In this document: positions 1-64,000 of the stretch, in pieces | How the letters are laid out: each line of letters begins with the position of its first letter | How positions within the stretch are numbered: the first letter of the stretch is position 1 | From: Bugula neritina | Lineage: Eukaryota > Animalia > Bryozoa | Direction: 5' to 3' | DNA length: 64,000 bases | Assembly (NCBI GenBank): GCA_964035545.1 | Contig: OZ037769.1 | Location: 16,336,633 to 16,400,632, forward strand | The notes under the pieces: generated by a model | Databases searched by the model: none | What the model was told of the DNA's origin: nothing | What the model saw: only the letters and a program-made list of their open reading frames with translations | Program-made: the position numbers and the translations under genes

Positions 1-3000
1 GTCATGAGATAAACTACCATGAGAAGTAACTCCTTAGTGCTCACCTGTATATAGGGGTTACATTATACTGTATTGTATTACATGGTATATAGTGTATAGT
101 GTGTAGTGTATAGTGCTTAGTGTATATAGTATATAGTATATATAGATTATAGTGTATAGTGCACAATATTATATAGTATATAGTACATAGTATATATATT
201 TATATGTAATATACAGTATATAGTATATTATAGTACTATAAAGTATCTATTATCTAGTACATAGTACACACTATACTAAAATTATACCCCATACTAAGCA
301 CATTCAATCAGAATTGTATACACATCGATATTGATTAGGAAATAATTATTATATGCAGATAACCAAAGCTAATATCATGTTTTATTGCATCACATTACGT
401 AATTATAAACTACATGCACTATTTGCTTATATGTCTGTCTTTACAAACAACTAGTGACTGTAAAAAGTAGTCAACTTTCAAATTTGTTACAAAAATTGAG
501 TAGATAACTCCCAACAAATACAAATTTCTATCCAACCAATAACCACTATGGATATTAATATGATTGGTTATTACTGTCGTTATTCTTTATCTAAACTTCA
601 ACCTTGAAATGGACAGTATTTATATGTTAGACTGAGGCTACATTTAGATTTATCAGAAATAAGGGGAGGGGGTGACAGTACGCCCTACCTTTATGGTGTA
701 GGCTAATATCTTGAATGCGGAGTAATGTTTCATCAGCTTAAAGACTCTCAGCACGCGGACTGTACGAAGTACAGTGATAGTCTTTAGGAAGTCTCCAGCC
801 TTCTCGTACTGACTGTAGTTCATGTCGTCTTCATCTAGTATGTGGTCTGAAATATACTACCAGAAACACAAACTCTGAACCATCAGTCTATAGGATTGTG
901 ATAATGTAACTCAAGAACTCAGGCTACTGATGAATAAAATAGCCCAGTTTCTAGTTTGTCAATTTATATAGGAGCGTGTTTACTATTCATAGCAATTAAT
1001 TGTTTTTTTGTCAAGAGAAACAGAAAAAAAGTGAAAACTGGAAAGGTGAGTATGGCAATCTATCTCGTTAGGTAAATTATGGAGAGGATAATTCCCACAG
1101 AGAAGAAGCGGTGATATTGTATTGTTAATCAGACTGGACTACCAAACCTTTGCAGATGATATTGAAAAAGCTTCCATAGCATTGATTGCCAGCATAATAT
1201 TATTTAAATGACCAGTGAGTAAAAGTTGACTATGTACATATTTCTACATGATAATGTCATCCACTTGCATAACCTGTCAAGTGTCAAGGGAGCAAGTGCT
1301 TTCTATCCACCAGACACTTGCATAACACATAACTATGCTTTATATACAAAGGCTAAGTGCAGCACTGGGAATTCAGGTGCATGCAGCAGTAGTTCACAGG
1401 CAACTAAGTGTTGACAGAATAATTAAAATTAGGTAAGCGAGCCACAGAATAGCAAGAAAAGCAGCACTAAGTTCATATACACCTACGCACTACGCCCACA
1501 AGATTGTCATATCAATACAATGAATTTAGTTCTCACACATACAACAATTAATTTTGTTACGGAATTCAATTTATTTCAAGTTAGAAAGCAAATAATATAG
1601 TTGTGATAGTTTGAGTTGTGAATTGCATGCAGTTAGTCACACTACTCAGGGTGGGGGTGTTATAGCCGTAGCTAATCCGTAACCAAAACTTACCATTAGT
1701 CTAACTTTTCCTACTGTCTGCATACCAAGGCAAATAAAACTGTTTAGACTGAGTGAAACGAGCTCACTTACCTGCGTGCTGAATCTGTCAACACGCAGGT
1801 AAAGCACGTTTCGAAATTCAATTGTATTTACATATATTATTTATTTAAACTTCAACTGGAATTAAGCCAGGTACGTTCAAGAAAAATTCTACGGAGTTTA
1901 TTTCATGCAAAAGTGTTTCAGTGCTTAATTAACTGCTTGCATAACATGTCACTCAACTTTAGGCTAGGCTGAAAAATAAATTTTCTTTTTATTCATTTCC
2001 TTAGAAGTTTCAGTTTGCTGTAATGTCCCTAGCTAATCTAGTCACCATATAGTGACCCAATAGTCTTGACCTAGTTAACTATCTTGACCCAGTTTAATAT
2101 CTTGACCCATTAATTGAATATAGGTAGAATTTTATTTTTCTTGAAAACCAATATATAAGTGAGGAAAAAGTTAATTGGCTACATAAAATCTCAATACTCG
2201 AATCTCACACATGCAAACCAAATAAAGCTGCGTTTCAACAATTTTAACACAACAACACACTATAAATCATATCAAGGTCATATAAAGGTAATGAGTATAG
2301 AGTGAGATTTATAAACTAACGTGCAGTTAGTTTGGGACGAACTGACTACCAAACAAACATATAATATCACAAAGATCACATTTTCATTGGATACTTACAT
2401 CATTTGTGTAAAACTTTTTAGTCTATTTACCAAATAACATGTTTTACTATGTTATATATTACTAGATTATATAATACTATTTTATATAATACTATGTTAT
2501 ATATTACTAGATTATATGATAAGAGAGATGAGGAACCAAATAATCTTGAGCCCCAACTATTTGAATATATAGTTGCAGTTTGCTCAAAATTGACCCTGGT
2601 CCGCCTTGTATAGGCAAAAAGAAACTTCAGAAAACATGACAGAAATCTGCAGGAAAATTACAAAAAAAGTATAAGAGAAATAATACAGAGCAACTTAACT
2701 TATTTATTCACTCAATCATAGGTAGGTGTTACATGTACGTATAACCAACTTACACATAGGTATGTGTTGGCAGCGCACTGAATTTGGGCTTCAAACTGTT
2801 TCCATTTTACATTTAAATTTAATTACTATATCTGCTTCATAACATATTCATTATTATATAAACTTCTCAATATTGTAGTGTACTATGCCACTTACTGTAT
2901 GTTTTATGATGATGGATATGAGTTGAGGTATCACACACACAATGTCTATAATGTTGAGGGGACCCTTAAAGAACTGACATTTGTTGGGAGAAAATATTAG

Positions 3001-6000
3001 CCGCACAACCAGCTCCAGGAGAAAGTAACCCTAAAACAGGCCAGGAACTGATGTTAGAACAGCACAAATGAAACAGTGTAATACAGCCAGGTTTTTGATA
3101 CAGCTTTTAATAGACACTAAAGCTTGTCATTTTATTTCTAAGTTGTACAGGCCTGACTAGCAGCATGCATAGAATATTGAGTAAGAAACCAACGCCAAAG
3201 ATAAAATAATTGTTATACAAAAAGTTTTAATAGAATGGTTACACTTTAAGCCACAGAATGAAGTAGTCATCTGTGGTAAAGACCTAATAAAGCAATTGAA
3301 ATATTTACCAGACAGGCGTCATCTATGGTACTGAGGATAGGGTGAGGCTCCGTGTGAGGATATGGTCCTAAGGCTAGGGGTTCAGAGGCCAGGGACTGGT
3401 TGGTGGTGTCATCTAAATTACAACAGTTGCAGGTGGTGGTGGGTGTGCTGTAGTAAGGAGCAGGGTCTGGTGCGGTGGTGCGAATATTGTTGTAGTAGAC
3501 GACTCTAAACAAGTAGTGGGACTCCAGAATTGTCTCCAGTATGGATATGACAACAAACCCCATGGATATCGCCATCAGTACCTGTCAACATGAGTCACGA
3601 CGAGTCATGGTTAGCTCGAGTTATAAGAGTTAGTATGAGTCATCATTATCATTAGTCATGGCTATGAATAGTTATGGTTACCATTAGTCATGTTCATCAT
3701 TAGTCATGCCCTCAATGCTTATTATGAGTTATGAGTAGGTGATATGGTGAGTGTAGTTAGTATGATTAGTATATGATACTCATTCCACTGAGATAGGTCA
3801 GGCATTAAGAGATTATATTTTAAAATATACTTATTCTAAATTCCTGTAACTTTTGTGGGAGTGATAAAACACGCAATAGCCTAGCTAATATTGGAGAAAT
3901 GCGTTGTGTAGGAGTAAAGATATATAGTAATTATATGTCATTAAATATACACATACATAACTATTCATATAAAATACAAGCTATTATATCTAACATACTA
4001 GCAAGTACCAACATATTGCAGTAACTAATTGGAATAGCGAGTCACCTTGGCTAGTTTAGACTCTGACGGGTATTCTAGAGAAAGCCACGCCTCTCTTTTG
4101 AGCCTCTGCCAGCGTGTCCCAGAGTTCCTTGCCTTTCTGGCCTTCTCCAGGAACTGATATTCATCTTCCCCACCGAAAGCTGACTCCAAGTCAGCAAGGG
4201 TCTCCTTGTGACTGTGGTACTTGGCGTAGTTACCCCAGCAGCATGGCTCAATCTCAGCCTCATTCAGCCCCCAGAACTCTAGTTCCTGCAGTATATAGTT
4301 ATGTAATAGAATATCATATTATATTGTATTATATTATGTAATATTATGCTAAATTATATTATTTTGTTGTTATATATTATGTCATATTATTGTGTTATTA
4401 TGTATTATGTAGTATCATGTAATACATAATATAATGTTACTACATTATATTATCATGTTGTATTATATTATGTAATACTACATAATATGAAATATTGTGT
4501 TATATCATAAATTATGTAATACATATTATATTATATTGTATACTTTTATATCACGGTTTGATATTTTATAGACAAGATTAAAGGAGACAGAAAGGTGAAT
4601 AGTGAATATTTACTACCTTTTTCATAGCATTTCCGCATAAACTCTCTGATACATGCAGCTCGTCTGTTCTGAAAACAACAAGGAATTTATAATAAAGTTG
4701 AAATAAAGCTAAATTAATTGTAAGCTAGCAATAGCTGAGTTTATAATGACATCTCTTCAAACAATTCACTCTTTATTAACAAGTAGCGATGAAATCATTT
4801 TAGTTAAATCACTTAATTTTTACATCTGCTACCAAAATGTTGGTCTCTCCACAGAATAGTTTGATTTACTCTCAAAAGCATAAATATATACCAAAATGTT
4901 ATAGTTATAACAAATAGAATAAATATTACAAAGTATATAAAAAGTTATTATATTGCATTTTATGGTATATAATAATTAAATTAGGCCGAAACTTGTTTGT
5001 TCAAAATGTTAGAATGTTTGAAATAGTTTGATTATAGGATGAAGAAAGTTTTATTATCTTAGCCTTAGCACAAGAGATTGTGAGTTAGATCAGGGGCTAT
5101 AAATAGTGGATGCTATATAAGGAAATATGACTATCATATATTCATAAATAATATAAGCTTTTTGCACTAGCTAACTTTAAAGTAAAAATATCTACAGGCA
5201 CCATTTGAAAAATGCAGGTAGCATAAGAAGTGCAGTTTAGGTTTAATATATTATGACAAATATAATATACTTAAATCAGGTTTTGTATGCACCATTAAAC
5301 AATATCTACTCATCAACAAATTCCTAAACACGTGGGATATTTCATAGTTCAACATTTATTCTGTGAGATGGCCTGTAATTGTGCAATCTTTACCCATCCT
5401 AAACCTAAATAAAATAACAAAGTTTATTCTGTTGTGTATATCTAAGTGAATCTACATAATAACATAGAAGAGAAATTACACTCTAAAAATTAATTGCACT
5501 CAATTACCTTGTGAAAGTATTTATTTGAGCAATTTGTAAGCTCTAGTGAGTACACTATGCTCTCAATGCTTTGTCTATTTAGTACTCATGTGATTTGTAG
5601 TTTATTATCTCCCCTAACAATAAACACTCATGTGGGTTTATAGTCACTGTCCCTGTGAGAACTTCTGATAGAAAGAGAATTTATCTCAATACAGAAACTA
5701 GTTGCCTCTGAGATTTGGAGAAGCTGAGAATGTTTACTGATTTTGATGTACTTAAAGAGTTGGGATTGTGCAATAGTGTGCACTGCACTGCACTGCACTG
5801 CACTGCACTGCACTGCACTGCACTGCACTGCACTGCACTGCACTGCACTGCACTGCACTGCACTGCAGTATATTGCATTGTACTGCACTAGCTACACTGC
5901 ACTTAATACTGAGGCAGTTACAAATATATTATAAGTGTAGTATAAGTATAATAATGATAGTATAAATATATAAGCATTTAAGGAGGAGCCGTGGTCTAGA

Positions 6001-7081
6001 GGTTAGAGCGTTTCGCTTAGTAAACATGAAGTCATGGGTACGAGCCCAACAAAAGTCATTGGTGATGTTAGGAAGAGCATTCAGTCATAATTGCTCCTGC
6101 ATCCCATCTGAATAAGTCCTTAGGACGATTTAACCAAAAGCCCATCCATTAGGAGTTTCTCACAGTACTATAAACTTGTTTGAGTTTTATGTAAGCATAG
6201 TATAATGTAGTATGTAATATATTATTATAAATAGGATCAGCTGTGTATTAAATGAAGTAGAGCCCATGCAAGTGTGTGTCATGTTGAATTAGACATTGAC
6301 TGGTTGATGTAGGAGTGAATAACAGAAGTAATGAGTGAATAATGAAAATACTAATTGATTCTGATGTTTCTATAACATTATATAGTGATTATATCCATTC
6401 ATCCTAGACAATAGCTATACCTGGTCACAATGACCAGCTCTTTCTCAGACTATAATGTAATTATCAGACTATAATATTATAGTTCTCAGACTATGAGGGG
6501 ATGAGCTCCCTTCCCCTTACTTCCTTTACACAGCAGTGCAGTGATAGTACTACTTTAGGTACCTGGTATTTGTGAATATGAGTTGCTACTAGCCTAATAA
6601 ACTATAATAACCAACTCCTTATTATGCTTTTACTAGTATTATAATATATGCATTCTATTTGCACTTTGATAAAGAAAACAAAATCTTTTTTGCCAATGAT
6701 GAAATAGTTAAAATAGAGCTTTAAGTTTTGCCTTTTAATACCTTTATAACATGAAGATTTCATGCTGCAAACTGTTTGTAGGTTATACAAATTTTGTTTA
6801 TAAGTGGGAACTCATTAACTTTTAAATTGACTTATTTTAATATTCCATATTACAAAAATGTACCTGTAATACACTTACCTGTAATATTCTAGAATTGACT
6901 GAAAAGCGTCTGGACATCTGTCAAAGAAGAAGCAGTTTTTCTGCTCGATGTACGTAGAGTGAGATTCCCTATCTAGAGCCAACTGCGACAGCGTGGTCCC
7001 CGGCAGCCTCTCCAAGGTGCTGTAGTACGTCCAGAATTCTCTCCCGCCCACATTGATGCAGATCAGCTCTTTATCCGCCAT
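1..7081 (-). CDS. Shaw/Kv3-like voltage-gated potassium channel, 5' part (T1 to start of S5); continues beyond the left edge
   Basis: Manually spliced GT-AG exons in one open frame: 6879-7081 (MADKELICINVGG..FFDRCPDAFQSILEYYR, T1/BTB), 4617-4668 (TDELHVSESLCGNAMKK), 4046-4285 (ELEFWGLNEAEIEPCCW..LEYPSESKLAK), 3309-3581 (S1 and long S1-S2 loop), 2896-3030 (GYFLLELVVRLIFSP..LNIIDIVCVIP, S2-S3), 1772-1784 (13-nt microexon), 689-846 (S4 LRTVRVLRVFKLMKH), 1-44 (VSTKELLLMVVYLM, S5). The T1 HX5CX20CC zinc motif of Shab/Shaw/Shal is intact. Subfamily call is from motif resemblance. Confidence 0.9.
1772..1784 (-). CDS. 13-nt microexon (IQHA+D) in the Kv S3-S4 linker
   Basis: ttgacag|ATTCAGCACGCAG|gtaagt. 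The upstream exon ends in phase 0 and the S4 exon is open only in phase 1, so a 3n+1 exon is required; this one fits with consensus splice sites. Confidence 0.7.
5779..5867. repeat. (TGCAC)n pentanucleotide microsatellite in a Kv intron
   Basis: About 17 perfect tgcac units; source of the spurious SAVQC/CTALH ORFs. Confidence 0.97.
5982..6189 (+). mobile_element. tRNA-derived SINE, copy 1
   Basis: tRNA-like head with A-box-like TGGTCTAGAGG and B-box-like GGTACGAGCCC, then body GATGTTAGGAAGAGCAT(C/T)CAGTCATAATT..TTCTCACAG..CTATAAACT found five times in the window. Confidence 0.75.
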
Positions 7082-7189
7082 ATTGAAGGGTTAAGCGGAG
7101 ATAACTTCTAACCTCATGTCTGAAAATACGCTAGGTCTTATTATAAGTAATATGATTGGATTGATACTGAAATATAGTAAAAGATCTAG

Positions 7190-7385
7190 GAGTTAGGGAG
7201 TTGGCTTAGCAAATGCAAGGTCACATGGGTTTGATCTCCATTACAGGCCATTTGGTGATGTTAGGAAGAGCATCCAGTTATATAATTACTCCTGTGCCGC
7301 ATATGAATAAGTTCTTAGCCAATTTAAAAAGCCCTTTCTATCAGGGAATTCTCACAGGAAACACTATAAACTTTCGTGAGTTATA
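7190..7385 (+). mobile_element. tRNA-derived SINE, copy 2 (5'-eroded)
   Basis: Aligns by eye to 5982-6189 (GGTGATGTTAGGAAGAGCATCCAGT..TTCTCACAGG..CACTATAAACT). Confidence 0.7.
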
Positions 7386-9225
7386 ATAAAGTTGTGAAGC
7401 AAAGCAAATTTATAATATCTCATTTGTACACTAAATACTTTTCATTCTGATGCTTTTTATTTTTTATTATGCCATATTTGAAAACTTGGTCAAGGGAAGT
7501 GCACCCTGACGTAAGTAACTTTCCCAGTCAATGATGATGTCACCATTTGATGCCTGCATTTTACTCAGACATCAGACTGTCGGAATGTGTGTACACTCAC
7601 GTAAACTTGGCAGTCGCTGTTATAGCAAAAGAATTTAGAAAAAACCGCTGCAATGTGATAAAAATTATAGCCAATATCTAACAGCTTTTAGTTTTTCAAG
7701 CTCCAAGGACAGATGACTTCCCATCCCCCAATACACGTTAGAACCTAAGCCACATAAAAAACTGCAGGCTATCTTGGGTAAACTTGGATTTGAAAAGTCG
7801 ACATTCTATGAGACTCTTACAGTTTTAGCTCTTGTATTTACTATTTAGTCGTAAAATCTCAGAATTAACAATATAAAAACTCACCAACTCTAACTTTACG
7901 AGCGTTACTCATTGCTCAGTATAGTTGAACCCTACCGTATCAACATTCACACGTAGGTATGAGAAGACCCTGCGTTAAGATACCTCTTTACAAACCTTGT
8001 GAACACCATTGTGATTTACCCATTACCGTGAATAACAATATATACTAGAATCTAATACATTCTCACTATTGTACTCAAATCAATTAAGCTGGCAAATTAC
8101 TTGTGATTTAACATTGTATAACATCTTTATTACACTATTACAGTCCCAGGTCAGTTGCCAGCCTCGTCAGAGCTAGTAATAACAAAATTAATAATTTAGT
8201 ATATATTTTGCAACAGCATTGATACTGAGATGTTCATTGACACGCTATATGCTACTTCTATGTCATGCATGCAGTTGTCACTTGGGAGAATAACTAGCCT
8301 TTTATGTGCTAATATCACAATATCTTATACAAACACGGAGGCACTAGGGGCAAATAATGTATGTTCTTATATAACACAGGTGAAAACTTACTGAATTTCC
8401 AGGTTATACAACATTATACTCTGCATTGAGAGGCAATGAGGCACCTAGTTAAAAGGGGGGAGGTGTGAATTAGTGCTGTACTGGGAATACCCAAAGTAGA
8501 GAAATTAGGTGATTGCTAGGGTGTTGGTGTTTATACTCCAACCTTGTTCAATGTGAGTACATGAGCGCACATTGAGCTGTGCCCATAATGCTAAAATACT
8601 AATTACTAGTATTATTAATCATTGTGTAGCAGTACCAGCATATTGATAGTGACTTTCAGGGAATTGATACTGCATGGGGACATGAAAAACAAGTTCCTAA
8701 ATACCAGACTTAGTACCAATACTTCACTCTCCTTCCCCCTATCTCACCAACCCCCTCCTTCCCCCTACCTCACCTTCCCTGCTCATCCAAAATCTAACAG
8801 CATACCAATATTCTTACCCCAAGAACCTTACTGCAGCTAAATTCAACCTGTAATAGATAAGTCGTGCTACCAGCAAATTACATCTCTTTAAACACAATAC
8901 AGTTTCAAATTCTTCCACAATATTATTATGCTATAGAAATGTGACTAGTCATGTGTTATACTAGAATACTGTAAGTAAACAGATAGATGTGCTTATAGTT
9001 AAACTAACAATCATTTTATGAGCCAACATACATTAATTTATACTCTCTTAGCAATAAATATCATGTATACATGTGCAGTTATAAACGCCTCCAATCCCAC
9101 CCACCACTTACTCTCTAACAGTGAAACATTTAACAACTACTAGTATCCTGGAGGAGCTAAGCGTAAGTGAAAGTTATAATAATATATATTTAGGATAACA
9201 TATTATAATTATATAATATTTCACA

Positions 9226-9949
9226 ATAAGTACCATTTTATGGTTATATGACTGTAAATATTGCATAATATTGTCATTTTACATAGTTCTATGTTGCACG
9301 TGTATATAATATTATAATATAGTAGCCTATGTTAAATTGATGCTGAATTGAGATATATAAAAATGCATAACAAAGTAATAGTATTTGTATAGTTTTAGAT
9401 TGAAGAAAAAATGTTTATTTCATAGTTAAATATAATATTAAAAAATCAGAAATGTTCCAGTTGCGTGGCCAACATTGGAAAGAAAATAAAAACTTTAGTG
9501 AGTATAATCTAGCAGTTTAATTTCTAATAGAAGTTGTAAGCTGTTTTGGTTACTGTATAGTTGGGGTTAAATAATGAACTACTATTAATAAGGCATTGTT
9601 ATTATTATAACTGTTAAAAAAGTAGAAAGTATTCAAAAACAAAAACCAGAAGTAACAGTCATTTTATTATTAATACATAATGATTTGTATATATAGAGGT
9701 ATAAAATTAGAGTGTATACTTACAAGTTACAGAGCATGTATACTACCAATATAGTGGCTACTCGATACAATGTATATATACTAATGTAGTGTTATTTATT
9801 TGTAACCCAGACAGATGAGTGTAAACTATAACATAAACTGTATACTGGCAACCAGTGTAATGCACGCATGCTATTATATGGGCTGCTATAACAGCATTAC
9901 TAACTGCACAGTAATGGCTGTTTACAAATTCTGCTGCTGCCAAGTGTCT
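9226..9949. repeat. Segment duplicated in inverted orientation at ~17095-17832
   Basis: Reverse complement matches 17095-17832; the ORF track shows the same peptide at 9758-9943(-) and 17076-17321(+). Confidence 0.9.
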
Positions 9950-10452
9950 ACTATAAATAGCACCAAATAGCCTTACTCAACCTGCCCACCCTGTAGCAGC
10001 TGACCAGGTAATACTTGCTGACTGCCAAGTATTAGTTGTCACAAGTAATCATCATTTAAGTCATCATTATTTCTGAGTTAAAATACTTTTGTGTAGTCTC
10101 TGATATTTGAACCTTACCATGGAATGTTGTCCTTATACAATCATCATTATACTTAATATGTGCTTATAATCTGGTCTAGCTTTTTGTGATTCACTCTTCA
10201 AACCAATAGAATATCCCGTAACAAAGCTCAGCACCAATTAAATAGCTGAATACACATTCTTAAAGCAGAAATCATATAGTAACAAGGGAGGGGAAGCTAA
10301 ACTGGGACTAATTAATGAACTATCATTTCTCCCATCAAGTGACAGCAATATTTATGTTGGCTACTGTTTAATATTGACCTCTCATAGTGGTCAACTGAAA
10401 ACAATTTGGGTATCAATCTAAAGGAGTGAACACACCTTCATGAGACTTGCAA

Positions 10453-10673
10453 AAAAACTAACGCAAGTTTGTAGTCGCTATCCCTGTGAGAAACCCCTGA
10501 TGGGAAGGGTTTTTGTTAAATTGGGCCAAGGACTTGTTCAGATGAGGCACAGGAGCAATTATGAATGGATGCTCTTCCTAACATCACTAATCGCCTTTAC
10601 TGGGGTTTAAACCCAAGACCTCATGTTTGCTAAGCAAATGCTCTAACCCCTCGACCATTGCATGGCTGCTCCT
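10453..10673 (-). mobile_element. tRNA-derived SINE, copy 3
   Basis: Reverse complement of the SINE body (tggatgctcttcctaacatcac) with the head ending ggctgctcc. Confidence 0.75.
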
Positions 10674-12180
10674 TTCCTTCATGGGACTTATAATAAAATA
10701 TAACTTTAGCAAATATCTTTTAATTAAATGAAAAGCTTCTTAATTTCAGAAACACAGGGTGAAGTTGCTGACAAGTATTCAAAAATAGAAGTTTCTATAA
10801 GTTACAATATTGGATATAAAATATTGCTTATGCTCAAAACAAACCACCACACCATATATTTATGGATACGCTAGTCAATTTCAGCTAAACTTTATTCTCT
10901 CTTCTTTGCATCATGGAAGAAGAAAATAATTAGAAAATATTGATAAGCAAACTGAAAATAATGAGTTTGAAATTTTGAATAAAAATTCAGAAACTATTAA
11001 AAATTTACTTCACATATGCTACAAGAAGAGCTCATAGTTAGCTTGATATCTTCTAGTAGTTCAGTTCCACAATATATCTGCTAAAGAGAGGGAGGGGGTT
11101 CAGCAAACCCTCACTCTGTGTGTATAATCCAACATTATAGCTTGTTGCAATAACAAAAAAGCACTGCAGTAGCAAAAATTATTGCTTTTACATAATATTA
11201 CATTGAGAATACTCAAAGCGCAACTATATAATTATATTATAAATAGCATATCGTGATATTATACACAATAATTTAAATCATTTACAATAATTATTGTTTT
11301 GTATAGGATATGTAATGTATATTCAATTATATGATTAGAACAGATGCAACTTGAAAACATGCTTTATAAACTTTATATGAAAGAGAGAATTTTAAGAATT
11401 TAATGTATTGTCTCCCACTGTAACAATTTATCTAAGCCCTCCCCCCCCCCCACTACTTGACTTCAAATTGCAGGCTAGACACCAAAACAAATTATCAATA
11501 TTGTCTCTTTAATAGAAATCCTTGATTATTTACACATTCAACAACAGATAGACAAGAATAAAACAAGGAAATGACAACCTCGGTACTGTGAGGTAACATC
11601 ATCTTTATTAATCACACTGAGTTAGTATAGAATTAGATAGTTAATTACAACTGAGTATTAGTTCATGTGGCAGTGTTTACGGTATACTTGTAACACATAC
11701 AGAGTATAATATAGAGAGAGTTTCTAAAGATATATTTAGTGCTATTTGTTAATATATGTGTGAGATATACAATACTGATGGGTGTAATTAGTAGTAGTAG
11801 ATGTGATATATTCAGTATAGTGTTTGTTACATACTAATAAGTAGAACTCATTGTGTATGTTATACTGCTACATGTTTCAAACTCTTAGCTTGAGATCCTA
11901 CACTAGTGTACTGGTATTAAAGAGGGTGGACATAGGAAAACTATAGGCTTTACATACACAGGAGAAATTAACTCAAGACATGATGTCCTCACAACTTTGC
12001 TTTGAACGCACTGGAAACATGGAAATGCACTACTACTTGGGAGTTGTCTGTACATGTAAATGATATTTCAATTGTGATTTAGTTGAATATTTAATTTTTA
12101 ATGACAGATAATGAGTTATCATCTCTTGTATACAACATGATGTGCGAGGAGACAACTTTCGAGACTTCCAGGCCATTGAG

Positions 12181-13300
12181 AATACTAACTCTACCATACA
12201 ATACTAACTGTACCATACAATACTAACTGTACCATACAATACTAACTCTACCATACAATACTATCTCTACCAAACAATACTATCTCTACCACACAATACT
12301 AACTCTACCATACAATACTAACTCTACCATACAATACTAACTCTACCATACAATACTAACTCTACCATACAGTACTATCTCTACCACACAATACTAACTC
12401 TACCATACAATACTAACTCTACCATACAATACTATCTCTACCATACAATACTATCTCTACCACACAATACTAACTCTACCATACAATACTAACTCTACCA
12501 TACAATACTAACTCTACCATACAATACTAACTCTACCATACAATACTATCTCTACCACACAATACTAACTCTACCATACAATACTAACTCTACCATACAA
12601 TACTAACTCTACCATACAATACTATCTCTACCATACAATACTATCTCTACCATACAATACTAACTCTACCATACAATACTAACTATACCATACACTACTA
12701 ACTTTACCACACAATACTAACTCTACCACACAATACTAACTCTACCATACAATACTATCTCTACCACACAATACTAACTCTACCATACAATACTAACTCT
12801 ACCATACAATACTAACTCTACCATACAATACTATCTCTACCATACAATACTATCTCTACCATACAATACTAACTCTACCATACAATACTAACTATACCAT
12901 ACACTACTAACTTTACCACACAATACTAACTCTACCACACAATACTAACTCTACCATACAATACTAACTCTACCATACAATACTAACTCTACTATACACT
13001 ACTAACCCTACCATACAATACTAACTCTATCACACAATACTAACTCTACCATACAATACTAACTCTACCATACAATACTAACTCTACCATACAATACTAA
13101 CTATACCATACACTACTAACTTTACCACACAATACTAACTCTACCATACAATACTAACTCTACCATGCAATACTAACTCTACCATACAATACTAACTCTA
13201 CCATACAATACTAACTCTACCACACAATACTAACTCTATCATACAATACTAACTCTACCATACAATACTAACTTTACCATACAATACTAACTCTATCACA
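12181..13300. repeat. 20-bp minisatellite (CCATACAATACTAACTCTA-type) downstream of TRIM copy 1
   Basis: Tandem aatactaactctaccatac-type units; the same family lies at 34571-34850, 56055-57558 and 61824-62515. Confidence 0.97.
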
Positions 13301-13666
13301 CAAAATTAATGCACAACTCATTCCGTTTCTAATTTATTTTGAAATTTTCTACCAAATTAGAAGTTATAAACTGTGCATAGAGAATTGTTAACACATTTTA
13401 AAATACAACATAACATTCCACTAACTTAATTGTTAATTGTGACTAAATCCATGATACTAGTTACAGCAAGACAAAAAGATGTAATATTACAAATGCATTT
13501 ATAAGAAAATATAAAATAATCTAGGAAATAGAAAAGTTATTCATAGAGTGAATTACTTAGAATAATATTAGCCCATATCATGTGAATTCAACTTCAACAT
13601 TATTTATCAAATCAAGATTCCAATTCCCTGTCTATTGACAGACAAGTAGAAAGTAGAGCAGACTGT

Positions 13667-15185
13667 TCAGTCTATTTGGTAGAACAGTACTTTATGTTCA
13701 TCATATCTCGGGACTATCAGAGTATTTCCTGTCACGTGCAGATCAAATACATCAGAGTCTGTTCTTATAGCAGCATCTGAGATCTCTGTCAGCAGTTTAC
13801 CTGAATATATGAATATATAATGTATATTAGTAAGTATATATTGTAGATTAGTAAGTATATAATGTAGATTAGTAAGTATATATTGTAGATTAGTAAGTAT
13901 ATAATATAGATTAGTAAGTATATAGTGTAGATTAGTAAGTATATAATGTAGATTAGTAAGTATATAGTATAGATTAGTAAGTACATAATATAGATTAGTA
14001 CATATATAATATAGATTAGTAAGTATATAATGCAGATTAGTAAACTTGTATATAATGTAGATTAGTAAGTATATAATATAGATTAGTAAGTATATAATGT
14101 AGATTAGTAAGTATGTAATATAGATTAGTAAGTATACAATATAGATTAGTAAGTATATAATGTAGATTACTAAGTATATAATATAGATTAGTAAGTATAC
14201 AATATAGATTAGTAAGTATGTAATGTAGATTAGTAAGTATATAATGTAGATTAGTAAGTATATAATGTAGATTAGTAAACTTGTATATAATGTAGATTAG
14301 TAAGTATATAATATAGATTAGTAAGTATATAGTGTAGATTAGTAAGTATATAATGTAGATTAGTAAACTTGTATATAATATCGATTAGTATGTATATAAT
14401 GTAGATTAGTAAGTATATAGTGTAGATTAGTAAGTATATAATATAGATTAGTAAGTATATAATCTAACCTGTATTCACATCCAGTATCCAGACTCTGGTG
14501 GTATTACTGTGGTTAGTAACAAACACTCTCCCTCCATGGTATGTAACACTCCCAGGGTTGGGTACATCTTGTGATGTCCATTCAACTTCTCCACTTGGAA
14601 TATTCACTTTAAACACTTTAGAAGTTCGATAATGAGACACAACAACAGAGAGATTGTCTACGGCACACATTGATACATGGCTAGGACTGAGTAGAGGACA
14701 CTGAATGTGTATAATTACCTCCCCTGTAAGAGAGTATACTGTTAGTCTCATGTTCTGTCTGTCTGGTATAACAACCCGGTCACTAACAACTGCTAGTTTG
14801 TTGAAATACTCATTCCAGTGATCAGTATGATTCCAGGTGGTGATGAGTTTCCCTGTCAGATCATGTACTGTGACTCTGTAAGGGTTACCATATACTAAAG
14901 TATACAGTCTGTCCTTGTATACAGCTACACTGAGTACAGGTTTACCTACTCCTACAAACTTCCTACTGAGTTGGTTATTCTCATCTATTATATCTACTCT
15001 ACCACTCAATGACCCAACATAAGTATTTCCCTGATAACTACAGACTGAAGTACAGCCAAACACAGGAACTGTATGCAGGAGAGACAACTGTGTAGGTAGA
15101 GTATCAGGAGTTGTCAGTTCATGTTCCAAGTCTATTGACACTTTTTTTGAGGTGACAACTTCTACTTCAACTTCTCTCCTCTCAC
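13667..15185 (-). pseudogene. TRIM-NHL-like gene copy 1, only the last two exons (beta-propeller); 5' part replaced by hAT element
   Basis: Exons 14469-15185 (717 nt, open) and 13667-13800 (134 nt, ends YQID*) are homologous to 32896-33612 and 34080-34213. The upstream intron stops abruptly at the hAT TIR (15334), and no RING/B-box exons are found upstream. Confidence 0.85.
13801..14468 (-). repeat. Last TRIM intron made of a 21-bp minisatellite (TATATACTTACTAATCTACAT)
   Basis: Tandem units run from the GT donor to just before the AG acceptor. Confidence 0.95.
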
Positions 15186-15333
15186 CTACAATGAAGAAAA
15201 GGTTTTCATCAGCAAATGCTATAGCCATTGAATTGTTTAATATCATTGTTTTTCATGTTTAATATAATTTACTTCCACAAACACAATTAGCACCAGCCCC
15301 ATTCAAACTGACTCTGAAAACAACAGTTTTACA

Positions 15334-17092
15334 CAGGGATGTAGTGGTACCCATACGGTCCCATACGCCGTATGGCCTAGAAGAAAATAGGCTGTTCTTG
15401 GCCATACGCCCGTATGGGCATATTTTTGAAAGATGATTAGTGCATAGGATAGTTAGGGCATCCTCACTGAGAATATTATCATAAATTTCGCTCACAATCT
15501 AGTTTAGGCTCTTGTTATGTTAATGCTATGTGGGTGGCATGCGTGTTGCCTACTTGTGATTGCTTAGCCTGAGATTACACTGTGAATAATAAGCAGCGAT
15601 CAACATTCCATCTTCTCATCTCTCCATGTCCATTGAAGCGCGAAGTGCTGTGCATTGGTGATTACTAAGGAAAAATTTTTCATTTTCAGTGTATAAATCA
15701 CTAATTTGTAGAAAATCTATGAAGGCTATTGAAAAGATAAAAAAGTGCTATGCATAAATTTCTCAGGTTTCCGACAGTGTTTGTTCTATTCGAATACCAT
15801 GCTTTCCTGCTGAGATATTTGGCAGGGATTGAAAAATAAACTTTTCAAGTAAAATTGGCTAAAAATGAGTAGACTTTTCTCTATAACTTTGCAATAAAAA
15901 AATTGAAAACTCGAAAATGCAGGTGCTCTGAGGAAGATCTAAAACATAGTTTTTAAATTTTAATTCTAGCACAATTAAGTATACGGTTTTATTTGGCAGG
16001 ACTGAATTTTTATAATATACTAATAATGTGGCCTCAGCAAGGCAGTGACAGCTAGAAAGTTGCCCTTAGCTATCTTGTGTGGACTTGCATTTTGTCAATA
16101 AGCAATGAAATTTGGAAAAAAACCAACATGAAATCCAGAAATAAAATCAAAATGTCTTCAGGAAGCAGTACCAGGTGTGTAGGAGAGGTTATTGAAAATT
16201 TATCACTGAGGTCTACAGGTACTATATCCACATTTTGGTCAAAAACCTAGCAGCGTTATTGCATGTTCATGTTAATGATTTTTTTTGCAAACTGTACACC
16301 GCCATAAATAAACTTTTATGTTTGGTTGTACTAACGTCTGGCTTTACATTTAATCATCTTCTAGAATCTAGGCTAACACATATTAAACCTGTCAAATTTG
16401 TTCTTTTGGGGTATATTTCTTTGATGTGTCTAGTGGAAGCTCAGGGGTTTTACTTTAAAACCAAGTTAACATACTCTTCTTTGGTGTGTTTTATTGTGTG
16501 CAAGGAGGTGTGGTGGTATCTCCTTATGGATTAGACTAGTGTTCTAATAAACTCCAAATAGGTTTTCTACCAATTTCTGCTTGCCAATGAGATATCAATT
16601 CAAATTGCTTTTTCTGATTTGCAATCTTCCTCTGTTCTGATATATAATTCTTTTTCTGTCCACGTCAGTGTATTAAATATTTGAAGTAATCAGGTTGCAT
16701 TTGGAGAGCACTTGTTACCTGCCTCTATCCTTCCATCTTTTTGAGATCTTCAGCAATATTTCTGTACAGGTTGGACTTAGTGTCAGTTGAGTAAGACTAC
16801 ATTTAAAATTACAGTCAACAGGTATGGCACAATACTGAATATTTATATAGTTTGCAGCAATGCACAGACGTCGTGTAGCTGGTATGGCATGAAAATAATA
16901 GCAAGGTGCACATTTTAACACAGATTTTTTTCAGAAGAATTATAATTCACAATGGCTTTGAATTGCATAAATTTGCATCAGAAGGGCTTCGGCGGCCGGG
17001 GCGCTGCCCCGGACCCCGCCGGGGGCCTAGGCGGCCCCCTGAACCCCCGGCCTGGGAGTATGGCCAAGAATATTTTTGCTACTACATCCCTG
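15334..17092 (+). mobile_element. Non-autonomous hAT-like DNA transposon, copy 1 (no TSD)
   Basis: TIR CAGGGATGTAGTGG (one mismatch on the right); 1759 bp; near-identical to 45185-46944 and 57849-59609; flanks gttttaca / gactagat do not match. Confidence 0.88.
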
Positions 17093-18151
17093 GACTAGAT
17101 ACTTGGCAGCAGCAGAATGTGTAAACAGCCATTACTGTGCAGTTAGTAATGCTGTTATAGCAGCCCATATAATAGCATGCGTGCATTACACTGGTTGCCA
17201 GTATACAGTTTATGTTATAGTTTACACTCATCTGTCTGGGTTACAAATAAATAACACTACATTAGTATATATATACATTGTATCGAGTAGCCACTATATT
17301 GGTAGTATACATGCTCTGTAACTTGTAAGTATACACTCTAGTTTTATACCTCTATATATACAAATCATTATGTATTAATAATAAATTACTGTTACCTCGG
17401 TTTTTACTTTTGAATACTTTCTACTCTTCAACAGATATAATAGTCACAATGCCTTATTAATAGTAATTCATTATTTAGCCTAAACTACAGTAACCAAAAA
17501 AGCATACAACTTTTATTAGGAATTAGAATGCTAGATAATACTCACTAAAATTTTGATTTTTTCAAATTTTGGCCACACAGCTATAAAAAATTTCTGATTT
17601 TTTAATATTATATTTAACCATAAAATAACAATGTCTTTTTCAATCTAGAACTATGCAAACACAATTATTTTGTTATGCATTTTTATATATTTCAATTCAG
17701 CATCTATTTAACATAGACTACAATATATTATATTATTATATATTATATTATATATATACCTGCAACATAGAACTATGTAGTATGACAATGTTATGCAATA
17801 TTTACAGTCTTATAACCATAAAATGGTATTTATCACTACAGTTTTTATAATTTCTCAGGAAAAAGAATTGATTGAGTTTAGGAAAAAGAGAAGTAAAACT
17901 CACAGCCTCGGACTGAGTGGCCAGGTAAAGAGGAAAAAATTTTTTTTTACCATCACAGCTCATACCACGGGGATCCTGTCTAGAAAAGTAGGAGAGGCTA
18001 CAACAGGAAGTACTTCAGCAGACATATTGGCAGTTGATGAAACGTCAACCAGCAACTCTAGTATTGATGTCTGCTGTGCTTCGAATGATGCCTCAGGTGG
18101 GGCCTTAAAGTATGACTACGTATACACCTACAGGATGTGAGCATGAACATG

Positions 18152-18527
18152 CATGTATACGCCACTGGTATACAGGGGGTGAATGTGACCAACTATACGC
18201 CACTGATATACAAGGGGTGAATATGACCATCTACACACCACTGGTATGCAGGGGGTGGATGTGACCATCTATATCCACCACTGGTATACAGGGGGCGAAT
18301 GTGACCATCTATACACCACTGGTATACAGGGGGCGAATATGACCCTCTATACACCACTGGTATACAGGGGGCGAATATGACCCTCTATACACCACTGGTA
18401 TACAGGGGGGGTGAGTATGACCATCTATACACCACTGGTATACAGGGGGTGAATATAACCATGTATACACCACTGGTATACAGGGGGTGAATATAACCAT
18501 GTATACACCACTGGTATACAGGGGGGT
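18152..18527. repeat. 38-bp minisatellite (CCACTGGTATACAGGGGGTGAATATGACCATCTATACA), about 10 copies
   Basis: Direct tandem units with period 38 and no spacers. Confidence 0.93.
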
Positions 18528-18832
18528 CAGTCTTCAAAGTTTGAACTTCTAAGCCAGCTCAGTTTTCAAGATGTATTTTGCAGCAAATAAAATAGTATGC
18601 ACTTAAAGTTAGCCACAATTAGTATAAGTTTTATGATAGAGAACAGAAACACCAAATTAATTTAGTACATACAAACTTACCTATAAGTGAAGAAAACTCC
18701 TTTATAACACAAAATTATCTAAACATATGAAATCCTAAAACAGTCAGTAGATGATTGCTAAGATATATATGAATATTTTATTACTGCATTAGTGAGGTGT
18801 GTCAAGGATTTTTAAATGTCACTGCACATAAT

Positions 18833-21800
18833 ATAATTATATACTATTATATTATTATATATACTATTATATTATTATATATACTATTATATTATTATAT
18901 ATACTATTATATTATTATATATACTATTATATTATTATATATACTATTATATTATTATATATACTATTATATTATTATATATACTATTATATTATTATAT
19001 ATACTATTATATTATTATATATACTATTATATTATTATATATACTATTATATTATTATATATACTATTATATTATTATATATACTATTATACTATTATCT
19101 ATACTATTATATTATTATATATACTATTATATTATTATATATACTATTATACTATTATATATACTATTATATTATTATATATACTATTATATTATTATAT
19201 ATGCTATTATATTATTATATATACTATTATATTATTATATATACTATTATATTATTATATATACTATTATATTATTATATATACTATTATATTATTATAT
19301 ATACTATTATATTGTTATATATACTATTATATTATTATATATACTATTATATTATTATATATACTATTATATTATTATTATATATACTAATATATTATTA
19401 TATATACTATTATATTATTATATATACTATTATACTATTATATATACTATTATACTATTATCTATACTATTATATTATTATATATACTATTATACTATTA
19501 TATTATTATAAATACTATTATATTATTATATATACTATTATATTATTATATATACTATTATATTATTATATATACTATTATACTATTATATATACTATTA
19601 TACTATTATCTATACTATTATATTATTATATATACTATTATATTATTATATATACTATTATATTATTATATATACTATTATATTATTATATATACTATTA
19701 TATTATTATATATACTATTATATTATTATATATACTATTATACTATTATCTATACTATTATATTATTATCTATACTATTATATTATTATATATACTATTA
19801 TATTATTATATATACTATTATATTATTATAAATACTATTATATTATTATATATACTATTATATTATTATATATACTATTATATTATTATATATACTATTA
19901 TATTATTATATATACTATTATATTATTATATATACTATTATATTATTATATATACTATTATATTGTTATATATACTATTATATTATTATATATACTATTA
20001 TATTATTATATATACTATTATATTATTATTATATATACTAATATATTATTATATATACTATTATATTATTATATATACTATTATACTATTATATATACTA
20101 TTATACTATTATCTATACTATTATATTATTATATATACTATTATACTATTATATTATTATAAATACTATTATATTATTATATATACTATTATATTATTAT
20201 ATATACTATTATATTATTATATATACTATTATACTATTATATATACTATTATACTATTATCTATACTATTATATTATTATATATACTATTATACTATTAT
20301 ATTATTATAAATACTATTATATTATTATATATACTATTATATTATTATATATACTATTATATTATTATATATACTATTATATTATTATATATACTATTAT
20401 ATTATTATATATACTATTATATTATTATATATACTATTATATTATTATATATACTATTATATTATTATATATACTATTATACTATTATCTATACTATTAT
20501 ATTATTATATATACTATTATATTATTATATATACTATTATATTATTATATATACTATTATATTATTATATATACTATTATATTATTATATATACTATTAT
20601 ATTATTATATATACTATTATATTATTATATATACTATTATATTATTATATATACTATTACATTATTATATATACTATTACATTGTTATATCACTATTATA
20701 TTATTATATATACTATTATACTATTATCTATACTATTATATTATTATATATACTATTATATTATTATATATACTATTATATTATTATATATACTATTATA
20801 TTATTATATATACTATTATACTATTATCTATACTATTATATTATTATATATACTATTATATTATTATATATACTATTATATTATTATATATACTATTATA
20901 TTATTATATATACTATTATATTATTATATATACTATTATATTATTATATATACTATTATATTATTATATATACTATTATATTATTATATATACTATTATA
21001 TTATTATATATACTATTATATTATTATATATACTATTATATTATTATAATATACTATTATATTATTATATATACTATTATATTATTATATATACTATTAT
21101 ATTATTATATATACTATTATATTATTATATATACTATTATATTATTATATATACTATTATATTATTATAATATACTATTATATTATTATATATACTATTA
21201 TATTATTATCTATACTATTATATTATTATATATACTATTATACTATTATATATACTATTATATTATTATATATACTATTATATTATTATATATACTATTA
21301 TATTATTATATATACTATTATATTGTTATATATACTATTATATTATTATATATACTATTATATTATTATATATACTATTATATTATTATATATACTATTA
21401 TATTATTATATATACTATTATATTATTATAATATACTATTATATTATTATATATACTATTATATTATTATCTATACTATTATATTATTATATATACTATT
21501 ATATTATTATATATACTATTATATTATTATATATACTATTATATTATTATATATACTATTATATTATTATATATACTATTATATTATTATATATACTATT
21601 ATACTATTATCTATACTATTATATTATTATATATACTATTATACTATTATATTATTATAATATACTATTATATTATTATATATACTATTATATTATTATA
21701 TATACTATTATATTATTATATATACTATTATATTATTATATATACTATTATACTATTATATATACTATTATATTATTATATATACTATTATATTATTATC

Positions 21801-21890
21801 TATACTATTATATTATTATATATACTATTATATTATTATATATACTATTATATTATTATATATACTATTATATTATTATATGCTATTATA
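18833..21890. repeat. 3-kb 20-bp AT-rich satellite (ATACTATTATATTATTATAT)n
   Basis: About 150 near-perfect units; source of the Y/I/L-only ORFs. Confidence 0.98.
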
Positions 21891-22461
21891 TTCATTAGAA
21901 ACATTCAAACCATAATATACTTATATAAAGAGGGAGTAAACTTTTGAAGATATCACACACTGTAAGGGAGATAAATCTTAATTTGTCATCTTTTTCTGTT
22001 GTAGCTGGCAGAGAAGTTTGTTATATACGAAGGATCAATAAGTAAAGAGGGGCTCACCATATCACCTCCCACTGAAGATGACAAGCATTCGTAGTTCTGT
22101 GGCTACATAATAGCTATTGTTATTTATATCTCGTTTTAACTTATAAGCATTCAGTTGACAAAAATCTAGCCAATAGCCAATTAGATAACAAATATTATTG
22201 ATTCCAGGTGCTAAACTATGATAATCACCTTTAATTGATCAAAATGTCTTTAAATTTAAACACATTCCTTGAAATGGTTCTGTTTTGGATTATTTTGGTT
22301 GTATTTTCTTTTTTAATTTTTCAGCTTTGTAAACTCTATGCAAACAATTGTATATCTTTATAGCCTTAGATTTAGTTTTAGAGTCATGTATAATTTGACG
22401 GGGTGTGGTGACCGTACCCTCTTGTTTATCTAGTGGACTGGATTACCTGTGCTATTTATTA

Positions 22462-22525
22462 CCCCTCTCCACCCCTTCCCTCTCCACCCCTTCCCTCTCC
22501 ACCCCTTCCTCTCCACCCCTCTCCA
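22462..22525. repeat. Polypyrimidine 15-bp repeat (CCCTCTCCACCCCTT) x4; potential G4/triplex on the minus strand
   Basis: Seen directly; lies at the left edge of the block duplicated at 41145 onward. Confidence 0.8.
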
Positions 22526-24049
22526 ACATATTAATTGATAAGATTACAATATTCCTATATTCACTACATGCAGATGTTATTAGTTGTACTAGTAGTTGCA
22601 TATACAGCTTAGTAATAATATTCTAATCTATTAAATATTCCACATCTTGCCACGTGCTCTATATTTCTACACATAATATAATATTGCTGTATATATAATG
22701 TTGTTGGATGATACAATTAGCTAAGATGAAAAATTCTTATGTGCATTTTGTCAGTGTAGGTGTGAACTGCACATGCTCCATAGAGAAATAGAAATACTGA
22801 GTATAACATACTGAAAACCACTCTGCTGTACAGTTATAATGTTGCTGTTAATTTTGTTATTGATAAGCAGATTTGATGACACATAAATATATTATGATAT
22901 ATCCGTGTTCTTAGCATATTTCTAATTGTCAAAACTCTGGTATAAAATCACAATAATAAGCTAGCATTGGAAATTAAGGAATAAGTATATCATTGGAAGT
23001 TATAGCTAGATTGCCATGAGCAGCATAGCATTTTATTGCATGCAAAACAAAGTATATTTGTAGAGCTGTGTTCAACTCACATGCAGTTACTATTGTTTGA
23101 GGCCGTCCATTATTCCGGAATACAATAATGTTATTATGATTATTAGCTACGGCGTTGCATGCATTTTAGCTAATCGTTGTTGTTGCTAACGGGTTCAATA
23201 CATTCGGGGGTTCCCCTTTCAATAATATTATTGTGTTCCTACGCACCCATGTAAGTAGTTAGGTGTACTGCGCGTTCCCGTTTACGTCGGCTCGGTTTAC
23301 TTTTAGATTTATAGTATTAGTATTACAATTATTTTATTAATATTATCTTTACTGTATAGACTTAGTTTTTTTATTATTACAAAACTTAGTATATGCCTAT
23401 CACCAGTAACATTTTACCATTGTGTGACTGAATGGGTATGTAATACTAATAATAAATCGCGTTGAGTTTGTCTGTCAAAGTGAAACTGAAAGTGAATGTC
23501 AAACGCAATGCAACATTAGTAATTAACTATTATTAGTATAAATATTAATATCAACTGTATCAGTACGGATATCAGCATGAATTTGAGTGTCTAATTCTAT
23601 GACTCAAAGTATCACGATGCCTGTTACTATAACTATTACTATTAGTATTAATAGATCACGCAGTGATAATCTTATTTTGTCAATGAGCTCTGATCGTTTA
23701 TGCATTTTGTAGTATTGTAGTGAGGACGTAATACGCGCGTCCCCCAAACCCCTTCAGCCTATCCGAGTGCGTCACGTGATAACCCTCAGCGAGTAGTAGT
23801 TTATCAGTAGAGAGAGCGTACTAACTAAGTGAAGATGTAGTTTTAATCTGCGTACTTTTTGTATCTTGCCATATACTTAGTAGCGAATAAACTTTGTAAA
23901 CTCTTACTTAAATACTTTATTGATGTGGATAAATAGACTATAATTACAAGCTAGGAACCCACGCATAGTAATTACACAAATTACTACAGTGGTGGCAGCG
24001 GTGGGATCTCTAGCTACTATATAAGGACAATGAGAAGTATTAGAACATC

Positions 24050-25267
24050 ATGGACGAGAGTGTAACTTCAATGGAATAAGGTGAGCGAAACATTATTATA
24101 GGCCCTCTCGGAGCTGGAGAGGAGGTATATAGGAATACATTGGAAGTTCCCGTGTTCACGGGCCTCGAGGATGTCGAACAGTTTATCCAAGAGTTCCGTG
24201 AAGTTGCAGCCATTACAAGATGGCCGCCAAGAGTAACTCTTACGAAACTGCGGATGGCACTGACGGAAGAAGCCAAGCCGTACGGGTGGAAGCCTAGCGT
24301 AAACGGGATCATTGCTACACTACGGGCCCGTTTTGGCATGTCCGTTGCCGTCGCCAAGTCCAGGCTGCGAGGATTACTCCGCAAGACATGTACACCGCTT
24401 CCTGACCACGCCACTCTGGTGCAGAGACTGGCACGGACCGCGTATAGCGATCTGCCAGAAACACACAGACGGCACTATACATTCGAAGCTTTTGTGCAGT
24501 CCCTCAACTCTTTGGACTTCCACCACCAGTTACAAGCCAAGGGAGTAACCACGATCGAGGCTGCAATCCAAGAGAACAAGGCCTACGCTGGAGCCGAGCG
24601 ACTCTATAAGACGGAAGAGGCCACTCCCCGGACCTCTAGGGAACCAGACCATCCGGTCCGCATAGCTGCCGCGACCATTAAACCCCCCATAGAGATGGAG
24701 ATAGGCCGCTTGATGACTAAACTGGGACAATTGGTGGCGACGATAACATACAACCACTCGAGGAAAAGTAAGAGGCCGGCCACAAAGCCCCCCAGACCTA
24801 TGATGCAACGCAGGGAAAGCGGCAACCAGGGGCACCGCCGCCCAAGCGGCCCACGATTCAAACGGCAGCAGAAACCACAACCTCCCCGGAGACCTCCAGA
24901 GCTCCGCGGGCCCAAACCGAGAGGAAAACGGGGTGGATGTCGCCAGGAGCCCGTACGGGCCCAGCGGCACGCCCCCCGTCAATGGCAAACACCCCGCCGA
25001 AACCAGCCAACCGGGTCGACCACGAGACCCCTTCTCTCTTCCTCTCACCAACCGCTTCGGTCCGTTACCAGTAATGGAGCAGACCAGCGAGGCCCCTCAG
25101 GGCATCGGGGAGGATCAAAACACCCCCCCGCAAGGAAACTCTCACCGGCCCCGCAAACCGCGGAACAAACGGGCACAGCCCCGTTCGGCCGAGACCGAGC
25201 ACGCTGGGGGAGTACGGGTACAACCTCACGGAGGCAGCTACTTCTTGCCAGGGAAGGTGGCCGGTAA
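24050..25267 (+). CDS. gag: Gypsy Gag of element 1 (in-frame TAA at codon 10; zinc knuckle degenerate)
   Basis: ATG at 24050 is in frame with ORF 24140-25267; VPVFTG..EQFIQEF..W capsid-like region is homologous to the Gag of elements 2 and 3; TAA at 24077-79. Confidence 0.8.
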
Positions 25268-28200
25268 AGCTGTCACCTTCCTGTTAGACTCCGGGTGTAC
25301 CACTAATCTCCTCAGCCGTCGGGTCTTCGACACCCTCCCTCTCAAGGAGAGGGGAGCCTTAGCTCCCTGTACCGGGGAACCGGGCACCCTAGCTGACGGG
25401 TCACGGATTCCTTTCTACGGTATCATAGAATTGACTGGGCGCGTCCGCGACCAGGCCATTCAGGAAACCTTCGTCATTAGCCCACTTGAGGAAGATGCCA
25501 TACTGGGGATGCCGTTCTTGAAGAGACACGGGTGCCATATCGACTTTAGCAAGTCAGCCATGCTAATGGGCGGCAAAGAGCTCACCTGTGTCGACAAGTT
25601 CGGTCGTCCCCTAGCGGGAGGTGTGCAGGTAGTACGGAACTGTACTATACCCGGCCGCTCCCGGGCTACCGTTCACTGCAGAGTGAACAATAGCCAACTC
25701 TCGGGGTTAGGGGTTGTCGAAGGTGCGCACACTAGAATCCAACTCGCCAGCAGTCTTAACCGGCTGACTGACCGAGGAGAGATCTTGGTGCAGTGTGTCA
25801 ACCCCTTCTCCGAAGCGGTACAATTACCGTCAGGATCCATGCTGGGTCGCTTCCACTCCATCCAGGAGGAGGATATAGGGCCGTCGCTGGGAGCTGCGAC
25901 GGAAGGTCCCCAACAGAGCCCGTCAGTTAGGCGGGGGACCGTCCCACCACACGTCAAAGAGCTATACCAGGCAGCGTGTGACGGCTGCACGGGCAACGTG
26001 GAACGCCAGACCATGGCTCAGTTGCTACGTGATTATAGCGACGTGTTCAGCAGCGGGGACCATGACGTCGGCCTGACCACGGCCGTCCGGCATGAGATAC
26101 CGCTAGCTGCAGGGACTACCCCTATTCGACAGCCCACTAGGAGGCTGGGACCCGAGAAGGAAAAGGAGGTCAGCCAACAAGTCCGGGATCTTTTGGACCG
26201 CGGCCTCATCGAGCCAGCACATAGTGCGTGGAGTTCGCCGGTCGTTCTGGTCCGAAAGAAAGACGGCAGTTGGCGGTTCTGTGTGGATTATCGCAAGCTC
26301 AATAGCGTGACCATACAGGACGCCTACCCCTTACCCAGGATCGACAAATCTCTGGACGCCTTAGCCGGCAGCAAGTACTTCAGTACGCTAGACTTGTTGA
26401 GCGGCTATTGGCAGGTCCCCCTCAGCCCAGACGCCCAGGAGAAGGCGGCGTTCATCACGCGGGACGGCTTATGGAAGTGGAAGGTCCTCCCCTTCGGACT
26501 GACTTCTGCCCCCGCCACGTTCCAGCGGCTCATGGAACAGGTCCTCAGTGGACTCCACTGGAAGACACTGCTAGTATACCTCGACGACGTCATCGTGATC
26601 TCCCCAGACTTCCAGACACACGTCAGCCGTCTGCGGGAGGTCTTCGATCGACTCCGAGGCGCCAATCTGAAGCTCAAACCCTCCAAGTGCGCTCTCTTGC
26701 AGCCAGAGGTGAAGTACCTGGGGCACGTCGTCGGCCGACACGGTGTGGCGACGGATCCTGAAAAGGTACGAGCTATAGAAGATTGGGTAACCCCTCAGGA
26801 TTTGACCGGACTACGGGCTTTCCTGGGGCTGGTAGGGTATTACAGGCAATACATACCAGACTTAGCGGGGGTAGCGCAGCCATTAAACCGGCTCACCGCA
26901 AAGGGGGTGACCTGGCAGTGGACTCCCGTCGAACAGAGAGCGTTCGACTGCCTCAAGGGCCGCCTGCTGGAGGCCCCTATCCTGGCCTATCCAGACCCTG
27001 CCCTGGAGTACATCCTCGATACTGACGCCAGTGACCAAAATGTCGGCGCTGTGCTGTCCCAGGTGCAGGAGGGCCGCGAAGTAGTCGTGGCCTACTACAG
27101 TAAGTCTCTCTCGCCCACTGAACGAAATTACTGCACTACCCGAAAGGAACTGCTGGCAGTAATCAAGTCGGTGAAGCATTTCAGACCTTATCTATACGGC
27201 AGGAAGTTCCGCTTGCGGACCGACCACGCCTCCTTGATTTGGTTATGCAAGAGAGCAGAACCGTCCAGCCAAGTCGCCCGATGGCTCGAGGTCCTGGCCG
27301 AGTTCTCTTACCGGATCGAGCACCGACCCGGTAGGAAACACGGCAATGCTGATGGACTGAGCCGGCGACCGGACGAAGGGTGTAAACAGTGCCTCAACAT
27401 CGAGAAGAGGGATGGAGGTCCTCCAAAATCCGAGTTGAGAGCACTGAACCACTCTGAAACGGAGTATGACTGGAACCAGGGTCAACTCCTACAGAAGGCC
27501 GCTACGCCCCCGGAGGCTATCCAACGCCTCCGTGCCAATCCTGTCTTGGCTGATAACGTTAGGGAGCTACGAAGACTCCAGGAGGACCTCCCTGGAGTGG
27601 TAGCCGACGTATATCGTGCCAAAAAGGAGGGGCGACGACCCAGTGAAGAACAACTGCGACAGGGATGCACCGAGTTACGGTCGTACTGTCAACGTTGGGA
27701 CTCCCTGCGGATCGGGCCAGATGGTCTGCTGACCATCACAGTGGCCGCTCACAACAACCAGTACGGCAGGAAGAGGGTGATCTGCCCAGCCGCCATACGC
27801 CGTGAGTTAGTATGGGACACCCACAAACAGGCCCACGCCGGGGTAAGCAGGGTGCTCTCCAAGTTACAACTCCGGTGGTACTGGCCCGGCATGGAGCGTG
27901 AGGTGCGGCGTAGAGTCAAACAATGCGAAATCTGCCAGGCCAGCAAGCATGGCCGTCTCCCTGGCGAAGCGGGACGGCGTAGGCTATATGCTGGGAGGCC
28001 ATGGCAGGTGGTAGCTATCGACCTAGTCGGACCCATGCCCGTCACCCCCAGAGGAAACAGTTGGATCCTAGTATTAACCGACCACTTTACACGGTGGGCG
28101 GACGCCCTGGCTATTCCAGATGCGTCCGCCCCCACGGTGGCCAGGGTGCTAGACCAAAATGTATTCTGCTATCTTGGACTACCTGAGCAAATACATTCGG

Positions 28201-28694
28201 ACCAGAGGGCTCAATTCCAGTCCCAACTGTTGAGCGACCTCTGCCGCCTCTGGGGAGTAAACCAAAGCAGGACCACCCCGTACCATCCTCAGGGCAACGG
28301 GGTGGTGGAACGCAACAACCGCATGTTGGGCGATGCACTGCGCAGTCTGCTCCTCGGCCGGAGTCAGGAGGAGTGGGATACGGTACTGCCGCAAGTCATG
28401 CGGGCCTACCGTAGTACACCACACACCAGTACGGGGGAAACCCCTAACCTCCTGATGCTCGGTCGAGAGACGCGAGTGCCTGACCACCTCACATACCACA
28501 TCCCAGAGCAAGACTATACCATTCACGAATATGCCAGTAAATTGATAGAGGACGATATCCCCCCAAACTCCCTACCCGTGATGGTACTGCAGGTGGTGCC
28601 CCATCCCGAACCCTTCTCACGCCGGTGCTCACAAACAATTACTCAGTGTGACAATATTATAGTAACCTACCAGTATGCAGCTCTACCTCTATAG
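24933..28694 (+). CDS. pol: Gypsy Pol: aspartic protease, reverse transcriptase, RNase H, integrase (C-terminus apparently deleted)
   Basis: LLDSGC (PR); WRFCVDYRKLN, LPFGL, YLDD (RT); DTDAS..TDH (RH); HxxxH..CxxC, IDLVGP, HSDQ, VERNNR (IN); PR-RT-RH-IN order is Gypsy. Confidence 0.97.
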   Translation: MDVARSPYGPSGTPPVNGKHPAETSQPGRPRDPFSLPLTNRFGPLPVMEQTSEAPQGIGEDQNTPPQGNSHRPRKPRNKRAQPRSAETEHAGGVRVQPHGGSYFLPGKVAGKAVTFLLDSGCTTNLLSRRVFDTLPLKERGALAPCTGEPGTLADGSRIPFYGIIELTGRVRDQAIQETFVISPLEEDAILGMPFLKRHGCHIDFSKSAMLMGGKELTCVDKFGRPLAGGVQVVRNCTIPGRSRATVHCRVNNSQLSGLGVVEGAHTRIQLASSLNRLTDRGEILVQCVNPFSEAVQLPSGSMLGRFHSIQEEDIGPSLGAATEGPQQSPSVRRGTVPPHVKELYQAACDGCTGNVERQTMAQLLRDYSDVFSSGDHDVGLTTAVRHEIPLAAGTTPIRQPTRRLGPEKEKEVSQQVRDLLDRGLIEPAHSAWSSPVVLVRKKDGSWRFCVDYRKLNSVTIQDAYPLPRIDKSLDALAGSKYFSTLDLLSGYWQVPLSPDAQEKAAFITRDGLWKWKVLPFGLTSAPATFQRLMEQVLSGLHWKTLLVYLDDVIVISPDFQTHVSRLREVFDRLRGANLKLKPSKCALLQPEVKYLGHVVGRHGVATDPEKVRAIEDWVTPQDLTGLRAFLGLVGYYRQYIPDLAGVAQPLNRLTAKGVTWQWTPVEQRAFDCLKGRLLEAPILAYPDPALEYILDTDASDQNVGAVLSQVQEGREVVVAYYSKSLSPTERNYCTTRKELLAVIKSVKHFRPYLYGRKFRLRTDHASLIWLCKRAEPSSQVARWLEVLAEFSYRIEHRPGRKHGNADGLSRRPDEGCKQCLNIEKRDGGPPKSELRALNHSETEYDWNQGQLLQKAATPPEAIQRLRANPVLADNVRELRRLQEDLPGVVADVYRAKKEGRRPSEEQLRQGCTELRSYCQRWDSLRIGPDGLLTITVAAHNNQYGRKRVICPAAIRRELVWDTHKQAHAGVSRVLSKLQLRWYWPGMEREVRRRVKQCEICQASKHGRLPGEAGRRRLYAGRPWQVVAIDLVGPMPVTPRGNSWILVLTDHFTRWADALAIPDASAPTVARVLDQNVFCYLGLPEQIHSDQRAQFQSQLLSDLCRLWGVNQSRTTPYHPQGNGVVERNNRMLGDALRSLLLGRSQEEWDTVLPQVMRAYRSTPHTSTGETPNLLMLGRETRVPDHLTYHIPEQDYTIHEYASKLIEDDIPPNSLPVMVLQVVPHPEPFSRRCSQTITQCDNIIVTYQYAALPL

Positions 28695-29275
28695 ACTATT
28701 CCCTTACAAGTGCCTCCCGCCGGTGTCATTGTGTATTCACTGTTATATTTTTTTTATATATATACATGTTTTTCTTATTACTGTACATAGCCATGTTCTT
28801 TCTTTTATGTGCCACACGCTCTCTCAGTTTTTTTTAGTTTTATAACGTTTTATGTCTGAATTAATTGTATCTGTGTTATCAGAAAGTAGGGCTTTCTGCT
28901 GGGGGGGGCGGTGTAGTGAGGACGTAATACGCGCGTCCCCCAAACCCCTTCAGCCTATCCGAGTGCGTCACGTGATAACCCTCAGCGAGTAGTAGTTTAT
29001 CAGTAGAGAGAGCGTACTAACTAAGTGAAGATGTAGTTTTAATATGCGTACTTTTTGTATCTTGCCATATACTTAGTAGCGAATAAACTTTGTAAACTCT
29101 TACTTAAATACTTTATTGATGTGGATAAATAGACTATAATTACAAGCTAGGAACCCACGCATAGTAATTACACAAATTACTACAGTATCATGAATGAAGT
29201 TGGGGATGGACAGTATTCTAGTTGGTTTTTGTGCTTCCGTTTTGTTTTTGATGTTTGTGTTTTCAGGGTATTCCG

Positions 29276-32200
29276 ATGGCTGAAGCTACAGTTGAGCAGG
29301 TAGAATGTGGATTCTGTGTAACCAGACTAGAAGATCTAGAAGATTCCAGATCTCTACCTTGTTCTCATGTACACTGTTTAAGATGTCTGCTGGGGAACTT
29401 TGAGGTCAATAAGATAGTGAGATGTCCCTTCTGCAGGTATCACTTTACCCTGAGATATTCTCAGTTTGAGTTCTGTTTACTAATCATTGTGAGTTCTACT
29501 ATATTGTGTGTTATATTCTCTACTGAGAGAGATGTATTGTATATACTGTGATGAGTTAGTAACTACTTTACTGTATTGTGTAGGGAAGTATTTGATGTTG
29601 ACATTCACTCTCTTCCTACCTCCAACACCAGAGAAGGTCCATCTCTATACTGTGATAGTTGTACTAGGAAAGGAGTGAATAATCAGCCAGCTGTTATTTA
29701 CTGTAAAACTTGTTCTACTAAACTGTGTGCTAAACACAGAGACGTGAGTTAACAGTCTTAGTGTTTAGACATGGCAGTTTTATTATTTTTAACAATCTTA
29801 AACATTTTCATTAATACAAAGTATCTATGCCAAAGCCCAAGTTTGCCATTTGAACGTTCTTCTTTTATGTCTACTATAACTTCTGATTTGTTTTGAGTTT
29901 TTTTGCAAAGTTTTAGTGAACCGTTGGATAAGTGATAGATCCAGTGTTGATTTGTTATTTACAAGTCACATGACGATGTGCATGGAGGCCACCCTATGAT
30001 CACTATGACTGACTACAGAGCACAGGCTAGTAAACTAGAACCTAGACTGTGTACTAAACACACAGAGTTACCATACAGTATGGGATGTAGGAGATGCCTT
30101 GATCTGTTCTGTACAGAGTGTGTTGGTGGTTTAAAAGGATGTGCAGATGGTAAGCATAGTAGTTTAAAATTTGAAAGTATGTTTTTTTGTTGTAAAAAAG
30201 CACAATTTTGCTATATAAATAAAGGTGCCTGGATAAAAAAAGTGTCAGTTTATACAAGGTTGTATAAAATTCTCTTTAATGAATAGCAAATAATTATGTT
30301 ACAATAGTTACTCATGACTGATATTTGAGTATATTATAATGCCATGCATGTTATTCAGTGTTATTCAGAATTGATGATATTAATACGTAAATCCAGTTTA
30401 AATTTACACACTCCTATTGGGGGGGCGCACCACGCCAACTCAGTATAAATAACATGACTTCCAGTGGTATTCGGCTGGGAACCTTCTCTAGTCAACTTCA
30501 GAGTTAATTAAACAACTTGACTTCGAATAGACTCCTGCTGCACCACTCTGCTTTACCTCAATGAACATGTCACAAAAGAATTTGCTACTTAAGAGAATAT
30601 GTTACAAGATTGTCATGAATAACTTTCTACAGTCTCATTGTTAATTATCTGCTTGAAGATCAATTTGTAAATTGTCACTTTCTTCAGTCTGTCTAACTTC
30701 AGGTTTATTAAATGGCATTGAGTGAGAACAAGTGATGTACATCTGTTTAGTTGTGTTTTCAAGCTGTCTTGTTTTCACTCATGTATTATTTTTATATATC
30801 AGTGAATTCACGTGTTTATTGAGGGGAAAGTTTGTAACTGCAGTGCTGGTATAAATTACAATAATCAATAAATATTTGCTTTCATAGGTTCCCCTCATAA
30901 CCTGATGTCACTGAAAGAGTTGGTAACTGAACTCTCCAAAGAGGTGGATGGGATGAGATCAGAAATACTGGACAGAGAAGATAAACTCTCAGATTTACTG
31001 AAACACATGACTGGAGTATTGTGTGATTATGATAGTGAGACTAGAGATAGGATAGAGACACTCCACAGAACACGTGATGAACAGGTCATATTATATACTC
31101 TGTACTGCTATATGTTAGTTGTATATCACTGTAGTCACTAGTTTGTAAGTCAAGATATAAATAAACTAGTAGAATCTATTTATAGATTGAGAGTATTCAA
31201 CAGAAGTATAAGAAGTTGGAAGAAGAGTTGATAGAATTGAGAAGAAATACTAAATTAGAGTTGGAGAGATTCACTGAACAGGATGTTGGAGTGAAGTTGT
31301 CTGATCTGAATAGACATAGACTTCAGATTGAGGCCAGACATAAACACAATCACCAGGTCTGTGGTTTACTAGTTCCATGATATTATAGTATTTAGTTCTG
31401 TTTGATTTTGATGAAGTGATATTTTTATTCAGTTTCAAGAAAGTGTATATCTTTAGGTGGACATTATAAACAGACATGGGGAGACAATCAACCAGATTAA
31501 GGAGTTGTTATCAGGGAACCTTCCAAATTTGAAACTATCCAATATGGCTACTCTAGAGGTCAAAGGTTAGACTTTTAATATAACTAAATAGTGATTTTTT
31601 AAAACTTTTTCAGCTTAGATGCTCCTTTTTAATAAGTAGTATAGTAAGTAGTGTGGCTAAATACTTTATTACTTTAATTGGCTAAGAAATGTGGGAGTGA
31701 CTGGAATGTGGGAGCGACTTAAATATAAAAGTATGTACTGTCAAACACATTTGTTTACAAGACTTACTATAAATCATGTGTCAGTTAAGTACTCTTTATT
31801 CGATGCACAGGATTCTCTACTGTCTGACATGTGACGATTCCAATTTTGTTGTTTTAATCGCTGTTTTTTCACTAACGATTTAAAGGCAAAAAGGGTGATT
31901 TGCTTTATATTTGAATGCATTTCTTCGGCTTTAAATATTTTAGATAACACTGTAATACTGATCTCAGTCTATTATCAAAACAAAACCTGTTTTGTCTATA
32001 GTGTTAAGTAAACTTGCATTCTCGTAATGTCTGACTATGAATACTGCTTTACTTTAACTAGCTAGACAATGTAGAAACTACCTAAATACATGTTTATTCA
32101 CAGAAAACACATTTATTTGCGAGGCTAGCTGTAAATCATTTTCCAGTTAAGTATTACCAGTTCCTACTGGATATACAAATTTCGCATTGCTTGACATTTG

Positions 32201-34213
32201 ACGATTTGCATTTTGTATTTTTCACAAAACTGTTTACGAGCCAGTTTATATTTGAATGGATGTTTCCACTTTGAATAGTTGAGAGGTTATATCAATAATC
32301 AGTTATATCACATTTATTATCAAATGCATGCTAACACTGGAAGATTATATAAAGTATCACATAATCATATACTATGACTGTTTGAGGTGTGCTGACACCT
32401 GCTAGCACCTGTTTCTTCCAGATCAAAATTCTGTAATCCACAAAAGTGTTTTCTACAATCTGGAAATGTAAAGTTGTCCGATGAGCAGATCGCAGAAGAA
32501 TTTGAATAATAATTTATTTCCCAGCAGCGTACTTCTCTGGTAATTTTCTGATTTCAAAGTTGCTTTGTCAGAATTGTGTGAATTATAAAACTGTGAAGAA
32601 ATTTGTTTAGTGAACAGGTTTGCTCATCATATCATTAATTTGTTCACTATCTTCGTTTTGCTATTTTTGCTACTAAATTATAAGCTTTTGTTAGACAGGA
32701 ATTCGGAGTTGTATTACCAACTATTATTATCGGCCTATGAAAAAAAGTTGTATTTTCATGTAAAAATGTAGTTTTCAGAGTCAGTTTGAATAGGGTTGAT
32801 ACTAATTGTGAATGTAAGTTATATTAAACATGAAAAACAATGATATATTAAATTCAATAGCTAGGATTTCCTGATGAAAACCGTTTTTATTGTAGGTGAG
32901 AGGAGAGAAGTTGAAGTTGAAGTTGTCACCTCAAAAAAAGTGTCAATAGACTTGGAACATGAACTGACAACTCCTGATACTCTACCCACACAGTTGTCTC
33001 TCCTGCATACAGTTCCTGTGTCTGGTCACTGTACTTCAGTCTGTAGTTATCAGGGAAACACTTATGTTGGGGTAGTGGGTGGTAGAGTAGATATAATAGA
33101 TGAGAATAACCAACACAGTAGGGAGTTTGTAGGAGTAGGTAACTCTGTACTCAGTGTAGCTGTATACAAGGACAGACTGTATACTTTAGTATATGGTATT
33201 CCTTACACAGTAACAGTACATGATCTGACAGGGAAACTCATCACCAACTGGGCTCACACTGATCACAGATCTGGGTTTAGTAAACTAGCAGTTGTTAGTG
33301 ACCGGGTTGTTATACCAGACAGACAGAATAAGAGACTAACAGTCTACTCTCTCACAGGGGAGATAATTAGACACATTCAGTGTCCTCTACTCAGTCGTAA
33401 CTGGGTATCAATGTGTGCCGTAGACAATCACTCTATTGTTGTGTCTGATACTCAAACTTCTAAAGTGTTTAAAGTGAATATTCCAAGTGGAGAAGTTGAA
33501 TGGACATCACAAGATGTACCCAACCCTGGAGGTGCAGCATACCACCAAGGGAGAGTGTTTGTTACTAACTTCAGTAATACCACCAGAGTCTGGATACTGG
33601 ATGTGAATACAGGTTAGATTATATACTTACTAATCTATATTATATACTTACTAATCTACATTATATACTTACTAATCTGTATTATATACTTACTAATCTA
33701 CATTATATACTTACTAATCTACATTATATACTTACTAATCTACATTATATACTTACTAATCTACATTATATACTTACTAATCTACATTATATACTTACTA
33801 ATCTACATTATATACTTACTAATCTACACTATATACTTACTAATCTACATTATATACTTACTGATCTATATTACATACTTACTAATCTATATTGTATACT
33901 TGCTAATCTATGTTATATACTTACTAATCTATGTTATATACTTACTAATCTATGTTATATACTTACTAATCTATATTATATACTTACTAATCTACATTAT
34001 ATACTTACTAATCTACATTATATACTTACTAATCTACATTATATACTTACTAATCTACATTATATATTCATATATTCAGGTAAACTGCTCACAGAGATCT
34101 CAGATGCTGCTATAGGGACTGACCCTCTTGTATTTGATCTGCACGTGACAGGAAATACTCTGATAGTCCCGAGATACAATGAAAGTAAAGTACTGTTCTA
34201 CCAAATAGACTGA
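29276..34213 (+). CDS. TRIM-NHL-like E3 ligase (RING, two B-boxes, coiled coil, beta-propeller), copy 2, intact, 610 aa
   Basis: Eight GT-AG coding exons 29276-29436, 29584-29743, 29966-30149, 30888-31084, 31186-31356, 31457-31565, 32896-33612, 34080-34213 total 1833 nt in one open frame. RING CGFC..LPCSHVHCLRC..CPFC; B-box CDSC..CKTC..LCAKH; B-box CTKH..CRRC..FCTEC; helical exons; NHL-like blades. Confidence 0.9.
33613..34079 (+). repeat. 21-bp minisatellite forming the last intron of TRIM copy 2
   Basis: About 21 tatatacttactaatctacat units between GT and AG. Confidence 0.95.
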
Positions 34214-34570
34214 ACAATCTGCTCTACTTTTTACTTGTCTGTCGATAGACAGGGAATTAAAATCTTGATTTGATAAACAATTTTGAAGTTGAATTCACAT
34301 GATATAGGCTAATTTTATTCTAAGTAATTCACTGCATGAATAGCTTTTTCTATTTATTAGATTGTTTTATATTTTCTTTTAAATACATTTTTTCGTCTTG
34401 CTTTAGTTAGTATCATGGATTTAGCCACAATTAACAATTAAGTTAGTGGAGTGTTATGTTGTATTCTAAAATGTGTAAACAATTTTCTATGCACAGTCTA
34501 TAACTTCTAATTTGGTAGAAAATTTCAAAATAAATTAGAAACGGAATGAGTTGTGCATTAATTTTGTGTG

Positions 34571-34850
34571 ATAGAGTTAATATTGTATGGTAAAGTTAGT
34601 ATTGTATGGTAGAGTTAGTATTGTATGGTAGAGTTAGTATTGTATGGTAGAGTTAGTATTGTGTGGTAGAGTTAGTATTGTATGGTAGAGTTAGTATTGT
34701 ATGGTAGAGTTAGTATTGTATGGTAGAGTTAGTATTGTGTGGTAGAGTTAGTATTGTATGGTAGAGTTAGTATTGTATGGTAGAGTTAGTATTGTATGGT
34801 ATAGTTAGTATTGTATAGTAGAGTTAGTATTGTATGGTAGAGTTAGTATT
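34571..34850. repeat. 20-bp minisatellite (GTAGAGTTAGTATTGTATG-type) downstream of TRIM copy 2
   Basis: Reverse complement of the 12181-13300 family. Confidence 0.95.
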
Positions 34851-36007
34851 CTCACTGGCCTAGAAGTCTTGAAAGTTGTCTCCTCGTACATCATGTTGTA
34901 TACAAGAGATGATAACTCATTATCTGTCATTAAAAACTAAATAATATTCAACTAAATCACAATAAATTATTGAAGTATCATTTATATGTACAGACAACTC
35001 CCAAGTAGTAGTGCATTTCCATGTTTCCAGTGTGTTCAACACAAAATTGTGAGGACATCATGTCTTTAGCTAATTCCTTCTGTGTATGTAAAGCACGTAG
35101 TTTTCTTACGTCCACCCTTTATAATACCTGTACACTATTGTAAGATCTCAAGCTAAGAGTTTGAAACATGTAGCAGTATAATAAACACAATGGGATCTAC
35201 TTATTAGTATGTAACAACACTATACTGAATATATCACTGATCTACTACTACTAATTACACCCATCAGTATTGTATATCTCACACATATATTTACAAATAC
35301 CACTAAATATATCCTCAGAAGCTCTCTCTATATTATACTCTGTATGTGTTACAAGTATACAGTAAACACTGCCACATGAACTAATACTGTTGTGAGCTTT
35401 AGCACACAATTATCAAGCGTGGATTGCCGGCGTATTTAGTTTCAATTTAACTAGCAACTACTAACAGAGGTTGCGTACGATAACCTTTATTTAATTCGAT
35501 AAACATAATTATAACAGTATGTCAAAACCACAATACATCAATCAATTACAACACGTCTTACTACTACGAGCCTCGGCTCTCAACAACATGGTTTCTGCTA
35601 GCTAACCCGCGAACAGTCACTTGACCGGAACCTTGCCTTCCGGTCCTTCTGATTGGATAGTAGAACATAGTTACAAGTATTCCCATACAGGAGGAGACAA
35701 ATGCATTATTATGCTACGTAATCCCATTACACCGCCCCCTCCAGCAGAAAGCCATACTTTCTGATAAAAACAGAAATAGTATAATAATGCAAAAATAACA
35801 CAAGTAAAGAAAACCCACAAAGAGAAAGAAAAGAAACATCAAATGTATGACATATATAAACACATAGTAAGATAACGGAGGGCCAGTGTACAACTGGCCA
35901 GCTATGAAGAGAGAGTCCTGGATCATAGGTCATTAGCAGTCGAGCATTTACATGATCACAATGTAGTACCCCGGGAACATGCGGGTGGAATTGTCAACTG
36001 TCAGCTC

Positions 36008-37028
36008 CTACTTTCGTAGGGATTCGATCCGGTGTCGTGCCTGCCGTGCACGTAGCCTACGCTTTAGGCGTCCTACTGAGCCTTTCAATTCACTAAGGCC
36101 CATTGTGGTACTGAGTAGATCGGGAGCCAACTGGGTGAGTTCATCCTGTAACCGTGAGAGTCTTTCTTCGACGGTTGCTAGTCGGGTAGGCCTGGTTGGG
36201 GTTGGCGTCGCTTCTTCTGGAGAGTCTGATGCTTCCATAGGGGTATCGTCTGGTCGCGGTATGATCGCGGCGACCGTTTTCACCATAGGGGACTTCTGAC
36301 GGGCGGCTGTTAATAATGCATAAAATCCGGAGGATAATGCGGCCCAGGTTAAAGCCTTCTTAACCATTGGTTTGACCGCTTCTAGGTATTGGTTGTAATT
36401 GTCCGCGTCTACTACATAGCCCTCGCCTGCGAAACAGTCCATCATGTGAGCCAGGACAGGGTATGGATACACGTCGTGAAATCCACACGGACAAAACCGT
36501 AGCAGGAAGTGTGCATTCACATGCAGCCGTAGTCCTTGGTGTGAGGGAAGCTCTTCGTAACACACGTGGCAGGTGTGTTGTGACCTACTCGGTCCCCAGG
36601 CTTCTTCAATTTGCCGCTCCGTTCGTCGCGACACCCATCTGTGTCTTCGACGCAGCACCGCGGGCAGTCCGTTATCCATTTCCGGTCCGTCATCCAAGAG
36701 AGAGTGTAGATCCTGTGACCCAGAGTTGGTCGATCGAGTGTGATCTGCAAGAGTATAACAGTGTAAGGGTACACTGAGTACAACCGGCGGAAACAGCCTG
36801 GTGGGTACTTAACTCAATTAGACACTCGTGAGACTCAGTTAATGAATAGTTGATCGAAAACACACACTGCTGTAACAGACTGTTAAGTCTTAGAGTCAAT
36901 GTGAATTCTCACCACTAGAAATCATTACCGAGTCTCCAGCTTACTTTATTATAGTTAAGCTGATTAATACAGTTTAGTTCTCGTACCAAAAACATAACTA
37001 ACTCACCCCTCGATTCTTGGCAAGCCAT
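36008..37028 (-). CDS. Spliced accessory gene of element 2: C2H2/C2HC zinc-finger plus coiled-coil protein, about 252 aa
   Basis: join(37007-37028, 36008-36744): ATG GCT TGC CAA GAA TCG AGG G|gtgagt..ttgcag|AT CAC is in frame with ORF 36008-36697. CHVC-x12-HVNAH, CPC..H..C and C-terminal heptads with a basic tail. ATG context, intron phase and protein are conserved in element 3. Confidence 0.72.
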
Positions 37029-37057
37029 TGTGAATGAGAGTGGTATGTTTATGAATT

Positions 37058-39421
37058 CTACGTACGTCTACTCAAAGCTGTATTAATGTGGTGAAAGAGC
37101 GAGCAGCGTGGTTGTGAAACGTGACTATGACTTATTACCTCCGGCGTATGAATCTTATTTGAATTTCCGCCGAGGCAAAAGTTGATATTTTCGTGGTGCT
37201 CACAACTCCCACGCTCTGCTCCCTTCCCCTCACGGCGTCTCGTAGGACGTTTGACCGCGCCCTTAACGGAACGTGGTAAGTCCTTGCGATACGCGGGGCC
37301 TGGCTTGGGACACCGTTTCCAAGGTGTCGTCACTAACCAAGGCGGTTTACGCACCCGTGGACGGTCACGTCGCTTGGGTGGTGCCTTCAGCCAGTTTGTG
37401 ACAAATGGAGCTTTCCTAGCATCTCCGTTCGGAGCCTGGGGAAGTGTTATCTCCAGCCATGGTGGTTTACGCACCCGTGGACGGTCACGTCTCACAGGTG
37501 GTGCTTCCAGCCAATTTGTGACAAATGGAGCTTTCCCAGTACCTCCGCACGGAGCCCCTCCCTTGGGGGGTTTTTGCACTTCCAGGTCGGTTCCTGACCT
37601 AGAAAGTGGCGGTGGCGGCTTGCACGCTAACGGCGGTGAGCGCACTTCCCTGAACGGGTGTGGCTTTTCCTGCCTCGCCACTGCTTTGGGTTGCATACTA
37701 GGCGGTTTGTCGACCAGGTTAGCAGTCTCCGTCTGCCCGGGTCTTTCTGCACTTTGCCTTCGCCGCCCTACTTCCTCAGTAGGGGGGCCGTGCTCACTGA
37801 CCCGGCAGACTCCGCACTGCCCAACGCTGTGTCGTACATCACGCTCCATGTGAGGCCAATACCACCAGAGTTGTAGTTCGGTGAACACCTGTTGGGCTCC
37901 CCCATGAGCCTGTTGGTGTACCTCTTCTATCAACTCTTGGCGGATGGCGGCAGGACAGAGGGTCCTCTCCTGGTCTGGCTGGTGGTGGTTATCGGCCAAG
38001 GATATGGTCAGTAGACCATCCGGCCCGATCCGCAGTGCGTTCCAACGTCGGCAGTACAGCTGCCACTCAGGGCAGCCCTGCTTCCGTTGTCTGTCACTGG
38101 GTCGTCGCCCTTCCCGTTTCATTCGATAGACGTCGGCTACCACCCCCGGAATAATTTCCTGGAGGTGTCCTAGCTCCTTGACGCCATCGGTTGAGACAGG
38201 TTCGGCGTGGGGGTCCTGTGCCACTGCTGGGGGCATGTCAGGATCCCCAAGGTGAGGTGTAGCTTCGGTTTTGTGTAGTGACGTGGCCGTCTCTGGGCGC
38301 TGTTCGTCATCCACGCAACCGTCTGATGTTGTCCCACGGGTCTCCTGGCTGTGGGGTGAGGCAGTCCTTCGCCCGAAGGGCGGCTTCTCTAGAGGACTTT
38401 TCATCGCGGTTTCCCGCGATGGCCTGCTGTCGTCTTCTTGAACAGAAGGAGTACAGCTTAGTGGAGAGGTGGGTGGTAGGCTCACTGGTTCAGAGGGGGA
38501 GTGGAGGCATGGCACCGAGGTCTTTCCTTTCCGTGTCAGCTGGTTAGAGCTGCGGACAGGTGGGACTTTCGGGTGCGCGCTCTCTACAGCTCCCGGCCTG
38601 GAGGTACGGCCACCGTCTACCTTGCGGTGGACGGTGCCCCGGGAGTGGCCAGGCATAGTACAAGTACGTACTACCGGCTCTTCTCCCGTTAGGGGATGGC
38701 CAAACTTATCGACACAGGCGAGCTCCCTGCCGCCCATAATCATCGCAGATTTACCAAAATCAATGCGGCATCCGTGTCGTTGTAAGAATGGCATCCCAAG
38801 GATGGCGTCCTCCTGGAGTTGTCCTACAATGAACCTTTTCTGGATGGTCTGGTTACAGACGCTCCCAGGGAGTTCAATGATACCGTAGAAGGGGATGCAC
38901 GACCCGTCTGCCAGGGTGCCATGATCGCCTTCATACGGTTCCAACCTGCTTCTGATCTGAGCGCTGAGTGTGTCGAAGAATCGACGACCCAGAAGGTTGG
39001 TGGTGCAGCCCGTGTCCAGCAGATACCTGGCAGGTTTGCCGGCTATCTGTCCTGGCAGGAACAGGCTGCTCTCGTGGGGATGTAGTGGTATCTTGGGTGA
39101 CCTCATCTCCCTCGCCTTGGCGGAGGGGTTAGGTTCTTGACGACGATTCGGGACCAGCTGTCGAGGGGTTGGTGCCGCGCCTTGCTGCGTTTGGGCACCT
39201 TTCCTCGCAAACTCTGCGGTCCGTCGTTTGTCAAACCTGTTGCGGGGTAGCATTGAGAACACCGGCGGCGAGCGGCTTGTACAGCTTGCTTGCCGTCCTG
39301 GTGGCCGTTCCGCGAGGTCCCGGCCGGGTGTCCGGCGTGGCGGACGCCACTGTGTCCTCCCTTGGGGTTTTAACGGCGGCCCGCCGGATGTGGGAGCATC
39401 CGCGGGCCGTCGTAGTTTAAC
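37058..39421 (-). CDS. pol: Internally deleted Pol of element 2 (protease, integrase zinc-finger remnant, tail), -1 frame relative to gag
   Basis: YLLDTGCTTNLL protease; HQQAH..CGVC; no YxDD, RNase H or DDE region; the frame stays open for about 790 codons. Confidence 0.85.
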   Translation of the reverse strand, partial: VKLRRPADAPTSGGPPLKPQGRTQWRPPRRTPGRDLAERPPGRQASCTSRSPPVFSMLPRNRFDKRRTAEFARKGAQTQQGAAPTPRQLVPNRRQEPNPSAKAREMRSPKIPLHPHESSLFLPGQIAGKPARYLLDTGCTTNLLGRRFFDTLSAQIRSRLEPYEGDHGTLADGSCIPFYGIIELPGSVCNQTIQKRFIVGQLQEDAILGMPFLQRHGCRIDFGKSAMIMGGRELACVDKFGHPLTGEEPVVRTCTMPGHSRGTVHRKVDGGRTSRPGAVESAHPKVPPVRSSNQLTRKGKTSVPCLHSPSEPVSLPPTSPLSCTPSVQEDDSRPSRETAMKSPLEKPPFGRRTASPHSQETRGTTSDGCVDDEQRPETATSLHKTEATPHLGDPDMPPAVAQDPHAEPVSTDGVKELGHLQEIIPGVVADVYRMKREGRRPSDRQRKQGCPEWQLYCRRWNALRIGPDGLLTISLADNHHQPDQERTLCPAAIRQELIEEVHQQAHGGAQQVFTELQLWWYWPHMERDVRHSVGQCGVCRVSEHGPPTEEVGRRRQSAERPGQTETANLVDKPPSMQPKAVARQEKPHPFREVRSPPLACKPPPPLSRSGTDLEVQKPPKGGAPCGGTGKAPFVTNWLEAPPVRRDRPRVRKPPWLEITLPQAPNGDARKAPFVTNWLKAPPKRRDRPRVRKPPWLVTTPWKRCPKPGPAYRKDLPRSVKGAVKRPTRRREGKGAERGSCEHHENINFCLGGNSNKIHTPEVISHSHVSQPRCSLFHHINTALSRRT

Positions 39422-40302
39422 CCTGGTTGAAGTCGGGGACAATGCTTCTGGAAGTGTCCTGGTCTTCCGCACCCCCAGCAGGATGGTTGTCCTCTACTAG
39501 GCGACTGCACCGGTGGCCCGTCAAGCTCACTGGTGATGCCTAGCTGGCTTTCCAGGGCGGAGACTAGTTCGGCTAGCATGTCGGTCATTCGTGCGACCTG
39601 TGATGCCACCGTCATCTGCGTCACCTTGCCCACCGCTGGAGTTTCCGCATGAGAAGCGGTAGGAGCAGCGGAGGGCTCCATGTCAACCTGGCGAGAAATC
39701 ACACGGCTCCGGTGCAGCTGGCTGGCCAGGAGGTAAGCCTCCCCTTCCGCCAGCGCACCTTCGACCGTGGTGACTCCCCTCGCCAAGAGTTGGTGATGGA
39801 GTCCCAAGTCGTTGATGGACTGCACGAAGGCATCATAGGTATACCTCTCACGGTTTACTGGCGGCAGATCGCGGAATGCAATCTGCGCCAGTCTCATAAC
39901 CGTGGTAGCGTGCTCTTGTAGCGGCGTGTGAGGATCACGCCGTAGTCTTTGCAGACGGGCCCGCGCATCTACAGCGGAGATACCAAAACGGGCCCGCAGG
40001 GAAGCAAAGATGCCGTCAATGTCGGATCCCACTCCGTACGGCTTGGCTTTGTCTGACAGCGCCATCTTGAGCTTGAGCAATGCTATTCTAGGCGGCCATT
40101 GTGCAACTTCCATTACATCTTGGAATTCCTGAACGAATTGCTCCACCGGCTCCTCACCTGAGAAGGTGGGTACCTTCAGCCGGTACTTCTCTTCGTAACA
40201 TTCCCTATGCACTCGCACTTCTGGTTCTATAGGTATAGCAATGTTATCTTCCTCACCTTCATTCCTCCGAATGGGTAGCTCTGTGCCTCTGTCTGTTGCC
40301 AT
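39370..40302 (-). CDS. gag: Gag of element 2 with CCHC zinc knuckle
   Basis: ATG at 40302 just after the PBS; KVPTFSGEEPVEQF capsid-like region; CWGCGRPGHFQKHC knuckle. Confidence 0.9.
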   Translation of the reverse strand: MATDRGTELPIRRNEGEEDNIAIPIEPEVRVHRECYEEKYRLKVPTFSGEEPVEQFVQEFQDVMEVAQWPPRIALLKLKMALSDKAKPYGVGSDIDGIFASLRARFGISAVDARARLQRLRRDPHTPLQEHATTVMRLAQIAFRDLPPVNRERYTYDAFVQSINDLGLHHQLLARGVTTVEGALAEGEAYLLASQLHRSRVISRQVDMEPSAAPTASHAETPAVGKVTQMTVASQVARMTDMLAELVSALESQLGITSELDGPPVQSPSRGQPSCWGCGRPGHFQKHCPRLQPGLNYDGPRMLPHPAGRR

Positions 40303-42514
40303 TTTGAAATACGCGAAATCCCACCGCTGCCACCACTGTTGTGAGCTTTGGCACACAATTATCAAGCGTGGATTGCCGGCGTATTTAGTTTCAATTTAAC
40401 TAGCAACTACTAACAGAGGTTGCGTACGATAACCTTTATTTAATTCGATAAACATAATTATAACAGTATGTCAAAACCACAATACATCAATCAATTACAA
40501 CACGTCTTACTACTACGAGCCGGCTCTCAACAACATGGTTTCTGCTAGCTAACCCGCGAACAGTCACTTGACCGGAACCTTGCCTTCCGGTCCTTCTGAT
40601 TGGATAGTAGAACATAGTTACAAGTATTCCCATACAGGAGGAGACAAATGCATTATTATGCTACGTAATCCCATTACAATACTCAGTTGTAATTAACTAT
40701 CTAATTCTATACTGACTCAGTGTGATTAATATAGTTGGTGTTACCTCACAATACTTAGGTTGTCTTCTCCTTGTTTCATTATTGTCTATCTCTTGTTGAA
40801 TGTGTAAATACTCAAGGATTTCTAATAAAGAGACAATATTGATGGTTTATTCTGGTGTCTAACACTAAAAATTAAAGAATTATGTAACACAGCCTCTGGT
40901 ACTACCTAAAATGTTGGGGTGGGGAAACACTACTCTATAGCTGAACTGTAGCAGTGAGGAACACAACACTAAATTATAGAAAAGTTTCAATAACATCACC
41001 TCATGTCTGTTATTCAAGAGTTATACTTAGATTTCCAGCTACTCTGTTTACATCTGAAATAATGAATTATTATTATTATACATACAGTAATATTCTATTC
41101 TTCCACATATAACGGCCTATTTATAATATTTGTTATCATTTTCCACCCCTTTTCAACTTATAATTGATAAGATTACACTATTCCTATATACACTACATGC
41201 AGATGTTATTAGTAAGACTAGTAGTTGTATACAGCTTAGTAATAATATTCTAATCTATTAAATATTCTACATCTTGCCATGTGCTCTATATTTCTACACA
41301 TAATATAATATTGCTGTATATATAATGTTGTTGGATGATACAATTAGCTAAGATGAAAAATTCTTATGTGCATTTTGTCAGTGTATGTGTGAACTGCACA
41401 TGCTCCATGGAGAAATAGAAATACTGAGTATAACATACTGAAAACCACTCTGCTGTACAGTTATAATGTTGCTGTTAATTTGGTTATTGATAGGCAGATT
41501 TGAGGACACATAAATATATTATGATATATCCTTATTCTTAGCATATTACTGTTTATGTCTGTGAGTATTCCAATGTTTTGTAATTGTTATTGTAATTGTC
41601 TGTGGATAAACATATATATTGAGATAAGGAAGTTTGGATTAGTTTGGAGTGTTAGGTAATCTTTAATCGGTCTCAAACCATAAGCCAGAGAATGTACTAC
41701 AAACACACAATAAAGTAATATTAGCATAAGTAAGGTTTAGACACAAAAGATTGTATAACCGAGTACATGTAATTACTATAACGTATGATACAGAGTATAA
41801 ACATAATACAAATTAATATAATAACATTGTAACAATAGACTGATGGTGGGGAGGCCCAAACATGTGTCGAACAAAAATTTAAATAAAATTTATAAAATAA
41901 ATTTTGTAATTTATAATTGATAACTGAATTGAATAACTGAATTAAATAATTAAATCGGATTAAATTGAACTTCTGGTTTAGTCAGATTGGTCAGTTAAAA
42001 TGAAGCGAAGTTACTTATTAGCTTTTAGTTTCAAAATTTCTATATAATTTGCAGTTAATTAATTAAAAATAAGAGTTATCTTTGCTCGACAAATATTATG
42101 GTTTGGAAATCATGTAGTAATGTGTATATGCGGTTCTATGTATATTGTGTAATGGTTAGCACTCAGGCTAATATTCTGTGAGACAAATTTGGGATTTGCT
42201 CCCCCAGAAGAATTGAAATTATAATATATGTGCGTGTTGTATAATATATATATATATATATATCTATTTAATGATAATGACAAAGCAAGCAAATCACAAT
42301 AGCAAAAATATTACAAGAATGAACCAAAACAAAGATTGTCCTAGCGACCCTTTGAAATCCTGCTGTGTTATACTAGCAACAGAAATAGCTAAGTTTGACA
42401 ATTGGGATAGAAAGGCTTATACGAAATTGAATACACAATGAGAATTGTAATTAGAACATCAATATTAAAATATATGTTTTAACATAAACTCATACAGCCT
42501 TGAAATAAATTCTT

Positions 42515-43060
42515 CAATATAAATTAGTGCAGCTTTAGAATTCAAATGTTTCTCAATCCAAATAATTTTCAAATATAAATTTGTGCAGCTTAAAATTCAA
42601 ATATTTTCCCAATATAAATTTGTGCAGCTTTAGAATTCAAATATTTCTCCAATGTAAATTTGTGCAGCTTTAAAATTCAAATATTTCTTCAATGTAAATT
42701 TGTGTAGACTAGAAACAAATTTCTCAATTCAAATATAAATTTATGCAGCTTTTAAAAATTCAAATACTTTCTCAATCCAAATATTTCTCAAATATAGATT
42801 TGTGTAGACTAGAGACAAATTTCTCAATTCAAATATTTCTCAAATATAAATTTGTGCAGCCTTAAAATAAAATTTCCAATATAAATTTGTGCAGCTTTGA
42901 CATAAATTTTCTCAATTCAAATGTTTCTCAAATAAATTTGTGCTGCTTCAGAATCAATAAATCAAATCAACAGATTTCTTAAAATAAATTTGTGCTGCTT
43001 CAGAATCAATAAATCAAATCAACATATTTCCTTAAAATAAATTTGTGCTGCTTCAAAATT
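42515..43060. repeat. Degenerate ~40-55 bp tandem repeat (AATATAAATTTGTGCAGCTTTAAAATTCAAATATTTC) inside the insertion
   Basis: Recurrent ataaatttgtgcagct / gtgctgct cores. Confidence 0.85.
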
Positions 43061-44375
43061 AAAAGAACATTGATAAACTTGTTAGTTCAAATAGCGTAGT
43101 ACAAGAAGTTAATACATAAACATACCCATAAAAAATTGTAATATTACTTACTGCAATCAATATGTGTATTGTCAGTCTCTTGAAATTTCCCTTAGCGTTA
43201 GCAATTACTACTATTACTGTTACTACTAATCTATATATATTTTGTATTCCGATTATCTTTGTTGTGGTTCCTCGCTTCTATCTTCTTCATGAACCAATAT
43301 ATTTTAATATACCAATTAATTAATTACTACTGATTTTCCAGAGACCCGGCGGCTCCTTTTATATCGGATCTTCCTGGCGGTGGTTCAGATTTCGAGGATA
43401 CCGGCAACAACCGGTGAAAACTGGCCGACGAAAACTGGCGGCAGAAATTGACGCGGAACTCGGTCAGGTATGTTGTCGGCTTACAGCCAAGACAGGGATT
43501 GACGTAAGAGGATCTGTTGTTGTTGGCTCATCTTTGTATTTTGTAGGCTATATCATTGTTAATTGTACCTCAGTCTATAATTTAAAGAATAATTTTTTGA
43601 CTATAATATGATAAAATATATCAGCTAATGGTCACGTGTTGATCTCTGTAATAGGCTATATTAATGTTAAATAATTTATTAAGCATCTAAATTGTTGTAT
43701 ATCATCTATATGTTGGCATGAATAAATATTCACACATATACATGTATATATCTCTATTTGTAAACAGCATCTGTTATATGTTTCAGCTTTTTATCCATTT
43801 CCATTTGTTCATCAATTAGTGTTTTATTTCAAAAGTCAGTATCACAAATTTCAACACGTGATCATGGCATGTAGTACTGCAATTACTTATCCAAAAGCCA
43901 CATACTACTAAATAATACTATTTGCACTATCTAAAAGAAGCTATAAAACCATGTGTCATATATATATTAATTATTGCATCAAGCAATTTCTATGCAAGAC
44001 CAAATATTTAACTTACTCAAAACTTGTACATTTGAACTTTTAACTTCACTCAATTACTGGGCTTCATGTATCATATAACTTTTGAATGCACTTTATATTC
44101 TTTCTTGAATGTTGTAGATAAACTGTAATCTACATACCGTGGTGGAGCAGATATAATAATTTATAATTGCATCAACCTGCTGCAGCAGCCATCCCACTGG
44201 AAGTCTCAAGCAAACGTCAGCATCGCCGAAGCCATATTTTAATAAGCTGGCAGAACGTCTCAGATACACAACTTGTGAAGTACAGAAGTAAGAATTAACA
44301 TAAAAGAACAGTATATGTATAATCATGCATTCTATCGAGAATATAGTTTTTTTAAGAATTTTCTGAGAACAATGG

Positions 44376-44485
<110 letters not shown>

Positions 44486-45184
44486 ATACTTTAGTTTAAT
44501 CACTTATGACATAATTTATAGAAATTCTGCTTCTAACATTATTGTAAAATATTCCCCGCAGTCCTTGCAAACTTCGTAGAAATGAGGCTATCTAACATTT
44601 CTATTTTGTTTACATTAGCAGATAGTTTCAGTCTTGATGTCGGTCTTCATGAGGATGCAACTGTTTTGATACTTCTATTCCCATCAATAAAATAAGCATT
44701 TTCTACGTAAAAAGAAACTATGTCTGTTTACCTGGTAGATTATTTTACAAGGCCATGATGGAGTTTTGACTTTGCAAGTTATTTTGCAAGGCCGTAATGG
44801 AGTTTTGAATTTCCTCTCTACTACTTTTACTAAAACTCGTAAGCTATACTCATACATTTAAACCATTAGTTCCAATCATAACCACTATTAGCATATCATT
44901 CTGTAAAAACATCAAGTTGCTGTGCAGTATCTACTCTGCAAAATATAAAGTACTGTGTAGTCTCTGATCTGACACATGTAAGCGTGTTGGGTTATAACAG
45001 TTATACGTTGAATCGCTACGGAGTATTAGTACTAAGTATTTAGTTGATAGCCTGAGGCCTAAGTCAATTGTCAGACGCCATTATCAACAATTACTAATTG
45101 TCAAAACTCTGGTATAAAATCACAATAATAAGCTAGCATTGGAAATTAGAGAATAAGTATATCATTGGAAGCTATAGCTAGATT

Positions 45185-46944
45185 CAGGGATGTAGTGGTA
45201 CCCATACGGTCCCATACGCCGTATGGCCTAGAAGAAAATAGGCTGTTCTTGGCCATACGCCCGTATGGGCATATTTTTGAAAGATGATTAGTGCATAGGA
45301 TAGTTAGGGCATCCTCACTGAGAATATTATCATAAATTTCGCTCACAATCTAGTTTAGGTTCTTGTTATGTTAATGCTATGTGGGTGGCATGCGTGTTGC
45401 CTACTTGTGTTTGTTTAGCCTGAGATTACACTATGAATAATAAGCAGCTATCAACATTCCATCTTCTCATCTCTCCATGTTCATTGAAGCGCGAAGTGCT
45501 GTGCATTGGTGATTACTAAGGAAAAATTTTTCATTTTCAGTGTATAAATCACTAATTTGTAGAAAATCTATGAAGGCTATTGAAAAGATAAAAAAGTGCT
45601 ATGCATAAATTTCTCAGGTTTCCGACAGTGTTTGTTCTATTCGAATACCATGCTTTCCCGCTGAGATATTTGGCAGGGATTGAAAAATAAACTTTTCAAG
45701 TAAAATTGGCTAAAAATGAGTAGATTTTTGTCTATAACTTTGCAATAAAAAAATTGAAAACTCGAAAATGCAGGTGCTCTGAGGAAGATCTAAAACATAG
45801 TTTTTAAATTTTAATTCTAGCACAATTAAGTATACGGTTTTATTTGGCAGGACTGAATTCTTATAATATACTAATAATGTGGCCTCAGCAAGGCAGTGAC
45901 AGCTAGAAAGTTGCCCTTAGCTATCTTGTGTGGACTTGCATTTTGTCAATAAGCAATGAAATTTGGAAAAAAAACCAACATGAAATCCAGAAATAAAATC
46001 AAAATGTCTTCAGGAAACAGTACCAGGTGTGTAGGAGAGGTTAATGAAATTTTATCACTGAGGTCTACAGGTACTATATCCACATTTTGGTCAAAAACCT
46101 AGCAGCGTTATTGCATGTTCATGTTAATGATTTTTTTTGCAAACTGTACACCGCCATAAGTAACCTTTTATGTTTGGTTGTACTAACGTCTGGCTTTACA
46201 TTTAATCATCTTCTAGAATCTAGGCTAACACATATTAAACCTGTCAAATTTGTTCTTTTGGGGTATATTTCTTTGATGTGTCTAGTGGAAGCTCAGGGGT
46301 TTTACTTTAAAACCAAGTTAACATACTCTTCTTTGGTGTGTTTTATTGTGTGCAAGGAGGTGTGGTGGTATCTCCTTATGGATTAGACTAGTGTTCTAAT
46401 AAACTCCAAATAGGTTTTCTACCAATTTCTGCTTGCCAATGAGATATCAGTTCAAATTGCTTTTTCTGATTTGCAATCTTCCTCTGTTCTGATATATAAT
46501 TCTTTTTCTGTCCACGTCAGTGTATTAAATATTTGAAGTAATCAGGTTGCATTTGGAGAGCACTTGTTACCTGCCTCTATCCTTCCATCTTTTTGAGATC
46601 TTCAGCAATATTTCTGTACAGGTTGGACTTAGTGTCAGTTGAGTAAGACTACATTTAAAATTACAGTCAACAGGTATGGCACAATACTGAATATTTATAT
46701 AGTTTGCAGCAATGCACAGACGTCGTGTAGCTGATATGGCATGAAAATAATAGCAAGGTGCACATTTCAACACAGATTTTTTGCAGAAGAATTATAATTC
46801 ACAATGGCTTTGAATTGCATAAATTTGCATCAGAAGGGCTTCGGCGGCCGGGGCGCTGCCCCGGACCCCGCCGGGGGCCTAGGCGGCCCCCTGAACCCCC
46901 GGCCTGGGAGTATGGCCATGAATATTTTTGCCACTACATCCCTG
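45185..46944 (+). mobile_element. Non-autonomous hAT-like DNA transposon, copy 2 (clean insertion)
   Basis: Perfect 14-bp TIR CAGGGATGTAGTGG; 8-bp TSD GCTAGATT at 45177-84 and 46945-52; empty paralogous site at 23005-23012. An 8-bp TSD with CAGGG ends is typical of hAT. No intact transposase ORF. Confidence 0.93.
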
Positions 46945-48045
46945 GCTAGATTGCCTTTAGCAGCATAACATTTTATTGCATTCAAAACAAAGTATATTTG
47001 TAAAGCTCTGTTCAACTCACATACAGTTATCATTGTTTGAGGCCGTCCATTATTCCGGAATATAATGATATTATTATGATTGTTAGTTACGGCGTTGCAT
47101 GCATTTTAGCTTATTGCTAACGAGTTCAATGCATTCGGTTTGCCGGCGAGGGGAATCCCCCTTTCAATAATATTATGTTCCTGCGCACCCTTGTAAGTAG
47201 TTAGGTGTACTGCGCATTCCCGTTTACATTAGCTCTGTTTACTTTTAGATTTATAGTATTAGTATTACTATTATTATATTAATATTATCTTTACTGTATA
47301 GACTTAGTTTTTTATTATTACAAAACTTAGTATATTCCTATCACCAGTAACATTTTACCATTGTATGACTGAATGGGTATGTAATACTAATAGTAATAAT
47401 AAATCGCTTTGAGTTTGTTTGTTAAACTTAAAGTGAAACTGAAAATGAATCATTGAATGTCAAACGCAATGCAAAATTAGTAATTAGCTACTATTAGTAT
47501 AAATATTAATATCAACTGTATCAGTATGGATATCAGCATGAATTTGAGTATCTAATTCTATGACTCTCAAAGTACCACTATTACTATTAGTATTAATAGA
47601 TCACGCAGTGATAATCTTCTTTTGTCAATGAGCTCTAATCGTTTATGCGTTTTGTAGTATTGTAATGGGACACGCAATCTAATAATATGGGTTGTTTCCC
47701 CTAATCACTATGTGGAATACTTATCGCAATCATACGTCGTCCAATGAGGAGAACCGGAAGGCTAGCTTCCTGTAATGTGACTTGTTCCCGGGTTTATTAA
47801 CATTTACCTAGTTAGTCGTGTGCGTACTCTTGTGCTGTAAACATGTATTAGTAGTTGACTGATGTTAGCACGTATTATTGTAATGTTTGTCTCATTGTTC
47901 ATTGTACTAAATATAAGTAATTACTCGCCAGCTACCCTAGTAATTGCTAGTACTTGCCAATACTGAATACCTCGGGAAATCCACACGCTAACTCTTGTGT
48001 AACCCACAACAGTGGTGGCAGCGGTGGGATTGTGCTTATATCAGA

Positions 48046-50247
48046 ATGGCAGAAGAAGACAATAAACTACCCATTCCAAGGGATGAAGAGGAGGAAGATG
48101 ACATTGTTACACCTGTAGACCCCGCAGTTTGGGATATGGTGAGAGTCGTTATAGGATTCGAGGAGACTATATATCGGCTGAAGATACCCACCTTTACAGG
48201 TAAAGAATCAGTAGAACAATTCATTCAAACTTTTCAAGACCTGAGGAATTTTGCACGATGGCCACCAAGAATGGCGCTGCTCAAGCTTAGGACAGCGTTG
48301 ACGGACAAGGCCAAGCCATACGGCGGGGGAACTGACACTGCCAGTATCTTTGCTTCTCTGCGGGCCCGTTTTGGCATCTCCGCCATGGACACGGAGCCAT
48401 CCACGGCTCCCGCACCCCGCGGGACGACGAAGAAGCCCCGAAGGAGAACTAGACCCAAGCCGCGCCGCCGGGGGCCACCCCGAGACGGACTCGATGAGCT
48501 GCCGACCTCAGAGACTGCGAGGAAGACGAAGACGCTGTACGAGGCGCCGTCTTCCCCTCCGCAGCTGGTCCACAGCCATCCTCTAACGGGAGAAGAGCCC
48601 ATAGCACATACCTGTACTATGACTGGCCACTCCCGGGGCACCATAGACCGCAAGGTAAACGGTGCCCACACCTCCAGGGAAGGAGTTGTAGAGAGCGCAC
48701 ACACGAGTGTCCCACCTGCCCGCAGCTCTAACCAGCTGACACGGAGCGGAAAGACCTCGGTGCCATGCCTCCAACCCCCCTCGGAGACGGTGAACCTGTC
48801 ACCTCCTACACTAAGCTGTACTCCCTCTGTTCAAGAAGGCGACAGCAGACCATCGCGGGAAACCGCAGTGAGAAGTCCCCAAGAGAGCCCGTCTCTAGGG
48901 CGGAGGACTGTCTCACCCCACACCCCGCACAGCCCGGGGAACCGTGGGCAGACACCAGACGGTTGTGTAGACAACGGGAAGCGCCAGGAGACGGCCACGT
49001 TGCTACACCAAACCGAGGCTGTACCCCACCTGGGAAACCCCAATTCACAGCTCCACGTAAGCTGTTGTCCCGGGGAGGCACCACTGGTGGCGGAGACTGC
49101 CCCTCTTCATCGTGCATTGCCACATAGAGGTTCGCCGCAGTCCAACCTAGGAGACGGGGATCCAACCCCACCTCCACAGAGGGCTGACATGCCCCCGGAG
49201 GTAACACAGGACCTCCGCGCCGAACCTGTTTCAACCGATGGCGTCAAGGGGCTACAATACCTTCAGGAAAATCTTCCGGGGGTGGTAGCCGACGTCTGTC
49301 GAGTGAAACGGGAAAGGCGACGACCCAGTGCCAAACAACAATTGAGACAGGAATGCGCCGAGTTACGGCTATCCTGTCGACGTTGGGATTCACTGTGGAT
49401 CGGGCCGATTGGTTTGCTGACCATGCTTGTGGCTGCCACGCTAGGACTACCCACTGGGGAGAAAATAGTCTACCCGACTGCCATACGCCGGAAGCTAGTA
49501 TGGGACACTCACAAGCAAGCTCTCGCAGGAGCTCAGGGAGTGCTCACCAAATTACAGCTCCGGTGGTATTGGCCCTACATGGAGTCGGAGATACGACGCA
49601 GAGCGAGACAGTGCGAAACCTGCCAGGCCAGCAAACATGGCCGTCCCCCTGACGAAGCGGGGCGGTGGAGCAAACATGTAGAGAGGCCCTGGCAGGTGGA
49701 GGCTGTCAACCTGGTCGGAAACATGTGTGGGACACCACAAAGAGGCGTGGTGAGGCGTGGAAGGCCACTTCCAGCTCAAGAAGTGTGTCAACCAGCTACT
49801 AAGCCACCACCACCACTTCTAGAACCATCCACAGGTTCAGAAGTGCAAAAACCCCCCGAGGGAGGGGCTCCATCCGGAGATACCAAGGAAACTACACCAC
49901 CAGAACAGCATCCTAAGCAAATCCCAGTGCACAGAAAGGACTTAGTACGTGACCGCATCATGTGCGGCAGGTGCAAAGATTCTACTGGGCACCGCATGGG
50001 AAAACGGGCGAACATCGACTTTTGCCTCGGCGGAATCACAAATGAGATTCCTACGCCGGAAGCAAAAATCCTAGTCACGTTGTACAACCACGCTGTTCAC
50101 TCTTTCCTTACACTGATGCAGCCACGAGTAGACGTACATAGAACAGTAACATTACCACCCTCATTCAAAATGTCTTACCATTCTGGATCGAGGGGTGAGT
50201 TAGTTATGTTTTTGGTACGAGAACTAAGCTACATCAGCCAGCTCTGA
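48046..50247 (+). CDS. Fused Gag N-terminus / Pol-remnant ORF of element 3 (no PR active site, RT, RH or IN core)
   Basis: LKIPTFTG..ARFGISA (Gag) joined in frame to the PR-RT linker and WDTHKQA..CETC (IN zinc finger) remnants. Confidence 0.75.
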   Translation: MAEEDNKLPIPRDEEEEDDIVTPVDPAVWDMVRVVIGFEETIYRLKIPTFTGKESVEQFIQTFQDLRNFARWPPRMALLKLRTALTDKAKPYGGGTDTASIFASLRARFGISAMDTEPSTAPAPRGTTKKPRRRTRPKPRRRGPPRDGLDELPTSETARKTKTLYEAPSSPPQLVHSHPLTGEEPIAHTCTMTGHSRGTIDRKVNGAHTSREGVVESAHTSVPPARSSNQLTRSGKTSVPCLQPPSETVNLSPPTLSCTPSVQEGDSRPSRETAVRSPQESPSLGRRTVSPHTPHSPGNRGQTPDGCVDNGKRQETATLLHQTEAVPHLGNPNSQLHVSCCPGEAPLVAETAPLHRALPHRGSPQSNLGDGDPTPPPQRADMPPEVTQDLRAEPVSTDGVKGLQYLQENLPGVVADVCRVKRERRRPSAKQQLRQECAELRLSCRRWDSLWIGPIGLLTMLVAATLGLPTGEKIVYPTAIRRKLVWDTHKQALAGAQGVLTKLQLRWYWPYMESEIRRRARQCETCQASKHGRPPDEAGRWSKHVERPWQVEAVNLVGNMCGTPQRGVVRRGRPLPAQEVCQPATKPPPPLLEPSTGSEVQKPPEGGAPSGDTKETTPPEQHPKQIPVHRKDLVRDRIMCGRCKDSTGHRMGKRANIDFCLGGITNEIPTPEAKILVTLYNHAVHSFLTLMQPRVDVHRTVTLPPSFKMSYHSGSRGELVMFLVRELSYISQL

Positions 50248-51307
50248 CTACACTAGTCAAAAGAGCTGGAGACTCGATAATGAAAAACAGTGGTGAGAAA
50301 TACATTTGACTTTGAGGCCTTAGTGGTTTACTATAGCGATGTATATTCTCGATCAACTATTCATTACTCGAGTCTCACGAGTGTTATAACTGAACAAATT
50401 ACTGGTCAGGCTGTATACGCCGGCAGTACTTCAGTATGATCAATATACTGTTGGATGTTTTCAGATTACACTCGAACGACCACCTCCAGGTCACAGGAGC
50501 AGCTACCCCTATCAATGGACGACGGACCGGAAGTGGACCGCGGACTGCCCGCGGTGCTCCACCAACGACACAGATGGGTGTCGCCAACGACGGAGAAGAA
50601 GATTGAGGAAGCCTGGGGGCCCCCGTCAGATCTGCGGAGTCTGTCACATGAGATGTCCCGCATACTGCGCTCTACGGTTACAAGTAGACGCACGCTTCCT
50701 CCTCCACTTCTGCCCGTGTGGATTCCACGACGTGTTCCCATACCCTGTCACACTACATAAGATGGATTGCTTTCCAGGAGAGAACCACGTAGTCGACGAA
50801 GACTGTTTCCCCGCATTCATAAATGCTATACGGCCCGTCCTCAAGAAGGCCATCACCCTAGCGGCACTAGACATAGGGTTCCAGCAACTACTCTTCACTG
50901 CCCGCCAACAATCCCCCTTAATCAGGAGTCCACCCACCGTCACCACAGACAACACGACACCCCCTGAAACGGAGTAGAGTGAACCTCCTCCACAACCCAA
51001 ACCCAGCCGACTGGCAACAGTCGAAGAACGGCTGCTACGACTCCAGGAAGAATTCACACAATTGGCCCCGGATCTGCTGAGTACCACCACAGGATTATAC
51101 CAGCTGAAAGACTCCGTGGGGCGCCTAAAGAGGAGACTGCGTGCACGTCAAGCACGACACAGGTCCCAATCGCTGCAACAGAGAGGACTGGTCTGCGGAT
51201 TCCTGACTCCCTGTCTTAGACGGAGCGCCACGTCGTATCATATAACATGCCGCGTCCCGCTGGCTCTTGATCCGTGCAACAATCCGACACCACTACATCC
51301 TCTGTAG
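50170..51307 (+). pseudogene. Disrupted copy of the spliced zinc-finger/coiled-coil accessory gene in element 3
   Basis: join(50170-50194, 50465-...): MSYHSGSR-D-YTR..DDGPEVD..EEAWG; frameshift near 50620; in-frame TAG at 50975-77; then RLATVEERLLRLQEE..SVGRLKRRLRARQARHR as in element 2. Confidence 0.75.
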
Positions 51308-52929
51308 CTGACAATAAGCCACATCCCGTCGGCTGTCAACCTGTGTGCCTATCCACGGGTACTTCTCTCTCTATGGCTGACCAGCTGTGTGCTAACTCTT
51401 ATATACATATATTATTCTTGTAATGATATTTCTCTTCTTTCTCTTTGTGAGTTTAGTTTGTGTATACATATTATTATCGTGCTTGTCTTTTTAATATTGT
51501 ATTTTGTTATCAGAAAACGGGGGCTTTCTGCTGGGGGGGCGGTGTAATGGGACACGCAATCTAATAATATGGGTTGTTTCCCCTAATCACTATGTGGAAT
51601 ACTTATCGCAATCATACGTCGTCCAATGAGGAGAACCGGAAGGCTAGCTTCCTGTAATGTGACTTGTTCCCGGGTTTATTAAAATTTATCTAGTTAGTCG
51701 TGTGCGTACTCTTGTGCTGTAAACATGTATTAGTAGTTGACTGATGTTAGCACGTATTATTGTAATGTTTGTCTCATTGTTCATTGTACTAAATATAAGT
51801 AATTACTCGCCAGCTACCCTAGTAATTGCTAATACTTGCCAATACTGAATACCTCGGGAAATCCACACGCTAACTCTTGTGTAACCCGCAACAGTATCAT
51901 GAATGAATCTAGGCATGGACAGTATTCTAGTTGGTTTTTGTGCTTCCGTTCTGTTTTTGATGTTTGTGCTTTCAGAGTATTCCGATGGCTGAAGCTACAG
52001 CTGAGCAGATAGAATGTGGATTCTGTGTAACCAGACTAGAAGATCTAGAAGATTCCAGATCTCTGCCTTGTTCTCATGTACACTGTTTAAGATGTCTGCT
52101 GGGGAACTTTGAGGTCAATAAGATAGTGAGATGTCCCTTCTGCAGGTATCACCTTCCTTCGAGATATTCTCAGTTTCAGTTTTGTTTACTCATCATTGTG
52201 AGTTCTACTATATTATTGTGTGTTATATTCTCTACTGAGTGAGATGTATTGTATACTGTGATGAGTTAGTAACTACTTTACTGTATTGTATAGGGAAGTA
52301 TTTGATGTTGACATTTACTCTCTTCCTACCTCCAACACCAGAGAAGCTCCATCTCTGTACTGTGATAGTTGTACCAGGAAAGGAGTGAATAATCAGCCAG
52401 CTGTTATTTACTGTAAAACTTGTTCTACTAAACTGTGTGCTAAACACAGAGAGGTGAGTTGACAGTCTTAGTGTCTAGACATCAATGTGAATGTCAAGGC
52501 TACAAAATTTAACTAAATAGTTTTATATTATTCAATATGCTTCGGCTTGAGTTCTGACTTTAAAGTTGTGTTTTGTCCTTCATATGGCGCAGTTTCATGA
52601 TGAGGCCCTTGAAGGCCACCCTATGATCACCATGACTGACTACAGAGCGCAGGCTAGTAAACTAGAACCTAGACTATGTACTAAACACACGGAAGTCTCA
52701 TACAGTCTGGGGTGTAGAAGTTGCCTCGATCTGTTTTGTGCGGAATGTGTTGGTGCTTTGGATAAATGTGCAGATGGTAAGCATAGTGATTTAAAATTTG
52801 AAAGTATGCTTTTTGTTGTAAAAAAAGCACAATTTTGCTATATGAATAAAGGTGTCACTATAAGGTGCCTGAATAAAACTGTGTCAGTTTATACAAGTTG
52901 TATAATATTTTCTTTGATATATAAGCTCT

Positions 52930-53124
52930 GTTAGAGTGTTTGCCTAGTAAACCGAGGCCATGGGGACGAGCCCTGACAAAGGTATTGGCGATGTTAGGAT
53001 GAGCATCCAGTCATAATTACTCTTGTGCCCCATTTAAAGAAGTCTTTGGCCCGCTTTAACGAAAACCCTTTCTATCAGGGGTTTCTCACAGGGACAGTGA
53101 CTATAAACTCGCTCAAGTTTTTTC
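52930..53124 (+). mobile_element. tRNA-derived SINE, copy 4, in intron 3 of TRIM copy 3 (absent in copy 2)
   Basis: gttagagtgtttgcctagtaaac..GATGTTAGGATGAGCATCCAGTCATAATT..TTTCTCACAGGGACAGTGACTATAAACT. Confidence 0.75.
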
Positions 53125-55335
53125 ATTATTTAAGTATAATTATGCCATAAGTTATGCTGTTAGGTATTGTTATCAGTTACAAATATAATCAATAGATATT
53201 TGCTTTCATAGGTTCATCTCATAAACTGATGTCACTGAAAGAGTTGGTAACTGAACTCTCCAAAGAGGTGGATGGGATGAGATCAGAAATACTGGACAGA
53301 GAAGATAAACTCTCAGATTTACTGAAACACATGACTGGAGTATTGTGTGATTATGATAGTGAGACTGGAGAGATGATAGAGACACTCTACAGAACACGTG
53401 ATGAACAGGTCATATTATATACTCTGTACTGTTATATGTTAGTTGAATATCACTGTAGTCACTAGTTTGTAAGTCAAGATATAAATAAACTAGTAGAATC
53501 TATTTATAGATTGAGAGTATTCAACAGAAGTATAAGAAGTTGGAAGAAGAGTTGATAGAATTGAGAAGAAATACTAAATTAGAGTTGGAGAGATTCACTG
53601 AACAGGATGTTGGAGTGAAGTTGTCTGATCTGAATAGACATAGACTTCAGATTGAGGCCGGACATAAACACAATCACCAGGTCTGTGGTTTACTAGTTCC
53701 ATGATATTAGTATTTAGTTCTGTTTGATTTTGATGAAGGGATATTTTTATTCAGTTTCAAGAAAGTATATATCTTCAGGTGGACATTATAAACAGACATG
53801 GGGAGACAATCAACCAGATTAAAGAGTTGTTATCAGGGAACCTTCCAACTCTGAAACTATCCGATATGGCTACTCTAGAGGTCAAAGGTTAGACTTAATT
53901 ATTTTGCGAAATGGAAATTGTTAAAATCAGTCCACATTTGGATTGGTTCATCAAAAAGGCAATTTTTTTATTTGTTTTGAATGTTGAATTTATACCACTG
54001 TAAACCATCCATTATCAAATACATAGTGATGCTTGCAGATTATATAAAATATCACAGAATATGATTGTGTGAGATGTACTGGCACATGTTAGCACCTGTT
54101 CCTTACAAATCTGTGTTCTGTAAACTATAGCAATATGTTCTACAACTGTGAATCTGTGTCTAATATAAGTGGTGCGGAAGAACTTGGAGTAGTAAATAAT
54201 ATTAGACTAATTTTATACCCCAGCAGCACCTCTCTGGTAGCTCTCTGTTGCTCTGTCAGAATTGTTCGAATTGTGAAAATTTGATTTTTGTTTTGAGAGA
54301 GTGAAATACCGCAATAAGAAATTTGTTCAGTAAACAGGTTTGCTAGTCATATCATGATTTCTATAACTTTGCTAAAATTTTTTGCTATTAGGTGGTAAGT
54401 TTTAGTTTTGCTTTTAGAATTTGGAGTTGTATTACCAACTATTATTATGGACCTGTGAAAAGAAGTTGTATTTTCATGTAAAAATGTAGTTTTCAGAGTC
54501 ACTTTGAATAGGGTTGGTGCTAATTGTGTTTGTTGAAGTAAATTATATTAAACATGAAAAACAATGATATTAAAAAAATTCAATGGCTAGCATTTGCTGA
54601 TGAAAACCTTTTTTTTATTGTAGGTGAGAGGAGAGAAGTAGAAGTAGAAGTTGTCACCTCAAAAAGTGTGTCAATAGACTTGGAACATGAACTGACAACT
54701 CCTGATACTCTACCTACACAGTTGTCTCTCCTGCATACAGTTTCTGTGTCTAGTGACTGTACTTCAGTCTGTAGCTATGAGGGAAACACTTATGTTGGGT
54801 TATGGGGTAGAGTAGATATAATAGATGAGAATAACCAACTCAGTAGGGAGTTTGAAGGAGTAGGTAACTATGTACTCAGTGTAGCTGTATACAAGGACAG
54901 ACTATACTTTAGTAGATGGTAACCCTTACAGAGTCACAGTACATGATCTGACAGGGAAACTCATCACTAACTGGAGTCATACTAATGACGGGAGTGGGCT
55001 TAGTAAACTAGCAGTTGTTAGTGACCAGGTTGTTATACCAGACAGACGGAGCATGAGACTAACAGTATACTCTCTTACAGGGGAGGTAATTAAACACATT
55101 CAGTGTCCTCTACTCAGTCCTAGCCATGTATCAATGTGTGCCGTAGACAATCTCTCTGTTGTTGTGTCTCATTATGAAACTTCTAAAGTGTTTAAAGTGA
55201 ATATTCCAAGTGGAGAAGTTGAATGGACACCACAAGATGTACCCAACCCTGAAGGTGTAACATACCACGGAGGGAGAGTGTTTGTTACTAACCACAGTAA
55301 TACCACCAGAGTCTGGATACTGGATGTGAATACAG

Positions 55336-55571
55336 GTTAGATTATATACTTACTAATCTACATTATATACTTACTAATCTACATTATATACGTACTAATC
55401 TATATTATATACTTACTAATCTATATTATATACTTACTAATCTACATTATATACTTACTAATCTACATTATATACTTACTAATCTATATTATATACTTAC
55501 TAGTCTACATTATATACTTACTAATCTACGTTATATACTTACTAATATACATTATATATTCATATATTCAG
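55336..55571 (+). repeat. 21-bp minisatellite last intron of TRIM copy 3
   Basis: About 10 units. Confidence 0.95.
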
Positions 55572-56054
55572 GTAAACTGCTGACAGAGATCTCAGATGCT
55601 GCTATAAGAACTAACTCTCATGTATATGATCTGCACGTGACAGGAAATACTCTGATAGTCCCGAGATACAATGAACATAAAGTACTGTTCTACCAAATAG
55701 ACTGAACAGTCTGCTCTACTTTCTACTTGTCTGTCAATAGACAGGGAATTGGAATCTTGAACATTAAATGACATTGAAGCTGAATTAACATAAAATGTAC
55801 TGATATTATCTTTATGCAATTCACTGCATGTATAACTTTTCTATTTATTAAATTATTTTATAACATTTTCTTATAATTACGTTTTCAATAATTTTGTTTT
55901 GCTGGATTTAGCCACAGTTAACACTAAACTTGGTAAAGTGTTATGTTATAATATTATGTTAAAATATGTTAATTTACTTATACAAAGTTTATAATTCCTA
56001 ATTTGCTACAAAATTTCTAAATATATTAGAAACGAAGTGTGCATCAATTTTGTG

Positions 56055-57558
56055 AGTTAGTATTGTATTGTAGAGTTACTATTGTATGGTAGAGTTAGTA
56101 TTGTGTGGTAGAGTTAGTATTGTATGGTAGAGTTAGTATTGTATGGTACAGTTAGTATTGTATGGTATAGTTAGTATTGTATGGTACAGTTAGTATTGTA
56201 TGGTAGATTTAGTATTGTGTGGTAGAGTTAGTATCGTATGGTAGAGTTGGTATTGTATGGTAGAGTTGGTATTGTATGGTAGAGTTAGTATTGTATGGTA
56301 GAGCTGGTATTGTATGGTAGAGTTAGTATTGTATGGTAAAGTTAGTATTGTATGGTAGAGTTAGTATTGTATTGTAGAGTTAGTATTGTATGGTAGAGTT
56401 AGTATTGTATGGTAGAGTTAGTATTGTATGGTAGAGTTAGTATTGTATGGTAGAGTTAGTATTGTATGGTAGAGTTAGTATTGTATGGTAGAGTTAGTAT
56501 TGTATGGTAGAGTTAGTATTGTATGGTAGAGTTAGTATTGTATGGTAGAGTTAGTATTGTATGGTATAGTTAGTATTGTATGGTACAGTTAGTATTGTAT
56601 GGTAGATTTAGTATTGTGTGGTAGAGTTAGTATCGTATGGTAGAGTTAGTATTGTATGGTAGAGTTAGTATTGTATGGTAGAGTTAGTATTGTATGGTAG
56701 AGTTAGTATTGTATGGTAGAGTTAGTATTGTATGGTATAGTTAGTATTGTATGGTACAGTTAGTATTGTATGGTAGATTTAGTATTGTGTGGTAGAGTTA
56801 GTATCGTATGGTAGAGCTGGTATTGTATGGTAGAGTTAGTATTGTATGGTAAAGTTAGTATTGTATGGTAGAGTTAGTATTGTATTGTAGAGTTAGTATT
56901 GTATGGTAGAGTTAGTATTGTGTGGTAGAGTTAGTATTGTATGGTAGAGTTAGTATTGTATGATAGAGTTAGTATTGTATGGTAGAGTTAGTATTGTATG
57001 GTAGAGTTAGTATTGTATGGTAGAGTTAGTATTGTATGGTATAGTTAGTATTGTATGGTACAGTTAGTATTGTATGGTAGATTTAGTATTGTGTGGTAGA
57101 GTTAGTATCGTATGGTAGAGTTGGTATTGTATGGTAGAGTTAGTATTGTATGGTATAGTTAGTATTGTATGGTAGAGCTGGTATTGTATGGTAGAGTTAG
57201 TATCGTATTGTAGAGTTAGTATTGTGTGATAGAGTTAGTATTGTATGGTAGAGATAGTATTGTATGGTAGAGTTAGTATTGTATGGTAGAGTTAGTATTG
57301 TATGGTAGAGTTAGTATTGTATGGTAGAGTTAGTATTGTATGGTAGAGTTAGTATTGTATGGTAGAGTTAGTATTGTATGGTATAGTTAGTATTGTATGG
57401 TAGAGTTGGTATTGTATGGTAGAGTTAGTATTGTATGGTAGAGCTGGTATTGTATGGTAGAGTTAGTATTGTATCGTAAAGTTAGTATTGTATGGTAGAG
57501 TTAGTATTGTATGGTAGAGTTAGTATTGTATGGTAGAGTTAGTATTGTATGGTAGAGT
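56055..57558. repeat. 20-bp minisatellite downstream of TRIM copy 3
   Basis: gtagagttagtattgtatg-type units over about 1.5 kb. Confidence 0.97.
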
Positions 57559-57848
57559 CATTAAAAACTAAATATTATTCAACCAAATCAGTTAAAATAT
57601 AATTTACATGTACAGACAACTCCCAAGCAGTAGTGCATTTCCATGTTTCCAGTGTGTTCAACGCAAAGTTGTGAAGACATCGTGTGTTGAGTTAATTTCT
57701 TCTGTGTATGTAAAGCGCGTAGTTCTCTTATGTCCACCCTCTATAATACCTGTACACTAGTGTAAGATCTCAAGCTAAAAGTTTGAAACATGCAGCAGTA
57801 TAATATACACAATGAGCTCTACTTATTAGTATGTAACAACACTATACT

Positions 57849-59609
57849 CAGGGATGTAGTGGCAAAAATATTCTTGGCCATACTCCCAGGCCGGGGGTCC
57901 AGGGGGCTGCCTAGGCCCCCGGCGGGGTCCGGGGCAGCGCCCCGGCCGCCGAAGCCCTTCTGATGCAAATTTATGCAATTCAAAGCCATTGTGAATTATA
58001 ATTCTTCTGAAAAAATCTGTGTTGAAATGTGCACCTTGCTATTATTTTCATGCCATACCAGCTACACGACGTCTGTGCATTGCTGCAAACTATATAAATA
58101 TTCAGTATTGTGCCATACCTGTTGACTGTAATTTTAAATGTAGTCTTACTCAACTGACACTAAGTCCAACCTGTACAGAAATATTGCTGAAGATCTCAAA
58201 AAGATGGAAGGATAGAGGCAGGTAACAAGTGCTCTCCAAATGCAACCTGATTACTTCAAATATTTAATACACTGACGTGGACAGAAAAAGAATTATATAT
58301 CAGAACAGAGGAAGATTGCAAATCAGAAAAAGCAATTTGAATTGATATCTCATTGGCAAGCAGAAATTGGTAGAAAACCTATTTGGAGTTTATTAGAGCA
58401 CTTATAGTCTAATCCATAAGTAGATACCACCACACCTCCTTGCACACAATAAAACACACCAAAGAAGAGTATGTTAACTTGGTTTTAAAGTAAAACCCCT
58501 GAGCTTCCACTAGACACATCAAAGAAATATACCCCAAAAGAACAAATTTGACAGGTTTAATATGTGTTAGCCTAGATTCTAGAAGATGATTAAATGTAAA
58601 GCCAGACGTTAGTACAACCAAACATAAAAGTTTATTTATGGCGGTGTACAGTTTGCAAAAAAAATCATTAACATGAACATGCAATAACGCTGCTAGGTTT
58701 TTGACCAAAATGTGGATATAGTACCTGTAGACCTCAGTGATAAATTTTCATTAACCTCTCCTACACACCTGGTACTGCTTCCTGAAGACATTTTGATTTT
58801 ATTTCTGGATTTCATGTTGGTTTTTTTCCAAATTTCATTGCTTATTGACAAAATGCAAGTCCACACAAGATAGCTAAGGGCAACTTTCTAGCTGTCACTG
58901 CCTTGCTGAGGCCACATTATTAGTATATTATAAGAATTCAGTCCTGCCAAATAAAACCGTATACTTAATTGTGCTAGAATTAAAATTTAAAAACTATGTT
59001 TTAGATCTTCCTCAGAGCACCTGCATTTTCAAGTTTTCAATTTTTTTATTGCAAAGTTATAGAGAAAAATCTACTCATTTTTAGCCAATTTTACTTGAAA
59101 AGTTTATTTTTCAATCCCTGCCAAATATCTCAGCAGGAAAGCATGGTATTCGAATAGAACAAACACTGTCGGAAACCTGAGAAATTTATGCATAGCACTT
59201 TTTTATCTTTTCAATAGCCTTCATAGATTTTCTACAAATTAGTGATTTATACACTGAAAATGAAAAATTTTTCCTTAGTAATCACCAATGCACAGCACTT
59301 CGCGCTTCAATGGACATGGAGAGATGAGAAGATGGAATGTTGATCGCTGCTTATTATTCACAGTGTAATCTCAGGCTAAGCAATCACAAGTAGGCAACAC
59401 GCATGCCACCCACATAGCATTAACATAACAAGAACCTAAACTAGATTGTGAGCGAAATTTATGATAATATTCTCAGTGAGGATGCCCTAACTATCCTATG
59501 CACTAATCATCTTTCAAAAATATGCCCATACGGGCGTGTGGCCAAGAACAGCCTATTTTCTTCTAGGCCATACGGCGTATGGGACCGTATGGGTACCACT
59601 ACATCCCTG
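57849..59609 (-). mobile_element. Non-autonomous hAT-like DNA transposon, copy 3 (inverted, no TSD)
   Basis: Same TIRs and body in reverse orientation; flanks actatact / gtatctac do not match. Confidence 0.9.
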
Positions 59610-60111
59610 GTATCTACTATAAATAGCAACAAATAGCCTTACTCAACCTGCCCACCCTGTAACAGCTGACCAGGTAATACTTGCTGACTGCCAAGTATTA
59701 CTTGTCACGAGTCATTTAAGTCATCATTATATTTTCTTAGTTAAAATACTTTTGTATATAGTCTCTGATATTTGAACCTTATCACAGAATGTTGTTCTTA
59801 TACAATCATCAGTATACTTATTATGTGCTTATAATCTTGTCTAGCTTTTTGTGATTCACCCTTCAAACCAATAAAATATCCCCTAACAAAGCTCAGCACC
59901 AATTAAATAGCTGCATACACATTCTCAGAGCAGAAATGCTAGTAACAAGGGAGGTGAGGCTAAACTGAGACTAATTAATGAACTATCATTACTCCCATCA
60001 AGTGATGGCAATATTTATGTTTGCTACTGTTTAATATTGACCTCTCATAGTGGTCAACTGAAAACAATTGGGTTATCAATCTAAAGAAGTGAAGACACCT
60101 TCACCAGACTT

Positions 60112-60341
60112 GTAAAAAAAACTCACGCAAGTTTATAGTCACCATCCCTGTGAGAAACCCCTGATGGAAGGGTTTTTGTTAAAGCGGGCTAAGGACTTAT
60201 TCAGATGTGGCACAGGAGCAATTATGACTGGATGCTCTTCCTAACATCACCATGCAATGGCTTTTACTGCACGGGTTGGTACCCATGACCTCGTATCCAC
60301 TAAGCAAACACTCTAATTCCCATAGACCACGGCTGCTCCTT
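60112..60341 (-). mobile_element. tRNA-derived SINE, copy 5 (paralogous position to copy 3)
   Basis: Reverse-complement SINE body; head ends gaccacggctgctcc. Confidence 0.75.
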
Positions 60342-61103
60342 TCCTTTATGAGACTTATAATAAAATACAACTCTAGCAAATATTTTTTAATCAAATGAAA
60401 AGCTTTTTGAGTTCAGAAACACAAGGTCAACTTGCTGACGAGTGTTTGAAAATAGAATTTGTTATAAGTTACAATATTGGATATAAAGTATTGCTTATTC
60501 TCACAACAAACCACCACACCTTATATTTATGGATACACTAGATAATTGTAGCTAAACTTTATTCTCTCTCTCTTGCATAATTTAAGAAGAAACCGATATT
60601 AGAAAATAATTGGCAAGCAAACTGAAAATGATGAGTTTGAATTTTTGAATAAAAAGTCAGGAATTATTACAAATTTACTTCATGTAGAGACAAGAGCTCA
60701 TAGTTAGCTTGATATCTTCTAGTAGTTCAGTTCCATAATATATCTGCTCAAGAGAGGAGGGGGGGGGGGTTCAGCAAACCCTCACTCTGTGTGTATAATT
60801 CAACATTATAGCTTGCTGCAATAACAAAAAAGCGCTGCAGTAGCAAAATGCATTGCTTTTACATAATATTATATAGAGAATACTCAAAGCGCAACTATAT
60901 AATTATATTAGAAATAGCATATCGTGATATTATACAAGATAATTCAAATCATTTACAATAATTATTGTTTTGGATAGGATATGTAATGTATATTCAATTA
61001 TATGATTAGAACAGATGCAACTTGAAAACATACTTTAAACTTTTAATAAAACAAAGAATTTTAAGAATTTAATATATTGTCTCCCACTGTAACAATTTAT
61101 CTA

Positions 61104-61136
<33 letters not shown>

Positions 61137-61823
61137 CCACTACTTGACTTCAAATTGCAGGCTAGGCGTGCTAAATAATCTTCAAATTTTAGTGTTAGAC
61201 ACCAAAACAAATTATCAATATTGTCTGTTTATTGCAAACCCTTGATTATTTACACATTCAACAAGAGATAGACAATAATGAAACAAGGAAATGACAACCT
61301 CGGTACTGTGAGGTAACATCATCTATATTAATCACACTGAGTCAGTATAGAATTAGATAGTTAATTACAACTGAGTATTAGTTCATGTGGCAGTGTTTAC
61401 GGTATACTTGTAACACATACAGAGTATAATATAGAGAGAGCTTCTAAGGATATATTTAGTGCTATTTGTAAATACATGTGTGAGATATACAATACTGATG
61501 GGTGTAATTAGTAGTAGTAGATGTGATATATTCAGTATAGTGTTGTTACATACTAATAAGTAGAGCTCATTGTGTATATTATACTGCTGCATGTTTCAAA
61601 CTTTTAGCTTGAGATCTTACACTAGTGTACAGGTATTATAGAGGGTGGACATAAGAGAACTACGCGCTTTACATACACAGAAGAAATTAACTCAACACAC
61701 GATGTCTTCACAACTTTGCGTTGAACACACTGGAAACATGGAAATGCACTACTGCTTGGGAGTTGTCTGTACATGTAAATTATATTTTAACTGATTTGGT
61801 TGAATAATATTTAGTTTTTAATG

Positions 61824-62515
61824 ACTCTACCATACAATACTAACTCTACCATACAATACTAACTCTACCATACAATACTAACTCTACCATACAATACTAA
61901 CTCTACCATACAATACTATCTCTACCATACAATACTAACTCTACCATACAATACTGACTCTACCATACAATACTGACTCTACCATACAATACTAACTCTA
62001 CCATACAATACTAAGTCTACCATACAATACTAACTCTGCCATACAATACTAACTTTACCATACAATACTAACTGTACTATATAATACTAACTCTACCATA
62101 CAATACTAACTCTACCATACAATACTAACTCTACCATACAATACTAACTCTACCATACAATACTATCTCTACCATACAATACTAACTCTACCATACAATA
62201 CTGACTCTACCATACAATACTGACTCTACCATACAATACTAACTCTGCCATACAATACTAACTCTACCATACAATACTAAGTCTACCATACAATACTAAC
62301 TCTACCATACAATACTAACTATACCATACAATACTAACTCTACCATACAATACTAACTCTACCATACAATACTAACTATACCATACAATACTAACTCTAC
62401 CATACAATACTAAATCTATCATACAATACTAACTCTACCATACAATACTAACTCTATCATACAGTACTAACTCTACCATACAATACTAACTCTACCATAC
62501 AATACAAACTCTATA
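61824..62515. repeat. 20-bp minisatellite downstream of TRIM copy 4
   Basis: aatactaactctaccatac-type units. Confidence 0.96.
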
Positions 62516-62886
62516 ACACAAAATTAATGCACATAACTCATTCCGTTTCTAATTTATTTTGAAATTTTCTACCAAATTAGAAGTTATAAACTGTGCATAG
62601 AAAATTGTTAAAGCATTTTAAAATACAGCATAACACTCCACTAACTTAATTGTTAATTGTGGCTAAATCCATGATACTAGTTACAGCAAGACAAAAAGAT
62701 GTAATATTACAAATTTATTTAAAAGAAGATATAAAATCATGTAGTAAATAGAAAAGTTATTCATGCAGTGAATTACTTAGAATAATATTAGCCCATATCA
62801 TGTGAATTCAACTTTAAAATAGTTTATCAAATCAAGATTCCAATTCCCTGTCTATTGACAGACAAGTAGAAAGTAGAGCAGACTGT

Positions 62887-63020
62887 TCAGTCTATTTGGT
62901 AGAACAGTACTTTACATTCATTGAATCTCGGGACTATCAGAGTATTTCCTGTCACGTGCAGATCATATACATTAAAGTTAGTTCTTATAGCAGCATCTGA
63001 GATCTCTGTCAGCAGTTTAC
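62887..63020 (-). CDS. TRIM-NHL-like gene copy 4, last exon (gene continues beyond the right edge)
   Basis: 134-nt exon GKLLTEISDAAIRTNFNVYDLHVTGNTLIVPRFNECKVLFYQID*, homologous to 34080-34213. Confidence 0.85.
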
Positions 63021-64000
63021 CTGAATATATGAATATATAATGTAGGTTAGTAAGTATATAATGTAGGTTAGTAAGTATATAATGTAGACTAGTAAGTATA
63101 TAATGTAGATTAGTAAGTATATAATGTAGATTAGTAAGTATATAATGTAGATTAGTAAGTATATAGTGTAGATTAGTAAGTATATAATGTAGATTAGTAA
63201 GTATATAATGTAGATTAGTAAGTATATAATGTAGATTAGTAAGTATATAATGTAGATTAGTAAGTATATAATGTAGATTAGTAAGTATATAATATAGATT
63301 AGTAAGTATATAGTGTAGACTAGTAAGTATATAATGTAGATTAGTAAGTATATAATATAGATTAGTAAGTATATAATATAGATTAGTAAGTATATAATGT
63401 AGATTAGTAAGTATATAATATAGATTAGTAAGTATATAATATAGATTAGTAAGTATATAATGTAGATTAGTACGTATATAATGTAGATTAGTAAGTATAT
63501 AATGTAGATTAGTAAGTACATAATATAGATTAGCAAGTATATAATATAGATTTATAAGTATATAGTGTAGATTAGTAAGTAAATAATGTAGATTAGTAAG
63601 TATATAATTTAGATTAGTAAGTATATAATGTAGATTAGTAAGTATATAATGTAGATTGGTAAGTATATAATTTAGATTAGTAAGTATATAATGTAGATTA
63701 GTAAGTATATAATGTAGATTAGTAAGTATATAATGTAGATTAGTAAGTACATAATATAGATTAGCAAGTATATAATATAGATTTATAAGTATATAGTGTA
63801 GATTAGTAAGTAAATAATGTAGATTAGTAAGTATATAATTTAGATTAGTAAGTATATAATGTAGATTAGTAAGTATATAATGTAGATTGGTAAGTATATA
63901 ATTTAGATTAGTAAGTATATAATATAGATTTATAAGTATATAGTGTAGATTAGTAAGTAAATAATGTAGATTAGTAAGTATATAATTTAGATTAGTAAGT
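63021..64000 (-). repeat. 21-bp minisatellite last intron of TRIM copy 4 (at least 980 bp)
   Basis: atgtagattagtaagtatata units to the window end. Confidence 0.96.

Follow-up and report, generated by a model that had tools for sequence, protein, structure and literature searches.

The window, by which we mean the whole 64,000-nucleotide stretch of Bugula neritina contig OZ037769.1 that was analysed, contains two paralogous genes of the TRIM-NHL type, a gene family that is probably expanded and immune-related, and both are encoded on the forward strand. Paralog 1 spans positions 29268–33614 and comprises a RING domain (29276–29449), two B-box-like segments (29615–29749 and 29990–30190), a putative coiled coil (30890–31377) and an NHL-like propeller (32865–33614). 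Paralog 2 spans positions 51977–55337, with its RING at 51985–52155 and the further domains onward. The exons were searched one by one and not as a joined protein, and on this basis the RING of both paralogs matched zf-RING_2 (30.4–30.6 bits against a cut-off of 27.3), B-box-type matches were below the cut-off (E-values of 8e-6 and 7e-3) and NHL/propeller matches were weak. Identity between the paralogs is patchy, ranging from 85 to 97%. Because the NHL exon of paralog 2 is broken between two frames (54614–54907 and 54867–55337), this gene is possibly a pseudogene. No tRNA genes were identified in the window.

Upstream of the RING exon of paralog 1 lies an apparently complete gag-pol LTR retrotransposon (E1, positions 23716–29184, forward strand). 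Its 273-bp LTRs (23716–23988 and 28912–29184) begin with TGTAGTGAGG, end in CTACA and are identical at 272 of 273 positions; a polypurine tract directly precedes the 3′ LTR. Target-site duplications of the sequence GTAT occupy positions 23712–23715, as established by junction reading and motif search, and 29185–29188. The first open frame (24140–25267, 375 codons) is gag-like, being 39–57% identical to the gag regions of the two other elements described below, and has no Pfam match. The pol frame (24933–28694, 1253 codons) encodes protease, reverse transcriptase (RT), RNase H, and the zinc finger and core of integrase, with Pfam E-values of 3e-36 for RVT_1, 5e-35 for RT_RNaseH_2, 4e-15 for rve and 1e-14 for Integrase_H2C2. 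The order of domains along the protein is Asp_protease_2 (residues 106–195), RVT_1 (440–599), RT_RNaseH (688–791), Integrase_H2C2 (952–1006) and rve (1022–1119), corresponding to protease–RT–RNase H–integrase. Pfam detected only zinc finger, core and rve_3 in the integrase portion, and no chromodomain or other module for targeting was detected in E1 pol. Relatives of this protein carry the SH3_Tf2-1 fold and likewise have no chromodomain.

The element upstream of paralog 2 (E3, positions 47661–51893, forward strand) has 351-bp LTRs (47661–48011 and 51543–51893) that begin with TGTAATGGGA, end in CAACA and are identical at 347 of 351 positions. It is flanked by GTAT duplications at 47657–47660, identified by junction reading, and at 51894–51897. 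A single long frame (47995–50247) encodes the N-terminal part of gag and a portion of pol, together with the integrase zinc finger, and a remnant of a further frame, ORF3, is located at 50515–51121.

A third insertion (E2) was identified on the reverse strand between the two genes, at positions 35384–40682 including its duplications, with the element itself spanning 35388–40678 and its LTRs located at 35388–35731 and 40337–40678. The duplications (35384–35387 and 40679–40682) read ATAC on the forward strand and thus GTAT in the orientation of the element. E2 contains a gag-like frame (39370–40365), a frame for protease and integrase zinc finger that does not include RT or RNase H (37058–39472), and ORF3 (36008–36697). 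E2 lies within the 3′ flank of a repeat unit. Its target is not homologous to the site in the TRIM genes and occurs in empty form at two other places in the window, near 11654 and 61367. The ORF3 protein is conserved and has a Cys2-His2-like motif; it matched no Pfam family (the best was a sub-threshold C2H2 match with an E-value of 0.12) and has no relative in the PDB. The GTAT duplication of E2 was overlooked in the initial annotation, as were the common clade of the three elements and the target preference of that clade, both of which we describe below.

E1, E2 and E3 belong to one clade of Ty3/gypsy (Metaviridae) elements. Each has a direct LTR pair with TG...CA ends and 4-bp duplications. 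A block with the sequence TGGTGGCAGCGGTGGGAT starts one base past each 5′ LTR and represents the primer-binding site, which is identical over 18 nt in all three elements and which we take to resemble the 3′ end of a tRNA-Leu. A G-rich tract ending in GGGGGCGG precedes each 3′ LTR and represents the polypurine tract. The primer-binding region is conserved at 96% over 25 nt and the polypurine block at 85% over about 60 nt, and the first 12 nt of the LTRs are similar. The region of E1 pol from residues ∼380–398 to 854–859, corresponding to RT and RNase H, is missing from E2 and E3, which retain protease and/or the integrase zinc finger. E2 and E3 are thus non-autonomous derivatives that, without RT and RNase H, must be mobilised in trans. 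Because the primer-binding site, polypurine tract and LTR tips are common to E1 and E3, integration of these two elements probably relies on the same integrase or on closely similar ones.

Direct reading of the junctions shows that E1 and E3 are inserted at the identical base of the two paralogs, in the context TTTTGTA-GTAT-CATGAATGAA, and the coordinates fixed by motif search agree with this placement, as proposed in the initial annotation. The downstream GTAT of E1 starts 82 nt 5′ of the AG/G acceptor at 29267, and that of E3 starts 82 nt 5′ of the AG/G acceptor at 51976. Measured from the insertion point, the first coding exon follows after 82 nt and the ATG after ∼90 nt. Both elements lie in sense orientation to the TRIM genes, and the distance and orientation reported earlier were both read directly. 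Support for the exon boundary at 29267/8 comes from L085, a further TRIM paralog of B. neritina, to which homology begins only 10 nt upstream; the intron upstream of the acceptor is not homologous in L085, so the site cannot be genotyped there. The flanks of the two genes in the window are collinear on both sides, right up to the insertion point, with the upstream flank of paralog 1 (23005–23711) corresponding to positions 46945–47656 beside paralog 2 at 6.2% substitutions plus indels. The window, with only these two RING exons, has no empty copy of the site: the 21-nt empty site is absent from it at up to three mismatches and had no match in 97 fetched loci. A single exact match in prokaryote genomes, in a Methanobrevibacter metagenome-assembled genome, was taken as chance.

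The two insertions are independent events. Forced global alignment of the E1 and E3 LTRs gave 64% identity with 100 gap columns and a score only ∼3 SD above that of shuffled sequences, and BLASTN recovered the shared ends only, in line with the claim that these LTRs do not align. Alignable DNA is confined to the integrase region, the primer-binding site and the polypurine tract, with neither the LTRs nor other internal DNA in common, and therefore E1 and E3 are not copies of one insertion that preceded the duplication. Our alignments also reproduced the reported differences within the LTR pairs, which amount to 0.37% for E1 (1/273) and 1.14% for E3 (4/351). Non-coding flanks of the paralogs carry 6.2% substitutions over 707 nt upstream, 8.9% between the target-site duplication and the acceptor, and 4.3% in the next intron. 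Since the LTR pairs are less diverged than these flanks, both insertions postdate the TRIM duplication, and the earlier proposal of two independent, younger insertions was confirmed. The region also accepts ordinary insertions that postdate the duplication, for which a non-autonomous DNA transposon of 1.77 kb (45185–46951, forward strand), with terminal inverted repeats and an 8-bp duplication GCTAGATT, serves as an internal control; it is present upstream of paralog 2 only, and paralog 1 retains the empty site near 23005.

These comparisons bear on two further explanations. According to the first, the site was occupied by one old element before the duplication, and recombination or gene conversion then replaced that element with sequence from other family members, in one paralog or in both. 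The common primer-binding site, polypurine block and first 12 LTR nt are compatible with such a history, and the patchy identity of the paralogs hints at some gene conversion. However, the LTRs cannot be aligned over their whole length and a conversion tract anchored in the primer-binding site and polypurine tract could not have replaced them; nothing homologous outside the LTRs could anchor a larger tract, no trace of an earlier element is left at either junction, where the flanks combine to a single clean site, and the LTR pairs are 4–20 times less diverged than the flanks. We therefore consider an overwritten insertion very improbable. An assembly artefact, either a chimeric join or two haplotypes placed in tandem, is suggested by the richness of the region in satellites and young repeats, which makes it hard to assemble. 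Against it, the LTRs of each element match and its 4-bp duplication is perfect, and the flanks differ by 4–9% with many indels and a private DNA transposon, far above a collapsed repeat. LTRs of the E3 family also occur separately, on B. neritina contigs (L094; identity 94.9%), and even if the copies were alleles, the site would still have been hit twice independently. An artefact is thus equally improbable.

The target choice of the clade was compared across ten independent sites, comprising the elements of the window plus relatives from B. neritina metagenome contigs, so that most sites do not derive from the source assembly, and for L088, L096, L086 and L094b the target is known from one junction each. 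GTAT is the target at five of these ten sites against a background of 0.7–1.2% (binomial P of about 3e-8), a result opposed to the random family-wide targets that the initial annotation had allowed for. The five are the TRIM site and those of E2, L088, L096 and L094b, and the other targets are ATAT (twice), ATAA, ATAG and CTRG. TA was scored as central at all ten sites, and an A occupies position −1 in seven of nine. Relative to the element, GTAT outnumbers ATAC six to zero (two-sided P of about 0.03, in a small sample), the ATAT sites being symmetric. For the E1 lineage proper, the preference is represented by the TRIM insertion plus one relative at ATAT (L092); the complete relative with the most E1-like pol (L081) has the target CTGG/CTAG. 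GTAT, or more loosely A/RTAD, is a strongly favoured, orientation-coupled target of the clade, and the shared sense orientation of E1 and E3 is therefore explained without selection. By inspection of ±14 nt around the ten sites, we found no extended motif beyond the A at −1 and AT-richness; a CATGAA/TTCATG word close to the two sites in the window was regarded as a post hoc observation. Our literature search found no paper on GTAT duplications in LTR elements.

Several other sources of target sites were discarded. A pol-alignment scan of metagenomes yielded 80 loci, only two of which had terminal repeats, both being assembly overlaps; it was useless for target sites because short-read assemblies collapse or truncate LTRs. 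Two more distant pol relatives on long contigs (L083 and L084) were tandem or circular-looking assemblies without flanks, and a scan of viral contigs for relatives returned one distant relative only.

The GTAT preference does not by itself fix the position. We counted 1219 oriented GTAT sites, with 568 of them outside satellites and 255 occurrences of AGTAT, all unused, in 49 kb of host DNA of the window, which bears out the earlier statement that GTAT is too frequent to account for the shared site. Plain coincidence would require two insertions on the same one of these many sites in a transposon-dense region. Motif preference and polarity shrink the target space about 100-fold, which lessens the coincidence to a similar degree without abolishing it, the local density is high, with three young LTR elements within 28 kb, and the case was a post hoc choice, singled out of a scan for being striking. 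However, given landing in the window, we infer a chance of about 1 in 500 to 1 in 1800 of hitting the TRIM site, and a rough estimate from GTAT counts and assumed copy numbers predicts 0.01–0.1 such coincidences per genome from the motif alone. Chance is thus quite unlikely, but not negligible for a finding that was picked in retrospect.

A hotspot tied to the gene would account for the position differently. Integration could be tethered to the 5′ end of these TRIM-NHL genes by a chromatin state or a protein of the host, or selection could retain insertions there, for example if the sense 3′ LTR, 90 nt ahead of the start codon, acted as a promoter. E1 and E3 both lie in sense orientation just ahead of the first coding exon, and GTAT alone does not account for their position. 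The tethering of Tf1 and Ty3 offers a general precedent. In the Drosophila ovo promoter, mdg4 (gypsy) inserts close to sites bound by the OVO protein (PMC12919034). However, no TRIM exon was found in the fetched flanks of the nine other insertions of the clade (E2 and those on eight B. neritina contigs), the polarity of the motif already accounts for the sense orientation, E1 pol has no chromodomain or other targeting domain, and the possible pseudogene status of paralog 2 weakens the argument from selection. A TRIM-specific hotspot is also unsupported because only the two paralogs carry the sequence. There is accordingly no general association of the clade with TRIM genes; the earlier suggestion of a hotspot or selection in the TRIM 5′ intron is not supported as worded. 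We regard a gene-tied hotspot as unlikely.

The explanation that we favour, with somewhat better than even confidence, is that of two separate insertions after the duplication by elements of one Ty3/gypsy clade with a polar GTAT preference, combined with a nucleotide-level hotspot. Under this proposal, E1 and E3 would have entered through separate integrase-mediated events well after the TRIM duplication, with E3 depending on proteins provided in trans for both its copying and its insertion. The integration machinery of the clade would cut around GTAT (A/RTAD, with TA central) in a manner coupled to element orientation. Both paralogs have retained TTTTGTA-GTAT-CATGAA in a transposon-rich, insertion-tolerant stretch just 5′ of the RING exon, such that the same bonds could be favoured twice and the motif polarity could impose the same orientation. 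We infer that features outside the four bases, in the local sequence or the DNA shape, would make this GTAT a far better target than the hundreds nearby, and a local hotspot at the TRIM site is likely. A more far-reaching version, to which we assign a minor but appreciable likelihood, is a true nucleotide-level hotspot 82 nt before the RING exon that depends on a determinant beyond GTAT, which may be DNA shape, a bound host factor or a factor encoded by the element, for example the ORF3 protein, with the sense-oriented LTRs tolerated by the TRIM-NHL genes or acting as their promoters.

Identical insertion sites are usually read as evidence of common descent, and this reading is the basis of homoplasy-free retroelement markers and of the dating of duplications. 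The presence of two unrelated-looking elements at the same base, through independent events and at least partly through target preference, is a warning for such inferences. Our analysis also provides a first view of Ty3/gypsy target choice in Bryozoa. Should the hotspot prove genuine, the factors that direct integration beyond the 4-bp core could be studied on the 21-nt empty site as a simple substrate, and a true nucleotide-level hotspot would represent natural convergent capture of retrotransposons by paralogous genes in a little-studied phylum.

Among known systems, Ty3 is tethered to Pol III start sites and Tf1 to Pol II promoters, and the nucleotide-precise reuse of an integration site by E1 and E3 resembles these cases. 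However, most copies of Ty3 and Tf1 occupy the same kind of target, whereas 9 of the 11 insertions of the bryozoan clade are unlinked to TRIM genes; neither a class of genomic feature common to most copies nor a chromodomain was found, in contrast to what defines the tethered, feature-specific type. Members of the Drosophila Gypsy superfamily (412, gypsy and Idefix clades) produce 4-bp duplications at AT-rich motifs that extend past the duplication (Linheiro & Bergman, 2012; PMC3276498). The bryozoan clade shares with them the 4-bp duplication, the AT-rich core with TA, the one-base extension and a motif common to related families. It differs in its host phylum and in its non-palindromic GTAT, used in one orientation at 6:0 in a small sample, whereas the Drosophila motifs are palindromic (ATAT, TATA). 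Another parallel is mdg4, which repeatedly enters the promoter/first intron region of Drosophila ovo, a bias attributed to OVO binding sites (PMC12919034), and which, as a metazoan Ty3/gypsy element, likewise shows repeated independent entry into a single short segment of a gene's 5′ end. That case involves one family at one locus in mutagenesis screens, with insertions spread over tens of nucleotides (PMC12919034), whereas E1 and E3 are two families in two paralogs at the identical base. Taken together, the double hit at the TRIM site is best seen as a likely insertion hotspot rather than as a novel type of system.

For the host genes, we identified two tandem TRIM-NHL paralogs on the plus strand, each lying downstream of an LTR retrotransposon (E1 for paralog 1 and E3 for paralog 2). 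Both elements are inserted at ...TTTTGTA[GTAT]CATGAATGAA..., and in each case the downstream GTAT starts 82 nt ahead of the AG|G acceptor (29267 for E1, 51976 for E3) that opens the RING-finger exon. The exons were searched individually, not as a joined protein; the RING finger scores above the Pfam cut-off in both paralogs, which also carry two B-box-like fingers, a coiled-coil region and an NHL-like propeller exon. The acceptor is probably genuine: in L085, a third paralog on a metagenome contig of Bugula neritina, 90% identity sets in 10 nt upstream of the AG, and the sequence further upstream is unrelated. Those sequences most similar to the NHL exon (79–86%) and to the elements are JGI records named with AY690838, an accession that papers on Bugula neritina and other bryozoans list as mitochondrial genome sequence of a bryozoan; no near-identical match to either was found among the relatives retrieved. 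The NHL exon of paralog 2 (54614–55337) is divided between two overlapping frames, and this gene is therefore possibly a pseudogene. As an isolated third NHL-exon copy (14467–15195, minus strand, 86% identical at the protein level) also occurs with no RING exon nearby, the TRIM cluster includes truncated gene copies.

The host DNA of the window is AT-rich (about 33% G+C) and is interrupted by three sharp islands at 52–55% G+C, each corresponding to one LTR retrotransposon: E1 (23716–29184, plus strand; LTR of 273 bp, one mismatch between the pair), E2 (35388–40678, minus strand; LTRs of 342/344 bp, one mismatch and a 2-bp indel) and E3 (47661–51893, plus strand; LTR of 351 bp, four mismatches). 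All three have TG...CA termini and a 4-bp target-site duplication. The gag-like frame of E1 is open, as is its pol (1253 codons), which carries protease, RT, RNase H and integrase in the Ty3/gypsy order. E2 and E3 share LTRs about 70% identical and internal regions 71–82% identical, and both lack RT and RNase H, the stretch matching E1 pol residues ~380–398 to 854–859; they are therefore non-autonomous. E1, E2 and E3 have an identical 18-nt primer-binding site, a conserved polypurine block and LTRs that open with 12 similar nucleotides; on this basis we assign them to one clade, whose members could plausibly rely on the same proteins, or on similar ones, for replication and integration.

The RT-less architecture recurs in B. 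neritina contigs L087 (3861–9246), L088 and L096, so this lineage is old and successful; its members lost RT and RNase H via one common deletion and retain open gag, protease plus integrase zinc-finger and ORF3 frames; the copies in the window are young, those in the contigs older. ORF3, an open frame of about 220 codons downstream of pol, combines a CxxC-12-HxxxH motif with a coiled coil at its C terminus. The frame is present in E2 (36008–36697, minus strand), in B. neritina copies (L096:9446–10102, L087:8164–8607) and in the autonomous relatives L094b (L094:7657–8259) and L081 (L081:10577–11180; about 7.4 kb between LTRs), degenerate in E3 (50515–51121, plus strand) and absent from E1. The RT-less lineage looks like a long-lived, non-autonomous partner of these ORF3-bearing autonomous elements. 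No Pfam family or PDB relative of ORF3 was found; a library of 1.8 billion proteins holds 86 cluster representatives, some of which share only 23–38% identity and reach 600 residues. A role in DNA binding or targeting is only a guess. L083 and L084, pol relatives at a greater distance and taken from ENA metagenomes, assemble head-to-tail in units of 4.6–6.5 kb with 99.4–99.9% repeat identity, a pattern compatible with tandem arrays, with circular forms or with an assembly that ran through collapsed LTRs.

The initial annotation had described E1 and E3 as different LTR elements with non-aligning LTRs, in sense orientation at one identical site and apparently younger than the gene duplication, and our analysis upheld this. 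On both sides, the sequences flanking E1 and E3 stay collinear right to the point of insertion; non-coding substitutions amount to 6.2% over 707 nt upstream, 8.9% over the 79 nt leading to the acceptor and 4.3% within the following intron, versus LTR-pair divergences of 0.37% (E1) and 1.14% (E3). Their LTRs show no alignable sequence, and the internal DNA is similar only in the integrase region (about 75%) and short cis elements; judged by these comparisons, E1 and E3 cannot be two copies of one pre-duplication insertion, and the same evidence makes an ancestral insertion that was later replaced highly improbable. Misassembly is given equally little weight, and we are strongly confident that the observation is correct and the insertions independent.

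Paralog 2, but not paralog 1, has an upstream 1.77-kb element whose terminal inverted repeats begin CAGGGATGTAGTGG; the 8-bp duplication GCTAGATT flanks it, and paralog 1 retains the empty site. Ordinary post-duplication insertions thus occur in that stretch. The window holds three copies of the element (15334–17100, 45185–46951 and, reversed, 57849–59612), which are 98–99% identical with no long open frame; it is probably a non-autonomous DNA transposon of the hAT type that was active recently. Large minisatellite arrays are part of the repeated TRIM unit, with units of 19 bp (12181–13303, 34564–34850, 56054–57558, 61824–62513), 21 bp (13814–14463, 33618–34066, 63034–64000; beginning immediately after the NHL-like exon) and 20 bp (18838–21897; 3 kb, with a 2-kb stretch, 20001–22000, at about 7.5% G+C). 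The 19-bp unit includes TTAGTATTGTA, which resembles, perhaps by chance, the junction between flank and LTR start in the E2/E3 lineage.

Target sites of the clade were read directly from junctions in B. neritina metagenome contigs of gag relatives. The E2 duplication, ATAC on the plus strand, is GTAT in the element's orientation; its site bears no relation to the TRIM intron, and the window has two empty copies of that site, at about 11654 and 61367. GTAT was also found at L088 and L096 (5' junction only) and L094b (3' junction only); the remaining sites were ATAT (L086, 5' junction only; L092), ATAA (L087), ATAG (an L094 solo LTR 94.9% identical to that of E3) and CTGG/CTAG (L081), with both junctions read unless indicated. 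Only one junction of L094b was counted because, in this autonomous element (L094:1455–9019), the sequence ahead of the primer-binding site ends ...ATTATTACA and does not match the 3' LTR, which ends ...CTCATAACA; recombination or nesting may have produced this copy. With the TRIM site counted once, GTAT occupies five of 10 independent sites against a background of 0.7–1.2% per oriented position (binomial P about 3e-8). TA is central in every case, A precedes the site in 7/9, and GTAT polarity relative to the element is 6:0, never ATAC.

This preference reduces eligible positions roughly 100-fold and does not explain the exact insertion position. As initially noted, GTAT alone is too common, with 1219 oriented sites in the window's host DNA (568 outside satellites, 255 of them AGTAT), and comparison of the GTAT sites revealed no longer motif in common. 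Plain coincidence is unlikely; a motif-only model, under assumptions about genome size and copy numbers, would give an estimated 0.01–0.1 such events per genome. Slightly less doubtful is a tether linked to the gene, or selection for expression driven by the LTR. Against a tether or selection, none of the nine other clade insertions adjoins a TRIM exon, no chromodomain was found in E1 pol, and the shared sense orientation already follows from motif polarity, so selection is not needed. The clade is therefore not TRIM-specific or otherwise feature-tethered, and the suggested site-specificity for the TRIM 5' intron was not borne out. We consider it rather probable, and the most likely mechanism, that related integration machinery, preferring GTAT in one polarity, would have repeatedly used a favoured target in an insertion-tolerant region, where local sequence or DNA shape would turn the TRIM-intron GTAT into a hotspot. 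Short AT-rich target motifs and 4-bp duplications are likewise known from Drosophila Gypsy-superfamily elements (PMC3276498), whereas the motif of the bryozoan clade, unlike theirs, is polar and not palindromic.

Follow-up and report, generated by a model that had tools for sequence, protein, structure and literature searches.

The TRIM-NHL proteins (Brat, Mei-P26, NHL-2, TRIM2/3, TRIM32 and TRIM71/LIN-41) combine a RING, two B-boxes and a coiled coil with a six-bladed NHL-fold propeller. According to the accessible part of PMC4015489, these regulators number 3-5 per genome in flies, worms and mammals, and in Brat it is the b-c and d-a loops that make up the top of the propeller, where RNA is bound. 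TRIM proteins have been classified into subfamilies, subfamily C among them (PMC3503706, in excerpt). TRIM56, a RING TRIM with an NHL-like C-terminus, is described in the available text of PMC6623546 as binding viral RNA and restricting viruses. As far as the accessible passages of PMC3137616 go, TRIM5alpha and the fish finTRIM, btr and hltr genes belong to multigene clusters in which the loops that bind the ligand are hypervariable and positively selected and in which paralogues recombine. In the literature searched, subscription papers lying outside it, we found no article on an invertebrate TRIM-NHL family that is both expanded and positively selected; the available text of an article on oyster immune genes (PMC4346834) holds no passage on TRIM genes.

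Here we describe four copies of one TRIM gene in intron-rich animal DNA, within a window of 64,000 nt (the whole stretch of DNA that was analyzed). The family resembles the TRIM-NHL proteins in its RING/B-box/B-box/coiled-coil order followed by a six-bladed NHL-fold propeller (Z 25-29), and its variation lies on what in Brat is the RNA-binding face. However, identity is only 11-17%, the Pfam NHL score lies below its cut-off, the short linker leaves no room for a filamin domain, paralogue clusters number in the hundreds where TRIM-NHL genes number 3-5, and the top face varies in sequence, length and charge. TRIM56, judging from the part of the source at hand, is an earlier example of an NHL-type TRIM with antiviral activity, although it is a single vertebrate gene; the window family is likened to it by architecture, and an antiviral role could be proposed by analogy. 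The closest system in its mode of working is that of TRIM5alpha and finTRIM, also a multigene TRIM cluster with hypervariable loops; there the loops belong to a B30.2 (PRY-SPRY) beta-sandwich, whereas no such domain was found at the C-terminus of the window TRIM, which models as a beta-propeller. The same architecture is present in "TRIM2-like" or uncharacterised proteins of Watersipora subatra and in B-box+NHL clusters of molluscs and echinoderms, all of which carry automatic annotations only.

Organisation of the TRIM cluster

The window contains one intact gene and three damaged or partial copies:

29276-34213, forward strand: copy 2, intact, eight coding exons with an open 610-aa frame
51985-55705, forward strand: copy 3, all eight coding exons
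13667-15185, reverse strand: copy 1, last two exons only, frames open
62887-63020, reverse strand: copy 4, last exon, the remainder lying past the window end

The propeller exon of copy 3 is frameshifted by a 2-nt deletion after ~54902, which could reflect a pseudogene or an assembly error. Copy 1 lacks the 5' exons, its 5' part being cut by a copy of a DNA transposon, and copies 3 and 4 are arranged tail to tail. Of the three copies with a full propeller, two are probably dead. The cluster is flanked at 653-7090 (reverse strand) by exons of a potassium channel gene of the voltage-gated type, presumably Shaw/Kv3-like.

Copy 2 encodes, in this order, a RING, two B-boxes, a coiled coil, a linker and a six-bladed NHL-fold propeller, distributed over the following features (all on the forward strand):

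29276-29436: exon with start codon and C3HC4 RING finger (Pfam; joint to the next exon seen in RNA contigs)
29584-29743: exon, B-box 1 (Pfam)
29966-30149: exon, B-box 2 (no other exon diverges as much from copy 3)
30888-31084: exon, first half of the coiled coil (exon comparison, RNA contigs)
31186-31356: 171-nt coiled-coil exon (exon 5), one difference from copy 3
31457-31565: linker exon, acceptor at 31457 set by RNA contigs
32896-33612: propeller exon with linker, closing strand 6D, blades 1-4 and strands A-C of blade 5
33003-33029, 33075-33083, 33135-33146, 33192-33203, 33258-33287: top-face loops of the propeller exon, approximate (AlphaFold2)
33321-33332, 33381-33404, 33450-33461, 33510-33524, 33570-33587: top-face loops of the propeller exon, continued, approximate (AlphaFold2)
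33618-34066: 21-bp minisatellite in the last intron, found in all four copies at differing lengths
34080-34213: last exon with strand 5D, strands A-C of blade 6 and the stop codon
34100-34129, 34175-34186: top loops of the last exon, approximate (homology classes, then matched to the model of relative P0001)

The RING passes the Pfam cut-offs (zf-C3HC4 PF00097, 23.9 bits against 21; zf-RING_2, 27.9 against 27.3) and its C3HC4 pattern is complete. Both B-box hits (PF22586, E 1e-5; PF00643, E 0.0015) stay under the curated cut-offs; two Cys/His B-box motifs are visible, in order, after the RING. The stretch of the relative P0001 that matches exons 4-5 of copy 2 is predicted by AlphaFold2 to be one 98-residue helix. 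A premature stop in exon 6 of the first gene model was discarded, the RNA contigs splicing 31356 to 31457, 24 nt further; this joint (31354-31455, GT..AG) occurs in all four RNA-type runs and also in run X10, and the TAG at 31454-31456 is the end of an intron, not a stop codon. A 5' UTR exon hinted at by one RNA loose end had no match in the window at up to two mismatches.

Family size and transcripts

At 50% identity, 405 clusters match the propeller; 20 of the hits were looked up and 13 of them were named, all from W. subatra and spread over five long contigs, their propellers being ~34-42% identical to that of the window. A bryozoan origin of the window is therefore likely. A separate homology search returned 22 relatives. 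In the Atlas, one Watersipora protein (P0050) resembles mollusc and echinoderm B-box+NHL clusters, with scores of 0.91-0.93. These data support a large and expanding invertebrate TRIM family.

In runs X9, X14 and X15, whose RNA type is an inferred label, exons are covered, introns are almost bare and GT-AG joints are present. Each of these runs contains several differing propeller pieces, while the exon 5 pieces listed show no differences; X14 has the four-residue insertion of relative P0004 in the blade-1 loop. The RNA contigs carry the majority alleles of the family and not the private ones of copy 2. Spliced transcripts of the TRIM family that vary in the loops exist.

Predicted fold and assignment of the top face

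AlphaFold2 modelled the propeller exon with 20 propeller strands (mean pLDDT 84.8), and for P0001, a fuller relative with 53% identity, it predicted 24 strands in six blades with an N-terminal closing strand. The best 16 structural matches of the P0001 model were NHL domains of TRIM-NHL proteins, Mei-P26 being the first (Z 28.7, rmsd 2.2, 245 aligned residues); with the model of the window propeller exon itself, Brat appeared at ranks 2-3. Pfam NHL (PF01436) scores 16.5 bits on the window propeller against a cut-off of 20, and precomputed PF01436 annotation exists for 6 of the 22 relatives. A TRIM with a six-bladed NHL-fold propeller is supported by these models. The predicted top face was assigned by topology, from the model strands and the Brat b-c/d-a loop rule; the loop classes derive from the predicted structure and are independent of the observed variation.

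Variation is concentrated in the top-face loops

The loop motifs quoted in the earlier note for copies 1-3, and for the last exon of copies 1-4, were all found in place. For the protein comparison we used ten close sequences, namely copies 1 and 2 plus eight of the 22 search relatives with at least 79% identity (79-86%; paralogues or alleles), copy 3 being excluded because of its frameshift. In this set the top loops have a mean entropy of 0.83, as opposed to 0.15 for bottom loops and 0.27 for strands (Mann-Whitney, top vs bottom p 4e-5, top vs strands p 7e-6), so that the clustering of changes claimed by the note exceeds chance when classes are defined by structure. The 24 sites with H>=1.3 are divided into 17 in top loops, five in strands, two in the linker and none in bottom loops, placing the variable sites on the predicted top face of the AlphaFold2 model, as had been anticipated; this entropy is reached at 17 of 57 top positions versus none of 32 bottom positions. 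Each of the ten top loops of the propeller exon has a site with H>=1.16, and the bottom-loop maximum is at most 0.97. Seven of the eight amino-acid-variable codons of the last exon fall within its two top loops. Codon indels, also part of the claim, start 13 times in top loops and seven times in strands, with no start in a bottom loop, when the close sequences are compared with copy 2.

The top loops are also more variable across the deep family (entropy 3.12 vs 2.40 in bottom loops, 146 sequences), hence low constraint accounts for part of the pattern. The close Watersipora pair P0040 and P0169 shows the reverse trend, differing at 1/57 positions in top loops, 7/31 in bottom loops and 12/118 in strands; more distant Watersipora pairs display a top excess (e.g. 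27/55 top vs 9/30 bottom), which low constraint would also predict.

Tests for selection on the top loops

Two scans of metagenome contigs revealed no related loci, and the codon tests were consequently limited to the three window propellers (copies 1-3), two of which belong to probably broken genes. The earlier note had described the changes as mostly non-synonymous; taken by itself this says little, as dN/dS over the whole propeller is 0.8-1.5 among copies 1-3 and never significantly above 1. Using our own codon models (star tree, F3x4), M2a was preferred over M1a for copies 1-3 (LRT 19.7, p 5e-5), with an omega2 of 5.6 on 23% of sites, and also when multi-base changes were allowed (LRT 8.8, p 0.012). 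With site classes fixed by the structure, omega was 2.86 in top loops and 0.57 in the rest (p 7e-5), or 2.52 and 0.51 with multi-base changes (p 0.002). When the top loops were given their own synonymous rate, which is 1.6-2.2 times higher, their omega dropped to 1.6-1.7 and was not significant (p 0.20-0.24). Four of the six likelihood tests are thus significant and the two with a loop-specific synonymous rate are not. In all three pairs of copies, which are non-independent, top-loop pN (0.135-0.20) exceeds both the divergence of the non-coding flanks (0.05-0.11, p 0.003-0.014) and the pS outside the top loops (0.04-0.06, p<=0.0024). Taken as a whole, we consider positive selection on the top loops quite likely.

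The alternative that survives best is relaxed constraint combined with patchwork gene conversion, in which the tolerant loops of a decaying, redundant family would accumulate multi-base mutations or short pieces of older paralogues, with no positive selection. The higher synonymous rate of the loops, with the loss of significance that follows from it, and the breakage of two of three full-propeller copies are what such a process would leave, as is a patchy ancestry of segments, introns of copies 2 and 3 differing by 1.4-19.7% and 43% of the informative site pairs being tree-incompatible. However, the bottom loops, although exposed as well, hardly vary, top-loop pN amounts to ~2-3 times the divergence of the flanks, M2a remains significant even with multi-base changes, and inside the exon a PHI-like test, run on 38 informative protein columns, gave no sign of recombination that depends on distance (p 0.37-0.87). 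We regard this account as unlikely, while giving it real weight.

Possible function of the variable face

We lean, with moderate confidence, towards an expanded TRIM family in which diversifying selection likely acts on the top-face loops, so that each copy would bind a different and likely parasite-derived target. This reading builds on the gene structure, the variation and indels of the top loops, the amino-acid excess, the patchy ancestry and the loop-variant transcripts, all of them observed. A RING/B-box/coiled-coil module is joined to a predicted NHL-fold propeller, and each copy would direct its own target, possibly a fast-evolving foreign protein or RNA, to ubiquitin-dependent disposal; E3 activity and dimerisation are taken here from general TRIM biology. 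Recent duplication or gene conversion may have made the coil and introns 4-5 uniform, and transposon-associated rearrangement may drive the birth and death of copies. A putative role in intracellular defence is our best guess. The net charge of the top loops ranges from -3 to +4 by residue count and gives no hint as to the ligand.

Diversifying selection could also be real and the ligand endogenous, the paralogues subfunctionalising in allorecognition, with germline partners, or with host RNAs as in Brat/LIN-41. Bryozoans are colonial, which fits allorecognition, and the nearest structures are RNA-binding TRIM-NHL domains, with RNA on the top face in the accessible part of PMC4015489. The same text, on the other hand, counts 3-5 TRIM-NHL regulators per genome against the hundreds of clusters here; moreover, the loops vary in length and their positive charge is not constant. 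Against a surface allorecognition receptor in particular, neither signal peptide nor membrane segment was seen by eye in the 610 residues of copy 2. An endogenous ligand appears to us rather improbable.

A broader scenario, which we put forward as speculation and hold to be similarly improbable, is that a lophotrochozoan TRIM-NHL RNA-regulator scaffold gave rise to a germline repertoire of variable intracellular receptors, their coils kept identical by conversion so that paralogues with unlike binding faces can pair, and their targets including capsids or RNAs, whether from viruses or from Ty3/gypsy elements like those inserted twice at one site of this cluster. To our knowledge, few variable receptors have been described in invertebrate intracellular immunity. 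If true, the family would be a propeller analogue of TRIM5, and an NHL propeller face diversified like the SPRY loops of TRIM5 and finTRIM would represent a convergent route in an immunologically little-studied phylum. The loop positions named above are supplied for swap and binding tests.

Ancestry of the coiled coil and other segments

Exon 5 of copies 2 and 3 (31186-31356 vs 53510-53680) differs at 1 of 171 bases (0.6%), the single-base difference that the earlier note had reported. The note had also implied that selection holds the coil still beside a variable propeller, and in this respect our results disagree: introns 4 and 5 are about as invariant (2.0% and 1.4% divergence), and the most divergent exon between these copies is not the propeller exon (8.1%) but that of B-box 2 (16.8%, dS ~0.4, dN/dS 0.3). 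Introns 2, 3 and 6 diverge by 16-20%, with large gaps in addition. Since introns 4-5 are equally invariant and the coil of P0001 is no better conserved than its propeller core, we treat the coil as a recently shared or converted segment.

Strong purifying selection on the coil, for instance to keep paralogues able to heterodimerise, would be the other way to explain its invariance. In comparisons with more distant paralogues, seven of the nine best-supported listed differences in exon 5 lie at third codon positions, and by this sequence criterion the coil is under ordinary purifying selection. Nonetheless, introns 4 and 5 match the invariance of the exon; in runs X1 and X2 intron 4 and exon 5 are spanned by a single deep contig (~300 nt) that shows two differences, other, shallower contigs being 15-18% different in exon 5; and relative to P0001 the coil exons of copy 2 are 44-46% identical, less than the propeller strands (61%). 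Strong selection of this kind therefore seems improbable, a little more so than an endogenous ligand. The simplest reading is that conversion or duplication gave the coil and introns 4-5 a recent common ancestry, with ordinary purifying selection acting in addition, so that an invariant domain beside a variable one in such clusters can stem from gene conversion and not from constraint. As a separate observation, the B-box 2 exon (29966-30149 and 52593-52776) has a dS of ~0.4, against ~0.03 for exons 1, 2, 4, 5 and 6 together; it is an old segment within a homogenised gene.

Mobile elements and repeats

The weakest alternative, that the copies are haplotypes or mis-joined reads, would draw on minisatellites and inverted repeats that are hard to assemble and on a copy 3 frameshift that is possibly an error, but is very hard to reconcile with unalignable introns, different LTR insertions with target duplications, eight more variants from other records and RNA contigs that carry loop variants.

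The mobile elements located were:

23716-29184, forward strand: E1, Ty3/gypsy-type LTR retrotransposon, GTAT duplication, ending 91 nt upstream of the copy 2 ATG
47661-51893, forward strand: E3, LTR element, no RT hit, GTAT duplication, 91 nt upstream of the copy 3 ATG
35388-40678, reverse strand: E2, LTR element, no RT hit, GTAT duplication, downstream of copy 2
15334-17092, no strand assigned: 1.76-kb DNA transposon with terminal inverted repeats (repeat comparison)
45185-46944 and 57849-59609: further copies of the 1.76-kb transposon, the former with an intact 8-bp duplication

The earlier note spoke of retroelements inserting into the family; they do so in its non-coding DNA, two of them 91 nt upstream of start codons and one downstream, and no mobile element was found inside the TRIM exons of the window. 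E1 and E3 have unrelated LTRs, yet they occupy the same homologous nucleotide in two paralogues, probably inside a 5' UTR intron. As 554 GTAT sites are present in 39.6 kb of unmasked sequence, such sharing would be a coincidence of ~1% or less; together with the GTAT in all three elements it suggests a sequence-specific target and a hot spot. One primer-binding site, which we take to be tRNA-Leu-like, is common to E1, E2 and E3. An extra 3' ORF in E2 (36008-36808, reverse strand) and E3 (50390-50977, forward strand) has zinc-finger-like Cys/His motifs as well as a short coiled segment, and gave no significant Pfam hit.

The copies of the 1.76-kb transposon, presumably hAT-like, are 98-99% identical. 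Two of the three have mismatched flanks, one at the break of copy 1 and the other between copies 3 and 4, and the halves of these flanks come together at an empty site near 9944, which suggests that this transposon rearranged the TRIM cluster.

An inverted repeat of 290 bp with 100% identity (57559-57848 and 61534-61823) also lies between copies 3 and 4. Each TRIM copy is followed by a 19-bp minisatellite (12181-13295, 34572-34850, 56054-57558 and 61824-62513), and a separate 3-kb array with a 20-bp unit spans 18838-21881. Finally, a dispersed repeat of ~200 bp occurs five times (5980-6188, 7185-7385, 10452-10657, 52930-53123 and 60116-60341), the copy at 52930-53123 being located within intron 3 of copy 3.

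What the first reader, a model, noticed from the sequence alone, without database searches (positions are those of the whole stretch)
36008..37080. RT-less Gypsy elements carry an extra, intron-containing gene for a zinc-finger/coiled-coil protein in the env position
Seen: elements 2 (36008-37028, minus) and 3 (50170-51307, plus) have clearly diverged LTRs. Both keep, between pol and the PPT, the same ATG context (cattca[c/a]aATG), an identical ~35-nt donor block (TCGAGGG|GTGAGTTAGTTATGTTTTTGGTACGAGAACT), a phase-1 intron of ~260-270 nt whose removal gives an open frame, and a homologous protein. The protein has CxxC-x12-HxxxH, a second CxC..H..C cluster, a Pro/Thr linker, then a heptad coiled coil with a basic tail (RLATVEERLxRLQxExTQLAPDLLSTT..SVGRLKRRLRARQARHR). 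Both also have a pyrimidine tract plus YAG about 50 nt before the ATG (AG at 37079-78 and 50120-21), suggesting a subgenomic mRNA spliced from the 5' LTR. Known: errantivirus env is made from a spliced RNA at this position, but Env has a signal peptide and TM helix, which this protein lacks. Inference: a soluble nucleic-acid-binding, oligomerising accessory factor (trans-activator, anti-silencing or targeting factor). I do not recognise the family.
Basis: partly seen in the sequence, partly recalled or inferred. Interest (0 to 1): 0.88.

Follow-up and report, generated by a model that had tools for sequence, protein, structure and literature searches.

The report
Gypsy accessory gene spliced from gag
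An animal Gypsy jumping gene carries, where retroviruses keep env, a conserved extra gene for a double-zinc-finger, coiled-coil protein that close relatives make by splicing from the start of gag, and it likely regulates the element's own RNA, perhaps as HIV Rev does.

Summary
Element 2 has an intact 737-nt coding exon (36744-36008, minus). Element 3's copy is broken (frameshift, stop, lost His ligands). The best-supported first exon is the first 46 nt of gag (40302-40257). Contigs from two presumed-RNA runs and database protein P0002 show that join in relatives, like env in idefix-type errantiviruses. The protein is soluble: a ~100-residue C2H2+C2HC module (AlphaFold pLDDT 94, no Pfam or clear fold match), a Pro/Thr linker, a coiled coil and an Arg-rich tail; dN/dS 0.26. 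A profile finds 135 clusters at 50% identity, including bryozoan proteins and a Gypsy Pol with the module fused after integrase. Most likely it regulates unspliced genomic RNA like Rev or CERV (about 40%); DNA-binding regulator and targeting factor are live rivals. Function is untested. New variant of a known kind; I found no description of the family.

The parts
35388..40678 (-). Element 2: young Gypsy LTR element lacking RT, RNase H and integrase core; 4-bp target duplication GTAT
   Evidence: empty paralogous sites at ~61374 and ~11654 hold one GTAT
40337..40678 (-). E2 5' LTR (99% identical to 3' LTR 35388-35731), followed by an 18-nt primer-binding site (tRNA-Leu assignment recalled, not tested)
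40257..40302 (-). Best-supported first exon of the accessory gene: gag ATG plus 15 codons and one base, ending at a phase-1 donor AG|GTGAG
   Evidence: (P0002), 23 table 7 (runs X4, X9), 100
39370..40302 (-). gag ORF with a weak zinc-knuckle match
37058..39493 (-). Deleted pol: protease and integrase H2C2 finger kept; RT, RNase H and integrase core missing
36745..40256 (-). 3.5-kb intron of the subgenomic RNA (most of gag and all pol); folds better than shuffles almost throughout, unlike exon 2
36745..37195 (-). Conserved, mostly non-coding block predicted to fold into several stems; candidate response or packaging element
37007..37028 (-).
   Evidence: P0114, P0121
36008..36744 (-). Main coding exon of the accessory gene, intact in E2
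36368..36637 (-). Double zinc-finger module (W..T...I helix, C2H2, CxC-x12-H-x3-C, V-D strand and helix)
36014..36184 (-). Predicted long coiled-coil helix ending in an Arg/Lys-rich tail (11 of the last 25 residues)
35732..35742 (-). Polypurine tract; the ~40 nt before the 3' LTR are shared by all three elements
47661..51893 (+). Element 3: more deleted relative (no protease match either); gag donor changed to non-GT
50013..50464 (+). E3 copy of the folded block
50465..51180 (+). E3 copy of the accessory exon, broken (frame change near 50620, stop at 50975-77, finger-1 His residues lost)
23716..29184 (+). Element 1: related Gypsy with PR-RT-RH-IN; pol cut inside the integrase C-terminus; no accessory gene, but a phase-1 donor at the matching place after its gag start

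Best explanation
This is an accessory gene of a Gypsy retrotransposon family, expressed in close relatives from an RNA spliced from the start of gag to an acceptor behind pol, and its soluble double-zinc-finger, coiled-coil protein likely acts in the nucleus on the element's own unspliced genomic RNA, as HIV Rev and nematode CERV do. Model: transcription from the 5' LTR gives one RNA. By default the 3.5-kb gag-pol intron is spliced out (shown for relatives by contig junctions), giving the ~260-aa protein. The protein would then bind, through its zinc fingers and Arg-rich helix and likely as an oligomer, a folded element kept only in the unspliced RNA (candidate: 37195-36745), and would let that RNA be exported, translated to Gag and packaged. 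Shown: gene, selection, junction in relatives, module family, excess folding of the intron. Inferred: nuclear location, RNA binding, oligomerisation, export.
For: Junction: loose ends at 36746 in contigs of runs X4 and X9 (two studies, RNA status guessed by the tool) match the E2 gag leader at 27 of 30 bases and end at the gag donor; P0002 begins with a Gag-like 14-residue leader joined in frame to exon 2. E1 has a phase-1 donor at the same place. Selection: dN/dS 0.26 (95% CI 0.16-0.37, 231 codons, E2 vs E3); pN/pS 0.43, like gag's 0.44. No membrane segment: maximum 19-residue hydropathy 1.02. Basic tail motif in 38 of 53 near homologues. Zinc ligands 94-100% conserved for 7 of 8 positions in 90 diverse sequences. 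The spliced-out region folds better than shuffles (11 consecutive E2 tiles, z -2.3 to -6.0) and the exon does not (z -0.4 to +1.7). The 450-nt block is 70-100% conserved though mostly non-coding, z -5.0 and -5.4, with fewer broken pairs than chance (22 vs 38 expected). Precedent: CERV shares its N-terminus with Gag, comes from a spliced mRNA, has a Cys finger and leucine zipper and is needed for gRNA export (PMC10309623, sections 6, 9, 15 read).
Against: No binding, localisation or export data. Tandem C2H2 fingers are most often DNA-binding (established knowledge), and the weak structural neighbours are DNA-binding fingers such as Kaiso and SALL4 (Z 3.6-3.8). The only NES-like pattern found lies inside finger 1, where it is probably structural. 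Excess folding covers the whole intron, so z-scores do not single out the 450-nt block; the antisense strand passes the pair test too, so the strand is not settled, and both-sided changes are significant from E2's fold (P 0.006) but not E3's (P 0.10). Of 27 variant positions from contigs that I tested, 7 break a predicted pair, 6 keep one and 14 are unpaired (partner changes may be among unlisted rows). The junction contigs are about 80-90% like E2, so they come from relatives, and they could be transcripts of an already-spliced DNA copy. E3 transposed recently with a broken gene and no gag donor, and E1 lacks the gene, so it is not needed in cis. In P0280 the module is fused in frame behind integrase, which fits a targeting role as well.
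Confidence: 0.4

Rival explanations
1. A DNA-binding trans-activator or anti-silencing factor: the tandem fingers would recognise a motif in the LTR or internal DNA, the coiled coil would dimerise it, and it would keep the family transcribed, as VANC proteins do for VANDAL transposons.
For: Finger 1 is a canonical C2H2 finger; the best sequence and fold neighbours are DNA-binding finger proteins (all weak). Bryozoan proteins annotated as host genes carry the module, two of them twice. VANC precedent: PMC6719617, passages read.
Against: E2 and E3 LTRs share only a 55-nt match while their proteins are about 51-65% identical; no repeated DNA motif was looked for or noticed. It does not explain why folding stops at the splice acceptor.
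Confidence: 0.27
2. An integration-targeting tether, like the chromodomain at the end of chromovirus integrase, made here as a separate protein.
For: In P0280 the module lies in frame at the end of a Pol with an intact integrase. All three elements duplicate GTAT, and E1 and E3, with unrelated LTRs, sit at the same base of two paralogous host segments.
Against: E1 shows the same target without the gene, and short target preferences are usually set by integrase itself (established knowledge). About 500 low-complexity residues separate integrase from the module in P0280, so the fusion may only be an open intervening frame.
Confidence: 0.13
3. A Gag-associated structural or packaging cofactor, or a self-limiting inhibitor, acting in the cytoplasm through its Gag N-terminus, zinc fingers and coiled coil.
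For: It shares Gag's first 15 residues; the folded block could be a packaging or dimerisation signal kept by non-autonomous elements.
Against: The shared leader is short and poorly conserved (E2 vs E3 gag starts); an Arg-rich tail suggests nuclear import or RNA binding (inference).
Confidence: 0.1
4. A captured host gene fragment carried as a passenger, with no role for the element.
For: Named relatives are bryozoan 'uncharacterized' or 'C2H2-type' proteins; E3's copy is broken and E1 has none.
Against: Purifying selection between element copies, at least 127 family proteins at 49-96% identity, a splice route wired to the gag ATG, and the module behind a Pol that is 58% identical to E1's while the module itself is only about 30% identical all argue for long residence in the lineage.
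Confidence: 0.06

Closest known systems
CERV of Cer1, a C. elegans Ty3/Gypsy element (PMC10309623; abstract and sections 6, 9, 15 read)
   Same: Non-Env accessory protein from a spliced mRNA that shares its N-terminus with Gag; Cys-based finger, zipper or coiled coil, candidate NLS; the model for the proposed function.
   Different: CERV is 517 aa from 5 exons, partly in gag frames, with H, M and G domains and a C4-type loop. Ours is about 260 aa from 2 exons, coded behind pol, with C2H2+C2HC fingers. No direct sequence comparison was run (no CERV sequence was at hand).
Errantivirus env-F, idefix subclade (PMC12992720; passages read)
   Same: Third ORF behind pol, translated from a subgenomic RNA whose first exon comes from within gag.
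   Different: No signal peptide, furin site, fusion peptide or transmembrane helix; soluble zinc-finger protein.
HIV Rev / RRE (role stated in PMC10309623 section 15 and PMC7264820 passages; details recalled)
   Same: Small protein from a spliced RNA, Arg-rich helix, structured RNA inside the intron.
   Different: Rev has no zinc fingers and has a clear leucine-rich export signal, which is not evident here; no homology.
Non-Env ORF3s of bdelloid rotifer LTR elements and plant additional ORFs (PMC5408684, PMC7264820; passages read)
   Same: Family-specific extra ORFs between pol and the 3' LTR, often from spliced messages, function mostly unknown.
   Different: Those described are GDSL esterase, DEDDy exonuclease, TM or coiled-coil ORFs, or antisense ORFs; the word 'zinc' does not occur in either main text.

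Membership tests
Ty3/Gypsy LTR retrotransposon | LTRs with TG...CA ends, PBS, PPT, target duplication | tested here: met
Ty3/Gypsy LTR retrotransposon | pol order PR-RT-RH-IN | tested here: met
   Complete in E1; E2 keeps PR then IN H2C2 in that order and is 48-55% identical to E1 there
Errantivirus/retroviral Env | Third ORF from a spliced subgenomic RNA | tested here: met
   (relatives; RNA status of runs guessed)
Errantivirus/retroviral Env | Signal peptide and transmembrane anchor | tested here: not met
   Maximum 19-residue hydropathy 1.02 (exon 2) and 0.88 (P0002); 3 of 53 near homologues pass 1.6, none at a terminus
CERV | N-terminus shared with Gag through splicing | tested here: met
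CERV | H, M (C4 loop) and G-protein-like domains, about 517 aa | tested here: not met
   About 260 aa; predicted elements are a C2H2+C2HC module and one long helix, leaving no room for a G domain
CERV | Required for nuclear export of genomic RNA | not testable with these tools
   needs cell experiments
Rev/RRE-type system | Arg-rich RNA-binding helix | tested here: inconclusive
   11 R/K in the last 25 residues, motif in 38 of 53 near homologues; binding untested
Rev/RRE-type system | Leucine-rich export signal | tested here: inconclusive
   One regex match, inside finger 1
Rev/RRE-type system | Structured response element inside the intron | tested here: inconclusive
   Conserved folded block present, but the whole intron folds well and no Rfam match
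Classical tandem C2H2 zinc-finger proteins | C-x2-C-x12-H-x3-H finger | tested here: met
   Finger 1; Pfam zf-C2H2 families match only 6-8 of 90 members at E 0.01
Classical tandem C2H2 zinc-finger proteins | Canonical second finger and TGEKP-type linker | tested here: not met
   Second finger is CxC-x12-H-x3-(C/H), 5 residues after the first, with no such linker

The most novel reading that the evidence does not exclude
An old, widespread clade of marine-invertebrate Gypsy elements runs an independently evolved Rev/RRE-type switch: an undescribed double-zinc-finger domain, made from a gag-spliced RNA (or fused behind integrase in some lineages), licenses export of a highly folded unspliced genome; bryozoan hosts have domesticated the same domain.
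Probability: 0.3. Interest if true: 0.85.

Novelty: new variant of a known kind. Interest (0 to 1): 0.66.

Why it matters
How LTR retrotransposons get unspliced genomic RNA out of the nucleus is largely open; CERV is the one Gypsy protein with that role that my searches turned up. This locus offers a second, unrelated candidate with a defined splice route, a small well-predicted domain without a named family, and a candidate RNA element, so the question is directly testable with a reporter. Even if it proves to be a DNA-binding or targeting factor, it defines an accessory-protein family (135 clusters at 50% identity) that links Gypsy elements to unannotated bryozoan genes.

Tried and rejected
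No whole genome is held, so copy counts and RT-containing carriers in this genome could not be checked. Scans for related loci found nothing in metagenome or viral contigs. The PBS pattern gave 29 metagenome loci; none holds the near family, L004 is a distant Gypsy with an unrelated 3' ORF, and L022 has one weak core-profile hit (E 1e-4) not followed up. No RNA holder was listed for the exact stretch. A search for 1023-2920-aa relatives found none, weak evidence since P0280 exists. The first fold from the narrow alignment was poor (pLDDT 57). Fold searches of the good model gave no match at E 0.001 in PDB or BFVD and best Z 4.0; this does not prove a new fold. ESM Atlas gave only unnamed clusters and C2H2 leads. 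The homodimer prediction gave no verdict. The domain tree (83 rows, 101 columns, near-duplicates left out) is unresolved: the named bryozoan rows fall in at least two places, so the direction of host-element transfer is open. I considered that the donor block is a remnant of the integrase 'SRGDLVWL' motif seen in P0280; tblastn of P0280 gave no hit there. A first tile scan with crude shuffles was redone with exact dinucleotide shuffles. Eight paper searches found no description of this family; Repbase and most subscription papers are not searched, and no supplements were opened.
Full report
Setting. The window is AT-rich animal DNA with spliceosomal introns and repeated RING/NHL-type gene copies. 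It holds three GC-rich Gypsy elements: E1 23716-29184 (+), E2 35388-40678 (-) and E3 47661-51893 (+). Each has LTRs 99% identical to each other, the same 18-nt primer-binding site, a shared 40-nt block before the 3' LTR and a GTAT target duplication. E1 has PR, RT, RNase H and integrase core. E2 keeps gag, protease and the integrase H2C2 finger. E3 keeps less. E2 and E3 both jump from about residue 422-441 to about 897-902 of E1's Pol, so they likely descend from one RT-less ancestor, though they are only about 70% alike.

Observation check. E2's exon 36744-36008 is open. E3's copy is not: it changes frame near 50620, stops at 50975-77 and has lost both His of finger 1. Codon comparison in two in-frame blocks gives dN/dS 0.26 (CI 0.16-0.37, 231 codons); pN/pS is 0.43 against 0.44 for gag and 0.52-0.56 for the pol remnants. 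The gene has been under purifying selection.

The first exon. Exon 2 has 127 relatives at E 0.001 among 840 candidates, the 120 listed being 49-96% identical and unnamed. E2's gag has a phase-1 donor, AG|GTGAG, 46 nt after its ATG (40302-40257); E1 has one at the matching place and E3 has lost it. Laying contigs of four runs on E2, two presumed-RNA runs from different studies (X4, X9) have a loose end exactly at the acceptor that matches E2's gag leader at 27 of 30 bases and encodes P0002's leader. X3 and the DNA run X1 showed none among the rows listed (414 rows hidden). The X9 contig has depth 444, but contig depth cannot rank expression. So the main route is gag donor to acceptor, about 260 aa, as for env in the idefix subclade (PMC12992720, passages). 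Caveats: the contigs are from relatives at about 80-90% identity, RNA status is guessed, and an already-spliced DNA copy could be their source; such a copy would itself be a product of this splice.

The 'donor block'. The 450 nt before the acceptor are 70-100% conserved, as high as the coding exon (53-78%). Against random placement of the same substitutions, 22 pairs break where 38 are expected, and 9 two-sided changes occur where 3.7 are expected (P 0.006); from E3's fold 6 (P 0.10). The antisense strand passes too, and 7 of 27 contig variants break a pair. No Rfam match. A control tempers this: folding excess runs through the whole gag-pol intron (11 E2 tiles, z -2.3 to -6.0) and stops at the acceptor; ten host tiles give -2.1 to +1.4 (12 shuffles each). 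The block is thus a candidate cis element, not a proven one.

The protein. A profile of 48 near relatives finds 135 representatives at E 0.001 among 1.84 billion. The shared part is a ~100-residue module: a W..T...I helix, C-x2-C-x12-H-x3-H, C-x-C-G-x11-H-x3-C, then a V-D strand and helix; seven ligands are 94-100% conserved in 90 sequences, the last Cys 66%. With that alignment AlphaFold gives pLDDT 93.7, pTM 0.85. No Pfam family covers it, and fold searches reach only weak zinc-finger neighbours. Of 53 distant proteins with 80 or more residues after the module, 34 score a heptad pattern above all 20 shuffles (home-made score, near-duplicates included), so finger-linker-coil is a shared plan. 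There is no membrane segment. Of 20 distant proteins looked up, four clusters carry species names, all bryozoan (Watersipora subatra, Bugula neritina). One cluster holds P0280, a Gypsy Pol (RNase H, intact integrase core, 58% identical to E1's) that runs in frame into the same module and a C-terminal helix. Independent of circularity, the near-family profile hit its twin P0240 at E 4e-5 and P0280 hits E2's fingers at E 3e-5. E1's Pol ends before the GPY/F region that P0280 and L004 have, so E1's lack of the gene may be a deletion; RT in P0280's element is not shown.

Mechanism. The splice logic (accessory protein from the spliced RNA, Gag and genome from the unspliced), a folded intron, an Arg-rich helix and the CERV precedent (PMC10309623, sections 6, 9, 15) make a Rev-like regulator of genomic RNA my first choice (0.40). 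A DNA-binding activator or anti-silencing factor (0.27; VANC in PMC6719617, passages), an integration tether (0.13), a Gag cofactor (0.10) and a passenger (0.06) follow. None is tested. The homodimer job gave no verdict.

Novelty. Extra ORFs in the env slot are a known kind (PMC5408684, PMC7264820, passages). Eight searches found no description of this zinc-finger family; PMC13524379, PMC8220671, PMC2836005 and PMC6238403 were checked by keyword passages only, and Repbase and supplements were not seen. Verdict: real, new variant of a known kind, interest 0.66.

Noticed in passing
window 23716 and 47661: E1 and E3 have unrelated LTRs yet sit at the same base of two paralogous host segments (flanks 93-96% identical, older than the 99% LTR pairs), about 90 nt before the ATG of a RING-finger exon; E2 also duplicates GTAT. 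Suggests strong target-site preference.
   Followed up: partly
window 40083-36783, 48561-50360, 24916-28215: The gag-pol interiors of all three elements fold better than dinucleotide shuffles in most tiles, while LTRs, the accessory exon and host DNA do not.
   Followed up: partly
window 24077-24083: E1 gag has an in-frame TAA directly before a phase-1 donor-like AG|GTGAG, and its Pol is cut inside the integrase C-terminus, although its LTRs are 99.6% identical.
   Followed up: no
window 11.5-17 kb, 29.2-35.3 kb, 51.9-58 kb, 59-64 kb: At least four paralogous copies, in both orientations, of a RING plus NHL/beta-propeller (TRIM-like) host gene, each with long 19-21-nt minisatellites near its last exon.
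   Followed up: no
window 15334-17100, 45173-46951, 57849-59621: A ~1.77-kb repeat in three copies at 98-99% identity, probably another recent mobile element.
   Followed up: no
P0198, P0276, P0277, P0268: Bryozoan annotated genes carry the double-finger module; P0198, P0276 and P0277 share an N-terminal motif across two genera, and P0268 and P0276 have two copies of the module: possible domestication or source.
   Followed up: partly
L004:7989-9252: A distant Gypsy with the same primer-binding site has acidic, Pro/Arg-rich open frames behind pol with no detected likeness to this gene.
   Followed up: no
L022:2955-1984 (minus): A 324-aa ORF with a weak hit (E 1e-4) to the core double-finger profile.
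   Followed up: no
window 37324-37556: A 113-nt tandem duplication (83% identical) in E2's post-integrase region.
   Followed up: no
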